A stretch of DNA of 64,000 bases from Cyanophora paradoxa CCMP329. Its lineage: Eukaryota > Plantae > Glaucophyta. Positions 1-64,000 of this stretch are shown piece after piece. The position numbers and the translations under genes are program-made. The stretch spans positions 62,001 to 126,000 of the forward strand of contig QPMI01000508.1 of the NCBI GenBank assembly GCA_004431415.1. The letters run 5' to 3'. The notes under the pieces were generated by a model that was given only the letters and a program-made list of their open reading frames with translations, searched no databases and had not been told where the DNA came from. Each line of letters starts with the position of its first letter. Position 1 is the first letter of the stretch.

Positions 1-1108
1 GCATGCGCAGAAAGCCGAGAAGAGACTTGCGGCGGCCGTCGACGGCAATGCTGACACGTACAACAAAGAGTGCGCCGGCCGGCTGTCCCTTGAGCTTGAC
101 AAGTTGGGATCTCACGTTCTGCTAGCCTTCTGAAAGTCCGCTGGCGTCTCGCGAGTCTCTACCTTTGGAACAACCGCGAGAACGACTTCCACGCTGTCTG
201 CGAGGTACTCAACATTCGATTTAATTGCCCCTTATCATCAAGTTGCCCCTTACGTTAAAGCATATGCGTGGCATTGCGTGCGCAGCGCATGGCGCCGCAC
301 CTTGACCACATGGATGACGAGGCTCTTCTCAAGGCCTTTCCCGACGTGCGCCGCTTTAAATTTCATTTGGTTTAACATTTTGCAATTGAATGGTTTAACA
401 TTTTTGCATGATCATGATCGTGATATTGCAGGGAGATCAAGTCTCGCCGTCGACGTCTAAGCCGGCCAGTTCGCAAGTGAGCATTTAATATTCTTATAAA
501 CGTACGCGAGTACGTCACGTGCAATTGACGTCGACGATGCCATATGCATGCAGCGGCGGTCTATGCACGCAGCCGACCTCTTCCGCAACCTGAGCAAGCG
601 CCGCTTGTGGGCGGAGGACCTCGAGGGGGCCCGCGCTGCGCTCGAGGTGCGCATTTCTTAAAGCTCAAGCCCTCGCGATCGATCGTGATTCGTGATCTAG
701 AATATTTATATACTATGATAGCCCTCATGCAAGCTTCCTATGATTAATTCGAATTCGTGTGCGAATTTACAGCGCGGTGTTGTCCTTGAGCTCAAGCTTC
801 GAAAGAAAATTCGCGAAAACGCGCGCGTGCAAGTCACGATTGAATTCGAAACAGAACCCTATATTCTTCGGCATCGACCTCTTTCGGACTTTGTCGGCAA
901 TTGCAAGATCGTGCGCTGGAGGGTGCATGTGGAGACGCCTGAAGGAAACGTACTTCATAATGAGGTGGACCTCTCTATGAATTATTCTGTTGTCTTGCGC
1001 AAGCACGAACACTCTTCTAACATTGGAAATTTGAATGAACTGCATTTAACAGACCGGGTGGTATGCAAGAACACACTCGGCGCTGAAGCTGGAGTTGAAG
1101 GGAACTAA
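1..1108. pseudogene. Moderate-GC region with short interrupted coding-like frames (possible decayed gene or TE remnant)
   Basis: Coding-like fragments (HAQKAEKRLAAAVDGNADTYNKECAG on +; DLAIADKVRKRSMPKNIGFCFEF on -) broken by stops. No family recognised. Confidence 0.2.
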
Positions 1109-1119
1109 TCACTCGAACG

Positions 1120-1915
1120 GCCACATCACTATCTGGGACCTGCAGCTGGCCATGCATGATATGGTCAGGATCCGTAACCCCCCCGGCCCGCGCGTGCCAC
1201 GAGTGCGATATGCGCAGGGCGCGTTGGCGCTGGTACCGCTCGCTGCGATCGGCCTGGCGCTTCTGGCCCCCTTAGTGCTCCTCTCCGGCGGCCTCGCGGG
1301 TGCATCCGCCTCGATCGCGAGCTCCGGCCGCGGCTCGAGCTCTCCTCCGCGCCGTGCCACAGTGCGCCTTTCTGAACTGCTTCGCTGCAGCCACGGTCAT
1401 CTTATTCGCCATCGGCCTCGGTCCGGATCCGCCCCGTAGGCCTACACGCCTGCCGCTTGAACTTCCCTCGACTCTTCCCGCGCCCTCCGCGCCCTCAACA
1501 GCCGTACCGCAGCAAGCTGGGCGCTGGTCTTCGGAGGGGGGCTCGCGATCTTGCTCCCTGTCACGGCCTGCGGCGTCCTCGCTGCCGGCGAGTCCATCGA
1601 TATCAGCGCCCCCCTTCGAAATTTAAATCTTCTCGCCGCACCCGCGCTGTGAACGTCATATTAATCGGACTGCGGGCTCGCAGGGGGCCTGGCAATGATC
1701 TTCGGAGGGGCGGCGCTGACGACGGCAGCGGGACTCGCGATCCCCGTCGCGGTATGCGGCGTTCTCGCTGCTCTAGTCAAGGTCCGCCCTCCCTCTCGCC
1801 CCGCGCAGCACGCGGGGCCAGCTGTTCATGCAGCACGACCGACCGCGTGCGGACGCAGGGCTTGTACCGCACGCGGCTGCAGAGCGTGATCCGCCGCTTT
1901 CGCACCAAGTACTAG
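1120..1915 (+). CDS. Hypothetical small membrane protein (spliced; 5' end uncertain)
   Basis: Hydrophobic exons GALALVPLAAIGLALLAPLVLLSGG and GLAMIFGGAALTTAAGLAIPVAVCGVLAALVK|gtccgc...cag|GLYRTRLQSVIRRFRTKY*, stop at 1913-1915. Confidence 0.35.
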
Positions 1916-2370
1916 TTTTCAAGTTTCAGACGATCGCGACGCCTAACGCCAGCGTTGAGCTGGTCGCGTCGAGCTGCAGCTGACGTCTGGCTCATGATCA
2001 TGAGTAGCGGTAGAGCTCAAGGTCGTCGATGCCAGCAGCTGCCACGGGGCTCACCGCGGCACATTTATCGTAGTATACATATAGCTCTCGCTTGAAATCA
2101 AATATTTTCTATTAAACATGCCCAGTGCGGTGACTTAAAGGGCAAGGTTGACGTTTAAAATTTGCCGAATTGTCCTCCCCCTAAGTTGCAAGTACTCCGA
2201 TCCGTCCGCGCCCGCCGGCGCCGGTCGCGATCGCGCACGCGCGCCGCGCGCACGTATACGTGCATGTGGGGCCGGGAGGGGGGGTGGAAGGGGAGGGGGG
2301 GAGGGAGGGACCGGGGGGTATGCGATAGCTCGTGTTGACAAGACAGAGAACATAAGAGAGGGCGCGGGGG

Positions 2371-5174
2371 CTAGGGGGCGGGGGGGGCCTGCAGGGAGAG
2401 GGGCCGCTCGGCGGGCTGCTCGGCGGGGTCGAGGGCGCGGACGGGGGCGTTGCGGACGTAGTCCCAGAGGGCGCGGCGGCCCGGGTCGGACTCGGGGACG
2501 GGCAGGGGCCGCCAGTCGGGGTGGCCCTCGACGGAGCCGTCGGGGCGGAGGCGGAGGGGCGGGCGGGCGTGCGGCGGGTCGCGCTGGAGGGCGGCGTGGC
2601 GGGCGATGAGGAAGTCGAGGGCGGCGCGGAAGGAGAGCCCCGCCGCCACCGACTCGTCGAACACGAGCGCCTGCCCCCGGCCCCCCGCGTCGCCCCCGGC
2701 CCGGCCTCGGGCGGGGCGGGGCGGGGCGGGCGGGAGGGGGCGGGCCTGGAGGTCGGCGGCGAGCATGCGGCGGGCGACGTCGGCGCGGTACGCCTCGTCC
2801 GACACCATCGCCACCACCTGCCCGGCCCTCGCTCCCGGGCGGGGGGGGCGGGTGGGGGGCGGGGGGTGGGGCGCGCCTTGTCGACGTACTCCTGGTCCGA
2901 GGCGGCGACGAGCTCGCCGAGGCCGAGCCGCCGGAACACCGCCGCCGAGTACCTGCGCCGGCCTCGCGCGGCGCCGGGGCGCGGGGCGGACGGGGCGGGG
3001 CGGGCGGGCCTGCTCTGGGGGGTGGGCCCGAGCTGGGTGACCATGGGGACGCCGACGTGGAGGGCGATCGCGCAGGTCGTCACCGCCCCGAACGGCGCTG
3101 AGTCCAGGTACAGGTCCGCCTGCCCCGCCCCTCGCCCCCGCCCCGAGGGGAAAGAGAGAGGGGGGTACGGGCCTCGCGGACGGTGGCGAGGTACTGGGGG
3201 TACTCGAGGGCGGCGAGGACCTCGACGTTGGCGGGGCCGAGGGCGCGCTCGAGGCCGCGCCGGATGAGCAGCAGCTCGCGCTCCGAGGGGACCGAGGGGA
3301 AGAAGCGGAAGAGCAGGCCGCGGGGCGAGCGCGCCTGCACCGCCTGAAGCTTCGCCACCATCCCCTCGTTCACCTTCATCGACGTCCACGGGCAGTTCAC
3401 CACCAGCCGCCCGTCCCCGCGCCGCCCCGCCCCCGCCGGCGCGATCGACGGCCGCCGGTACGTCGTCCCTGCGCGCCGCCCTCGGCGGGGGCCGCGGGGA
3501 GGCGGGGGCGGGGCGGGGCGCGCCGAGGCCCGGGAGGAGGACGAGGCGCTCGGAGTAGTGCTCCTGCGCCTCCGGCGGCTCGATGTCCGCCCCGTTGATG
3601 TAGTAGTCGATCTCCGCCCCGTGCGTGCTCACCGGGTGCCCGAACCCCGCCGCCTGCGCCCCCTCAGCCGGCGCCGGGGGCGGGGCGGGGCGGGGCGGGG
3701 GGCGCCTGGATGGGGGCGATGCGGGTGTTGGCGAGGAAGATGGACTCGAGGTTCATGCCGACGTCGGGGAAGTAGGCCAGCGCGAACTCGTTGCGCAGCA
3801 GCGGGCCCATGTCCAGCACCCCGTTCACGAACCGCACCCGCTGCACCCGCGCGAACCCCTCCACGTGCAGCAGCCCGTCTGCCGCACCCGGCCCCTCGAC
3901 CCCGGCCCTGCGCAGCGCAGCGGCGGGCCGGGGCGGGGAGGGAGGGGAGGGTGACCCTGGCCCCAGTCGCCGAGGTAGACGAGGGTGACGTCGAAGTGGC
4001 CGGCGAGGGCCTTGACGTACCCGAGCTGGCTCTCGAAGACGGGGTGCTTCGGCCGCCAGAGGCCCGTCACCCACGCGATCTTGTGCCGCCGCGGCGCGTT
4101 CATCACCTGCACCCCGTTCCGCCGCCAGAAGCGCTCCTGCCGCCCCGTCGGCCCCGGCCCGCCCCGCCCCTGGCGCGGGCCCCGCGCACCCGCACAAAGC
4201 TGTTGATCTGCCGCTTCAGGTGCCGGTCCGCGCGGTGGTCGATGTACGAAGCGAGGAAGTAGGGGCCCCAATCGATCTGCGCGAGCCTCGGGAGGCGGCC
4301 CGGCGCGCGGCGGCGAGGCGGCGGCGCGCCTGCTCGATGTGGATGGGCGTCGTCTCCGCGACCGCGACGTGCGCGCGCAGCTTCTCCGCCTTCCCCGGCG
4401 TGAAGGTCCCGCTGTTCACCGCCCCGATGAACTCTGCGCCGCGCCTCAGCCGGCCCCGCGCCGTCGAGCCGCACGGCCGCGGGGCGCACCCATGTACCAC
4501 ATGCCGCCGAGCGTGGGGTGCGCGGCGAGCAGCGCCTGCGTGTTGAACGGGACGTTGCTGTAGACGCTGTACAGCACGTAGATCTTCACCAGGTTCCGCT
4601 GCGCGTCCCTGCAGGCCGGGTCGGCCCCGGTCACGGCGCAGAGCCAGCTCGAGGCGCCGGGATCCCGGAGCGCACCCGAGCAGCACGCGGATCGTGCCAT
4701 CTGCAGAGAGGTTGTGGCACTCGGCGAGCTCCGAGATGAGCCTGTGCATGCCGACGAACTGGCGTATGTGCTGCTCGGGGATGTCGTACACGGGCGACGC
4801 GAAGGCCTGCGAGTCCGCTCGCGCCGCATCCCTCGCACGCACGCGCGATCCGTCTGATCCCTCACCTGGTGCAGGCTGCGGATGAAGCCGAACGCGCCCT
4901 TGCACGTCCCGGCCTCCGCGAACTGCTTCAAGCGCTCGCCGAAGTAGGCGGACAGCTCGATGTGTCGTCCCGTCAGCAGCAGCTCGTTGGCCTTCAGGTC
5001 CTCCAGCTCCTCGCCTGGCGGGACCTCCGGCGCGATGGCGGCGCGGAAGCGCTCGCCCATGCGCAGGTGGGCCGCCACGGCCTGCCGAAACGCGTCCGTC
5101 TGCGCATCCTGTGCATTGGCTGATAGAGCTAGGGCGTACAGGAGCGCCGCGAGCACGCCGAGCCAGGCCCGCAT
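2371..5174 (-). CDS. HMW1C/NGT-like GT41 glycosyltransferase with N-terminal signal peptide (multi-exon)
   Basis: Spliced motifs: [42 protein letters not shown]|[49 protein letters not shown]...[28 protein letters not shown]-terminus [22 protein letters not shown]. Confidence 0.8.
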
Positions 5175-5216
5175 CGGTTCGGCCGGGTACACCGCTATCG
5201 CGCTGCCGAGCTGCTG

Positions 5217-5726
5217 ATGGGTCTCTTCTCGCTCTACATCGTGAACAAGGCCGGCGGCTTGATCTACCAGCAGGTGCCGATGCGCTTGCGTCGCGGCGCG
5301 CCGCGCTGACCGCGTTGCAGGACTTTGCCAGCATCCCGAAGCTCGGGTCGAACGACTACCTCCGCCTGGCCTCGACGCTGCATTCTTTCATCGCCATCTC
5401 GGCGCAAATCTCCCCCGTGACCGGCTCCTCCGGAATTGAGGTCCTCGAGGCGGACACATTCAAGCTGCATTGCTTCGCCACGCCGACCGGTGCGCGCCCC
5501 CGTGCGGTCGTGCTGTTCGTGCACCGAGCCCACGCGGCGCGCAGGGACGACGTTCTTCGTCACGGCGGACCCCACACAGCAGAACCTGGACGTCGTCCTG
5601 CGCGCCATCTACGAGCTCTATGCTGACTACGTGCTGAAGAACCCCTTCTACGACATCGACCAGGTCATCAAGAACTGCGACCTGTTCGAGCTCAACCTGG
5701 AGAAGCTTATCGCCGAAGTCAAATGA
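5217..5726 (+). CDS. TRAPPC4: TRAPP complex subunit 4 (Trs23/sybindin)
   Basis: Exons 5217-5273, 5321-5489, 5545-5726: [19 protein letters not shown]|DF...[13 protein letters not shown]...[20 protein letters not shown]|TTFFVTADP...[15 protein letters not shown]. Confidence 0.95.
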
Positions 5727-6295
5727 CACCTCGGCACCTCGCAGTCGTTCAATGTCCGCGGGTGTCCCTGCTCCGGGCGGCCCGGTTCTCAGCGGCGGCC
5801 ACAGCATGCCCAGTCGCTCAGCAGGGTAGCCGCCTCCACGTGGCCCGCGCGCGGGCGATCCCCCTCGCATCAGCGCGGAGAGCCGGCTCCCGTTCCCGAA
5901 TCCCGATTCGCGGGTAGCCTCCTCTGGTCCCCCGCTTTCGTCGGCGACCGAGAGGCCCGTTTCAGTATGCCGGACGTTCCTGCTGACGGCGGCCTGTTAG
6001 GGTTGCCCACGGCGGCGAGTTAGCTAGCGCTGTCGCTGCAGCCGGTTCAACTGCTGTCTGGCCTCGATGTAGAAATCGAGTTCGGTCTTTTATCAATCTC
6101 CCCCCTGCACGCGGACGCGGCGCTCCCCAGAGCCCAGGGGACATAGGGCGGGAATAGTGGTTACTAATCGGGCTGTTCAAGTAGACCTATCTGGCTATCT
6201 GGAGCCGGTCGGACGAGCAAAGAGCCCGCACGGATGGCGCCTCAAGAAACTATACTGCACAAACGATTCTATTAGTAGAGTTGGGAGGCTGCCGC

Positions 6296-7776
6296 TTAGA
6301 CGCGGTTCGGGCCGAAGGTCTGCGCGCGAGTCAGACGGGAGGGCGGGAGTCGTGTGGGGGCAGCGGACCTTGAACTGCGCCTGGGTCGCCTTGGCGAACA
6401 TGATGGCCGACGCCGCGAAGACGATGGTGCCGATGAGCTGCAGGAACTGCGACGTCGCGTTGTGGTTGAACTCGTCTGCGGTGCCCTCGCGTCACGCGGG
6501 GCGGCCGCGCACGGGGCGGGGGGCGGACCGGGGAGGGGGCAGGTCGAGGCGTAGGCGCCGTCGAAGTCGCACTTGGGGGTGAGGAAGACGAGGACAGCGA
6601 GGGAGATGAGGTAGATGCCGGCGGCGATGCAGAGGCCGACGACCGGCGCCACGGGGCGCAGCACCTGCAGGCGCGGCGCGGTCGGGGGCGGCGGGGCGCG
6701 GGGCGGCGGGGGGCGGGCGGCGGACCTCGCGCTTGAAGTGGAGGGAGCGGAGGAAGCAGGCGACGATCACGAAGACGAGGGCGGCGAGCTCGAAGAAGAT
6801 CGCGTAGCCGAAGTGGATCTCCCCGGCGAGCTGCACGATGCCTGCGCGCCCCGCGGTCAGCGCCAGGCCCCTCGGGGCGGGGCGGGCGGGGCGGGGCGGG
6901 GGCGGCCAGGCGCACCGTGGACGACGCCGAGGCCGAGGCCGACGCCGATGGCAATGAAGAGGGCGGTCCCGAGCTGCCGCCGGGGTCGGCGGCTGCAGCG
7001 CGCCCCAGGCCCGCCCGGGGCGCACCTGGATGAAGATGGTGCACGCGAAGCTGATGAGGCAGCCCTGAGGAGCGAGGCGCGTCATGCGATCGCTCCCGCC
7101 GTAGAGGGGGAGCGGGCGGCACCGCAGCCAGGCCGAGGAAGACGACGTAGGTGTTGCGGGTGTACTCAAACTCGCGGGTGGGGCCTGCGCAGGAGTTGGC
7201 GCGAAACAGGCACGGGGGCGAGAGATGATCACGGACCGAAGGGCGGGAGCTTCTGCCAGAACTTGTGGTGGACGAGACCGAAGGCGAGAGCCGCGATGCC
7301 AGTGCACAGCAGGGCGGCGCCCCCGAGGTACAGGTGAAGCTTCGCGGAGTAGTTGGCCTTCACCTTAGTCTGCGAGACGATTGTCGGATACCCGAGGCAG
7401 GGTGGCCGCTGGCCATTGGATCGCAACTGACCTTGATCTTGTACCAGCTGTAGACGACCACGAAGGCCATCACCGCCGCCAGGACGGCGTGCAAGTAGCT
7501 GACCGCATAGGTGCCTGCAGACGCGGGAAGTCAAGCGGTGATGCCGGAGGTGGCCTTCCAGTTGGCGGGCTCCCGGGATGCCTGGGCGCCCGTCCGAGCG
7601 CGCTATCCGACAACTTCGATAGATTCCGATATTCCGGGCCGAACGGGCCCGACGCGAGAAGCGGGAGTTGGTGTGTCGGTTTAAACCCTCCCGCCGAAGG
7701 ACGAGCAAGCGAAGGGATCGGGGATTGTCGAAGCACACTCACCCGTGCCCACGTCGATGCCGGCCTTGTACGCCAT
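6296..7776 (-). CDS. Multi-pass (~7 TM) membrane protein of unknown function (multi-exon)
   Basis: Successive hydrophobic exons (YAVSYLHAVLAAVMAFVVVYSW; LLCTGIAALAFGLVHH; YAIFFELAALVFVIVACF; GLCIAAGIYLISLAVLVF; EFNHNATSQFLQLIGTIVF). Last exon TFGPNRV*. Confidence 0.6.
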
Positions 7777-7833
7777 GCTTGATGTTTGCTGGCCGGCTGG
7801 ATTGCCGCGTACCCCGGGTAGGTTCGCCCTGCG

Positions 7834-9750
7834 ATGGACAGCGAGATGATCCGGCTCCGCACCGCGTTCGCCCAGGCCCTGCCGGCCGTCCGCATGGCAG
7901 CCAGCGTCGTGCTTCCGGGCTCGGCCAGGACCTCCGCCGTGTCTCGCCAATCCGCCGTCCAGCGCGAGCTGCGGCGTGGCGGGCGCTCGTTCGTGGCCGG
8001 CAGTGCAGCCTCATTCCTGCCCATGGGCCGCTTCTTCCGTGCGTGCCACCACCTGCGCGCGTGCCAGATTCTTCCCTATCGAGCCCCGGCCGCGCGCCAG
8101 AGGCGTCCACGCTGCGTAGCTAGCTTAGCTTAGGGTCGTGTCGAGCTCTACTAACGCCGGCGCAGAGGCCCGCCTCGCGCAGGCGATGCGCGTGAGCACG
8201 TCGACGTCGGCGGCTACCACGTGCTCAGCGGCTCCGTCGGGGGTGACCGACAAGCAGTTGTCGCTTGAAGAGATCATGAAGATCGTCAAGACCCCGTCCC
8301 CGCAGAACAACGTGACCGACTACATCGCTGAGAAGATCGGCACTGACCTGCACATGCGCCCCAACCACCCCCTCGGCATCATCAAGGACAAGATTCAGAA
8401 GCACTTCGAGTCCGCGCACCCCGGCGTCTTCAGCATGTTCGACCGCCTGCCGCCCATCGTGTCGGTTCAGGCGAACTTCGACGACCTGCTCGTGCCGGCG
8501 GATCACGTGAGCCGCTCCTCGAATGACACGTTCTACATTACGGAGGAAACCATCCTGCGGTGCCACACGAGCGCGCACCAGACGGAGCTGCTGCGCCGCG
8601 GCCTCAAGGCGTTCCTCTGCACGGGCGACGTGTACCGGCGCGACAGCATCGACGCGACGCACTACCCGGTCTTCCACCAGATGGAGGGCGTGCGCGTCTT
8701 CGAGCAGGCGGAGTGGGAGGCGGCCGGCGTCTCGGCCCTCGAGCTCGCCGAGAAGGACCTCAAGAAGACCCTCGAGGGCCTCGTCCGGACCCTCTTCGGT
8801 GCGGCCGCCCGGCGCCGGCAGCACGCGCGGGGCTGACGGCGGGGGCGGGGCAGGCGAGGTGGAGATGCGGTGGGTGGACGCCTACTTCCCCTTCACGGAG
8901 CCGTCGTTCGAGCTGGAGATCTTCTTCAAGGGCGAGTGGCTGGAGGTCCTCGGCTGCGGCGTCGTCCGCCAGGAGATCCTCGACGCCTGCGGCATGGGCC
9001 ACCTCAAGGCCCGCCCCCGCACCGCCCCGCCCCGCCCCTCTTCTTTTCCTTCCTTTTCCCGACGCGCCGGGCGGGGCAGGGCTGGGCCTTCGGGCTCGGC
9101 CTGGAGCGGCTGGCGATGGTGCTCTTCGACATCCCCGACATCCGCCTCTTCTGGAGCGACGACACCCGCTTCACCAAGCAGTTCACCGTGCGCCGCCCCG
9201 CCCCGCCCCGCCCCGCCCCGCCCCGCGCGGGGCGCGAGCGGGGCGCAGGCGGGGAAGATCACCAAGTTCAAGTCGTACAGCAAGTTCCCGCCGTGCTACA
9301 AGGACATCGCCTTCTGGATCTCCCCCGAGTTCACCGAGAACAACTTCTGCGAGGCGCCCCCGCCTGCCCCGCCCTGCGCCCCGCGCCCCCGCCCCGCCGA
9401 CGCCCCGCCACAGCTGGTTCGCGGCATCGCCGGCGACCTCGTCGAGGAGGTCAAGATGATCGACGGTGCGGCGGCGGGGCCCCGTCGCGCGGCTGCGCCC
9501 GCGCCGGGGGTCGAGCGGCGGGGGCGCAGAGTTCACGCACCCGAAGACGGGGAAGACGAGCCAGTGCTTCCGGATCTCTTACCGCTCCATGGACCGCTCG
9601 CTCACCGACGAGGAGATCAACGACCTCCAGGCCCGCCCCGCCCGCCCCGCCCGCCCCGCCCCGCCCCGCCCCGCCCCGCGCTGAGGGCGGGGCGCGCAGG
9701 CCTCGGTCCGCGAGCGCGTCGCCTCCGAGCTCAAGGTCGAGCTCCGGTGA
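7834..9750 (+). CDS. FARS2: Monomeric organellar phenylalanyl-tRNA synthetase with targeting presequence
   Basis: [84 protein letters not shown] and a C-terminal FDX-ACB domain. Introns 8799-8853, 9009-9079, 9188-9248, 9354-9413, 9466-9529, 9631-9699. Confidence 0.97.
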
Positions 9751-9852
9751 CCGGCCCCGGCGCCCGCCCGCCCGCCCCCTCCCCGACCCTCCCGCCCCCC
9801 GCCCCGGCCCGCCCCAACCCTCCGCCCAACCCGAAGTGCACAGTCCGCTTGC

Positions 9853-10903
9853 TCAGCTGGAGACGGGGGGCGGGCGGGGCGCGGGGGCGGGGCGAGGGCG
9901 GGGCGGAGGGCGCGGAGGACGTCGTCGGCGAGGGCGTCGGGCCCCGGGACGGCGGCCCAGTCGAGGCCGAAGCGGGCGAACTCGCGCCGGGCCAGCGGCG
10001 TGTCCACCAGCCCCGGCTCGAAGAGCAGCGCCCGCACGCCCCGCGCCCCGCACGCCTCCCCGCCCCGCCCCTCGCTCCACGCCCGCACCTGCCCGCCGGC
10101 GGCCGTCGGCCCCGGGAGAGGAGGGCTCGAGCCTGGAGGCGGGCGCACGAGGGCCATGCTCTCCATGTAACCGCGCTCGTTGTCCGTCGCCCCGGGCCCC
10201 TCCCGCGCCTCCATCGCCTCCTTGAACCCCGGCTGCCCTGCCCCCGCCCCGCCTCAGCAGCCCGAAGACGGGCCCGTGGGAGGGCGTCGCGAAGCGGCGT
10301 GTGCGCATGCGCACCGGCCTGCGATCCGATGTTGACGACCACGCCGCCCTGCGCCATGGACGGCAGCAGCAGGTCCACCAGGTTCCGCTTGCTTTCGTAG
10401 TTGACCGCCAGCAGCCGCGCGCGCACCGCCGCCGCCCCGCCCCCGCCGGCATCGTCGTCCCACCTGCGCGGGCTGTTGAGGAGCGCGCGCGGGGCTCTTC
10501 GGCGTGCTTGCGCGCACATGAACGATCCCGCGGAGTTGACGACGACCCGGAGGGGCTCGCTCTGGGCCCGGACCAGCTCCTCGAGCGCCGCGAGCTGGGC
10601 GCCGTCCGTAACGTCGGCGGGGTGCGCGCGCGCGAGCTCCCTTCCAGCTTCTGCAGAGCGTAAAAAGGTGGAGCGTTGTTTCACCCTGCTCCTTGATGGC
10701 CGCGGAGGCCCGCGGAGAGTGCGCGCGGCGATCGCACCGGTGTTGATGCGGTTGGCGGCAGCCTGCAGTTCAGCGGGGCGCCTCGCAACGAGCAGCACCC
10801 GCATCTGCAGCTCAAGGCAGAGCCTGCGCGCGATGGCGAAGCCGATGCCGTCGCTGGCGCCCGTGCACACGGCGAGGCCGCCGCTTGTGCTGGCGCCGGC
10901 CAT
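9853..10903 (-). CDS. Short-chain dehydrogenase/reductase (3' end uncertain)
   Basis: TGASDGIG cofactor motif, [30 protein letters not shown]. Catalytic motif reads YMESM. Confidence 0.85.
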
Positions 10904-11212
10904 CGATACTGGACGGTCCGCCGGAGCTGTCCTCAGCTCTCCCCTTCTCTCCTCTAGATTTCCAGCTCCCGAAAAGTGCTAGCCACTAAGCCAGCTCCGG
11001 ATCCTACCAGCTGCAGTCTACTAGGCTAGGCCGCCGATCTCGCGAGCTCGAGTCGAGCTCGAGCTCAGTACTTGTACCCCGCGCTGCGCCCAATTCGCAT
11101 TTCAGACGCCTGAGGCCCAGGCCCAGCTCCGCATGCTGCGTCTGTCTTCGGTGTGCATATTGGACTTGATGTAGACCCGCGGCCCGCGCGCTGGCACGGC
11201 ACGGCGGGCGGG

Positions 11213-13067
11213 CTAGGGCGGGGCGGGGGCGGGGGCGGGGCGCGGGGGCGGGCGGGGGTCGAGGGCGTCGAGGGCGGTGAAGAGGTCGACGAGGACGACG
11301 TTCTCGAAGAGGAAGCCCTCGGGGTCCGTCAGCCGCACCCGCCCGCCCTCCACCCGCGTCCACCCGCGCCCCTCGTAGGCCCCCGCCCCTCCGCCACCGC
11401 CTCCGCCGCCTCCCGCCCGAACTCCGCCTCCAGCGCCTCTGCCGGCCCCGCTCGCCGCTCGCCGCTGGCGTGGGCGGGCGCGGGGGCGGGGCCGGGGGCG
11501 GCACCGAGGGAGAGGCCCTCGGCGAGGCGGAGGCCGAGCATGACGGCGTCCGTGAGGCGCTCGCGGGGGCGAGCGGGGCGGCGTCGGCGGGGAGGCGCCC
11601 CCCGCCGGCCGCGTACGCGGCGGCCCAGAGGAGGTACTCGTCCATCGCGGCCGGCCGCGTGTAGCGCACGCCCCGGGCGTAGCTCGCGGCGCCGAGGCCG
11701 AAGCCCCAGTAGGGCCGGTTCTCCCAGTAGACGCGGTTGTGCAGGCTCTGGAAGCCCGGCCGCGCGTAGTTCGACACCTCGTAGTGCTCGAAGCCCTCCT
11801 CCCGCAGCACCCGGCTCGCCTCCCTGCGCCCCGCGCCACGTCGCGCGCCCGCCGGCGGGCGGGCGGGCGGGGCGGGCGGGGCGGGCGGGGCGGACCGGTA
11901 CATGTCGGCGGCGGCCTCCTCCGGGGGCAGGTGGAGGCGGCCGGCCTCGCGGCGCCGCGCGAAGTTCGTCCCCCCCTCCAGCGTCAGGTCGTACGTGGAG
12001 ACGTGCGTGCAGCCGCTGGCGACGGCGGCGCGCAGCGAGGCGCGCCACGCCTCCGCCGTCTGCCCGGGGAGGCCCGAGATGAGGTCCACGCTGAAGTTGC
12101 GCACGCCGGTCCGCTCCATCGCCGCCAGCGCCGCGTCGCCCTCCTCCGCCGTGTGCGCCCGCCCGCACGCCTGCCGCCCCGTCGCCTCGCCTCGCCTCGC
12201 GGGGCGGGGCGGGGCGGGGCGGGCGGGGCGGGGGGCGCGGGGCGTGCCCGGAGGAGGTCGGGGTCGAAGCTCTGGATGCCGAGGCTGACGCGGGAGACGC
12301 CGAGGGAGACGAAGTCGCGCAGCTTCGCCTCGTCGAAGGTCCCGGGGTCCATCTCCACCGACACCTCCGCCCCGCCCTCCACCCCGAACCGCCCCTCCAG
12401 CGCTGCCCCCGCACCGCCCCTCGCCTCCCACACCACCGCGCGGAGGGGGCGGCTCACCGCGCAGCACGCGCTCCAGCTCGCCCGCCGTAAGGAGCGACGG
12501 GGTGCCCCCGCCGAAGAAGACCGTGCGCAGCCGCCTCGCTGGCGCGCCGCTCTTGCGCTCCGTCGTCTCGATCTCCCTGCAGAGGGCCTGCGCCAGCGGT
12601 GCGTCGGCGCGGCCGTGTCCCGAGCCCGGCCCGCAGGCGTTCGCGCACGTCCAAGTACTGTTCCCGCATGCTCTGCGCCCGCTGGCTCCTGCCGGCGCCG
12701 ATCACCGCGATCGGGAAGTCTGGAGCGGCGCCGACATAGAGTGTGAGCGCTGCGGCCGCTCCCCTGGCGAGGTGCGCTAGCTATAGGACTGACCGCAGTA
12801 GAAGCAACGACGCCTGCAGAACGGGATGTGGACGTACGCGGCGTCCGGCTCATCGTCCGGCCCCCTAGCGGTAGCGTGAAAGACTTGCTGCCGACCAGGC
12901 GCCTCCGCGTGCGAGCACCGGGCCGCGAAGTGCTGCCCGTGTTGCGGCGAGCGCCGTGAGCGGGGTAGCCCGGTGCTCCAGCTGGACAGGAACTGGCGCT
13001 GCAGGCGCTGCGTGCGCAACCCCGGCGGCCTGCCGGCGAGGGCCAGCGAGAAGAGGAGGCAGCGCAT
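11213..13067 (-). CDS. hemW: Radical SAM heme chaperone HemW (HemN-like/RSAD1) with organelle presequence
   Basis: AYVHIPFCRRRCFYC|DFP (CxxxCxxC), TVFFGGGTPS, EMDPGTFD, RVSLGIQSF, DLISGLPGQT, EHYEVSNYA, HNRVYW, LTDPEGFLF. Two apparent 1-nt indels in C/G runs near 11390 and 11565. Confidence 0.92.
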
Positions 13068-13150
13068 GTTCTGGCGCGGTACCCCCCATACATAGGTCCC
13101 TCGTTCGAATTCCCGCGCGCTCTAGATCTCAAGCAGAAAGCCCCAGCGCG

Positions 13151-14804
13151 ATGTCAGCGAATAGGAACAGAGCGCCTCTGGCGCCTGTCAACCGGTGCTC
13201 GCCAATTCCATCGCCCGCGCGGAATTCGCCCTATCCCTGCAAGAACGCGTCGAACTCCAAGGGCCGCGACCGCGAATGGCTCCCCGTCAAGACGGACTTC
13301 GTGCGTGCTCTAAGAAAGCGTTTTCGCGCCCTAGATGCGCCAGCTCGCGCGCTCCCCTGGCCGTCGCGAATTTCGCGCCGCGCGGGATCAAATTCACTTT
13401 TCGGGGCGCTGCCGCGTTTTCGTGCACGTTTCGGCTCGGGAATGATCTTTCCCTTACTCACCGCAGGTCATTCGCTGCACCTTCGAGGACGAGACGACGC
13501 GCGTGATGTCGCCTGTCCAGAAAGCCCGGTGAGCTCTTTTTCGCGCGACCGCGCGCCCTGCCGCTTTGAATTTTAATCGATTCCGATCCTAAGCCTGGCT
13601 GGAAGCCTTCGACGCTCACGCCTGCGCGCGCAGCTCCAAGCAGGCGAAGCGCAACATGTTCAAGACTGAGGTAAGCCGCACGCCGCGAGATTGCGCGCTA
13701 TTTGAATTTCAATTTTGACGCTGGCTGCAAAATCGCGCATGCTACGCTGCCCAGTTCTGCCGGTGCGCGAAAGCGCCTTCGCGCAACGCGCTCTCGAAGT
13801 CTGAAATTCGATCGCCGGACTCGCAGCTCGTACTACGACGGTAGCGAATGCCCTTACGGTGCGCTCGCCCGGCCATCCTCGCCTGGCCTCTGGCATTATT
13901 ATCAACTAAAAAGAGATGCTGCGCGCTCAGGGGAGCGGTGCCAGTTCGCGCATTCGAAAGAGGAGGTGTTTTTATTCACGGATTGCGATCGCCGCAACTG
14001 ATCGCGATTCCTGCGGCACCGTCGACGTCAACTGACCTTGAATTTTCATGCAGTTGCGCGAGATCGTTCGCCACCCTCGGTGCATTGCAATTGCGCATGC
14101 AGCACTAGATTTCAGGCCCAGGGTTCACGCTTCCAGCGCGGACGCTGATGGGCATCGATATCACTTTCCTGATCAGGTACAAGACGGAGCCATGCGTCCA
14201 GTTTCTGACGGTGCGAAAACAATTTCGCATTAAATTTTAATTACGTTTTGCGGAGCACTGGCCACTTTAAATCTCGCCTGACGCGCCCTTGATCGATGAT
14301 CTGCGCTCTATCGTCACGTTAAAATTTTTCAGCTCGGATACTGCCAGGTCCGCGCTGCGCATGCTTGCCTGCAGCTGATTTCGCGGCTAGCGCTGATCTC
14401 GCAATCGGCGTCGCAGTTTGGGCACCGATGCCTCTTCCTGCACTCGACGGGTGTCGAGGAAAAATCGTCTCTCGGAGGCAAGCGCGGCAGAAGGTGCGTA
14501 CCTCGCTATACTTAATTTGAACCATTCCATTCGCCGCCGCCAGTCGGGTGCTCACCGCGAGGGCGGCGCGGGGCCGGCCAGGCTGCCGGTGTTCGAGGAG
14601 CTGACCTCGAGCTCGGGCTCCGAGGGGCACGGCCTCGAGAGCGAGCACGAGCGCGCGTACGACCACGACGAGGAGCTCGAGCACTTCGTCCCCTCCAGCC
14701 CCTGCCCCTCCTCCCCGTGCCCCGACTTCGGCTTCGGCGCCCCGTCCCCCTGCTTCGAGTTCTATGCCGGCCACGCCGCCCGCCCCGACCACTTCCAGCT
14801 CTAG
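13151..14804 (+). CDS. Tristetraprolin/TIS11 (ZFP36)-family tandem CCCH zinc-finger mRNA-decay protein
   Basis: Exons 13634-13670, 13755-13762, 13827-13858, 13931-13965, 14054-14079, 14177-14210, 14333-14347, 14417-14493, 14582-14804 splice in frame to FKTEFCRSYYDGSECPYGERCQFAH-SKEELREIVRHPRYKTEP-CVQFLTLGYCQFGHRCLFLH...RRLPVFEEL. Confidence 0.92.
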
Positions 14805-15330
14805 ACAGCTGCAGCGCCGCTGCAGGCTGCCAGCGGGCCAGCGCGCGCCTGCGCCATCCGCAAGGCCGAGCTCGCGAGAATTCCGGGATTCCGGTACCCG
14901 GTTCCGCAATTGCCTGTCACAGTCACTGAGTGTCTCAGAGTCGCTTTTTCTAGCTCCGATCCGATAATCCTGTAAATTCCTTTCCGGATTCTATAGCTAT
15001 TCAGCCAGCTGCAGAGCTTCAAATTCTGATGATCATGATCAGCCTGCGCTAGTAACTTTAGTAATGTAGCCTAGTTGATTTGGAAGCCGCGTCGCTTCAT
15101 GGCAAAGTTCGTCTGATGAGTGTAAAGCAGATCGATCTGCCAGCTAGCCTTAAGCTTGTAGCTTCGAGAAATGCTCAGCGCAGTCATCTCATTATCCCGT
15201 AGGCTAGTTGTCTGTATCGACTCGCTCTGTTTTGATCAGTGCTAGGCCCCATTTTGGCCGTGAAGCTCGGCAGAACCTGTAACCGTTCGTGTGTGCTGCG
15301 AATTAATTCTACGATCGCAGCGCGCCTGGG

Positions 15331-18300
15331 CTAGACGAAGAGAACGCCTGGCGGGGCGGGGGGCTGCTTGGGGCGGTTCGCGGCCTCGAAGAGTGCGCGC
15401 GCCTGCGCCTCGAGGAGCGTCCGCTTCTCCTTGTTCCAGGCCGTCCAGCCCGGCGCCCCCTCCTCCGCCTCCAGACCCGCATCGGGCGGCGGGGGCGGCG
15501 AGCCCTCGTGCCGCGCGAGGGCCGCAGCCACTGCCGCCGCCGGGCCCCGCACGATGGACGGCGCGAAGAGCTCCGCCCGCGTCTGCCGCCCCGCGTCCGC
15601 CGGCGCCAACAGACCGGCCGGGCCGGGGCGGGGCGGGGCGGGGCGGGGCGCACGCCGACGTGGCTGAGCATCGGGGCGCAGTACTCCTTGAGGTCGGGCC
15701 GCTCCGATGGGCGAGCTTCGGGGGAGGGGCGGGGGCGGGGCCCAGCCGCGGGCCTCCCCGAGCGGCTGGCGGGGTTGGCGCGGGCCGGCGGGCGGAGGAG
15801 GAGGCGGTTGATGGCACGGGCGCGGCGCTCGAGCTCGTCGCTCGTCGGCGGCCTTCGCATCGGCGACGCGTTCCCCGCCAGCCGCGGGTCCCGCGGCGGC
15901 GACCCCGCCCCGCCCCTCCCCTGCCGCCCCGCCCCGCCCCCGCCGGCGTCGCCGGCGCCGGCGACGGCACAGCGAAGCTGCGGCGAAGTCAGGCGGGAGG
16001 TGGAGGGGCGGGCGGGGGCGGGGCGGGCCGTGGGAGCGGAGGTAGGGGAGTGGGAGGCGGGGATGGCGCGGGAGGGCGGAAAGTGCGGCAGCTGCGGCTG
16101 CCCGACGCGGTGCGGCAGCGTCGCGCTCGGCGCGCTCCCGCTCCGCGCCAGCGATCCCGCGCCGCTGGAGCGCAGCGAGGCGGCCGATGCGCGCCCCGAG
16201 GCCCCCGCCGGCCCGCCCCCGCCGCCATGAAGTGCAGCCGCGCCAGCGAGGGCCCCCGGGGCCCCGCCGCGCCCACCGGCCGTCGCTGGGCGCGGGGGCC
16301 CGAGGCGGGGCCCAGGGCGGTGCCGCCCACGGTGAGGTCCGGGGCGGTGGAGGCGCGCGGGCCGAGGGCGGCGGCGAGGGCCCGGGCGACCTGCGCGCGG
16401 GGGCGCGTGAGCGGGGCTCGCCGGGGCGGGGGCCGGGGCGGGGGCGGGGGCGCGCACCCCGGGCGGAAGTCGTCGGGGAGGCCGAGGGCGGCGAGGAGGG
16501 CGTGGGGGATGGGCGTCGGGGAGGCGGCGTCGGGCGGGTCATCGTCCCGCCAGCGCCCGTCGATGCTGACGCGCAGCGCCCGCGGCACGTGCCGCGGCAG
16601 CGCCGCCGGCATCGACGGCATCCGCTCCCCGCCGCCGAGGGGCCCGCAGGCGCGGGGCCCGAGCCGCGCCGCCGCGACCCCGCCGACGACGAGGCGCCCC
16701 GGGGCTCCGCGGGCCCCCGCGCGACCCCGGCCCCAGGCCCGCCGCCGCGGTCAGCGCCGGCACCTGCACCCGCGGGGGCGTCGGCGGCAGCCCGCGCCCG
16801 CCGCCGCCGCCGCCGCGCTCGAAGGCCGCGACGCGAGCTTCGAGCTGCCGGCGCGGGAGAGCGGGGCCGCCCCGGCGGCGGCCTCCGGGAAGTGCGTGGG
16901 AGAGGGGCGGCGGCCTCGCAGGCGGCCGCCTCTGTCGCCGCGCGCGACCGCTCCTCCGCCGCCCGCGCCTCCAGCGCCCGCCGCAGCGCCTCCTGCCGGC
17001 CCGCCTCAGCGCAGGCGGGGCGAGGGGGGCGGGGGGAGGAGGGGGGGGGGGGGGGGGGGGGGGGGCGGGGCGGGCGCACGGAGCGGAGGAGCGGGGCGGC
17101 GGCGAGGGCGTACCGCAGCAGCCGCGCGTGCTGCCGGGGAGGTACCCCTCCCGCAGCGCCCGCCGCACCTGCCGCCCCCGCGGCGCTCAGCAGCGCCGGG
17201 GGCCGCGGGGCCGGCGGGGAGGCACATCGACGGGGCGGGCGCGGACGGTGTCGGGGGCGGCGGCGGGGCGGCCTCCGCCTCGGCCTCCTCCCCGCCGGCG
17301 CCTCCGGATCCGCCGACTGCGGCCGCCGCGTCGGGTGCGGGGAGGGGAGGAGGGCGGGAGGGGCACCTGGAGGGCGGCGATGACGGAGCGGGCGGCGCTG
17401 CCGGCGCGGCGGCGCTCCTCGTCGAGCGCGCGGAGGGCGGCCGCGAGGCCAGCCCCGCCCGCCAGCAGGCCCGCTGCCGCCCGTCGGCCCTTGCGGGGCG
17501 GCGGGGCGGCGGTGCGGCGGGGCGGGGGCACCGGCGAAGCAGGCGGCGGCGTCCAGAAAGGTGTCGACCTCCCGCGCCTCCAGCGGGCCCGGCCCCGCCC
17601 CCTGCCGCCCCTCGCGCCCCGCGGCGGCGGCGGGCGGGAGGGCGGGGCGGGGCACCAGCCGGGGGGCAGGCGGCCGACGCCGCAGCGCTCGCGGGCGAAG
17701 GTGAGGGCCTCGGCGGCGCCCCGCACGAGCCGCTCCGCCGCCGCCGCGTCCCGCTCGGGGGCGGGCCCTCCCCGCGGCCCCCTTCCAGCCCGCGTGGCCC
17801 ACCGCTGCGCCCCGCCTCAGCGACGCGCAGCAGGCCCGGGGGCGGGCGGGGCGCGGCGGGGCGCACGACGCTGCTGGGCTCGGCATCCCCGTCGGGCGCC
17901 GCAGCCGGGTGCGCCCCCGAGCCCTGCCGCTCCTCGCCCGACGACGAGCTCGATGCGCCGCCGTCTTCTTCCGCGCCCGCTGCCCCGTCGAGGCTCCGCT
18001 CAGCGCCCCCGCGGCGGAGGCCTGCAAGCCCCGCGCACCGGGCTCAGCCTCCGTGGCCGGCCTGCGCCCCAGGCCCAGCGGGACAGTCGCTCCCGGACGG
18101 ACGCCTGGGGCGGGGGCTCAGGGATCGGGCTCAGAGGCGAGAGCGCAGGCGTCCCGCACCGTCCAGCTTCCTCCACGCCGCCGCGCCGGTCCTCTCGTCG
18201 CGCACGGTGACGGCGGCGAGCAGGCCGCGCAGGAAGCGCTCTTGCCTGGCCACAGCGGTCAGCCGCGCGGCGCGTCGGCAGGAGCAAAGCACGGAAACCT

Positions 18301-18684
18301 TCTGCTTGACGACGGGTCGCACCAGACCGCAGCTGCAGCGCGCGGGGGTCGGAGGTTGCAGATGAGCGCTTCGGTGGCGTTACCTGTGTCTCGCAGCGCC
18401 GACGCGAAGCGATCGATCTCTACATGCGTTCCCTCGCCCCTCAGCGCGTCCCAAAGCTCTGCAGCAGGTGCCCTCAGCGAGACAGCTCGCGTGGCAAGCT
18501 GCAGCGGCCCACCAGATGCAGCGCGGCGAGCAGCGGCCTCGTCAAATGCTGTACGCGTGACAAGCGCCTTGTGCACCCCCGTCCAGGCTTGCAGGAAGCT
18601 TTGCTCGGCCACGCCTGATTGGGACTCGCCCGGCTCGCCCTCGCCGGGCGGCGGCGGGCCCACCAGCGCCAGCCAGGCCTGCAT
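15331..18684 (-). CDS. Large Ala/Pro-rich hypothetical protein (multi-exon; start uncertain)
   Basis: Coding-like minus-strand exons (QSFLQAWTGVHKALV; LEAREVDTFLDAAACF; LRVSIDGRWRDDD; DLKEYCAPMLSHVG; GWTAWNKEKRTLLEAQARALFE) separated by CCCCG-type introns. Confidence 0.45.
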
Positions 18685-18964
18685 TCTGCGCCCACTAAGC
18701 CTAACCGCGCGGGTCCCCGGCTGCAGCTAGGCGCTCGGTGGTGTACCCCTGCCGGCGGCTTGGCTTGCGTCATCGGGCGAGCGCGCTCGCGTAGATATCG
18801 AAGTGCAGGACAGGTTAGCGGCTGGGTTCGAGCAGCGCGCCGCGCGAGGCCTCCGAGCTCGGCGGGGCAACTCTTGGGGCGGCAGCTGGCGCGGCCCTTC
18901 CGCGGCGGTGGCGTCGACCAGCGGAGAAGGTCGTTGAGGCAGAGCGTGGCCCTTGCAGATCGCA

Positions 18965-20907
18965 ATGCGGCCCCTCGAGTGCGCCCTTCTCGTGCTGAGC
19001 GCCGCGGCGTCGGTCGTGGTGGCCGTCAGCCCGCCCGTCCCATTCGCGATCAAGGCGCTCGCGCTAGTAGGCCAACTTCTCCCTGGCGCGCTGCACCTTC
19101 TCTTTGAGGTGAGCGCCCCGCCAGAGCCCTCTCGCGACGGTTCGTACGCGCGCGTGACGCGTGCCAACGCGATTGCAGGGGGCGCGCTGGCAGATGTACG
19201 CCGCGTACGGGTGCGCCGCGGCGCTTCTCACACGCCTCTTCGTCGCCTCGCTGAGTCACCGCATCGGCAGTGCGGGCGCGCTCAACACGGGGGCGCTCGC
19301 GGCGACGGTCCGGGGCGCGGTTGAGCTGCCGCTCGCGGCGCGCGTCGCCCTTCCCGCGGCGGCGCTGCTGCTGCTGGCGGCGTCGACGGCGCTGGCGGCG
19401 CTGCTGCCCGTGCTGGGCCCCGGGATGTACCCGGCGCTGGGCCCGTACCGCGTGGGCGCGCGCTACGTGCACTCGGCGGCGGCGTACAAGGACGACCGCC
19501 TCGGGCGCGAGCTCTCCGGCCTGCTCTTCTACCCCTCCGCCCCCGCCGCCGGCTCCGGCTCCGAGTCCGCCGTCCTCGTCCCCGAGGGCACCTTCATCTC
19601 CGACGCCGGTACCCCCCCCACCCTCTCGCGGGACGGGGCGGGCTGAGCCGGGGGCAGTGGCGCGGTTCGCGAAGATGCCGGCGTTCATCTTCAGCCACAT
19701 GCGCCTCTTCCGCATGCCGGCGGCGATGGACGCGCCCCTCCTCCAGGCGCACCCCCCGCGTCCGCCCCCGCCCCGCCCCGCCCCGCCCCGCCCTGCCCCG
19801 GGCCCCGCGAGGGCTGGGCCGACCTGGCGGCAGCGGACGGGCGGCTGCCGGTGGTGCTGCTGCTGCACGGGCTCGGGGGCTTCCGCGGCGTCTACTCGGC
19901 CCTCGCCCTCGGCCTCGCCTCCCGCGGCTTCCTCGTCCTCGCCCTCGACCACACGTCCGCCCGCCCGCCCCGCCCGCCCCGCCCGCCCCGCCCCGCCGAC
20001 GCGCGGGGCCGGCAGGGACGGGAGCGCGGCGGCGGTGCGGTACCCGTCGGGGCGGGTGCGGGCGTACGAGGTGCCGGCGGAGCCGCAGGAGTCGCACGAG
20101 GAGATCTGGCACCGCTTCCGCGGCCGCCAGCTGCAGGAGCGCGTCGAGGACGTGCGCGCCGCCTGGCATTACCTCGAGGCCCTCGACAGCGACGCCGGGC
20201 CCCTCCCGTCCGCCCGCCCCCCGCCCCGCCCTGCCCGCCCCGCGCGCCGGGGTTTGACGGGGGCGGGGCAGGGACTTCCGGGGGCGGCTGGACCTGCAGC
20301 GGACGGCGCTGGTGGGCCACAGCTTCGGGGCGTGCACGGCGCTGGCGGCGTGCCACGCGCTGCACCCGACGTTCAGCGCCGGCGTGGGGCTCGACGTCTG
20401 GATGTACCCCGCCTGGGGCAACGAGCCGCTGCTCCTGCGCGACGGGCCCCTCGTCCCCTTCGCCTTCGTCGACTCCGAGAAGTGCCTCGCCCGCCCCGCC
20501 CGCTGCCCGCCGGCGCGGGCTGAGGCGGGCGGGGGGCGGAGGTGGGTGTACGAGCCGAACGAGGCCCGCACGCAGGAGATCTTCGAGCGCAGCCCCACGG
20601 GCTCCCTCCGCGCCACCCTCCGAGGCCCGCCCCGGCCCCGGCCCCGGCCCCGGCCCCGGCCCCGGCACGGGGCGCGACGGGGGCGCAGGGGCGGGCCACC
20701 AGTCCTTCTCCGACTTCGGCCTCTTCGCCGGCTTCGTCCTCCGCCGCATGCGTCCGCCCGCCCGCGCCCCGCGCCCGCCCCCGCGGCCTCCCCCGAAGCG
20801 GGGCGGGCGGGGCGCAGGGCAGGTGGGCGAGGTGGACGCGCGGGGGCCCTGGCCACGACGGCCGCCTTCGCCGCCGCTTTCATCCGCCGCCACGCCCTCA
20901 AGGTCCG

Positions 20908-20946
<39 letters not shown>

Positions 20947-21062
20947 CCCCGGCCCCGGCCCGGCGGGGGCCGAGCGGGGCGCAGGAGCGGGGGGAGGAGC
21001 CGCTGCTGGACGGGCCCCCGGAGGGGCGGCCCCCCGAGCTCCTCCTCGGCCCCGTCCTCTAG
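18965..21062 (+). CDS. PAF-acetylhydrolase family alpha/beta hydrolase with N-terminal hydrophobic segments
   Basis: GPYRVG, LPVVLLLHGLGGFRGVYS, LASRGFLVLALDH|DGSA, nucleophile elbow GHSFGA, GLDVWMY, GAGHQSFSDF (Ser-Asp-His triad). Confidence 0.88.
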
Positions 21063-21583
21063 GCCCAGCGGCCCGCCCCGGCCCGCGCCCGCCCCTGGCG
21101 CCGGCCGGCGCCCGGCCTGGCGGGAGCAGCAGGGGCGAGCAGTCCGACGGTCCCAGTAGTATTTTATAGCGATTGCTAGCCGCATGCATTACATATGGTG
21201 ATTTATTGAAACTGCGCGTCGCCCGTCTCGATCCTGTCCCCTGTCGCCGGGGGCCTATCGATATCCTTCGCGCGTCCCCCGTCCGCGCGCTGTGATCATG
21301 AATCCCATCCTTCGCTCTGGACGCCCTGGCACGCGTACGGCAGCGACCCCGCGCGCTCTGTGCGAGGTTGTGCTGCGTGCGTATACGTGCAGCGGTGCCT
21401 CTAGCCCACGAGAGCTGGCGGCCGCGGATGACGCGAACCCCGCTCGGTCGCGCTCGGTCGCGAACAAATCTCACTATGCAGGGTTGAATAGAATACACGG
21501 GGCAGATGCCCACTAGGCAGCCGGGGCCCCGGGGCCCCCGGGGGCCGGGTCGCAGACTCGGGCCGAAGACGGCGGTGCTCCGC

Positions 21584-24415
21584 TTACTTGCAGAGGACCT
21601 CGTTGTAGTACCTGCCCGGCGGGTCAGGGAGGGCCAGAGGGGCGGGGGCGGGGCCGGGGCGGGGGGCACCAGGAGCCGCCGATGAACTCGAGGACGAGGG
21701 ACTGGGGCGGGATGAGCTTGGCGGACATGGGCAGGAAGTCCTTGAGGTAGTCGAGGACGATGCGGGCCTGGCCGTAGTACTCCTTCGAGTCGACCGGGAT
21801 GGAGTGCAGCAGGGGCTCCACGAAGGTCTTCATGATGTTGACCTCGTAGGGGTGGCCCGAGTTGAAGACGGCGTCCGCGTTGTTCTGGTTCGGGAAGATG
21901 TACGCCACCTCGCCGTGCCGCACCGCCGGCCACATCTGCCCCCGCGCACCCACGCTCGGCCCGGCCCGCCCGGCTGCGAGGCGCGGGGCGGGGCGGGGCG
22001 GGCCTGGAGGGTCTTGAGGGCCGAGTGGCCGCGGGTGAGGTAGTCGCGGACCATGCGCCGCACCAGCCGCAGGCTCGTGTTGCCGACCTGCCCGCCCCGG
22101 CTCGCCCGGCGGCGGCGCAGGGGCCGGGCGGGGCGGGGCGGGGCGCGCCTGGTTGAGGTCGTCGATGGAGAGCGGGAGCATGGGCGAGATCATGATCCTG
22201 CGCCGCCCGCCCGCCGTCAGCGGGGGCCGGCCCCGGGCGGGGGGGCGCGGGGCGGGCGCACATGAACTTCTGGTTGCGGGGGATCTTCTCGGTCATCTTC
22301 TCGTTCAGGCAGTGGATGCCCTCCATGATCTACCGCCCAGGCCCCCGTGAGCGAGGAGCGTCGGCAGGACGGGGTCGGGGCCGGGGGCGGGGCGCACGAC
22401 GATGCCGCCCTCCGGCAGCTTCACTGCGCGGGGGCGAAGGCGCGCGCGCACGCGTCGGCGCCCGCTCGATGGGGGGTGCGGGGCGGGAGCGGGGCGCACT
22501 CTTGCGGCCGGTGGGGAGGGGCCGCTGGGTGTGGAAGTCGTAGCGGGGGCACTCAGTCTCGCGCCCGGCGAAGAGGTCGATCAGGTTCTGGTTCAGCGTC
22601 TCCGTGTTCAGCGCCTCGATCCGCTCGTAGTCGCGGTTGCCCTGCGGCCCCCCGCACGCCGCGCTCGGCCCGGCGCCCCCGGGGCGGGGGCGGGGCGGGG
22701 CGGGGCGGGGCGGACCTTGGCGTCGAGGGGCACCTTCTCGGGGCCGTTGTAGTAGTCGTCGACGGAGATGGTGACGGGCTTGAGGCCGAGGGTGCGGAGC
22801 TGCACGGTGAGGCGGTGCGCGAAGGTCGTCTTGCACGAGCTCGAGGGCCCCGCGATGAGGATGAGCTTCATGTCGCCCCCGCGCTTCGCGATGCGGTCCG
22901 CCAGCTCCACGAACTGCTTGTCGTGGTACGCCTCCGTCAGCTGGATGACGTCCTGCGCCCCGGCCGCGCACGTCAGGCCCCGCGGCGGGGCGGGGCGGGC
23001 CGGGCGGCGGCGGCGGACCTTGGTGCGGCCCTCGAGGATGCTCTGGTTGATGGCGCCAACAGAGTTGAGGCCGATGGTCGACGCCCTGCGCGGCCCCGCC
23101 TCGGCGCGAGGGCCGGCGGGGCGGGGCGGGGCGGGGCGGACCAGGAGCGCATGGCGTTGTAGGCGCCGGTGAGGTTCGGCTCGTCCTTGAAGGCCGCGAC
23201 CTTGCCGTCGGCGAGGGGGTACCGCAGCAGCAGGCCCTTGTCGTACGTCTGCAGCTCGAAGTTGTCGAGGCCGGCGGTGGAGCCCACCAGCGGCGACCGC
23301 GCCAGGTCCCTGCGCCCCGCGTCGGCCGGCGCCCGGCCCCGGGCGGGGCGCGGGGGGCGGACATGTAGTCGCCGAGCTTGTGGACGGTGATGAGCGGGTC
23401 GGTGCGCGACTTGAGCAGCAGCGCCGAGTACGTCTTGTTCGCCTTCGTGAAGTACTGCCAGCCGTCCGCCACGTCGGCGGCGGCGCAGCAAGGCGGGCCG
23501 GCGGCGGGCCGGGCGGCGAACGGGGCGCACGTCCATGGCCTCGGCGTAGGTGATGGTCTCACGGGTGATGTGCAGGTTCGCCGCGACCGCCTCCTTCATC
23601 GCCTTGGTGAGGGCCGCCACCGTGTCCGCCGCCACCGCCTTGCCGTCGAGCTCGATGTAGTACGCCGAGCCCAGCGCGTTCTGCACGTGCACAGACGCGC
23701 CCTGCGGGAGGGGCTCGCGCGCCTGCCCCGTTCCGTGCGAATACAAGTCCTGACGCACGGGGCGGAGCTTGGAGTACGCGTACGCGAGGAGGAACACGAG
23801 CGACTTCTTGTACACGAGCACGCCCTCCGTCGAGTGCAGTGTCACCGGCTCTGCGGCCCCATCGCCTCAGCGACGAGGCCAAAAGAGAAATATCGACGCA
23901 GAACCCACCCAGGTGCGCCTTGTTGCCCTCAATCACCGACTGAACGCCGGCGAGCTGAGCGGGAACTTGTGAGATCGGGTGAGAACGGCTGAAAACGAAG
24001 GGGGGGAGCGGAAAAGAGCTATACAAGAAGCTATATCGGCGGATTGACGGTGAAAAACGAGTCGGGAGTTCGCTAACGCATACCGCGAGATCTTCGCGGG
24101 ATGAAACGTCGTCTCCCCGCTAAGCGGATCGGGAGATCGGGGCTAGAGCAAAGAAACGCGATTAAACGACCAATTAGGACTCGGAAACATCCCTGGTGAG
24201 CCCCAGGGGCCCCGCTGGAGGCTGCACGGCGAGGGCAAGACATTCGGGGGGGTGACACAGGCCCTAGCGCGTGCGCGTGAGCATAGAGAACTCGCCTCAT
24301 GATTGAGCTTGACGGCCAGAGCGCCCTTGAACGCGTCGAGGTTGGCGATAACGTCCTTGACGGAGTGCGAGGACGACTCAATGACGTTGCCGGTGGAGAG
24401 GGTGATGGCGACCAT
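21584..24415 (-). CDS. Uridine/nucleoside kinase fused to an N-terminal TGS/ThrRS-like region (bacterial-type architecture)
   Basis: EGVLVYKKSLVFLL, LILIAGPSSSCKTTFAHRL, ISVDDYY, DYERIEALN, EGIHCLN, RRMVRDYLTRGHSA, WPAVRHGEVAYIFPNQNNADAVFNSG, SLVLEFIGGS. Many introns. Confidence 0.88.
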
Positions 24416-24629
24416 TGTGAACGAACAACGAACTGCAACGATCGATCGGATCGACTGGCGAGGCCCGCGCGCAGCGACTTCGCGGCACCTACACGCGCGC
24501 ACCTGGCTCTCCTGTGACACCGTACCCCTAGCGGGGATTGAAAGGGGCAGCCATGCGCAGCAGCCCGCAGCCTTGCCGAGGCCGCCTCTAGCTGCGCTAT
24601 CGCTTCTCTTATATAATTAGCTTTAGCGG

Positions 24630-24950
24630 ATGGCCTCGATATCAAGCGCCGGCAGCGGCAGCGAACCTGGCGAGGAGAGGGAGGAGCGCAACGTTAACGA
24701 GCTGAGCTGCGCTGTCTGCTGTCTTGTCATGCGCGACCCGGTGCGCAATAATGTGCGCGTGCATTGTCCGCGCTGATTGATGCGCATGCGGTTCACACGT
24801 CGACGGTGCTGGGGTGCGCCGCGCGCGGAGCACGCGCTGTGCAAATTCAGTGCAATTTGCAAGACGTGTGCGAAGCTGCTGGCGCGAAAAGCGGGCTACC
24901 ACTCGAACACGAGCAAAAGAAGGCGCAGGTCGACCGCGAGGTCGTCGACT
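24630..24950 (+). pseudogene. Degenerate RING-finger gene fragment
   Basis: Exon 24630-24740 MASISSAG...ELSCAVCCLVMRDP|gtgcgc and downstream AICKTCAKLL. No clean splice path for the central C-x-H, and no final CxxC. Confidence 0.4.
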
Positions 24951-25140
24951 TCGAATTCTAGCTCTTTAATTTCGGCCGGCAGTACTAGTTCGCGACAGCC
25001 GCCGCATCAACGCGCTCCGGGTGCAGTGCGCACGCTTGCTTTCAATCGCGCTCTTATGGTTGCAGCTGAAACCCTGCCGCCACCGCACAGCTGCCGCTTC
25101 CAGGCGAAGGGCTGCGAGTCACTAGTAGAATGGGGTAGGA

Positions 25141-25273
25141 ACTGACACTATCCGGACAGCACCCTGACAATATTTATATTATAAGATTTTTAGCATTTCG
25201 CCTGCAACTGACATTATCCTGACATTGTCAGGATACTGCAACTGATATCAGGATACTGTCTAAATAGTACTGC
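25141..25273. repeat. AT-richer repeat cluster with hairpin
   Basis: Repeated CTGACA/AGGATACTG/CTGCAACTGA units. Perfect 10-bp inverted repeat TATCCTGACA-T-TGTCAGGATA at ~25215-25235. Confidence 0.55.
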
Positions 25274-25505
25274 GCCCGCCGCGAGCGCCCGCGCCGACTC
25301 CCGTCCGCCCGACTCCCGCCGACTCCCCCCCCCCCCCCCCCCCCCCCCCCCGGCCCCCCCCCTCATCCCTGGTCCTCTCCCTCCCCCCGCCCCCCTCCCC
25401 CCCTCCCCCCCCCCTCCCTTCTCGAGCTCAGTCCAGCTTCAAGCTGTGAGCTGCAAGCTGTGACAGGGAGCCGGGTGGGCAAGGCCGGTGCTGCGTGGGG
25501 CCTGG

Positions 25506-28319
25506 CTACGGGGCGGGGAGGGCGCGCAGGTCCATCATCTCGCTGTACTGCGCCTCGTACTCCTGCGCACGCGGCGGCCGCGTCGGCGTGTGCGGGGCGG
25601 GGCGGGGCGGGGCGGGCGGCGCGCCTCGAGCGGGGGCGCCTCCTCGTCCTCCTCCACCTCCTCCCCGCGCGCCTCCGCCTCGGCCTGCCCCGGCGTCAGG
25701 CGGGGTGCGGAGCCGGGCCGGGACGGGACGGGTGGGGGGCGGGCCTTGGTGCGGGCCCAGTCGGCGGCCCAGCGGCGGAGGAGGGCGGCCTCGGGGTCGG
25801 TGACGCGAAGGAGGACGCGGTTCGCCGCCACGTCCAGCCCGCACACCACCCGCTCCTGCTGCCCCGGCCCCGCCCCCTCGCCTCTGCTTTGCCCGGCGCC
25901 CGGCGTCGCCGGGGGGGCACCTTGTAGGGGGAGACGACGGGCTGCCAGGTCTTGCGGTCGAGCTCCACCATCCGGAACGCGATCAGGTCCCCCCGCTGCC
26001 CGCCCCGTCGGGCGGCGCCCCACGGCGAGCCCGGCGGGGCGGGAGGGGCGGCGCGCACGGCGGGGGGCGCGGTGAGGAGCGGCAGTGCCTCGTAGTCGCG
26101 CGGCGGCAGCTCCGGCGGCGGCGGCTGCCGCACCTTCGCCGCCTCCTCCGCCTCCGCCTCCTCCTCCTCCCAGCCCCGCCGGCCCCCGCCGCTCCGCCGG
26201 CCCTGGCCCTGGCCCCCGCCGCCCCGCCCTCCGCCCCGCCCGCGGCCGCCGCTCTGCCGCGGCTCGCGCGCCTGCTGCTGCGGCTGCTCGCGCTGCTGCG
26301 GCTGCTGCGGCTGCTGCGCCTGCTGCGGCTGGCCTGCGGCTCGGCCTGCGGCTGCGCCGGGCCCGGCGCCGCCTTCGCCGCGGCGTCGTCGTACCCCAGT
26401 TGAACTCGTACACGCCGCCGTGCCGCGTCCGGCCCCGCGTCCCACCGCGGCCCCGGCCCCGGCCCTCCCGCCCGCCCGCCCGCCCGCCCGCCGGCTCTGC
26501 GCGCTGCGATGAGCGCGGGCCCGCGAGCCGGCGGGGGGTAGGGGCGCACGGGTGCGAGGGGCGACGGGCTCCACGCCGGGCGCGGCGGCGGCGGCGGCGG
26601 CGGCGGCTGCCGCGAGGTCGGAGACGCCGGCGGGTCCCATGGGCCCGTCCAAAGCGCGCCCCGCCGAGGCGGCGCCCGCCGGCGGGGCCGGCGCCTCCTT
26701 CTCGCCGCCGCCGTCGTCGAAGCGGAAGTGGCCGCGCGCCGCCGCCTCGCCGGCTGTGCAGCGTTGGGCTCGGCGGCAAGGGGCGGGGCGAGGGGGTGCG
26801 GGGCGGGGCGGGCGCACCGGGGAGGAGGACGGCGGGGCGCGGGGAGGCGACGAGGTGCTCGCGGGGCACGAGCGGCACGGCGCGCTGCTGCTGCCGCCGC
26901 TTGTGCTGGTTCTCCGCCTTCCGATCCTCCCCGCTCCCGGGCCCGCCGACGCCCGGCCCGCCCGCCCCGTCTCCGCCCCGGAGACGCTCGCCCGCGCCCC
27001 TGCTCCGACTTGCGCACCCGCCGATTCATCCGCCGCCGCGCGCTGCGGGACATCTGCGGCGGGGTCACGCCGCTCCCGCGCGGGGCGGCCGGGCGGGCGG
27101 GGCGCGCCTTGTCCGAGGAGCGCGGCGGGCGCGGCTCCTGCTTCTCCTTCGCCGGCGTCTTCGCGTCAGCCGCCCCGCCCGCCCGCGCCTTCGGCGCAGC
27201 CTTCTCCTCCTCCTCGCTGCTCTCCTCGCTGCTCTCCTCCTCGCTGCTCTCCTCCTCGCTGCTGCTTTCCTGCGCCTTGGCGGCGGCATTCGCCGGCGCC
27301 GCGGCGCCCTTGGCGGCGGCCGGCGCTGCCGGAGCGTCAGCAGCGCCGGCCGCCCCCGCCGGTGCGGAGCTCGGGCGGCACCGGCGGCGGGAGCGGGCTT
27401 GGCGGGCTTGGCGGGCTTGGGGAGGGCGGGGGCGCGCGCGGCGGCCTCCACGACGGCCGCGATGCGCCGCCTCCGCTCCTCGCCCGAGCCCTCCCCCTCC
27501 TCCTCGCTGCTGCTGCTGCTGCTCTCCTCCTCGGAAGACTCCGCGTCGGCCTTCTTCTTAGTCTCCCCGTCCGTCCGAGACTTCGCCGCGCCCGCCGCCC
27601 GCTTCGCCTCCTCCCGCTGCGGCCGCGGCCCGCGCGTGGGCTTCCGGCGCTGGCGCGCAGGAGACGCGTCACGCACCGGCCTCGCGGCGGACGGTGCGGT
27701 CGGCGCCGGAGCCTCCTCTTCCTTTGCGGGCTCATCCTCCGCGCGTTGCCGCTTGCCGCTCGCCGCCGCTGGCAGAGTAGCGAGCGTCGGCGATGGGCGC
27801 TGGTGGCCGGCAGGGCGCGCGCACCGGAGCTCGACGAGGCGCGGGCCGCGCCCTCGCTCGAGCGCGCGCGCTTGCGGCCCGCAACGCGCCCCTGATCCTC
27901 CTGCTCCTCCTGCTCGTCCTCGTCCGCGGCCTCCGCGGGGAGCGACCAGCGGGCCTTGCGCTCGCGCGGCTTTACCCTGCCGAGCGCGCCTGTCAGCGCG
28001 ACGGGTGCGGAAGCGCATTGAATGGAGGCGGTCACCAGACGACATCCTCGTCGCGCAGCACGGCGATCTCCTCGGTCGGCGGCAGCGCGAAGCTATCCAC
28101 CGTCTCGAGCAGCAGGCCATGCCGCGCGTACTGAGCGAGCCCGAACCGCTGGACCAGCAGCACCGCGAGGTCGCTCACGTAGCGCAACGAGTCCGGCACG
28201 CTCAACAAGCATCTGCAGCGGGGTGAGGCCGCGATCGGACCGCGGCTGCGCGGCGGATATGCGCACCGTTGGAACTCATTGAGCGGGAAAACCGCGTCGA
28301 AGACGAGCCTGAGCCGCAT
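25506..28319 (-). CDS. COIL: Coilin (Cajal body scaffold)
   Basis: N-terminal MRLRLVFD...VSDLAVLLVQRFGL...HGLLLETVDSFALPPTEEIAVLRDEDVV; SRSARRR motif; RG box [12 protein letters not shown]; C-terminal Tudor-like RDYEALPLLTAPPAV|GDLIAFRMVELDRKTWQPVVSPYK. Confidence 0.88.
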
Positions 28320-28512
28320 CTCGCGCCGGCGCCAGCAACCTGCGTCGAAGTTCTCAGCGAGCGTCGCGGGGCCGTCAGTGAACGAAGACTACGAACCAGA
28401 AGCGCGCAAATGTGGAGCCTGAGCTGCTACAACCAAGGCCCGCCGCGCCTAGAGTCGCGGCGAGGCAGCAGAGCACGCTATACCCCTCTACCTCTTCGGC
28501 GGCGGGAAGTTC

Positions 28513-28589
28513 GGCCGAAGCCGGGCGCCAGCGACCCCGCGAGCACAGCATGGAGGCCGAAGCCAGCGACCCGCGAGCACAGCATGGAG
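28513..28589 (+). repeat. Two-copy imperfect tandem duplication
   Basis: GCCAGCGACCC(C)GCGAGCACAGCATGGAG occurs twice, each copy preceded by GGCCGAA. Confidence 0.7.
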
Positions 28590-29447
28590 CGCAGCGCGTA
28601 ATACAGCGCGGAACTGCTTCGCTTCGCTCCTCCAGCAGCTGCTGCGAGACGCCTCAAGCGCGGCGTGTCAAGTCTCAGCAATGCAATTTTCAGTCGGTTC
28701 AGAGACCTGCTCGCGACCAGGATCGTCGAGCAGCGCTGCCAGCGCCATCGATATCGCCGCACGCCGCGTCGGCCGAGCGAGACCAGGCGCTTAGTGCGAG
28801 CGCGCGTCTAGTTCTTTATGGGAACCAGTGTTAGTTTAGGGCGGAAATCGGCCTCGCTGCCGTCTCGTGACGCTCGAACTCGACCTCGAGCTCGCGGGGG
28901 TCCGCATTCGTTAAACGTTCAGTAAGGCCCGGGGCCCGGCGGACCGGCGCAGGCGAAGGTCCGACCCTGCGCGCTTCGAGATTCGGATACCTGCTTACTA
29001 TCACTCGCAGCGATGCCTGCGTTTCTGTGCGACTGGGGCCGGTCGTGTCGGCCGCCTTGGTGTGAGCCCGGTCTTCGGAGCACCCCGCCGGGCCTCGGGG
29101 CGCAAGCCCGAAGCGTAAGCAGCGTCCTGTCAGCTGGAAGCAGCGATGCGATTTCCAGCAGAGCACGAACAGGGCGCCAGCAGCGCTTGCTCCACGCCAG
29201 CGTGTCTCGCAGCCGCAGCGGACCGGTCAAACTTGGGTTTCAGGCGAGCAACCAGCCGAGCATCCTGCCACTGGGGCCATCGGACAACAATACTCTGAGC
29301 TCACGATGCTCTTGTGACTTGCGGTGCCCGGGCGATTTCGCGGCCTGGCTGGGCTTCGAAGTCCGGTTCCGGTTCGCAATTTCGCTGCCTCGAGCCGTGG
29401 CGCCGGGACTTGCGCTGAGCTCAGTTTTAGACTACTCAGTGATACGC

Positions 29448-32047
29448 ATGCGTGCGGTACGCGGAACCGAAGGCCTCCCGCGCTTGCCATCGGCGGAAAC
29501 TGGACCCGCGGCGCTCAGTGCGCTCTCTCCTATCTTTGGCGCTGCATTTTACGCAAGCTTATCGTGCCGCAGATTGCCTGGAATCTGCATTCGTTTTGAA
29601 GGGCGGGCGGGCAGGGCGCCGCCGTGCGGGCCCCCCCCGGTCATCGGTGGCGTGCGCCAGTACGGGGACGCCGGCAGCGTGGCGCCCGAGCAGAGCCTCC
29701 CTCCCAGCCGGCCGCCGCCGCAGCAGCAGCCAGCCGGTGGCCACGGGCCAGCGGGTGGCAGGGCTGCCGGCCGCATCCGCGGAGCGGAGGCCGCTGCCCG
29801 TGGCGGCGGCGGAGACAGGGGCGGCGTTGGCGGAGGGGCGGCGGGGAGGCGGCGGGCCGGGCGGCGGCCCCGGCTGGAACTCGGGCGACGCGTTCTGGGG
29901 CGGGGCCGGCCCCGGCGAGCCCGGCGGCGGCGGCGACGAGGAGGAGGAGGAGACGGAGCGCGGCGCCTCTCCTCTCGGCCGCGCGGGCGGCGGCGCACGG
30001 GTCTGGGGCGGGTCGGCGGGACGCCAGGCGATGGGAAGCCCCGGCTCGGCGTCGCCGCGCTGGTGCGGTTCCTGGGCGGGCTGGGCGGGGACGCCTGCGC
30101 CGCCCTCCTCCGCGCCCTCCGCTGGCTGCCCGCCGCCTTCAGTGCGCCCCGCCCCGCCCCGCGCCCCCACCGCGCCCGCCCCGCCCGACGCGTCCTCCTC
30201 GCAGCGACTTCGTGATCCGGCCGTACCGGCGGCCGCTGCGGCGGGGGCCGGGGCGGTCCTGCTGGAGGGGCCGGCGGGGGCGCTGGCGGGGAGAGCTGGT
30301 GCGCGCTGCCGGACTACCGGGTGCGGCCGGCCTCGCCCCTCCACCTCCTCGACCTCGCCCTCGCCGCCCTCGCCCGCGCCTTCCGCGTCGGCCTCGAGTG
30401 CGCCGCCCACGCCCCCGTCCCGCACGCCCCGCGGCGCACGACCCCGCGGCGCAGGCTGCACGAGGAGGGCGTGCGGGTGAGCCTCGCGGCGCTGGGCGTC
30501 GAGCTGGAGCTGGAGCTCTGCCTCCCGGGCCTCCCCGCCGCCGCCGCCGCCGCCGCCCGCGCCCTCGACCTCCTCGCCGCCGCCGCCGCCCTCTCCCTCC
30601 GCCTCCCGCTCGCCCTCGCCGGCGCCCTCGGCGTCCTCCTCGCCCCGGTCCTCCGGCAGTCGGCCGCCGCCCTCGCCTCCCCCTCCGCCGCATCGGCCTC
30701 GCCGGCCCGCCTCGGCCCTCGCCTCGGGCCTCGGCCGGGCGGCGCAGGCAGCCGCCGGGGCGGCGTCGGGCGCCCTGGCGCGGCTCCTCCGGGCCCTCTT
30801 GGGAGCCCTCGCGCCCCTGCCCTCGGCCCCTCTGCGGCGCCGCGTGCGCGCCCCTGCGCGCCGCGCTCCGCTTCTTCGGCGTCGGACCCCGGGGCCCGCC
30901 CGACGTCGCCGCCTGGATCGTCGGGTGCGCTTCCCTCCGTCCGGTCGCCCCCGCTCGGCCCTCACGCCGCCCAGGCGCCCGCCGGCCCCCGCGGGGCGCG
31001 TCCCGCCCTTCGGCCCCTTCGGGCACGCCGCCCGCCCCCGCCGCGACGCCGCGACCGCCGAGTCAGCCGGCCGCCGCTCCCCGCCCCGAGCCTGCCGCTC
31101 TGGGGCTGACGGAGTGGCGGGGCCAGGGACCGGGTGGCGCGCGCCGTCGCCTGCGTGGCGGAGTTCCTCGCCGACCCGCGCCGCGACTGCGCCGGGCCCC
31201 CGCCCTTCTCCGCCGGCATGGGCGCCGCCTCGGCGGCCGCGAACCGGGTGCACGGGTGGCGGCCGGACGGCTCGCTGGGGGCCCTCGCGATGGCCTGCAC
31301 CTGCTGGACTCGGCGGCGGCGGGGCCGGCGAGGCGGAGCGGGCCCTGGAGCGCGACCTCCAGCTCCGCCTCGCCTTCCTCCTCCGCACCTCGCCCCCGCC
31401 GCCACCGCCGCCGCCGGCGGGTGCGAGGGCCCCGCCGCCTGCGCCCGGACGGGGCGAGGTGGACGTGGACGCCGGGGCGCGGCTCGTGACGGCCGGCGAC
31501 GTGGCGGCGCTGCTCGCCGAACTCCGCCGGCCCCGCCCCGGCGCCGCCGCCCCGCCCCGCGTCCGCCGCCTCGCCGCCCACTTCGCCGACGCGGCGGCGC
31601 TGGCGGCGGCGCTTCGGGCCCCGGCCTCCAGGAGCTCCTCCTCAAGGCCCGCTCCCGCCCCGCCGCCCTCGACGGCCTCCGCGCCCGCCACCCGCCCCCG
31701 CCGGGCCGGTGGCGGGGGCTGGGGCCGGGCGGGACCTGCGGCGGGTGCTGGTGCTGGCGCCGGGGGCGGCGGTGCGGGCGAGCCACGTCCGCGCCCTCCG
31801 CTCCCTCCCCTCCTTCACCGAGCTCCTCACCGGCCGCCCCGTCCGCGCCCCCCCGGCCCCTCCCCCCTCGCCCCGCCCCTCTGACGGGGGCCCTCAGGCG
31901 CGCGCCGCAGCCCGGGCCGACGCCCCGCCGGCCCTCCCCTCCCGGGGCCCCTTCTCCGCCCGCGGATGGTACCGGTGCGGACCCTCTGGCCTGCCCCGGG
32001 CACTCCGTCGCGCTCCCTTCACGATCGCTGTGCCGGCCACTGACTGA
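29448..32047 (+). CDS. Ala/Leu/Pro-rich hypothetical protein (multi-exon; may start as early as ~28410)
   Basis: Coding-like exons LHLLDLALAALARAFRVGLE, ERALERDLQLRLAFLLR, DLRRVLVLAPGAAVRASHVRALRSLPSF with plus-strand CCCCG introns. Confidence 0.4.
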
Positions 32048-32432
32048 GAGGCAGCGGGGTCTACGGGCTGCCCCCCGCCGCAGGCGACCACGAGACCGGC
32101 GCGTAGATGCTGCTTCTCAGTGATCTCTCTTTGATAGACAGGCGGGCCGGGAGGGCGAGCTCGAGAGCGTGGAGCGACCACGACTCTCGCCCTCGCCGCC
32201 GGCCGCGGCCAGCGCTAGCGCTAGCTGCAGGGCCGGCCACGCCTGCCGGATCGAATTCGTTGCTGGCTTCAAGGGCTTGCAATTGATATATCATAGTAGT
32301 AAATATCTATCGATATCGATATCGCCGCCGGCGCCAGCTGCAACTGCGCATGCGCTCGATCTCGCCCCGCGCGCTGGCGCGATATCGCGCGATATTTGAT
32401 CCGGCCGGGGCACCTGTACCCGTCACAGCCAA

Positions 32433-34731
32433 ATGTCTTCGCCGTGGCGCTCGTCAGCGCCCGCTCCGCGTCCGCAGCAGGATGGAGAAGATGTGGTGCG
32501 CGAGCTGCTTCAGCGCTCGGCGGCCGCGCCCTCGCTCCCGCGGCCGCGCTCGAGCGCCGATCGCTCTTCTGGGGCGCCGCGCATGGCCCGTGACGCGCTC
32601 GAGCAGGAGCGGGACATCGAGAGAAGCATTGTGAGGCCTTCGAAGGCCCAAGGATCTCCGAGCTTCGAGGGATATCCTTTTCCGCCGCCCAGCTCTGTGT
32701 TTGGTCATGCCAAGCCACGCCAGCTCCTTGACCAGAGGGCGTGCCGGCTCGCACGATTGCAGGGTTCGACAGTGTGAAGGAGCAGCTTGAGCTTGTTCGC
32801 CTCATCGCCTCAGGCTCGTTCAGCTGTCCGATCCTCAGCAGGAAGACACAGAGCGTGCTCTTCTACGGCCCGCCGGGGACAGGGTAAGCTCCGGGGAACC
32901 TGAATGCTCATCAACCCAGCTAGTCTCACTACTCTCGCTCACCAGGAAGACGACGCTGGCCCGAATCTTTGCGTCTGAGCTGCGAGCGAACTTCCTCGGT
33001 GCGTACGCATGAACTGGAGCTTCGATGCTCTCCCTGTCGCTTTCTCTCGGCGCGCACTGACTCAATGAAAGCGCTGCCTCCCTCGTCCATCAATTCGAAA
33101 TGGGTCGGGGAGTCTGAGAAGAAGATCCGGGCTGCGTTCGCCGTGGCGCGCCGGAACACGCCCATCGTCCTTTTCATCGATGAGATTGAGACGTGAGACG
33201 CGCCGGCTCGTGGTCTTACTCTCTGTTATTGATCGCGATCTGCGTGACGCCCGCGCCGCCTCTGGCCTTGCGCTGCGCAGGATGCTCTCCAGTCGGAGCG
33301 CAGGCGACGGCAGCAACATAGCCACCGTGCACCGCTTCGTTCAGACGGAGCTGCTGCAGCTTTGGGAGGAGGAGCGCGGCAAGCGCTTCATCATCATTGG
33401 TCAGTCCTCCCCCCGCATGCGATTCTCAGAGATAGGCCCAGCTTATTGACCGTGCCGACGCCGCAGGCGCAACCAATCGGCCGCAGGTGCACATGCCAGC
33501 AGGCTCGCGCGCTCAGCTTGACCATGAATCGCGGCTTCCGATCTGATTCTCGCGCACGCGGGGGGCTAGGACATCGACGAGGCGTTCCTGCGGCGGTTCG
33601 ACCGGAAGATTCTCGTGCACCTGCCGACCTTCGAGGACCGCAAGGCCATCCTCAGCGCGGTGCCCGCCCCTCGGGCTGCGCTGGCCGCACGGGCCGCCGG
33701 CGCGCGCTGACGGGCGCGCGCGCGGGGCGGGCGGAGCAGTGCCTGCAGGGCCAGGGGAGCCTCACGCCGGGGGACCTCGACCACGTCGCCTCGTGCCTGG
33801 AGAACTACACCGGGGCCGGCATCAAGGTGCCTGGCCTCCCGCCTCGAGGACTCCCGGGGCGGCGGGGCGCCGAGCGGGGGGCGCGCAGGGGGTCGTGGAG
33901 AAGGCGCGGGAGCTGCAGCTGCTGGAGCAGCTGAAGCGCGTCCGGGCGTCGGCGAGCGCGGAGAGCCCCATCCGCCTCGAGCTCGAGGACGAGGAGGGCG
34001 ACCTCGACGAGGCGCCGGCACCGTTCGACTGGCGGAAGCAGCCGTCAGCCCCGGCGCGCGCGGCCGCCGTCGCGACGCCGCGCCGGGCCGGCGCCCAAGC
34101 TCGGCCCGGCGCGTGGCTCTCGGAGTCCGACCCGTTCGACCTCCCGCCCATCACGTGCGCGCCCCGAATCGACAGCCGCCGCTCGCGTCGCTCGAGCCCA
34201 TTTCGGCTCTTGAGTTCGCCCAAGAGCTAAGCCGCCCCCCGGCCCCCGCGCTGACCGGGCGCGGGCAGGCGGGAGGAGCTGGTGAGGGCGACGGAGGAGG
34301 TGCGCCCGAGCTTCCACCCGGCGTCGCCCGAGGCGCGGGGCATGGCGGCCTGGGCGGCCCGGCACGGCTCCAGGGCCGACAGCGACCGCCTGCGCGAGAC
34401 GTCGGGCCCGCCCGAGGCGCCGGCCCCGGCGCCCCCGGGCAAGGGCGACGGGGCCCTCTTCGCCCGCGCCTGCTCGCCCGGCCTCCCGTGCGCCTTTCGG
34501 GCTCCCTTCCTCCTGGCCCCGCGTCTAGCTGAACCCGCCTCGCAGCCTCGCTTTGAACTCGGGCGACTTGCGCTCGCTCGTGACCCAGTGCGCCCTTCCT
34601 TCGAATCTGGACGTCCCTATCGATCCGTGCTGGCCATAGAGCGCGCACTCACCGTCGGCCGCAGGATCATGGCCGGCGCGGGACTCTCCGCTGAATTGTG
34701 GCCGATCCCCGAATCAAAGCCCTTCCTGTAG
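32433..34731 (+). CDS. AAA+ ATPase of the Vps4/katanin/spastin/fidgetin clade
   Basis: [10 protein letters not shown]|KTTLAR (intron in Walker A), pore loop [12 protein letters not shown], Walker [13 protein letters not shown]|ATNRPQ|[29 protein letters not shown]-terminal WAARHGS. Confidence 0.88.
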
Positions 34732-34776
34732 CTAGGTGCATCTGCTACAGGTCCCGGGTATGTATATGGAACAGGA

Positions 34777-36206
34777 TCAGAATCGAAAGATCAGAGTCGA
34801 ATGCCCATTGAATGCATATGGATCGCCCGAGCTCGTGGTCACCCGGGGCCGGCGGGGGGGTCGTTGAAGCCCAGGCGGGTGAACTTGAGCTGGCCATGGG
34901 CGCCCGCCGAGCCCGCGGCCGAGCCCGGGCGCGAGGGGCGGGAGGCGCGCCGCTCGAGGGCCGACTCGAGGAGGGCGAGGTGGGCGTAGGGCCGCCGGAG
35001 CGGGGCGTCCCGGCACGGCCACATGACGACGCGCGAGCCGGCGATCAGCACCGGCCTCCGCACCCTGCGCATCCGTCGACCGTGTCGCAAGGCCTCGGGC
35101 TCGGTCATGGCCAAGAGGCCGTGAGAGGAGCGGACCGGACGAGGGCGCGGCTCTCCAACCGGACGGCCTTCAGCTGCTGGGGCGCCGGCAGCCGGGAGAC
35201 GAGCGCCTCGACCCATGCGGGGTCGTCCAGGGGCGGAACGAGCGGAGACTGCGCGTACTCGTGGACGCCCGCCATGCTCCCGAAGAGTGGCGGCCGCATC
35301 CACTCTCGGTCGCCGGAGCGCGCAGTGTGCTTCAGCATCCAGCAGACCTCTAGCTCCTCGATGCCTGCTCGCAAGATCAGGCTCGATGCAGGAGATCGAA
35401 AACCGTTGAACGGTTGGAAGCGGGATTTCGCCAGGGGCGTGGGCGGACCTCTGAGAGCTGTAGCGTCGAGGTCGCTGGCACAGAAGAGCTGCGGCGGAAG
35501 CTTGAGGTACGCCAGAGGCTCGCCGCAGGCCTCCTGGTCGCCGCCTGGTGAAGCTGCAGGCCCCGCTCCGTGGGAGGAAGCTGATTCTCCGGGGCGCGGG
35601 CGCTCGGCCGGGGTGAAGAGATCCTCAACAAGCCTCAGGCGGCGCACTGCCGACGGCACCGCCAGCCTGCGGGGTCGAAGCAAGGGGGTGTGGGCGTGAA
35701 CCCCGGAGTCCCAGAAAGGATTCGATCCTCTGGATCTCGCACCGGTTTACTGTGCACTGGACCTCCGCAGCTGTCAGGCCGAAAGTGCTGTTGGATCCCA
35801 TGAGAAGGGCTTGGAACGCGCCAGGTCGCCAGCGACCCCGAGCCCCTGGCACAGCGACTGCAGGCTCGGTTGTCCCCTGCCACCGCGCTGCAGCGGCCTC
35901 CTGCAGCCCCGTTGCAGCCGCCTCCTCAAACCTCTGAGACTGCGCTGGCTGGAATGCCGCGCTCAGCTCCTGAAAGGCTGCAGCTAGCGACTGTGCAGCG
36001 TTCGGCGCGTGCTGTGTCGCCGCGAGAAGCTGCATTGCCACCGAAAAGGTCGAGGCCCGCTGCTCTGTTCCTGGTTGAGCGTGTAGGGCTGCAACCAGCG
36101 CTTGCAGCACGGCCACCGTCAGCGACTGCTGCTCCGGCGCGTTCGCATGGATCTGGGCAACTGCCGAGGCCCCGTTCGAGTATGCTGGCAACGGCAGCCT
36201 GCGCAA
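34777..36206 (-). CDS. Hypothetical moderate-GC protein (several overlapping frames, probably spliced)
   Basis: Minus ORFs 35625-36206, 35105-35683 and 34839-35303 read as protein-like (LTVAVLQALVAALH; PLAYLKLPPQLF; LILRAGIEELEVCW). No family recognised. Confidence 0.35.
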
Positions 36207-36686
36207 AGAGCACTCAAGACAAGCCGCGCGCGACGAGAGGCGCCGCCAGTTGCAACGAACTCTCGATCTCGCCCTCCGCTGAAACTACGGTCATACTTTG
36301 TGCCCGGCATTATCTGCGAGTGAGCGGCGCACAAACTGCAGCTCATTCTCAATGCATGGACCGGGCGCTCAATGGAATGCGCGATGTACAGATAAAGGAT
36401 CTTGAACAGCAGACGCGGGCGGCGCCGGAGAAGTCGGCAAGAATTGCAAGTACTGCGCCCGCGAGAGGACTCACATCAGACGCCCTCGGCGCGTAAGTAC
36501 ACACATGCCGGTGCAGCGCACCGGATGCAGTACAGCGAACCGGACCGGATATCGATGCCTGGCTGGCCGCGTTGGAATTGAAGTATACCCGGCCCGGCGC
36601 CGGCCGCCGCGGACCACGGGATCAAATTTGGTGCCGTGCTGATCAAATTCGACTCAGTGACGTCGGCGCGCGCTCAGTCTGCATGT

Positions 36687-36726
36687 TGCCCCTGGCTCTG
36701 TCAGGTCTGCTGCCCCTGGCTCTGTC
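36687..36726 (+). repeat. Short direct repeat
   Basis: TGCCCCTGGCTCTGTCA twice, 24 bp apart. Confidence 0.7.
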
Positions 36727-37024
36727 ATACGCGTGGTTTTACTGACTGCATTGAAAGAACGAGATCTACGAAGGGTAGGGTCGTGTGGGGTCGATGGGTG
36801 AATTTGGGTCTACGAAACCCAGGCGGAAACAGCAAAAACGACTGGAGTTATGCATGATGCGGCGCGGGCCCATGGGGCCGACGCCGCTGAAAGCGCGAGC
36901 TAATGGATGGAGAAGAGGGTCTACGAGCGAAGCGATCGGGTTCGGCCAATGCGGGCTGGGGGATTCAGGCGCGGAGGGAGCGAGGGGAGCGGGGTCGGGA
37001 GGACGCGGCTGCGGCTGTAGGGGC

Positions 37025-38260
37025 CTAGAAGGTGGGGGTGGGGCTCTCCGGCGCTGGGCTCTGAGGCGCGGGGCTCTCCGGGGTGGGGCTGGTGGCCTCG
37101 GAGGCGGGCTGGGGCGCGGTGTCGATGAAGGGGGCGAAGGGGGCGAGGTCGAGGCCGATCTCGAGGGCGACCTCGATGAGGCGCTCCTTCTGCAGCTTCT
37201 CCACGGCCTTCACGTTGCGCAGGAAGTGCCGCCGCTTGCTCTGGAACGACGGATGTGCCCGCACCGCGTTCCTCAGCGACTCCCGCGCCGCCATGTAAAG
37301 CTGCCGCGCCGTCAGCCCCGCCCCGCCGCGACGCGCCCCATCCCGCCTCGCCCCCCTCGCACCTGCTTGCGCAGCGTGGGCCGCTTCAGGTTCGCCGCCT
37401 CCGCGTCCTCCAGCGGACGGTAGGCCGTGGGGTAGAGGGCCCGGCCGTCGCTGCCGCGGCGCCGGAGGCCCGTGCGCTCGTCAATGCCGCTGCCGCCCTC
37501 GCCCTCGAAGGCCGCGCCGTCGGCCACGTCCCAGAAGCCCGTCGGGGAGGAGAGCGCCTCGTCCCCCGCAGGCGACGGGGAGGGGACCTGCAGCCCCATC
37601 GCCGGCGACGCCCCGCCCCGCCGCGCCGACCGGCTCCGCTTCGGCGCCGACGGGCCCGCCTCGCGCTTCGCCTCCGACCGCCGCGCCGACGCGGCCGCCG
37701 CCCGCTTCCGCCCCGCCGCCGGTTTGCGGCCCGCCGAGCTCCTCACGGGCGTCGTCTCCTCCTCGTCGTCCGACGCTCCGAGGTTGCGCATCCTCACGCC
37801 GAACGGCGAGAGCAGGCTATGGAACTGCAACAGCACGTCATGCGCGGGCGGCGTTGACGAGCGCGGGCGAACTCGGTCGCACCTCGTCGCCTGCGTCAGA
37901 GTTGAACTCGCTGCCAGAGTCCTCCGCAACCAGATCTTCGATCTCGGAGTCGCTCCCATAGAGCGTGTCGGTGAGCGGCTGGTACAGCAGACCGTCATCC
38001 TCCTCGAACTTCCTCTTTGCCGAAACTGCGGGGGGGTCGTTAGAAGCCTTCGCAGAAGCGCAAGAATGACCGGAAGGAAAGGGATGGAAAAGGAAACGCG
38101 CGAGGACACCCCACCCGCCTTGCCTCACTTCCCGCCCGACCGCGGTCCGCCGACCGCGCGGGCGCCGGATGGACCGAAGCACGAATTTGGTTTCTATTCG
38201 TGATGCTAGGTATATCCCGGGCCTCAAACCACGCCGTCGACGAAGGCGCACCTGAAGTCA
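37025..38260 (-). CDS. Hypothetical nuclear protein with acidic/basic tracts and a compact C-terminal helical domain (start uncertain)
   Basis: SAKRKFEEDD...SDSEIEDL, GRKRAAA/PKRSR NLS-like motifs, TLRKQ|LYMAARESLRNAVRAHPSFQSKRRHFLRNVKAVEKLQKERLIEVALEIGL. Confidence 0.55.
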
Positions 38261-38757
38261 TCGCTGAACTGACTCCCGCCTTCTTCTTCCGATCGAGACT
38301 GACACCGCGAGGGCAGATACCTGCGAGCCAGACGCGCTTTGATAAGCCTTTAGATCGCAGGCAGCACGGCCGGCCGGGCGGGAAACTTGAAACGCGCGGG
38401 AGGGCGGCCGGGCGGGGATGGCTCCTTGAACTTGGGGGGGGCGTAAACTCCGGGCTCGCCGCGGGTCTTAGACCCACGGAAAGAGTCTTATAGGCCAAAT
38501 GGGGCCGGAAGCGCCTAGCAGGGAGCCCGGGCGCGCGGCGGGACGGCAGCGAGCCTGGCCGAGCTCGGCGGCCGCGCGGGGGGCCGCCCGACCGCACAAA
38601 GAGCTCTCGATTCGAATGCCTAGCCTAAACGCGCCCGCCGGCAGGCTGGAGAGCGTACCTGAGACGAGCGCGGTCTCGGCGGGAAAAAGTCACTCCACTT
38701 CGTTCGGCGACTTGGGAGTAACTGTCGCTGTACCCGTGCCCCGCCGCGTTTGGCGCC

Positions 38758-40185
38758 ATGGAGGGCGCCGTGTGGCTCAACACGCTCGGCTCGGTGTTCG
38801 CAATCAGGTGCGGGCTGCCGCGCCGCGCCGGCGGGCCGCCGCCGGGCTCGAAGCCTTGGCGACGGCCAGCGCGCTCCCCCGGCCGTCCCTCCGGACGTCT
38901 CCGACCTCGTACGCGGCGCAGTTGCGTATCTTTCGTCGGGGCGCTCATCCTGCCGGCGTACGTGGAGACGAAGGAGTCCCGCAAGCGCGCCCGGCGCAAG
39001 AAGGCGAAGGGCAAGAAGGCGGACGGCGGCAAGAGCGACAAGGACGACTCGGACGCGGGCGACGGCGAGCACGACGCGGAGCCGCCCAGCAAGAGCAAGG
39101 TCATCTCGTTCCTGGTCAGCCTCGCCATCGGCGCCATGCTGGGCGACGCGTTCCTCCACATGCTCCCGGAGATCTTTGGGGCGCACGGAGACCACGGCTC
39201 GCACGGCGCGGCGGCGGCGGTTACCGCGGCGCAGCCCGGCGCCGCGCCCGACAACCACTCTGCGCACGACCACGCGCACGACCACGACCACGCGCACGAC
39301 CACGACCACGACCACGGCCACGCGCACGGCGGCTTGCCGGCGCACGCGCACGCGCACGAGCAGGCGGCGGCGGGCGGCGAGGGGCACGGGCACTCGCACG
39401 GGCACTCGACGCAGGCGTCGATGCTGCTGCTGCTCGGCATGCTCCTCTTCTTCCTCTTCGAGAAGGCGCTTCGGGGCCACCACCACCACCACACCGTCGC
39501 CGCCGCCAAGCACAAGCCCGACCGCCCCGCTCGCTCCGCCTCCCGCGGGGCCTCCCCAGCCTCCCCCTCGCCCCCGTCCCGCCGCGGTGGCGGCAAGGCC
39601 GCCGCGGAGGGCCACGCGCACGCGCACGGCGCCGGCTGCGAGCACGGGCGGGAGGAGGGGGCGATCGAGCCGTCCGGGTACCTGAACCTGGTGGCGGACG
39701 GCCTGCACAACTTCTTCGACGGGCTGGCGATCGCGACGGCGAACGCGGCGGCGGGGGCCGGGGGCCGGCCGGCGGTGGCGACGACGGTGGCGATCTTCCT
39801 GCACGAGCTGCCCCAGGAGCTGGGCGACCTCGGCGTCCTCATCGACGCCGGCTTCTCCAAGCGCCGCGCCCTCCTCCTCAACTTCGCCTCCGCCTGCGTC
39901 GCCATCCTCGGCGCCCTCGTCGGCCTCGTCGCCGGCGGCGCCATCGACGGCTTCGCCCGCGCCATGCGGCCCGTCACCTGCGGCGGCTTCATCTACGTCG
40001 CCGCCGCCAACATGATCCCCGAGGCGCGCCCCGCCCCGCCCCGCCCCGCCCCCCCGGCCGGCAGCTGAGCGGGGCGGGCGCAGCTGCACAGCAACTCGAA
40101 GCACGGGACGGCGAGCGTCCTGCTGCAGCTCGCCGGGATGGCCTCCGGCGTGGCCCTCACCTACCTTGTCACCTTCGCCGAGTGA
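38758..40185 (+). CDS. ZIP (SLC39, LIV-1/IAR1/KE4-like) metal transporter
   Basis: SLAIGAMLGDAFLHMLPE, long His-rich loops, GYLNLVADGLHNFFDGLAI, FLHELPQELGDLGVL, GGFIYVA. GC-AG intron 40024-40083. Confidence 0.93.
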
Positions 40186-40284
40186 CGCCCCCGCCGCCCC
40201 GCCCCGCCCCGCTCACCCGCTCCCCGCCACGCCCCGCCACCCCCGCTCTCTTCTCCAAGTGCGCTTCGTTTCGCTTGCAGTCGC

Positions 40285-42097
40285 TCATCGCCGCTGCTGC
40301 TGCGGAGCGGGGGCGGGGCGGCCGGCCACTGGCGCTGCAGGGGCAGCTGGCCGAGCTGGTGCCGGCGGGGCGCGAGGGGCCGCTGAGGGGGCCGGAGCGG
40401 GGGGGCGGGGGGCAGCGGCGGGTCGCGGCGGCGCTGCGGGGGCGGGCGCCCGGGGGCGGGGCGGGAGCGGGGCGGGCCGCGGCGGGGGCGCGGTGGGAGG
40501 CCGCGCGGGAGGGGCGGCCGGCTTCACGGGCGTCCCGGCTGCCGGGCGGGGGGCGGCGGTTTGGGGCCGCGCGGGAGCAGGCGCCGGCGCCGGCGGGCGG
40601 GCGGGCACGGGGCGGGACGGGCGGCGCCGGGGGCGGTACCGGGGCAGGGGCGGGGCGGGGTGCGGGAGCGGGGCGGGGCGGGGCGGGGCCGGGGCGGTGG
40701 CTGGGCGGGCGGGGGCTGGGCGGGGCCTTGGCGGGCGCTGGCTTCGCGGGGACGGCTGCGGGGGCGGCTTTGCGGGCGCGGGCGCCGCCGCCGGCCTCGG
40801 GGCCGTCGAGGGCCTCGCCCCGGCCGCGGCGGGGGCGGCCGGCGCCCCGGGCGCCCTCGCCGGCGCCGGAGCCCCTGCGGCCGGCTTGGTCGCCGCCGCC
40901 GGGACAGCCGCGGGCGCCCCCGCAGGCGGCTTCGCGGCGGCGGGCCCTGCGAGCTTGACCCCGGCCGTCGTGGGGCCGACGCCGGGCGCGCCGGGGCGCG
41001 GGGGCGCCCCGGCCCCTTCTGGACGCTGGGCGCGATGGTGGGGCCGCGGGCGCCCCGGCGGCCGCGGGCGCCCCGGGCTCCGCGGCGGTGACCGCCGGCG
41101 GCGGCTCAAGGGCCCCCTTCGCGCCCTGCAGCGCGCGGTGAGCGGGGCGGGGCGGGGCGGCGGGCGGGGCGGGAGGGGCGCGCCGGGCGCTCGATGAGGG
41201 TGCTAAAGATGCGTCCGAGGCTCCCGCGCTCCGCCGCCCGCTTCCGCTCCGCCTTCGCCGCCGCCGCCGCCGCCTGCGGGGCGGCCCCATGCCTCGGGCG
41301 GGGCGGGCGCGGCGGGCGGGGCGGGGGCGGGGGCGGGGGCGGACCTGCTCCTCGGCGAGCTCGACGCGGAGGCGCTCGATCTCCTCGAGGACGGGGCCCG
41401 TGCGGGCGTGCCGGAAGACGGGGGCGCCCTTGTTGCGCGCGCTCTCCTCCGCCAGCATCCGCAGGCGCGCTTTGAACTCGTCCCGCACCCGCTTCCGCTC
41501 GTCCGCGTACTGCTCCGCGTCCACCTCCAGCGACTTCCCCAGCCTCCGCTCCCTCGTGAGGAACATCCACTGCAAGTTCCGCGAGATCACCTCCCGGATA
41601 GGCTCCCGTACCTTCGGCGGCAGCCTGCGCCCCGGCCCCCGCGTGAGGCAGCCCCCGCGCAAATCGAGCGCCGCGCAATTCTCACCCCGTTCCGTTGCAC
41701 CGCAGGCACTTCGCCCGCCCGGGGGTGTGCAGGCAGACCATGCACCGGAAGCTGTGTCGCCGGTCAGCCCTAGCGCCGGGGCGCGTGCGCGTGGCAGCCT
41801 GCCGTGCGCACTAGTGGACGCCGACCATGCGCCAAAAGGGGATGTGGTTACTCCAGAGCTTGCCCTCCCCATGGCACATGTCGCACATGACCTTGCCGAG
41901 GCCCTGCACGGACAAGCGCGGGCGGCGGTTAGGCGGATTCGCGAACCACTGCTGCGGTCTCGGCCGCGAAGAGCGCGCACGAAGCATTCGGGGCACTGCT
42001 CGCGGTTCTTGTTCTGGAACTGGTACTCGAGCAGGAAATCCGGCGAAGGCTGCGTGTCGGACTTGCCCGAGATGTCAAGTGGGATTCGCAGAGGCAT
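40285..42097 (-). CDS. DnaJ-type CxxCxGxG zinc-finger protein with coiled coil and Pro/Ala/Lys-rich tail
   Basis: Spliced CPECF|GLG, CDMCHGEG, CMVCLHTPG, CLRCNG; then EQYADERKRVRDEFKARLRMLAEE. No J-domain HPD seen. Confidence 0.6.
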
Positions 42098-42322
42098 TGC
42101 CGCTGCCGCGAGCTCGCGCTCGCAACGCTCTCAAGCGTCGGTCCCGCAAACTCGATTCGAGCGCGCCTCGCCGGACTTTGTGGGTCGACACCGGCGCCTT
42201 CTTGCAGCTTTTCTCAAACAGCCGGCGAGGCGGCGCCGTCGGCTTCGCGCTCTGAGGCTCGATGTGGCAAATTTTGGGGGTACGTGTACGGATCACTCTT
42301 ACGCGCCACGAAAGTTGCAAGC

Positions 42323-45160
42323 ATGGCAGAGGCCGCGGACAAGGAATTCGATGAGCTAGATGCCAAGGTCCAGCAGCTGAGCGATGCGGTCAAGGCCGGC
42401 ACCATCTCCACGGTAGGTCCCGCGCTTCCGGAAACGACGGGCTCTGGCGCCGTTCCCCGCGCGTACTTCGCCGACGCGCTTTCGACGCGTTCGGAGGGCT
42501 TACCGCCCGAACGTGTGGCGCAGCTCGAAAGCACCTACGTAGACATCATCGGCGGGGTGAAGAAGGCGTCCGTCAAGTGCAAGAAGCTCGCAGCCGTGAA
42601 CATTCCTCTCTTTTTCAAGCACTTCCAAAAGCAGTCGGACGCCGCCATCAATGGTCAGCTGGACCTTTGCGAGGAGCAGGACGACGTGGTGCGTTCGCCG
42701 GGCCATTCTAGATGAGCGAGGGGCGCGGCTCACCGTGGGGATGCAGACGCGCATGACTGCCATCAAGGGCCTGCCAGCGCTGTGCGAGGACACGCCGGAG
42801 CAGACCCCCAAGATCGCCGACTTCCTTGGCCAGCTCCTCATGACCGGTGCGCGGCCCCGCACGCAGGCCGCGCCGCTCGGCCGACCCACCCGCACGTCTG
42901 CAGAGAACAAGGCCGAGCAGAGGCTGGTTCACTCGGGCCTGGACAGGCTGCTGAGCCGCGACCCGAAGAGTGCGCTTACGTTCCTTTCTGCGGTCCGCGG
43001 CGCGGGCGCCGACCGCCGACAGGCACCCTGGGGGCCATGTTCAACCTCATTAAAACGAGCGAGGACGCCCTGCGCGAGCGGACGATCAAGTTCGTGCGGG
43101 AGAAAGTGCGCCCGGGCTGGCTGGCGCGGCGGGGCGGGGCGCGGGGCGGCCGGGCGCCCGCTGACGGCCCGTCGGGGGGCGCAGCTGACGAAGGATTCGC
43201 TGTCGACGCTGGCGAAGGCGCACGAGGGGCTGGAGGACTTGATCGGGGAGCAGATCAAGGAGGTGCTGCGAGACGTGGACGGCGCCGAGTTCCAGAACTT
43301 CTACGCCATCCTCCAGCAGCTCTCCAAGTTCGACGTCGTGCGCCTCGCCTGTGCCCCCGCCCCGGCGGCCGGCGCCGACGCGGGCGGCAGAAGAAGGGCG
43401 GGAAGGAGGCGGCGGAGGAGCTGCTCAAGGTGCTCGTCGACCAGGCGGACCTCAGCAAGGACTTCGACGTGCGCCGCCCGCCCCGCGCCGCCCCGCGGGG
43501 CCGGGTGGGGCCGCTGAGCGGGCCGCAGCCGGCGGAGAAGGACACGATCGAGCGGCTCAAGGGGACCCTCAAGCTCGCCGAGCCCCTCTTCAACGTGCGC
43601 CCCGCGCGCCCCGGCCCCGGCCCCGGCGCCGACAGTGCGGGGCCTCACCGGCGGGGAGCAGGAGGGGGCGTCGGCGGGGAACTTCCTGGAGTACCTGATG
43701 GGCAAGGTCCTCCCCAAGCTCGCCTCCGTGCCCGCCGAGGCGGACCGGTGCGCCGGCGCCGCAGGCCCCCCGGGGCGCGGGGCGGCTGAGGGCCGGGGGG
43801 CGTGGCAGGGTGCAGCTGCTGGTGTTCCTGGCGGACCTGGGCCCGAGGGCGAGCCCGGAGAGCGCGAAGCAGGCGCTGGAGGCGACGTACGAGCTGATCA
43901 AGGCGCACCTGCCGGCCAAGCCGGCGGCGGAGGGCGAGGAGGAGCCGGCGATCAACTTCACGCTCGGCGAGACGCTGCTCTTCTGCCTGCACCTCTTCGG
44001 GAGCAAGGCGCCGGAGACGGCGAAGACGCTGCTGGGCCTGCAGAAGAAGAAGCCGTTCACGGGGCAGCCGGCGGACCTCGCCCCGCCCCCGGAGGACGCC
44101 GTCGAGCGCATCAAGGACCTCGAGGCCCGGTCCGGCCCCGCCCCCCGCCCCGCCCGCCCCGCCCCGCCCCGCCCCGCCCCGCCTGACCTGGGCGAGCCAG
44201 GTCTGCGTACCTGGCGCTGCGCGCGAACAACTTCAACAAGGAGCAGTCGACGCAGTGGATCGCCGTGCGCCCGCGCCCGCCGCCCCGGCTTGGCGCGCCG
44301 CGCGGCGCCGCTGAGGCCTGCGCAGGAGCAGAAGAAGATCATGGAGGCGCGGAAGGCGGCGACGAGCCCGGAGGAGAAGAAGACCGTCGAGCAGTCCGAC
44401 AAGTCCTTCAAGGAGCGGAAGAACAAGTGGTCCCAGACATTCGACAACATCAAGAAGCTCAACATGGTGCCGCCCCGCGTCACCCCGCCCCGCCCCGGCC
44501 CGGCCCCGCCGCCGCCCGCCGTCGCCGACCGCCGGCGCGCAGAACATCGCGAAGAAGGAGCTGCTCGACGAGAAGCAGCTGCCGAAGCTGGTGCACTCGC
44601 TGCGGAGCGAGGCGAAGGGCGGGCAGGGCGGCAGGCAAGGGCAGGGCCAGGGCGCGGGGCAGCAGCAGCGGCAGCAGCAGCAGGCGCAGGCGCAGGCGGG
44701 GACGAAGCGGGCGGCGCCGGCGAAGCCCGCGATCGACCCGGAGGTCGTCGCCAAGCGCCAGGCCAGATTCGGCCCCGTCGACAAGCCCGCCCCCGCGGGG
44801 TGCGACGCGCCCCCCTCCCGCCCCCGCCCGCCCCGCCCCCCGCCCACTGAGACTCGCCGCAGCGGCCCCAAGCGCAAGGCCCCGGAGCCGGCAGCGGAAG
44901 GCGCCGCCGCGGAAGCGGGCGCCGAGGCGGCGGAGGGCGACGCGAACGGCGCCGGCGAGGCGGGCGCCAAGAAGGCCAGGGTGCTCCGGGGCCCCACTGC
45001 GCTGCCCCTGCTCGCGCCCCGCTCACTCCCCGCCAGGGCCGCGGCATGGCGCGTGCGCACTACAAACCCCCGGCGAGGCGCCAGTGATCGCGGCTCGCCT
45101 TATCGTCGTCTTGCGGCTGTAATCGAAACTGTGAATTCAACGCCGCAGCATTATTTCTAG
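42323..45160 (+). CDS. API5: Apoptosis inhibitor 5 homologue (3' end approximate)
   Basis: YVDIIGGVK...KKLAAVNIPLFFKHF...AINGQLDLCEEQD, RMTAIKGLPALC, KIADFLGQLL, LRERTIKFVREK, INFTLGETLLFCLHLFG. Confidence 0.9.
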
Positions 45161-45312
45161 ATCTGTGAATTGTTGCATTCCGCGCGTCATGCGATCAGGC
45201 CTTCATGCCGCCGTTAATATTCGATTGCACCACTCGCATGCTTCACAAGTGGTCCGGGAGAAGAGTCCGTGTTGCCGCCGAATCGCTCACGCTAGAACTT
45301 GAGGCGGAATAC

Positions 45313-45605
45313 TGTAGGCGTAGTACGTTAAATCGCCGCGTTGTGAAATTGCCGAATTCGTCCAAAACCGAAATATTTATATTGCCTTGCAATTGGCAAT
45401 AAATTGCCGAATCCAGATTTCTGCCCTATGCATGGCGGGCTAAGCAATCCCTAGCTACCCCCTATATAGCTATAAGCAATTGCCGTCGTCCTCATTATAA
45501 ATTGCCGAATTCGGCATCACGGCAATTTTCAGCCTACAGCCTACGGTCTACGGCAATTTTCTCGGCAATTTTCGGCCAAACCACGGCTAAAAAACTACGC
45601 CTACA
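45313..45605. mobile_element. 293-bp non-autonomous element (MITE-like) with TGT...ACA termini
   Basis: Perfect 12-bp TIR TGTAGGCGTAGT (45313-45324) / ACTACGCCTACA (45594-45605). Flanking 4-bp duplication ATAC at 45309-45312 and 45606-45609. Internal AATTGCCG/CGGCAATT repeats. Confidence 0.8.
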
Positions 45606-45699
45606 ATACGTAGAAGAGCACGGTTATGACGAGGAGGGCGAGTAGAACGAGGTCGGTTAGGCTGAATTTGATCCCGCGTCCGCCCCAGACCCCTGTCGT

Positions 45700-48121
45700 C
45701 TTCACGCTCGAATTCACAGTTGCAGCTGAAGCTTCAGGATTCATATCCGAAGCGTACTTGTCGACGCCTACATCTGCGCGTACCCAATTATATATCGGAG
45801 CCTGAGATCAAATGATATAGGAGATTTTGTCAATGACATTTGCCAAGTTGAAGTGCGCACACCAAGCAGCGGGTCTTCAATTGCAAGAGCTTGCTTGATT
45901 TCTTCAAGGGCTTTCTGGTTCTCGAGTTCGACTTCCAAGATCCGCGTTATCGTGCCTAGTTTAAAGCGCGTTAAAAATAACGTTGTTCCTGTTCTGTTGC
46001 TCCAAAGCTTTTCGCGGCGGGCGCGCACGGATGTCGTCCTTGGACAGCGGCAGCCCCCTGCTGCGCTTTTCGAGGGGAGAGAGAGGCGCTTGCGTCGAGC
46101 TCGAGGATGCTGGCTTCGAGCTCAGAGGGCTCGATTCCAAAGTTCGAGATCTGTTGCATTTGGCAGCTGCAGCAAACTGAACTGCGACGCACCGGTACTA
46201 GGAGCCTCGAAGATCGCGTGGCCGTTGGCCATGGCCATGGCCAGACCAGCGAGGGCGGCGCTCGCAAGGTGCACTGCGCCGCCCTGCAGTGCGAAAGTTG
46301 AAACGGAACGATCTTAATCGTTGAATCTCCGGATCCCATCGCGAGGCTCGCGATCGATCGCGAAGCATGCGCATGCGCACGGCGCACCAGGACGCGGTCC
46401 ATGGTCATGTAGACAATTTCATCGAGCACCTGCGTGTGCAAATTTCAAAAGAAATCGGATCCCACGATATATTCCACGCAGTGACTGCAGCTGCAGCTGG
46501 GCCACGTGTTTGGTGCTTCGCGCCTGGAAAGCGGAGAGCAGCGCCAGCGGGACGCCAATTGCGATCCACTTCAAACTGGCACGCTGTTCCGGATCCGCAT
46601 GCGTCGAGACTGATTTCGCGAGCAAGACCCGACGCTGCAAATTAAAGGGCTCGAGTATATTAAAGAAGGTTCGCGGCGCTTGCAGCGGCGGAAATTAAAT
46701 TAAAGCCGCGCGGGGGAAAGAAAGGGCACCGCGTGAAGGGTGACAGCCGCGCACAGGACGCCGAATGTTGGGAGATTCGCGGAGAGCTTGCGAAGTGGGT
46801 TCACTCGGAAGGGGAGATTTAGAACGTAGAGGTCGAAAACGATCCCGAGGATGCGAGGGAGGAGGCCGGCCATGATGTACGAGCCGAAGAAGACCTTCTG
46901 GAGCCTGCGCGAATCGGGGTCGTCGTCCAGAGGATCCGGGGCTGCAGCAGCGATGGCCGCGCAGCCGAAGAGCTGGCAGGGCAGGTTCACAGCCAGCTCT
47001 CTGCGCGAAAAGCGCACGGAGATCGATGAGCCCTCGGAGGATGAAAGAATCCCAGGGCCCGTGTCGCACCGCCAAGTGGAGGTGAACAGGAAAGGGATCT
47101 CAATCGGCCCTCTGAACGTCGAGATCGCCGCCATGCGCCCAGCGAGGTTGAGCGCCAGCAGGCTCCATATCTGTGGGATCCCCCTCCGGGCCCTCTTGAG
47201 GGCCTTCACGAAGCTCGCGCTCGAGCTCGCGATCGTCGCCCCGCATGCAGCGGCCCAGCCTTCGAACAAATCTCCGACTGGACCCGCCCGCGCTGCAACA
47301 TGCAGGCGAGCATGATTAGCCTGGCAGCAAGATCTAGACGGCGCGAGTCGACGTGGACGTCGAAATACAAATTAAAAATTAGAATTCGCAGAGCGCACTC
47401 GCTTTCGTGCTCGAGCTTCCAGGATCTTTCAGATCGGACGTCGACTCGCCGCGGCCGACGTCCTTGCAATTGTGACCAGCTTTCTGACCTTGATCGTCAC
47501 CATAATCAGCGGGCCCTGCTGCAAAATTATGCATATATATAACCGCGCGCCCGCCCCCACGCGCGCGGTTTAAATTTGTTGTTTAAAATTCGCGCGCCCG
47601 GCGCCGGCACCTTCGCAGAAGAAGCCCGTTGTCGACATCCTGAAGAAGCCTTTGGAATGCGAGAGCTGGAACCGTCGCTGGCAGCGCCATGGACGAGCTT
47701 CTGGTGCCGCGGATATCGATGCGCGCAGCCGCGCGGGGCGGACGACGCCAACGAGCTGAGGATGTTCGCTGATCCAGGCAGGCCTAGGCGGCGCGCAGGC
47801 CGGTGGAAAGCCGATCGCGGCGCCGTGTGCAAAGCTCGCGCGCTTCATCGGTCTATTTTTCCAACGGGGTACAGGAGGCCGGGGAAATTGTCTACCCCCG
47901 GGCCTCGCATGCGTAGCAGCCCGCGGCCTCTTTTTTTAAATCTTCACGCCCGGCGGCCCCTCCCGGAGCCCTCTCGTCCCTATTCCACCGAAGCCCACAT
48001 GCATCCACTCTGAAGAGTCTTTCATGTCGGCTAGCCGGCGCCCCTGATCACGAGCGGCTGCTACTGCACAATCCATTGCCAAGTTGAAAACGAGGCCGTA
48101 CACATAATCTGGCATAATCAC
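45700..48121 (-). CDS. Hypothetical moderate-GC spliced gene, possibly a membrane protein or pseudogene
   Basis: GT-AG-bounded exon-like blocks: KVFFGSYIMAGLLPRILGIVFDLYVL, LKWIAIGVPLALLSAF, VLDEIVYMTMDRVL, TITRILEVELENQKALEEIKQAL. Confidence 0.35.
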
Positions 48122-48194
48122 CTAGCACTACTCGATGAAGCCCGCGGTGCGGCCGGAGCTGCCCGCGAGGCTAGTCCGCCACGAGCTCGAGGGC

Positions 48195-51100
48195 TCACGG
48201 GCAGAGCTTGCGGAGGCACGAGTTGCAGGCTGCGGGCGCGGGGTGAGCGAGGGGGCCAGCGGCGGCCGGGCGGGGCGGGCGGGCGGGCGCACTCTCGTCC
48301 TCGACGACGCCCTGCTGGCCGTAGGGGGAGAGCGGGTCCGCCGCGGGGCGGAACTGGCTCGAGCCGTACGCGCTGCCGGTGCGCGACGTGTTGCCGTACA
48401 TCGACATCGGCCTGCGCGCGGGACGGCGTCGGCGGCGCCGGCGGCGGGGCGGGGCGGGGCGGGGCGGGGAGGGCGGGGAGGGCGGGGCGGGGCGGGGCGG
48501 GCGGGGGGCGGACCCCATGGACATGGCGTTGGGCTCGCCGACGGGCCCCCGCGTGGAGGCGTACTCGTAGACGTAGGCGTTGAGCGCGGGGTCGAAGCGC
48601 TTGGTGTACTCGCTGCGGTTGCCGATGCGCATGCCGACGTGGCCCCAGACGTCGACGAGGTAGGGCCAGATCTGCCACATGAACTGCACGAGGCAGAGGA
48701 CGAAGAGCCAGAAGGCGAGGAGCTTCCAGAGGGCGCAGGAGAGGCCGCGGTTGCCGCCGTCGAGGGCGATGGAGCGGACGATGAGGAGGGCGATCGCCTC
48801 GACGATGCACGTGATGACCTCGATGACCGTGTTGAGGGTGCGCGCGAAGGGGCGGGCGACGATGAGGTAGACGACGTGGACGGCCTCGAGGACGAGGAGC
48901 GTGATGCACTGGCGCGGGGCGTCCGAGCCGAGGCCGAGCACCGCCGCCTGCACCAGGCGCTTGCCGAGCTCGACGGCGGGGAGGTAGAGGAAGCCGCCGA
49001 AGCGGGCCGTGTACTTGCGGAAGAGCGAGCCGTGCATCTTGTGGAAGCTCTCGCCGCCGCGCGCCGCCTGCCAGACGCCGACGACGCCGAAGAGGCCGCT
49101 GCTCTGGTAGCGGAAGTTGGCGAAGCGGGAGAGGGCCTTGCGGGCGACGTTGACGAGGAGGAAGAGGAGCAGGAGGCCGACGACGGCCGTCACGAAGAGG
49201 ACGACGATCCACGCGACGACGACCTTCCAGTCGGTGCCGCCGCGGTGGTACGGGGAGCCGTGGAAGCGGAGGACGCGGAAGGCGTGCAGCGCCGCGCCGT
49301 AGGCGAGGGCCGCGAAGACGTAGTAGATCATCTTCCACCAGGAGCGGCGGCCGGAGACGTGCTCGCGGCGGTGCGCGGGGATGCAGCAGGTCTTGTACGC
49401 CATCACCGCCAGCAGGCCGAGCACGGGGACGACGAGGAGCCAGACGAGGGACCAGGCGGCGTTGTTGTCCGACCAGAGGTAGAGCTGGTCGATCGGGCAG
49501 CGGTTGTCCTCCGAGGGGAGGGGCTCGCTGCGGTAGATGAGGTGGCCCGGGTAGGCGTCGCGCATGGGCTGGTTCTTGAGGGGCAGCCAGTGGAAGGCCC
49601 AGTGGAAGACCGAGTAGAAGGAGATGAGGCAGCGGTCGAAGCTGACGTCGAAGGAGACGAGCGAGGCGATGAAGAGCACGAACATGATGACCGAGAGCTC
49701 GTTGCCGAGCTTGTTCCCGTACATCGCCGCGAGGATCGCGCACGCGATGCTCATCCACACGAGGCCCGTCAGCACCGAGGCCGCCAGCGCCGGCGGGTGG
49801 TCCTTCACCGCCTTGGTGATCTCAACGCGGTACGCCGCCCTGCGCCGAGACGCGCCGTCGGCCGCCGCCGCGGGCCCGAGGGCGGGCGGGGGGCGGGGGC
49901 CGGGCCGCGCACGCGTCCTTGAGGCTCTGCGAGTCCTGCACCTGCAGCACGAAGTCGTACGTGCCGGGGCGGACGTTGCAGATCTGCCGCCCGGCCCCGC
50001 CCCGCGTCGGCGACGGAGAATGGCCGCGCGCGGGGCGGGGCGGGGGGTCACCTTGAGCTTGGGGTCCTCCGGGGGCGTGCCGGTGGCGCGGAGGATGGCG
50101 GGGTCGGCGCCCTCGGGGCCGGCCACCTGCGTCCACTTGTACGCTGCCCCCCGCCCCGCGTCGGGCCGCGCCGCGCCACACGGGGCGGGGCGGGGCGGGG
50201 GCGGGGCGGCGGACCGCGGACGTCGTTGTTCTTGTCGAGGACCTTGCCGCGGATGTCGAAGCCCTTCTCGTGGTTGCCGAACATGTCGAACTCGTACACT
50301 GCCGGCCCGTCGGCCCCGCGAGGCGGGGGCGGGGGCGGGGGCGGGGGCGGGGGCGGGGCGCACGGCCGGCGAAGTTGGCGCCGAGGGAGCGGACGGCGCC
50401 CGTGTCGTGGACGATCTCGGGGCCCTGGGCCGGGGCTGCGCGCGCCCCCCGTCAGCGGACCGGCGGGCCGGCGCGGCGGGCCGCGCACTGGGCGAGGGGG
50501 ACGGCGTGGGCGAGGGGCTCGGGGAGGGGCTCGGGCTCGGGCTCGGGCTGGGGGAGGGGCTGGGGCTGGGGGACGGGCTCGGGGACGGCGACGGGCTCGG
50601 GGCTGCCCCGCGCGTCGGCGGCCGGGCGGTGGGGCCTAGAGGGCGGGCGGGGCGGCGCACTCGGCGGCAGGCTCGGGCTCGGCGTCGGCTCGGCCTCGAT
50701 CTTGGCGGGAAGTCTGCGGGGCGGGGAGGTGAGGCGGGGCGGGGCGGCCCGGCGAGGCGAGGGGGGCGCGCACAGTGGGCGGCCGACTTGTAGGCGTAGT
50801 TGGAGAAGACTGCGGGGCGGGGGCGGGTGAGGGGGCGGCCCGGGACGGGGCGGGGCGGGGCGGGCGGGGGCACCCTCGATGTCGCCCTCGGTGTCGCCGC
50901 GGATGGTCGGGGGGGCCTCCACGTGCACCTGCCCCCGCCCGTCGGCCGGGCCGCCGCGGGAAGCAGGTGCGGGGCGGGGCGGGGCGGGGGCGGGAGCGGG
51001 GGGCGCACCCAGTTGACGCCCTGGCCGTGGAGGGCGGCGGGGAGGTTCTGGATGCGGACCTCGCCGATGTCCGTGCCGGCGCCCAGGTTCTCGCCTGCCG

Positions 51101-53298
51101 GCCGCCCCGCTCGGGCTCCGCGCGGAGGGGCGGGGCGGGACGGGGCGGTGCGGGGGGGGCGGACCCATGATGACGACCTGGTCGCCGGGCTTGATGGAGA
51201 CGGACTTCTTGGCGGTGCGCGAGCCTGGCAGGAAGACGAGCACGTTCTTGATCACGCCTGCGCCCGCCCTCCGCCGTCAGCGGGGCCGCGCGGCGTCGGG
51301 GCGGGGCGGGGCGGGGCGGGGCGGTGCGGGCCCTGGGCGACGACGCGGCGGATGGCGCGGTTGTTGGCGTCCGCGACGTAGAGCACGCCGTTGATGCGGT
51401 CCAGGTACATGTCTGCCCGGGGCCCCCCCGTCACGCCCCCGCCGGCAGCGAGGCGCCGGCCGGCCGGCGGCGGGGGCGGACCGGAGGGGCCGTCGAAGGA
51501 GACGGCGGAGCCCTGGCCGTCGGCCGAGCCGCGCGAGCCGCCGGCGATCAGCTCCGGCTCCTTGCCCGGCACCACGCCTGCGCGGCGGCCCGGCTCGGGC
51601 GGCGGCGGCCCGGCGGGCGGGGCGGCGGGGGGCGGGCGGACGGTAGATGGCGTTGTTGGCCGTGTCGCAGGCGAAGAGCAGGCCTGGAGCGCGCGGCGTC
51701 AGGTCTGCGCTCGAGGCGCGGCGCGGGGCTCGCGGAGAGGGCGCACCGTTGTACGAGTCGGTGGAGACGGCCTGGATGCTGGGGGTCTCCGAGCGGGCGG
51801 GGAACCGCACGTCCTTCATCTGGCCTGCGCCCGCCACCCCGCGTCGGCCCGCCGCCCGCCACGCACGCGCGCAAGTCCGCCGGGGCGGCGGTGGAACGAA
51901 CCGGCCATGCCGTCGAGGGCGGAGAGCTTCTCGGCGCCGTAGGCGACGTAGACGAAGTTGGTGCGGAAGTTGTAGCTACGCCGCCCCGAGTCGCACGGCG
52001 CCCCGGCGCTGCGGGGCGCGGGCGCGGGCGAGGCCGGCGGCACCTGATGCCCTGGATGGTCTTGCCGCGGTAGTAGCCGAGCGAGTCGGGGATGAGGGTG
52101 TCGACGGAGATGCCGCCGGCCTTCTTCGGGTCTGGAGGCGGCGTCAGGCGCCGCCGCGGCGGGCGGGGCCCGGGCGGGGCGCGGGGCACCGTTGGTGGTG
52201 ATGCGGACGACGCGCTCGCCGTCGCTGCCGGCGGGGCCGCCTCGGCGCCGGGCGCGCGCGAGGCGGGCGGGTGGGCGGGGCCGCACCCGACGTAGAAGGT
52301 GCGCGAGGCGCGCTCAAGGAAGAGGAAGGAGAGCTCCGCGAAGCCGCAGTCGGTCGCCCCGCCGTCCTTGCTCACGCGCTGGCCCGAGCCGGCGAAAGTC
52401 GTCACCGTCGCCTGGCCGCCGGCAAGAGAGATCTTCCGGATGCGGTTGTTGCCTGCCCGCCGGTCGCTCAGCACAGCGGGCGCAGAAAGGAATCAATGAG
52501 GAAGGACTAAATCACCCGCGTCGGCGACTGCGCGGGACGGGGTTAGCGGGCGCGGAAGGGAGGACTGGAGAGCGAGGAAAGGAACGCGGACCGTAGAGGA
52601 TCTTGTTGATGGTGTCGTAGGCGAGGTCGACCGGCCTGGTCGCCACGTCGGTCGAACCGCCCGCGGATGGGGGCGAACGGATCGGGCCAAGCTCACCGGT
52701 TGAACATGGCGCTCGCCGCCACGACGTTGTCGACGAAGCCAGCCGCCTGGCTGCCGGCCAGAACCGTCGGATTGCCAGCGGCGTCCAGCTTGTAGATCTG
52801 GCCATCGGGGCGTCGGTTACGTTGTTCCGGATTCTCAAACTGAAGATCGGGAACGATGAGCTTTGCCGCAAGACTGCACCTGGTTGGAGTTCTCGAGGAG
52901 GACATAAACCGTCGATGTCGCGTCGTCCACCGTAAGAGCAATCGGGCGAGCCGGCAGGTTCGATGCAACGGTCGACGTCGTGCCGATAACCCTGTGGCGA
53001 AAGAGGCGGGTGCGTCAGCCAGCTAGCCGGTCCGACCGTCGACGTAGCGAATCGTTCAAATCGACGCTGGGGCAGGGGTTGGGGCAGCGCACTTCTCGGC
53101 CGGCGGAGCCGCCATGTGGTCGTAATCGACTGCGAAGGCGAGCCGGGTCAGCCGGTCGCACGGCGAAAACGATGCGCCGAGTAACGGCTGAGGTAACCGG
53201 GCCGCACCATCCTGTGCTTCGAGCGTGTCCGACGGCCCGGCGAGCGCCGTCGTGGCCAGAAGGGCCACGAGGGCGACGCAGATCGCCCAGCGCCTCAT
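48195..53298 (-). CDS. Cell-surface protein: signal peptide, NHL repeats, (SP)n stalk, PKD-like domain, TRP/FLC-like multi-TM domain
   Basis: MRRWAICVALVALLATTALA; TVLAGSQAAGFVD...MFNRPVDLAYD; NNRIRKISL...VTTFAGSG; LYVADANNRAIRRV; SPSPSPSP; YKWTQVAGP...GTYDFVLQVQDS; HGSLFRKY...ELGKRLVQAAVLGL...YLIVARPF. Confidence 0.8.
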
Positions 53299-53450
53299 CC
53301 CTTTTTTTGATGACCTGAACTACCGTACCCCGCCAGACCGACCAAAGCTCTGCCGCTCCGCTCCACGGTCAGGGTCCGCTCCACGAACGATTCTGGACGA
53401 GTTGAGATTGCACCTTCGACGGTTGTGCACCCTCTGCGCCCACCGCGACG

Positions 53451-54432
53451 ATGCCTGGAGCGCCCCTCATCGGCCTGACGACGTCGTACGAGGCGCCGGA
53501 GCAGAAGATTCGGCGCGAGTACGTTTCCAGCGTCGCGGTGCGCAGCGAGGGCCGCGTCGGCGCTCGGCCTCGCCCGTCGCACTCGAATTCTTCGAGCCTG
53601 TCGTGCGCAGGAGGCCGGCGGCGTGCCCATCATCCTGCCCATGATCGATGACGAGGCGCTGCTGGGGCAGCTGCTCGAATCGCTCGACGGGCTGGTCGTC
53701 ATTGGCGGGCCTGCAATTACTATGGCGCGCGCTCCACCGCCGCTGTCCCGGCCCTCGCCGGCCGCCAACGGGTGCGCAGGGGCTCGTCGGAGATGTGCCG
53801 GCGGACCTGTCGCCGACGGACCCGCTGCGCACGGAGAGCGACCTGCGGATCGTGCGGGCGGTGCTGGCGACGCCGAAGCCGATCCTAGGGATCTGCTACG
53901 GGATGCAGCTGCTGAACGCCCTCGCCGGCGGCACAATCTACGCCGACGTGCAGAAGCAGGTCCCCGGCACCATGGTACACAGGTGCGGCCCGCGCGCAGC
54001 CCACGGCCAGCGGCCGGCGTGGCGAGCGCCGCGGCAGCGCGTCGCGGGGCGGGACGGTGCATCCGGCGCGGGTGGAGCGGGGCACGCGGCTGCACGCGCT
54101 GCTGGGCGGGCGGGACGAGGTGGAGGTGAACACGGTGCACATCCAGGCCGTCGCCGAGGTCGGCGGCGGCGACCTCAGCGCGCCCCGCGCCCCGGGCGGC
54201 CGCCTGCGCGTCAACGCGCGCGCCCCCGACGGTGCGCCGGCCGACCCCGACCGAGCGGGCGGGGCGGGGGCGAGCGGGCGGGGGTGCAGGGGTGGTGGAG
54301 GGCCTGGAGAGCGAGGACGGGCGGGTGATGGCGCTGCAGTTCCACCCGGAGCGCCTCGGGGCGGACATCCGCGTGCCCCTCTTCCGCGACCTCGTCCAGC
54401 GCGCCGCCGCCTTCCGCGCCTCCCGCTCCTAG
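53451..54432 (+). CDS. Peptidase C26 / gamma-glutamyl-GABA hydrolase-like class I glutamine amidotransferase
   Basis: PLIGLTT, AGGVPIILP, LDGLVVIGG, KPILGICYGMQLLNALAGGTIY, VNTVHIQAV, APDG|VVEGLE, LQFHPE. Confidence 0.9.
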
Positions 54433-54627
54433 CGCACCGCCCGCCCCGCACCCCGCCCCGCACCCCGCCCCCCCCCCCTCCCCCTCCCCCCCCCCTCTCT
54501 CTTCCTCTTCCCCCCCGCCCCTCTCGTGCCCCGAGACGCGGCGCCGAACCGAACCGAACCCGGGTATTCGAAGGCGGGCCGGCTGGGCCGGCTGCGGGGC
54601 GGGGCGGGGCGTGCGGGGCGGGCGGGG

Positions 54628-56699
54628 CTAGGCCTTGGAGCGGAGGGCGGCGTCGAGGAGCTTGCCGTCGACGGCCGCGCCGCCGGCCGCCAGCAGCGGG
54701 CCGAGCTCCAGCTTCCACCTGCCCCCGCGCCCCCGCCTCGCTCGGTCGGGCCGGCGGGGCGGGGCGGGGCGGGGCGGGGCGGGGCGGGCGGACGCGTCGG
54801 CGAGGAAGGCGGCGAGGCCGCCCGGGGGCAGCTGGAGGGCCTCCTCCAGCCACGCCGCCTCCACCTCCGGCCGGTACCTGCCCGCCCCGCTCGCCCCCGG
54901 CCCCGCACCGGCCCGCCCCACGCCCCCGAGGCGGCGCACGAGCGGGCGGCGGCCCGGAGGGCGGCCCGGCGGGTGCGCGCGGCGAGGGGCTCCGCCAGGC
55001 GGCGGAGGAGGGGCCGCGCCCCTCGGCGGCGGCGCAGGCGCGGAAGAATGCGGCGTAGTTCCCGCCCCGCGCCGCGAGCACCATCTGCGCGCGCGGCGCT
55101 CGCCCCGGCGGCGGGGGCGGCGGGGCGGGGCAGGCGGGGGCGGGGGCGGACGCGGGAGGCGAGGCGGACGGCGGGGTGGTCCTCCAGCCCGAGCTCCGAG
55201 GCCGTCCGGAAGGCACGCGCGAGGTCTGGCCCCGCCCTCAGCCGCGCGCCACGCGGGGCGGGGCGGGGCGGGGCGGGGCGGGGCGGGCCGGCGGCGAGGC
55301 CGTGCGTCTCGGCGTAGACGAGGCGGTAGGCGAGGTACTCGGGGAGGGGGTCCCCCTCCCCCGCACCGGGGGCGAGGCCCCGCGCGAAGAGCGCGAAGAG
55401 CTGCGCCTGGCACTGGTTGAAGCCGTCGGTGTCGCCCTGCTCGATGCACATGCGCCCGTGCGCGACGTACACCTCCACCGCGAACTCGTTCCGGATCCCC
55501 TGCACCTGCCGCCCCGCCCCGCCCGTCACCGCCGCGCGTCCCGCCGAGCCCTAGCACTGCGCTGGGAGGAACCGGGGGCGCGCCGTCATGTCCTGGCGGA
55601 TAGAGCGCATCTGGTCGTTGACCCAGTGCCAGGTGGCGCCGCCGCCGGCGCGCCGCTCCCGCACGTGCGCCAGCGCCCGCTCCAGCACCCGCTGCGGCCG
55701 CACCTCCGCCGGGTCCGGCGCCTGGCCCGCCCCACCGGACCGCCCGCTCGGGCCGCGCGGGGCCGGGGCCGGGGTGGTGGGGCGGGGCGCACGGAGGTGA
55801 GGCGGAAGTAGGGCTTCTCGAGGGCGGCGCTGGTGCCGACGATGGGGGCGTGGTCCGACGCGTCCACGGACCCCTCCTCCGACGCCCCGTCCATCCCCAG
55901 CTGCCGCCCCGTCGGCCCCGCCCCGCCCGCCCGCCCCGGCCCCCGCCCACCTGCATCGCCCGCATCCGGCTCTGCAGCGCCGAGACCGCCCCCGGCCCGG
56001 CCGCCCGCGCCCCGGGCGGCTCTGCGAAGCGCCTCGCCCGCCGCTCCATGCGCACGCGGTCCTCGTCCTCGATCCGCGAGCCCGACCCCGAGCCCGAGGG
56101 GCGGCCGCGGCCCGAGGGCGGCCGGTAGCTGCGAGGGGGCTCGTGCGAGCGGCGGACGCGCGAGAGCCTGCCGGAGGGCACCTCGGCCTCATGCCGTCAA
56201 GCCACGCTTCGATGTCCTCCACAAAGGACTCCTCGCCCGTCCGAGCGTGCTTCTCGGCCCGCGGGTCAACTCCGGCTGCTTCCCTGCTCGCCCCGTTAGC
56301 TTTCGCCGCACGCCGCACGCTGGGGTTGCAGGCACGCACCTGGGCCGCTTCTGCCTCTCTGCTGGACGACGCGGGGCGCGCAGGCACCGGAGCCGGAGCG
56401 AGAGCGGCAGGCCGACCCCGCCGGCCCAGCTGAGGCGCCTCGCGCCCGGGAGCGAGGCCGCGATTGGTTTCTCGACTCTGCGCACGAACTTGTGAGCGCA
56501 GCGGGCGTGCGCGAGGGCTCGCGTACGTGCGATCTTCCTGATCGGGTTGCGGCCTCGGTCCGCGCAGGCAGCGCAGCCTGAACCACAGGCGCGTGTACCG
56601 CAGCGTCTTCGCGTCCAGGGTCGAAGAAAAAGCGCCGATCGGCTCGCCGGGCCGCTTCCTAGGCAAAGACTGCTTGCTTCTGGGTACAGCTGCACTCAT
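54628..56699 (-). CDS. LENG8: SAC3/GANP/Thp3 family protein, LENG8-like (start uncertain)
   Basis: IVGTSAALEKPYFRLTS|APDPAEVRPQRVLERAL, DQMRSIRQDMT|VQGIRNEFAVEVY..HGRMCIEQGD..FNQCQAQL, EYLAYRLVY, GNYAAFFR. Confidence 0.85.
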
Positions 56700-58047
56700 G
56701 TTCGTGGCGGCCGCCGGCGCGCTCAGGACCTCGAAGGCGTACTTCGGATCGCCGCTGCTGTCTGCGAAGAAGGCGGCCATCTGCGTGCCCAAGGCCAACA
56801 AGTCGACGACGGCTGCCACGATGAACGCGCGGCTCGGCAAGCTCGTGGCGAAGGACACGGCGCTCCTCGTTTGCGATGTGGTGCGCATTTGAGTCGTTGG
56901 ATCCGCGCCGAGCTCGCTGGACCGCCGCTGATGATGTCGCCACCGCGCGCGGCGGCGCCCGTGCGGCCCGCAGCAAGAGAAGTTCCGCAATGGTGCGTAC
57001 CTGTAGCTTTAGCTACGTTGTTCTGAACGCGTTCTGACGTCGTTCGTCGCCCTTTGGCAGTGATCGACAAGTTCCCGAACGTGGTTCACGTTAGCAAGCG
57101 CATGGTGCACTCCTGAGTGGGCCCGCCGCATCTCCGCGGGCGCGTGGACATGCTTGCCTCCTCGCAGGTCGCGGCGGCAAAGCTGCTCGACATGCCCGTC
57201 ATCGTCACCGAGCAGTATCCCGAGAAGCTCGGCAAGACCGGTGCGCGCCGCCCCGCAGTGAGCCGCGCTCGGCCGCCGCTGATCCTCGCGCCGCGTCGCA
57301 GTGAGCGAGATCGACCTCGCCCCGGACACGCCCGTCTTCGGCAAGAAGAAGTTCTCGGTGCGCGCGGACTGAGGGGCCGCCAGGGGGCCCCGGCGCCGGA
57401 GGCGGCCGCGGGGCGCCGCGGGCCGCGCGAGCGGGGCGCGCAGATGATCATCCCCGAGGTGGAGGCGAAGCTGCGCGAGAAAAACGTGAAGAGCGCGCTC
57501 ATCTGCGGCCTCGAGGCGCGCCGCCCCCCTGAGAGGGTCCCCCGGGCCCCGGACGCCGCCTGAGCGCCGCGCCCTCCCCGCAGACGCACGTGTGCGTGCT
57601 GCAGACCTTCCTGGACCTCTCCGAGCGCGGTGCGGCCTCCAGGGCCCCCCGGCCGCCCCGCCGCGAGCGCGCGGGGGCGACGGGCGGCGGCAGGGATCGA
57701 GGTGCACCTGCTCATGGACGGCGTCTCCTCCTCGCGGCCCCTCGAGCGCTACATCGCCATGGAGGCGCCCCGCCCGCCCCGCCCCGCCCCGCCCCGCCGC
57801 CCCTGAGGCGTGCGGGCCGCCCCGCAGCGCATGCGGACGGCGGGGGCGACGCTGACGACGTCGGAGAGCGCCCTCTTCCAGCTCATCGGCAGCGCCGACC
57901 ACCCCAAGGCGCCCCCCGCCCCGCACCCCCGCCCCGCCCCGCCGCCCGGCCCCGCGCCGACCCCGCGCGCAGTTCCGCGAGATCAGCGCCCTGGTCAAGG
58001 AGCCCTTCCCGATCAAGGAGGCCGGGCCCCTCGCCGCCAACCTCTAG
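56698..58047 (+). CDS. Isochorismatase-domain protein (ISOC1/2-like) with putative plastid transit peptide
   Basis: TALLVCDV|QEKFR, PVIVTEQYPEKLGKT, FGKKKFS|M, ICGLE|THVCVLQTFLDL, DGVSSSR, LTTSESALFQL..SADHPK|FREIS. Nine introns. Second in-frame ATG at 56821. Confidence 0.92.
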
Positions 58048-58166
58048 GGACCCCGCCCGCGCCGCGCCTCCGATCCTTCATCTCTGTCTCTTCCAAGAGA
58101 ACACGCGTTATGTTACACTCCTCAGCTGCAGCTGCGCGCGGGTGGCGGCGGTCGCACACGCGCCGC

Positions 58167-58834
58167 TCAGTGCGGCGCGCCTGAGACGCGGCCCTGCGCC
58201 GGGTTGAACTTCGTGTTCCCCACCACCGGATCTAGGCGCGAGACGATGTTGTCCCAGCTGCAGCGAGTGCCCAAATGAGCAAGGAGGTACAGCACAGGCG
58301 TCGACGCAGCTGCGAGGATGGGAAAATTATTGGGTCCCCCGACGCTCCAGCTAGGTGCAACCCGCGTGTGCACGTACGCGGTGCTGCTCAGCGCATGCGC
58401 ATACGCACCGGTACGGATACTCGCGCTTGTCGTCCTCCGAGCGCACGATCTGCGCGCACGCATGCGGCAATTGATTTCATGTGCAGCTGTAGCGAGTTCG
58501 CGTGTACGCGAGACGGGAGTGCTAAGCGCTAGCGACGCTTAAGCATAGACGGCGCGAGAGCGGCGGCGGAGAACTCATCGGCGCAGGCGCACGTAGTACG
58601 GGTCCTCGTCGGAGGCCTTCACGCGCGAGCCGTTGAACTCGAAGCTGTCCGTGTGCATCTGCGCATGCGCAGGGGTGCGTGGTGGCCCTCGGCAGCGCGC
58701 ACGCGTACGCGAGCAAGGGCGGCGCGCCGTGCGCTATCACGAGCGATATGTGAATTCACCTCGCTGATAAAGCCCCGCCGAACGCCGCCGGAGGTGCGGA
58801 ATGAGACGTAGTCGCCGCGATTGTACTTCGACAT
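58167..58834 (-). CDS. Small DUF2945/Hva1 Tudor-like protein (multi-exon)
   Basis: MSKYNRGDYVSFRTSGGVRRGFISE|MHTDSFEFNGSRVKASDEDPYY|IVRSEDD resembles the GDxVxW...G...AS.D.P.Y pattern. Confidence 0.55.
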
Positions 58835-59063
58835 GGCCTCCTTCTTCGCTGCTTCTTCGCGTCAAACTTGGTCGGGGCGGAGGATCCCTGGGCTGCGCGT
58901 ACGCGGGCACTCGCTTCTTCGCAAAATGTCGGGGGGAGCAAACTGTGCGGGCGTACGCGAATCGCGAGTGCACGGGACCTCGTGGGCGTCCGAGCGCGCG
59001 CGCAGCGAGTGGAACCGAGAGTGAGCATCCAGAAGGTGCCGCGCGCTGCGGCGGGGGGCCGCG

Positions 59064-61113
59064 ATGGAGCTCCTCAGCCTAGCGCTCCTTGTCTCCGGCG
59101 GCTTCTCGTTTGCGGCGATTGTTGTCTCCTTCTGGAACATATACCAGCACCTGTGTTACTACACGAAGCCGCAGCGCCAGAACCGCATCATCCGAATCCT
59201 CTTCATGGTCCCCGTGCGTCCGCGCGCGCGCCCGACCCCACAAGGCGCTCACAGAACGCGTCCGAGCTGCGTCCGTCGCCTGCGTTCGCGCCGCGGCCGG
59301 CCGCGATGGGCCGCATCTGCCCTTGCGCGTACGGGCGCGTTGACGGCAACGCCGCCCGCAGATCTATGCGTTCCATTCGTGGGTCTCGCTGTTCTACCTG
59401 CCCGCTGGCAAGTACATCAGCGCGATACGGGACTGGTGCGGCGCGGCGCGGCCGCGCGGCGGCGCCGGGCAGGAAAGTGGTCGAGCTGAGGCGGCGGGCG
59501 CAGCTATGAGGGGTTCGTCATCTACCAGTTCTTCCAGCTCCTGCTGGACTTCCTCGGCGGCGAGGAGCGGCTCGTCCCCGTCCTCGAGTCCAAGCCCCGC
59601 TTCAAGCACATCTTCCCCTTCCACCACCTGCAGCCGTTCCGCCCCGGCCGGTGCGGGCCCGGCGCGGGCGCCGGCGTGCGGGCGGCGGGGCTGACGGGGG
59701 GCGGCGCAGGGAGTTCCTGATGCGGTGCAAGCAGGGGACGCTGCAGTTCGTCTTCGTGAAGCCGTTCATGGCCGTCCTCGCGTTCTTCCTCGAGGCCCGC
59801 CCCGCCCCGCCCCGCCCCGCCCCGCCCCGCCCCGGCCGCGCGGCGGGGGGCGACGGGGCGGGGCGGGGCAGGTGTTCGAGGTGTACGACGAGGGCCACCT
59901 GCAGCTCGACCGCGGCTACCTCTACATCACCCTCGTCGACAACGTCACCGTCACCGTGCGCCGGGCCCCGCCCCCGCCCGCGCCCGTGCGCCCGTGCGCG
60001 GGGCCGAGCGGGGGCGGGGGGGGCCAGGTGGCGGTGTACTACCTGCTGCTCTTCTACCTGGTCTGCCAGCACGAGCTCGTCCCCTACGGGCCCGTCCCCA
60101 AGTTCCTCTGCATCAAGGCCGTCGTCTTCTTCTCCTTCTGGTGCCCCCGCCCCGCCCCCGCCCCAGCCGCGAGGCGGCCCGGCGGTGACGGGGCGGGGGG
60201 CGGGGGCGCAGGCAGGGGGTGCTGATCGCGCTGCTGGTGAAGGTGGGGGTGATCAGCTCGCGGGGCCCCTTCGGGCCGTTCGACGTGCGGGACATCGCGA
60301 CGGGCATCCAGAACTTCCTCATCTGCCTCGAGATGCTCGCCGCCGCCATCGCCCACCTCTCCGCCTTCTCCGCCCACGGCCCGCCCCGCCCCGCCCCGCC
60401 CCGCCCTCCTGCGACGCGGGGCGGGGGCGCGCAGAGTACCAGCCGAGCGGGACCCTCTCCGAGGACGAGGAGAGCATGCACAGCCGCGAGACGGTGCGCC
60501 CCGCCCCGCCCGCGGCGGCCCTGGCGCGGCCGACTCCGGCGGGGGCGGGGCGGGCAGATGCCGCTGCTGAAGGGGATCGGGTCGGCGCTGGCGGTGAGCG
60601 ACGTGCTGGAGGAGACCTACGAGACCTTCCTCGCCCGCCAGCGCGACCCCGGTCCGCCCGCCCCGCCCCGCCCCGCCCCGCCCCGCCCCGCCCGCTCGCC
60701 GCCGACGGCGCGGGGCGGAAGACCGGCGGGAGCTGCGACACTTCGTCTCGCACCGGCCCGAGGTCCTCGCCAAGCGCCGCGAGCAGCAGGCCCGCCCCGC
60801 CCCGTCCGCCCGCCCGCCCGCCCGCCGGGCTGACGCGCGCCGCAGCGGGCGCAGCAGGCGGCGGACGCGGAGCGCCGCGCCCGCGCCGAGGCCGCCCTCC
60901 AGCACGGCGGGGGGCCCTCCCCGGCGCGACCCCCGCCGACGCCGCCGTTGGCGCCGCCGGCGAGCCCTCGGGGGCGGCCGTCGACGAGGCGGGGGTGGGC
61001 CCTCGCTCGGCTCCCAGCTGCTCCCCATCGCCCGCGCCCCGGCGGCCGGGGCCCCGGGCCCCCCCGCGGGGCCCGTCGCCCCTCCCGCCCCCTCGCCGGC
61101 CCCCGCACGATGA
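59064..61113 (+). CDS. TMEM184: TMEM184/OST-alpha (LAZ1-like) transporter (3' end approximate)
   Basis: IYQHLCYYTKPQRQNRIIRILFMVP|IYA, IRDC|YEGFVIYQF, CKQGTLQFVFVKP, PVPKFLCIKAVVFFSFW|QG, IQNFLICLEM. Confidence 0.93.
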
Positions 61114-61267
61114 GAGCCCCGCGCCTTCCCCGTCGCTACAGACGCTGTGCTTCCATAGCTGTACATACGCAGTTCGATCGAATTCTGGTATTCGATTTCT
61201 ACAGGCTCTTGGCCTTCTAAATGCGCATGCCGCTCAACTACGCAGCTCCATGTATTATATTGTGGCA

Positions 61268-61424
61268 CGCCGGATCTGTGATTCGGGACTCGATGATTAA
61301 TCAGCGGCTCTTGGTCGATATATCAGCGGCTCCCGGGCGCCAGGCCGCCGCGCCGGATCTTTGATTGGGGACTCAATAATTAATCAGCGGCTCTTGATTA
61401 GCGGCAGCCAGGCCGCCGCGCCGG
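61268..61424 (+). repeat. Two-copy ~83-bp imperfect tandem repeat
   Basis: CGCCGGATCT.TGATT.GGGACTC.AT.ATTAATCAGCGGCTCTTG begins at 61268 and at 61351. Confidence 0.75.
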
Positions 61425-62076
61425 GCTGCAGCTACGTATACGCGTATACGGGACACCGGCCCGGCGGGCAGCGCGCGCTAGCGCTAGCGCTGGGTCACGG
61501 GGCTCGGCGGGCACGTCCGGCAGGCGTCTTCGTTGGCAGGTGCGCTTTTCATTCTGAATAACGTAAGCTCAGCACAGGCCGCCGGGCTACCGCGCTGCCG
61601 ACGCCTGCCGTTCGGCGCGCCGCTGGCAACGAAAATCAGCATGCGCAGTACCCCGCGCCGGCCCTGGCCACGGAGCCGCTCGAGCTCGGCCCGCAGCGAG
61701 ATTGATATTCAGAGAGCGCTCCGGCGCCTGCACATCGCGCGCACTTCACGCAACGCGCGGAGCGCTGGCCGGCGCGGTCACCGACCGGACGTAGACGCCT
61801 AAGGCTCTCCCCGAGCTCGACCGGTCAGCCCGGCCGCGGCCACGGCGCGGCCCGCCGCGCGCGCCGTGATCATCAAATTCGCTCTCGCAGGGACCGTGTG
61901 AGCGCCTTGAGCGTGACCGCACCTGTACGCGTACGGTACGCGGTCAACTGGTACGTATACCGGCCGCGCGCGGACCAGCAAAACCCGGCGCCGGCGCCGG
62001 GTTTTCTCCGCCCGACTTTCTCCACTGACTCTCCAGAAGTCGCGGCCGGCACAGATATAAATCTATACGGGTCGAA

Positions 62077-64000
62077 ATGGCTCGGGTTCTCATCGGCCGA
62101 CTTGTGTCAACTGTGTTCGGCGGCTCGGCAGCTCATGATCAGCGCATCGAAGTCGCTCGAGCTCAGACGTCGACGTCGACGTCGACGCATGTGCAGTCGA
62201 TGTCATTTCACCGCGAAACAGATTCAGCGGCGACGCCGTCCCCTTTCGACACGCTCCCCGATCACATCCTTTGCCGGATATTCGAGGGCCTCGATCTAAG
62301 GGCCGCAGCCCTCGCGCGCCGGGTCTGCCGCCGCTGGTGTGAAGCGGTCGAGACGAACAACGTACTCTGGCGCCAACTGCGCGTGCAGCTGGGCGAGCCT
62401 GCTCTACATCTCGTCCGCCGGCTCGTCACCGACGTGCTTCGCCTCGCGGCGCAGCGCGGCATTCTCGTCGGATCGCTGTCCGAATCCGACATCAATTGTG
62501 CACGTGGTGTCTTCGAACGCAGCGTCGAGCTCTGCCGTCCATTCCTCGCAGAATCCGCAGCTGCAGCCCATGACGTGTCCGGCCTTTCTCCGGGGGTCGC
62601 GGCCGCCTTCCAAATTCTACGGCTTCAGCCCCGCGTCCGTCAAGAGACACAGAAGCTCAGGCAGAAGGCTGTGCAGTTGTTGAAGCGACCGTGGAATGAA
62701 TTGCTGAACGTGTATTGCGATTCCAAGTGCAAGGCTCATTTGAATGTCAATCTTGATCAGCCGTTCTTCTCCCTCTTCCAGCTGATCGAGCTCGTGGATT
62801 TCGCGGACGCCTTCGACGCCGTCATCTCGGGCATCCTGGCCCCCGCGGCCGACGCGGGCGTGGACCCCCGCCTCAAGGATGCCGCCTTCGCCGCCGTCGC
62901 CGCCAGGTGCGGGCGTAGAAATCGTACATGTATTAATTTAATTTAATTTATACTTATATGTTAGTTTACTATTGCCCTTGAAATCCACTAAGGTATTGAT
63001 AAATGTTCGTATCCTGCAGCTGATACCGATATCGACGTCGACTGAGATTTTGCTTTCCTTCGCAGGATGAGGCAGCTCCTGGTTTGCGTCAAGGTCTACA
63101 ACAAAGTGTTGGTTCGTGTGCTCTTCGAATTCGAAATTGATATCAAAAGCTCGAGGCACATGCACATACACGCACGTATACGCGTGTATTCGCATTGTAT
63201 TGCTCACATCTGCACAGTCAGATGTGAATACGTATACGCGCCTGCGCGCCGTGTGTGACGCGCATATGGCGGATCGTCTTCTCTGCGTGCGTGCACTGCC
63301 AATTTCCAATGCGTCGTGTACGTGTTCACAGCGCAAGCACTCTCAGGAAGATCAGGTCTCTCCTCCCAAGTTCTTTCACCTGTCCGCGGCTGTTTGGGGA
63401 ATTCGAGGCTCGAGCTCACAATCGCACACCGGTACCAAAACAGTTCTGGACGGCCATGAAAAGCGGTGTGTGTGAATACATATTTAATTTCCGGATGCGG
63501 ATACATGTGCATGCACATTGATCAGACGGTTTCTAATATTATTAATACTAATACTGTGCATACGCGGATACTAATACTGCGACGGTTTCCAGATCTCGAA
63601 ATGACGGCATCATATCCTTCATTATTAAGTGCATGAGAGCTCGAGCTCCAGCTGATCCGAATCCACGTCAAAGGCGGCTTATGTCCCGGTATTTCATTTG
63701 CTAAGCTGCAATATACATTAATTTCATCTATAATTTATCATAATTACAACTTAACATGCCCTTCATTTGCATGTCCTCATATTCAATGCAGACGCACGCG
63801 CACATTTGCAAGTTGTTCCTTGGTTACTTTGTTTATGCTGTGTGCTGGAGCGAAGGGGCTCTCCATTGCATCCGACTGGAGGAGCAAGTCCGTGCCCAAC
63901 TTCGGCCGCTCAGACTTCGCTTTCGTGACGTGGATGCTACATGCATATGCGGAGGTGCGGCGATATTGTTACGGCAGGGGTGATTCCCTAGCCAAATCCG
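62077..64000 (+). CDS. F-box protein (large first exon 62077-62906; later exons among AT-rich introns; may run off the window)
   Basis: PFDTLPDHILCRIFEGLDLRAAALARRVCRRWCEAV...LWRQL F-box motif. Confidence 0.75.

Follow-up and report, generated by a model that had tools for sequence, protein, structure and literature searches.

The window analysed here, 64,000 nt of the Cyanophora paradoxa genome, carries genes interrupted by short introns, of which 109 with lengths of 45-110 nt were predicted (features discussed below are listed in Table 1). Their median length is 64 nt, with 78 of the 109 in the 55-75 nt class, their GC content is 87%, and the donor dinucleotide is GT in 78% and GC in 22%. 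The gene finder recovered 11 of 13 verified junctions and misses introns that are stop-free and divisible by three in length. In the PheRS gene, intron 9188-9248 is flanked by exons matching tRNA-synt_2d 212-246/246 and FDX-ACB 1-22 in Pfam. The latter exon lies upstream of 9354-9413, which the gene finder took as exon because it is stop-free and a multiple of three in length; downstream, past a 17-aa exon that is too short to search and the intron 9466-9529, FDX-ACB continues at 50-77. The exon with this last match precedes 9631-9699, an intron whose basis is the gene model, with no bracketing by Pfam. In the Ostalpha/Solute_trans_a-like gene, where the intron 59956-60027 was overlooked by the gene finder, the exons match contiguous Solute_trans_a positions (70-112, 121-147, 149-175, 176-212 and 214-264), the last two of which flank 60141-60211.

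Between 19 and 24.3 kb, 14 introns are skipped in RNA-like contigs from three runs (X1, X4 and X7); in X17, a DNA-like run, the listed spliced joints are without support. Four of the 14 junctions were deduced from exon pieces (Table 1), one of them after a shift of 6 nt to reach GT..AG ends; for another, the pieces 20016-20207 and 20272-20481 share one contig in X1 and likewise in X4. All 14 introns are GT-AG or GC-AG. The first-pass annotation had proposed that such gene-body segments are introns with a C-rich start and a G-rich end and had suggested mapping their junctions by RNA. The 14 junctions and the contiguous Pfam coordinates confirm that they are real introns, and the composition it described is present in the sequence at the places it named. 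Three of its examples (9188-9248, 9354-9413 and 60141-60211) are bracketed by Pfam matches, while 9631-9699 has the gene model only.

Table 1. Genes, introns and exon discussed in the text, with positions in the window
Feature	Positions	Strand	Basis or remark
PheRS gene model, class II, mitochondrial-type, at least 7 introns	7834-9750	+	gene model and Pfam
61-nt GT-AG intron of PheRS gene	9188-9248	+	(CCCCG)n 5' arm, G-rich 3' end
60-nt GC-AG intron, C-rich throughout, without G arm	9354-9413	+	Pfam
69-nt GC-AG intron, long (CCCCG)n arm, CTGAG branch motif, G-rich end	9631-9699	+	
RNA-supported intron	19609-19657		from exon pieces
RNA-verified 64-nt GT-AG intron, both arms	20208-20271	+	exon pieces in one contig
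Highly expressed gene, 13-14 introns, 12 with RNA-contig-verified ends	21584-24415	-	
RNA-supported intron	21612-21669	-	from exon pieces
Internal exon with G-to-C synonymous polarity	21670-21935	-	ends RNA-verified
RNA-verified 68-nt GC-AG intron, both arms	21936-22003	-	joint in X1, X4, X7; none in X17
RNA-verified 64-nt GT-AG intron, both arms, CTGAC branch motif	22198-22261	-	joint in three RNA runs
RNA-supported intron	22330-22397	-	joint in RNA contigs
RNA-verified 76-nt intron, C arm, C-rich 3' end, without G arm	22424-22499	-	
RNA-supported intron	22642-22715	-	from exon pieces, ends shifted 6 nt
RNA-supported intron	22953-23018	-	joint in RNA contigs
RNA-supported intron	23310-23362	-	joint in RNA contigs
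RNA-supported intron	23455-23530	-	joint in RNA contigs
RNA-supported intron	23702-23758	-	joint in RNA contigs
RNA-verified 58-nt second intron, GC 60%, without C arm	23851-23908	-	joint in X1, X4
RNA-verified 341-nt first intron, GC-AG, GC 59%, armless	23955-24295	-	joint in X1, X4
Ostalpha/Solute_trans_a-like membrane protein gene, at least 8 short introns	59064-61220	+	gene model and Pfam
71-nt GT-AG intron, both arms, best fold-back case	60141-60211	+	Pfam-bracketed

Composition of introns and of synonymous exon sites

Across the 109 introns C makes up 55-70% of positions +6 to +30 and G about 60% of positions -10 to -6. As the first-pass annotation had described, the tracts have strong positional preferences with respect to the splice sites: CCCC runs number 174, 165, 87, 16 and 8 in successive fifths of the intron and are mostly confined to its first 60%, and GGGG runs (8, 9, 23, 65 and 71) lie mostly in the last 40%. 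The C arm, at 25-45 nt, is far longer than the G arm of 10-15 nt. The reported flip of polarity with gene strand stands for this longer arm, since 34 of the 36 intronic (CCCCG)n tracts are sense-strand ones, and carries no information for the C-then-G order, which reverse complementation leaves unchanged. The C arm is absent from the first one to three introns of a gene and strengthens with intron ordinal, the G arm does not, and intron GC increases along genes. That introns share both arms applies to 32 of the 109 and fails for the remaining 77 (31 with the C arm only, 20 with the G arm only and 26 with neither). In the RNA-verified intron 21936-22003 the C-arm and G-arm skews are 0.44 and 0.62, and in 22424-22499, which like the Pfam-supported 9354-9413 bears out the remark that some introns lack the G arm, the G-arm skew is -0.38.

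The donor consensus is G/GYSCGCC (slash at the splice site), with C (90%) then G (83%) following G-Y-S, and would by our reckoning form about 5 pairs with canonical U1; no snRNA gene was matched by Rfam in the window. The acceptor consensus is G(91%)-C(94%)-A-G. A branch-like motif of the NNGA type (CCGAC, CTGAC, GCGAG, CYGAG) occurs in 102 of the 109 introns, in agreement with the earlier proposal, and its branch A, as predicted from sequence, has a median distance of 15 nt from the 3' end. The spacer from there to the AG consists of 54% G, 39% C, 5% T and 1.8% A, so the 3' arm is indeed G-rich, though not pure, and no polypyrimidine tract follows the branch point ahead of the 3' splice site, as had been stated. 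An extra AG in this interval was found in only 4 of 103 introns. The missing tract does not exclude membership of the U2 type, since in fungi the tract is optional or placed upstream (PMC5677156).

The polarity extends into the exons. At four-fold sites the G:C ratio is 65:31 where exons start and 19:79 where they end (p 2e-70), a skew that runs antisymmetrically from +0.36 to -0.61, with G after acceptors and C before donors; two-fold codons show no trend across exons. The same polarity is present in the RNA-verified gene (p 6e-9), as in its exon 21670-21935, where four-fold sites are G12:C8 in the first half and G4:C20 in the second. Skew at exon ends correlates with the C arm of the intron (rho 0.45, p 7e-7) and skew at exon starts with the G arm (rho 0.39, p 3e-5), whereas the C island and the G island of the same intron are uncorrelated (rho 0.03). 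On the donor side the four-fold exon sites are more skewed (0.49) than the C arm next to them (0.35); at acceptors the mean over 48 nt of exon (0.17) is slightly below that of the G arm (0.22), with 0.36 in the first exon fifth. Each donor sits in a C island that takes in, at synonymous sites, roughly the final 60 nt of the exon and then the intron's first 30-45 nt. Acceptors sit in G-rich, A-poor islands that begin at the branch point and end about 60-90 nt inside the exon that follows. C and G islands of the same intron vary independently. The acceptor layout is a CYGAC or CYGAG branch motif, a gap of 11-18 nt and GCAG/G. The combined pattern, G-to-C in exons and C-to-G in introns, is invariant under reverse complementation.

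Pairing between intron ends

The central proposal of the first-pass annotation was an RNA stem between the two arms that juxtaposes the splice sites. Mean MFE is -32.5 kcal/mol against -31.0 for dinucleotide shuffles, a mean z of -0.46 that barely exceeds the stability of the controls it had named, and z falls below -2 in just 16% of introns. Shuffles that preserve the arms remove the difference (-32.9 vs -32.5 kcal/mol, z -0.13, p 0.4). The stem thereby fails the refutation test set by the annotation itself, and it fails the others that follow. Native arms form duplexes no better than arms swapped among introns (-28.05 vs -28.52 kcal/mol, p 0.58), a comparison of little power with arms of low complexity, and both give 5.9 of 10 in-register terminal pairs. 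The donor consensus at +2 to +9 is complementary to that of the acceptor at -2 to -9, and donor and acceptor types show no covariation, which is not assessable at the unusual +4 C and -4 G since each is about 90% conserved. Ends said to pair as TGCGCC with GGCGCA are not preferentially combined: a GTGCGCC start and a GGCGCAG end occur together in 4 introns where 3.3 are expected. Exposure of branch sites and donors is no greater than that in shuffles. Predicted pairing of the first 25 nt with the last 25 nt does exceed that in every type of shuffle (10.9 bp vs 7.4-8.1, p about 1e-6).

Introns with both arms have a mean z of -1.36 and 14.9 bridging bp, with z below -2 in 41%. Such introns, with two strong arms that can fold in silico, make up about 30% of the set, the share expected under independent assortment, and arm strengths are uncorrelated (rho 0.08 to 0.13, partial -0.01; Fisher p 0.56-0.69). 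Individual cases differ widely: 60141-60211 reaches -60.4 kcal/mol (z -3.75) and 9188-9248 -40.2 (z -1.96); 9631-9699, at -35.2 (z -1.41), is equalled by 19 of 200 shuffles; and 9354-9413 has merely -11.2 (z +0.11). The RNA-verified 22198-22261, with both arms, has a z of just -0.58, and 22424-22499 one of -1.19. Introns lacking the G arm or both arms are still spliced, as the RNA contigs document for 22424-22499 and 23851-23908 and Pfam for 9354-9413.

Interpretation of the C and G islands

We consider it probable, at roughly 0.6, that these are ordinary U2-type GT/GC-AG introns, short and intron-defined, whose donors lie in C islands and whose acceptors lie in A-poor G islands; they are read as ordinary and not hairpin-defined because their ends vary independently and they fold no better than shuffles. 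Like the corresponding region of fungal short introns, the C arm may serve as a pyrimidine-rich tract, made up of C, upstream of the branch point, and could have been lengthened by (CCCCG)n slippage together with the rise in GC from 5' to 3' along genes. The 3' splice site would be the first AG past a closely placed branch point, a choice that the nearly A-free spacer would protect, and putative factors might read the islands single-stranded as splice-site context, in keeping with the other option of the first-pass annotation, proteins that bind the C and G tracts. That the donor C islands and acceptor G islands, even in synonymous positions, constitute a lineage-specific splicing code is put forward tentatively, and we hold it for rather doubtful.

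Functional bridging stems, in which pairing of the C-rich 5' and G-rich 3' parts, possibly over the whole islands, loops out the intron and joins the splice sites so that a pyrimidine tract and U2AF65 are needless, appear unlikely. The strong polarisation of CCCC and GGGG runs, the complementary consensus, the bridging pairs (10.9 vs about 8 in shuffles), the folding of the both-arm class and of 60141-60211, and the precedent of zebrafish (AC)m-(GT)n introns, which are structured and U2AF2-independent (Lin et al. 2016, PMC4691745), all speak for them. The fish introns likewise have complementary simple repeats at opposite ends with predicted bridging and no conventional pyrimidine-tract requirement, but their hallmark is that the repeats co-occur far above chance, and they form highly stable structures (PMC4691745), whereas the arms in Cyanophora assort independently, do not co-occur above chance, confer no stability much greater than that of shuffles (zero excess over arm-preserving ones), and are very unequal in length, with the splice sites inside them. 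The lack of donor-acceptor covariation and the splicing of armless introns also argue against stems, the stronger donor-side skew lies at synonymous exon sites, a poor place to build them, and a very stable GC helix over +1 to +10 and the last 10 nt would hide the splice sites.

Less probable still is a non-adaptive polarity, in which a process tied to mutation or to chromatin phasing (candidates are asymmetric repair coupled to transcription or splicing, and damage, repair or replication phased by nucleosomes) renders each strand G-rich on one side of an exon-sized unit and C-rich on the other, with arms added by (CCCCG)n slippage. The skew is carried only by freely evolving sites, its profile is a sawtooth that rises abruptly near the branch point and falls gradually across the exon, donor-to-donor spacing (mode 150-180 nt, median 189 nt) is near nucleosome size, skew jumps are seen inside intron-less exons, and intron GC climbs along genes. 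However, the islands are anchored to splice sites with no fixed period and a broad spacing distribution, a 1.3-kb exon keeps its C skew beyond the first 90 nt, first exons start without a G island and last exons have one past the acceptor, the long C repeats mostly keep to the sense strand, and no mutational basis is known for a transversion bias from G to C whose sign reverses inside 100 nt. An origin from introners or MITE-like elements, short inverted-repeat transposons that supply splice sites on insertion, is very improbable. Introners occur in other algae, and GTGCGCC...GGCGCAG resembles terminal inverted repeats, but these ends show no co-occurrence, a target-site-duplication signal is absent (shared exon/intron end length 1.24 vs 1.27 when swapped), and arm strength tracks gene position; among 137 introns we found only low-complexity similarity, with 12 weak matches left under low-complexity filtering, and no multi-copy family.

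If the islands are selected, Cyanophora would illustrate the re-encoding of intron recognition in a genome that drifts to about 70% GC, where U-rich signals are unaffordable, and would indicate that synonymous codon choice can be dominated by splicing context across most of an average exon. This would matter for codon-usage models, for the way in which U2AF and the recognition of branch points evolved in primary algae's third lineage, and for predicting genes in GC-rich protists, in which a stop-free intron with a length divisible by three is easily mistaken for coding sequence. If the islands are mutational, they would amount to a fine-scale strand asymmetry of a new kind. We found no paper on the C/G-island pattern or on a splice-site-anchored antisymmetric synonymous skew of such size.

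Several known systems share parts of the pattern. Fungal short introns have their polypyrimidine tract after the 5' splice site and ahead of the branch site (Kupfer et al. 2004, cited in PMC5677156) and resemble those of Cyanophora in the pyrimidine-rich 5' region, the CTRAY-like motif near the 3' splice site and little or no later tract; in Cyanophora the pyrimidine is C and not U, often as a (CCCCG)n microsatellite, the spacer is G-rich and GC donors reach 22%. A pyrimidine-rich 5' part and a short spacer from branch to AG are usual for fungal short introns (PMC5677156), and the modified spliceosome once invoked is not required; the earlier interpretation as a whole is partly supported, and what it specifically claimed, introns defined by a stem and a rewired spliceosome, is not upheld. 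Human short GC-rich introns (PMC4691745) also show a polarity of G and C runs and a marginal gain in stability (-113.9 vs -111.5 kcal/mol shuffled), but with 5' G triplets and 3' C triplets; in Cyanophora the order is reversed, the introns measure about 64 nt and the polarity reaches synonymous sites. Codon usage shifts with distance from exon-intron junctions in Ectocarpus and human too, where the skews described by Wu et al. (2013, PMC3787667) are purine-rich and largely alike at both exon ends, in contrast to the antisymmetric and very large skew found here. In other eukaryotes AG avoidance shapes the 3' tract (PMC10946897); in Cyanophora as well, AG is nearly absent from the stretch ahead of the 3' splice site, but here A is removed and not G, and the 3' tract is therefore free to be G-rich.

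Spliced junctions and the set of short introns

The window, from the glaucophyte alga Cyanophora paradoxa, has a GC content of about 70% and carries intron-rich genes closely spaced on both strands. The publication of the assembly puts the introns at 9.2 per gene and 86 bp on average, and leaves intron composition and structure unmentioned (PMC6704402). About 25,800 genes are annotated, at about 9 introns each. Contigs, rather than reads, from three RNA-like runs (X1, X4 and X7) and one DNA-like run (X17) were aligned to positions 19000-24999. In a highly expressed minus-strand gene, 12 segments from 21612-21669 through 23955-24295 were absent from the RNA contigs, two of them with GC-AG ends, and the plus-strand gene at 19.3-21.2 kb has two or more segments that the RNA contigs omit. 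The DNA-like run gave zero support for the listed spliced joints in this region. Four of the 14 junctions were deduced from exon pieces rather than from listed joints.

The introns given as examples in the first-pass annotation were checked by a Pfam search in which each exon was submitted singly by reference. In the Ostalpha-like gene (70-112, 121-147, 149-175, 176-212 and 214-264) and in the PheRS gene (tRNA-synt_2d to 246/246, next FDX-ACB 1-22 and 50-77), Pfam positions run on over the proposed introns. These continuing coordinates back 9188-9248, 9354-9413 and 60141-60211 as introns; 9631-9699 sits beyond the last Pfam-matched exon and is an intron predicted by the gene model.

Introns were collected with a Viterbi gene finder that scored codons by log-odds, allowed GY..AG introns of 35-400 nt and applied short matrices, trained unsupervised, for donors and acceptors. 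It has no intron-content model and therefore exerts no selection for a C-rich 5' region, often (CCCCG)n (C arm), or a G-rich 3' end (G arm). Eleven of 13 RNA-verified junctions, none of which had been shown to it beforehand, were recovered by the self-trained finder, against 5 of 13 exact for an earlier version lacking splice-site matrices. The output was 137 introns in 16 well-scoring genes, 109 of them 45-110 nt long (median 64 nt, mean GC 87%); the statistics below thus describe one window and 109 introns, mostly predicted. More than half of the short introns (57%) have no stop in any frame. Because the finder overlooks stop-free introns whose length is divisible by three, as happened with 9354-9413 and 59956-60027, both readable as coding sequence, the deficit of multiple-of-three lengths (14/109) is at least partly an artefact. 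Gene finders based on ORFs would pass over such introns, whose retention would cause no premature stop.

Some minor irregularities were seen in the contigs. Relative to the window, those of X1 and X4 carry one extra nucleotide behind 20841 and lack one at 23352, which may be assembly homopolymer errors or strain differences; the deletion falls within an intron, so some RNA contigs are unspliced. All three RNA-like runs also join 20064 to 22223, skipping 2,158 nt between two convergent genes. This joint has non-canonical TA..CG ends and only 21 nt to one side; a chimeric assembly at a common G/C repeat is its probable source.

Coordinates of introns, genes, exons and composition blocks in the window (z, public folding tool)
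Feature	Coordinates	Strand	Remark
Intron, PheRS gene	9188-9248	+	z -1.96
Intron, PheRS gene	9354-9413	+	arm-less; multiple of three, stop-free; MFE -11.2, z +0.11
Intron, PheRS gene	9631-9699	+	GC-AG; z -1.41
Intron, Ostalpha-like gene	60141-60211	+	z -3.75
Intron	59956-60027	+	multiple of three, stop-free
Intron	59795-59871	+	GC-AG
Intron	21936-22003	-	GC-AG
Intron	20903-20984	+	unbroken run of ~37 C right behind GTCCG donor
RNA-verified intron	22424-22499	-	no G arm
RNA-verified intron	23702-23758	-	neither arm
RNA-verified intron	23851-23908	-	neither arm
RNA-verified intron	23955-24295	-	neither arm
RNA-verified gene	21584-24415	-	5'-to-3' gradient
Gene	6296-7776	-	5'-to-3' gradient
Gene	48195-53115	-	5'-to-3' gradient
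Long intron-less PheRS exon	8165-8798	+	skew jump at ~270 nt
Long intron-less ZIP exon	38921-40023	+	skew jumps at ~360 and ~720 nt
TRP-like 1.3-kb exon	48516-49838	-	C-skewed throughout past first 90 nt
Convergent gene ends	9754-9919		C tract, then G tract
80-85% GC block	15300-18700		
80-85% GC block	26000-28000		
80-85% GC block	30000-32000		
80-85% GC block	40000-42000		
80-85% GC block	54000-56000		
Window end	1-2000		58% GC
Window end	62000-64000		53% GC

In the blocks of 80-85% GC, both strands have only gene models that score low or conflict, and the window ends are far less GC-rich.

C and G islands at splice sites

Among the 109 introns the donor is G-Y-S-C-G-C-C, with GC in 22%, and the acceptor is G-C-A-G, position -4 being G in 91%. 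From 5' to 3', successive intron fifths hold 174, 165, 87, 16 and 8 CCCC runs and 8, 9, 23, 65 and 71 GGGG runs. The C-then-G composition noted at first pass is thus real and strong. The accompanying claim that its polarity tracks transcription holds only for the predominance of the longer C arm; the C-then-G order itself is identical on both strands. Of 36 intronic repeats with at least three (CCCCG) units, 34 have them in sense orientation. A branch-like motif (CYGAC, CYGAG or GCGAG) stands at a median of 15 nt upstream of the intron 3' end, and the spacer beyond it is 54% G, 39% C, 5% T and 1.8% A, with a second AG in just 4 of 103 introns.

GC-AG introns make up 22-25% of introns (34/137), the two RNA-verified ones among them. 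C arms are strong where the donor is GC or GTC (0.52 vs 0.30, p = 4e-4), which fits a drift of the donor toward the CCCCG repeat unit. Contigs of the DNA-like run break at the C run of 20903-20984 and at other C/G repeats. In all multi-intron genes a gradient runs from 5' to 3': intron GC by ordinal is 0.69, 0.75, 0.82, 0.88 and 0.91 and C-arm skew climbs from 0.13 to 0.51, while the G arm is unchanging from intron 2 on. First introns are long (median 214 nt, 69% GC), and the C arm is present only from about the fourth intron onward.

The exons share this polarity. At four-fold sites of 106 internal exons the first fifth has a G:C ratio of 65:31 and the last fifth one of 19:79, a change in skew from +0.36 to -0.61 (chi-square p = 2e-70) that is visible in 85 of them; two-fold codons of the same 106 exons are trendless. 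The RNA-verified gene by itself shows +0.18 vs -0.49 (p = 6e-9). Last exons have a G island behind the acceptor, and a G island looked for at the start of first exons was absent. Exon-end C skew correlates with the C arm of the next intron (rho 0.45, p = 7e-7) and exon-start G skew with the G arm of the preceding one (rho 0.39, p = 3e-5); no correlation links the C and G islands of the same intron (rho 0.03) or the two ends of the same exon (rho 0.17, p = 0.17). The units are therefore islands centred on splice sites, not arms of a stem. In Ectocarpus and human, exon-end skews are similar at both ends (PMC3787667), whereas the Cyanophora skew is antisymmetric. This splice-site-anchored synonymous G/C polarity is a more interesting object than fold-back introns. 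As a compositional grammar the pattern is strong and genuine, and apparently unpublished; a literature search returned no paper joining Cyanophora, intron and polypyrimidine.

In the long intron-less exons of the PheRS and ZIP genes the four-fold skew jumps back from C-rich to G-rich, and these jumps may mark lost introns.

Pairing of intron ends and other origins

The C and G arms had been suggested to be the two sides of a stem that folds the intron back and implies a modified spliceosome, a reading that is not supported. Introns are hardly more stable than dinucleotide shuffles (MFE -32.5 vs -31.0 kcal/mol, mean z -0.46, 16% below -2), nor do they differ from shuffles holding the donor, branch motif, acceptor and composition of each arm constant (native -32.9, shuffled -32.5, p = 0.4); at 87% GC, any sequence folds. 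Exposure of the branch motif is slightly below that in shuffles (0.45 vs 0.50). A public folding tool was concordant, two RNA-verified introns scoring z of -0.58 and -1.19. Exchanging arms from one intron to another leaves their pairing no weaker (swapped -28.52, native -28.05, p = 0.58), in-register terminal pairs number 5.9/10 in native and swapped combinations alike, and donor and acceptor classes show no covariation. The ends GTGCGCC and GGCGCAG, proposed to pair, occur together in 4 introns vs 3.3 expected. The strengths of the two arms do not correlate (rho 0.08 and 0.13, partial -0.01), and the class sizes (both arms 32, C arm alone 31, G arm alone 20, no arm 26) match independence. Arm co-occurrence is the hallmark of fish bridging introns according to PMC4691745; the fish (AC)m-(GT)n introns described there are superficially alike, but those of Cyanophora depart from them in both respects that can be computed. 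RNA-verified splicing of introns lacking one or both arms contradicts the necessity of a stem.

Pairing of the intron ends retains some support. Predicted end-to-end pairs are in modest excess (10.9 vs 7.4-8.1 in shuffles), part of which may arise because a regular (CCCCG)n tract, unable to self-fold, has to pair at a distance, and the third of introns with both arms folds well (mean z -1.36). On the donor side, skew at free exon sites exceeds that of the adjoining intron, which an intron-internal stem would not produce. An origin of the skew in nucleosome periodicity has low odds, as distances from donor to donor vary widely (10-90% range 115-396 nt) and long exons lack a consistent skew oscillation. 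An introner or transposon origin was rejected, there being neither target-site duplications nor a sequence family beyond low complexity.

Sense-strand 3' flanks of all complete gene models are C-rich (C 40.5%, G 27.6% over 120 nt), and convergent gene ends consequently resemble an intron fold-back.

Probable short-range recognition of the introns

We consider it somewhat probable (about 0.6) that the introns are of the ordinary U2 type and are recognised through short-range signals. The branch point would lie about 15 nt from the acceptor and the first AG would be chosen, guarded by the near-absence of A instead of by pyrimidines; an A-poor spacer with first-AG use fits the AG-avoidance model (PMC10946897). 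The C and G islands may provide a single-stranded context for donor and acceptor. We favour selection over mutation bias as their origin, because the islands are anchored at splice sites and because no mutational source is known for a G/C transversion bias changing direction inside 100 nt. An Rfam search for snRNAs within the window returned 0 matches. The Cyanophora introns may function like fungal short introns: according to PMC5677156, 83% of Fusarium polypyrimidine tracts fall in the interval that separates the 5' splice site from the branch site, and five other fungi are reported to be alike.
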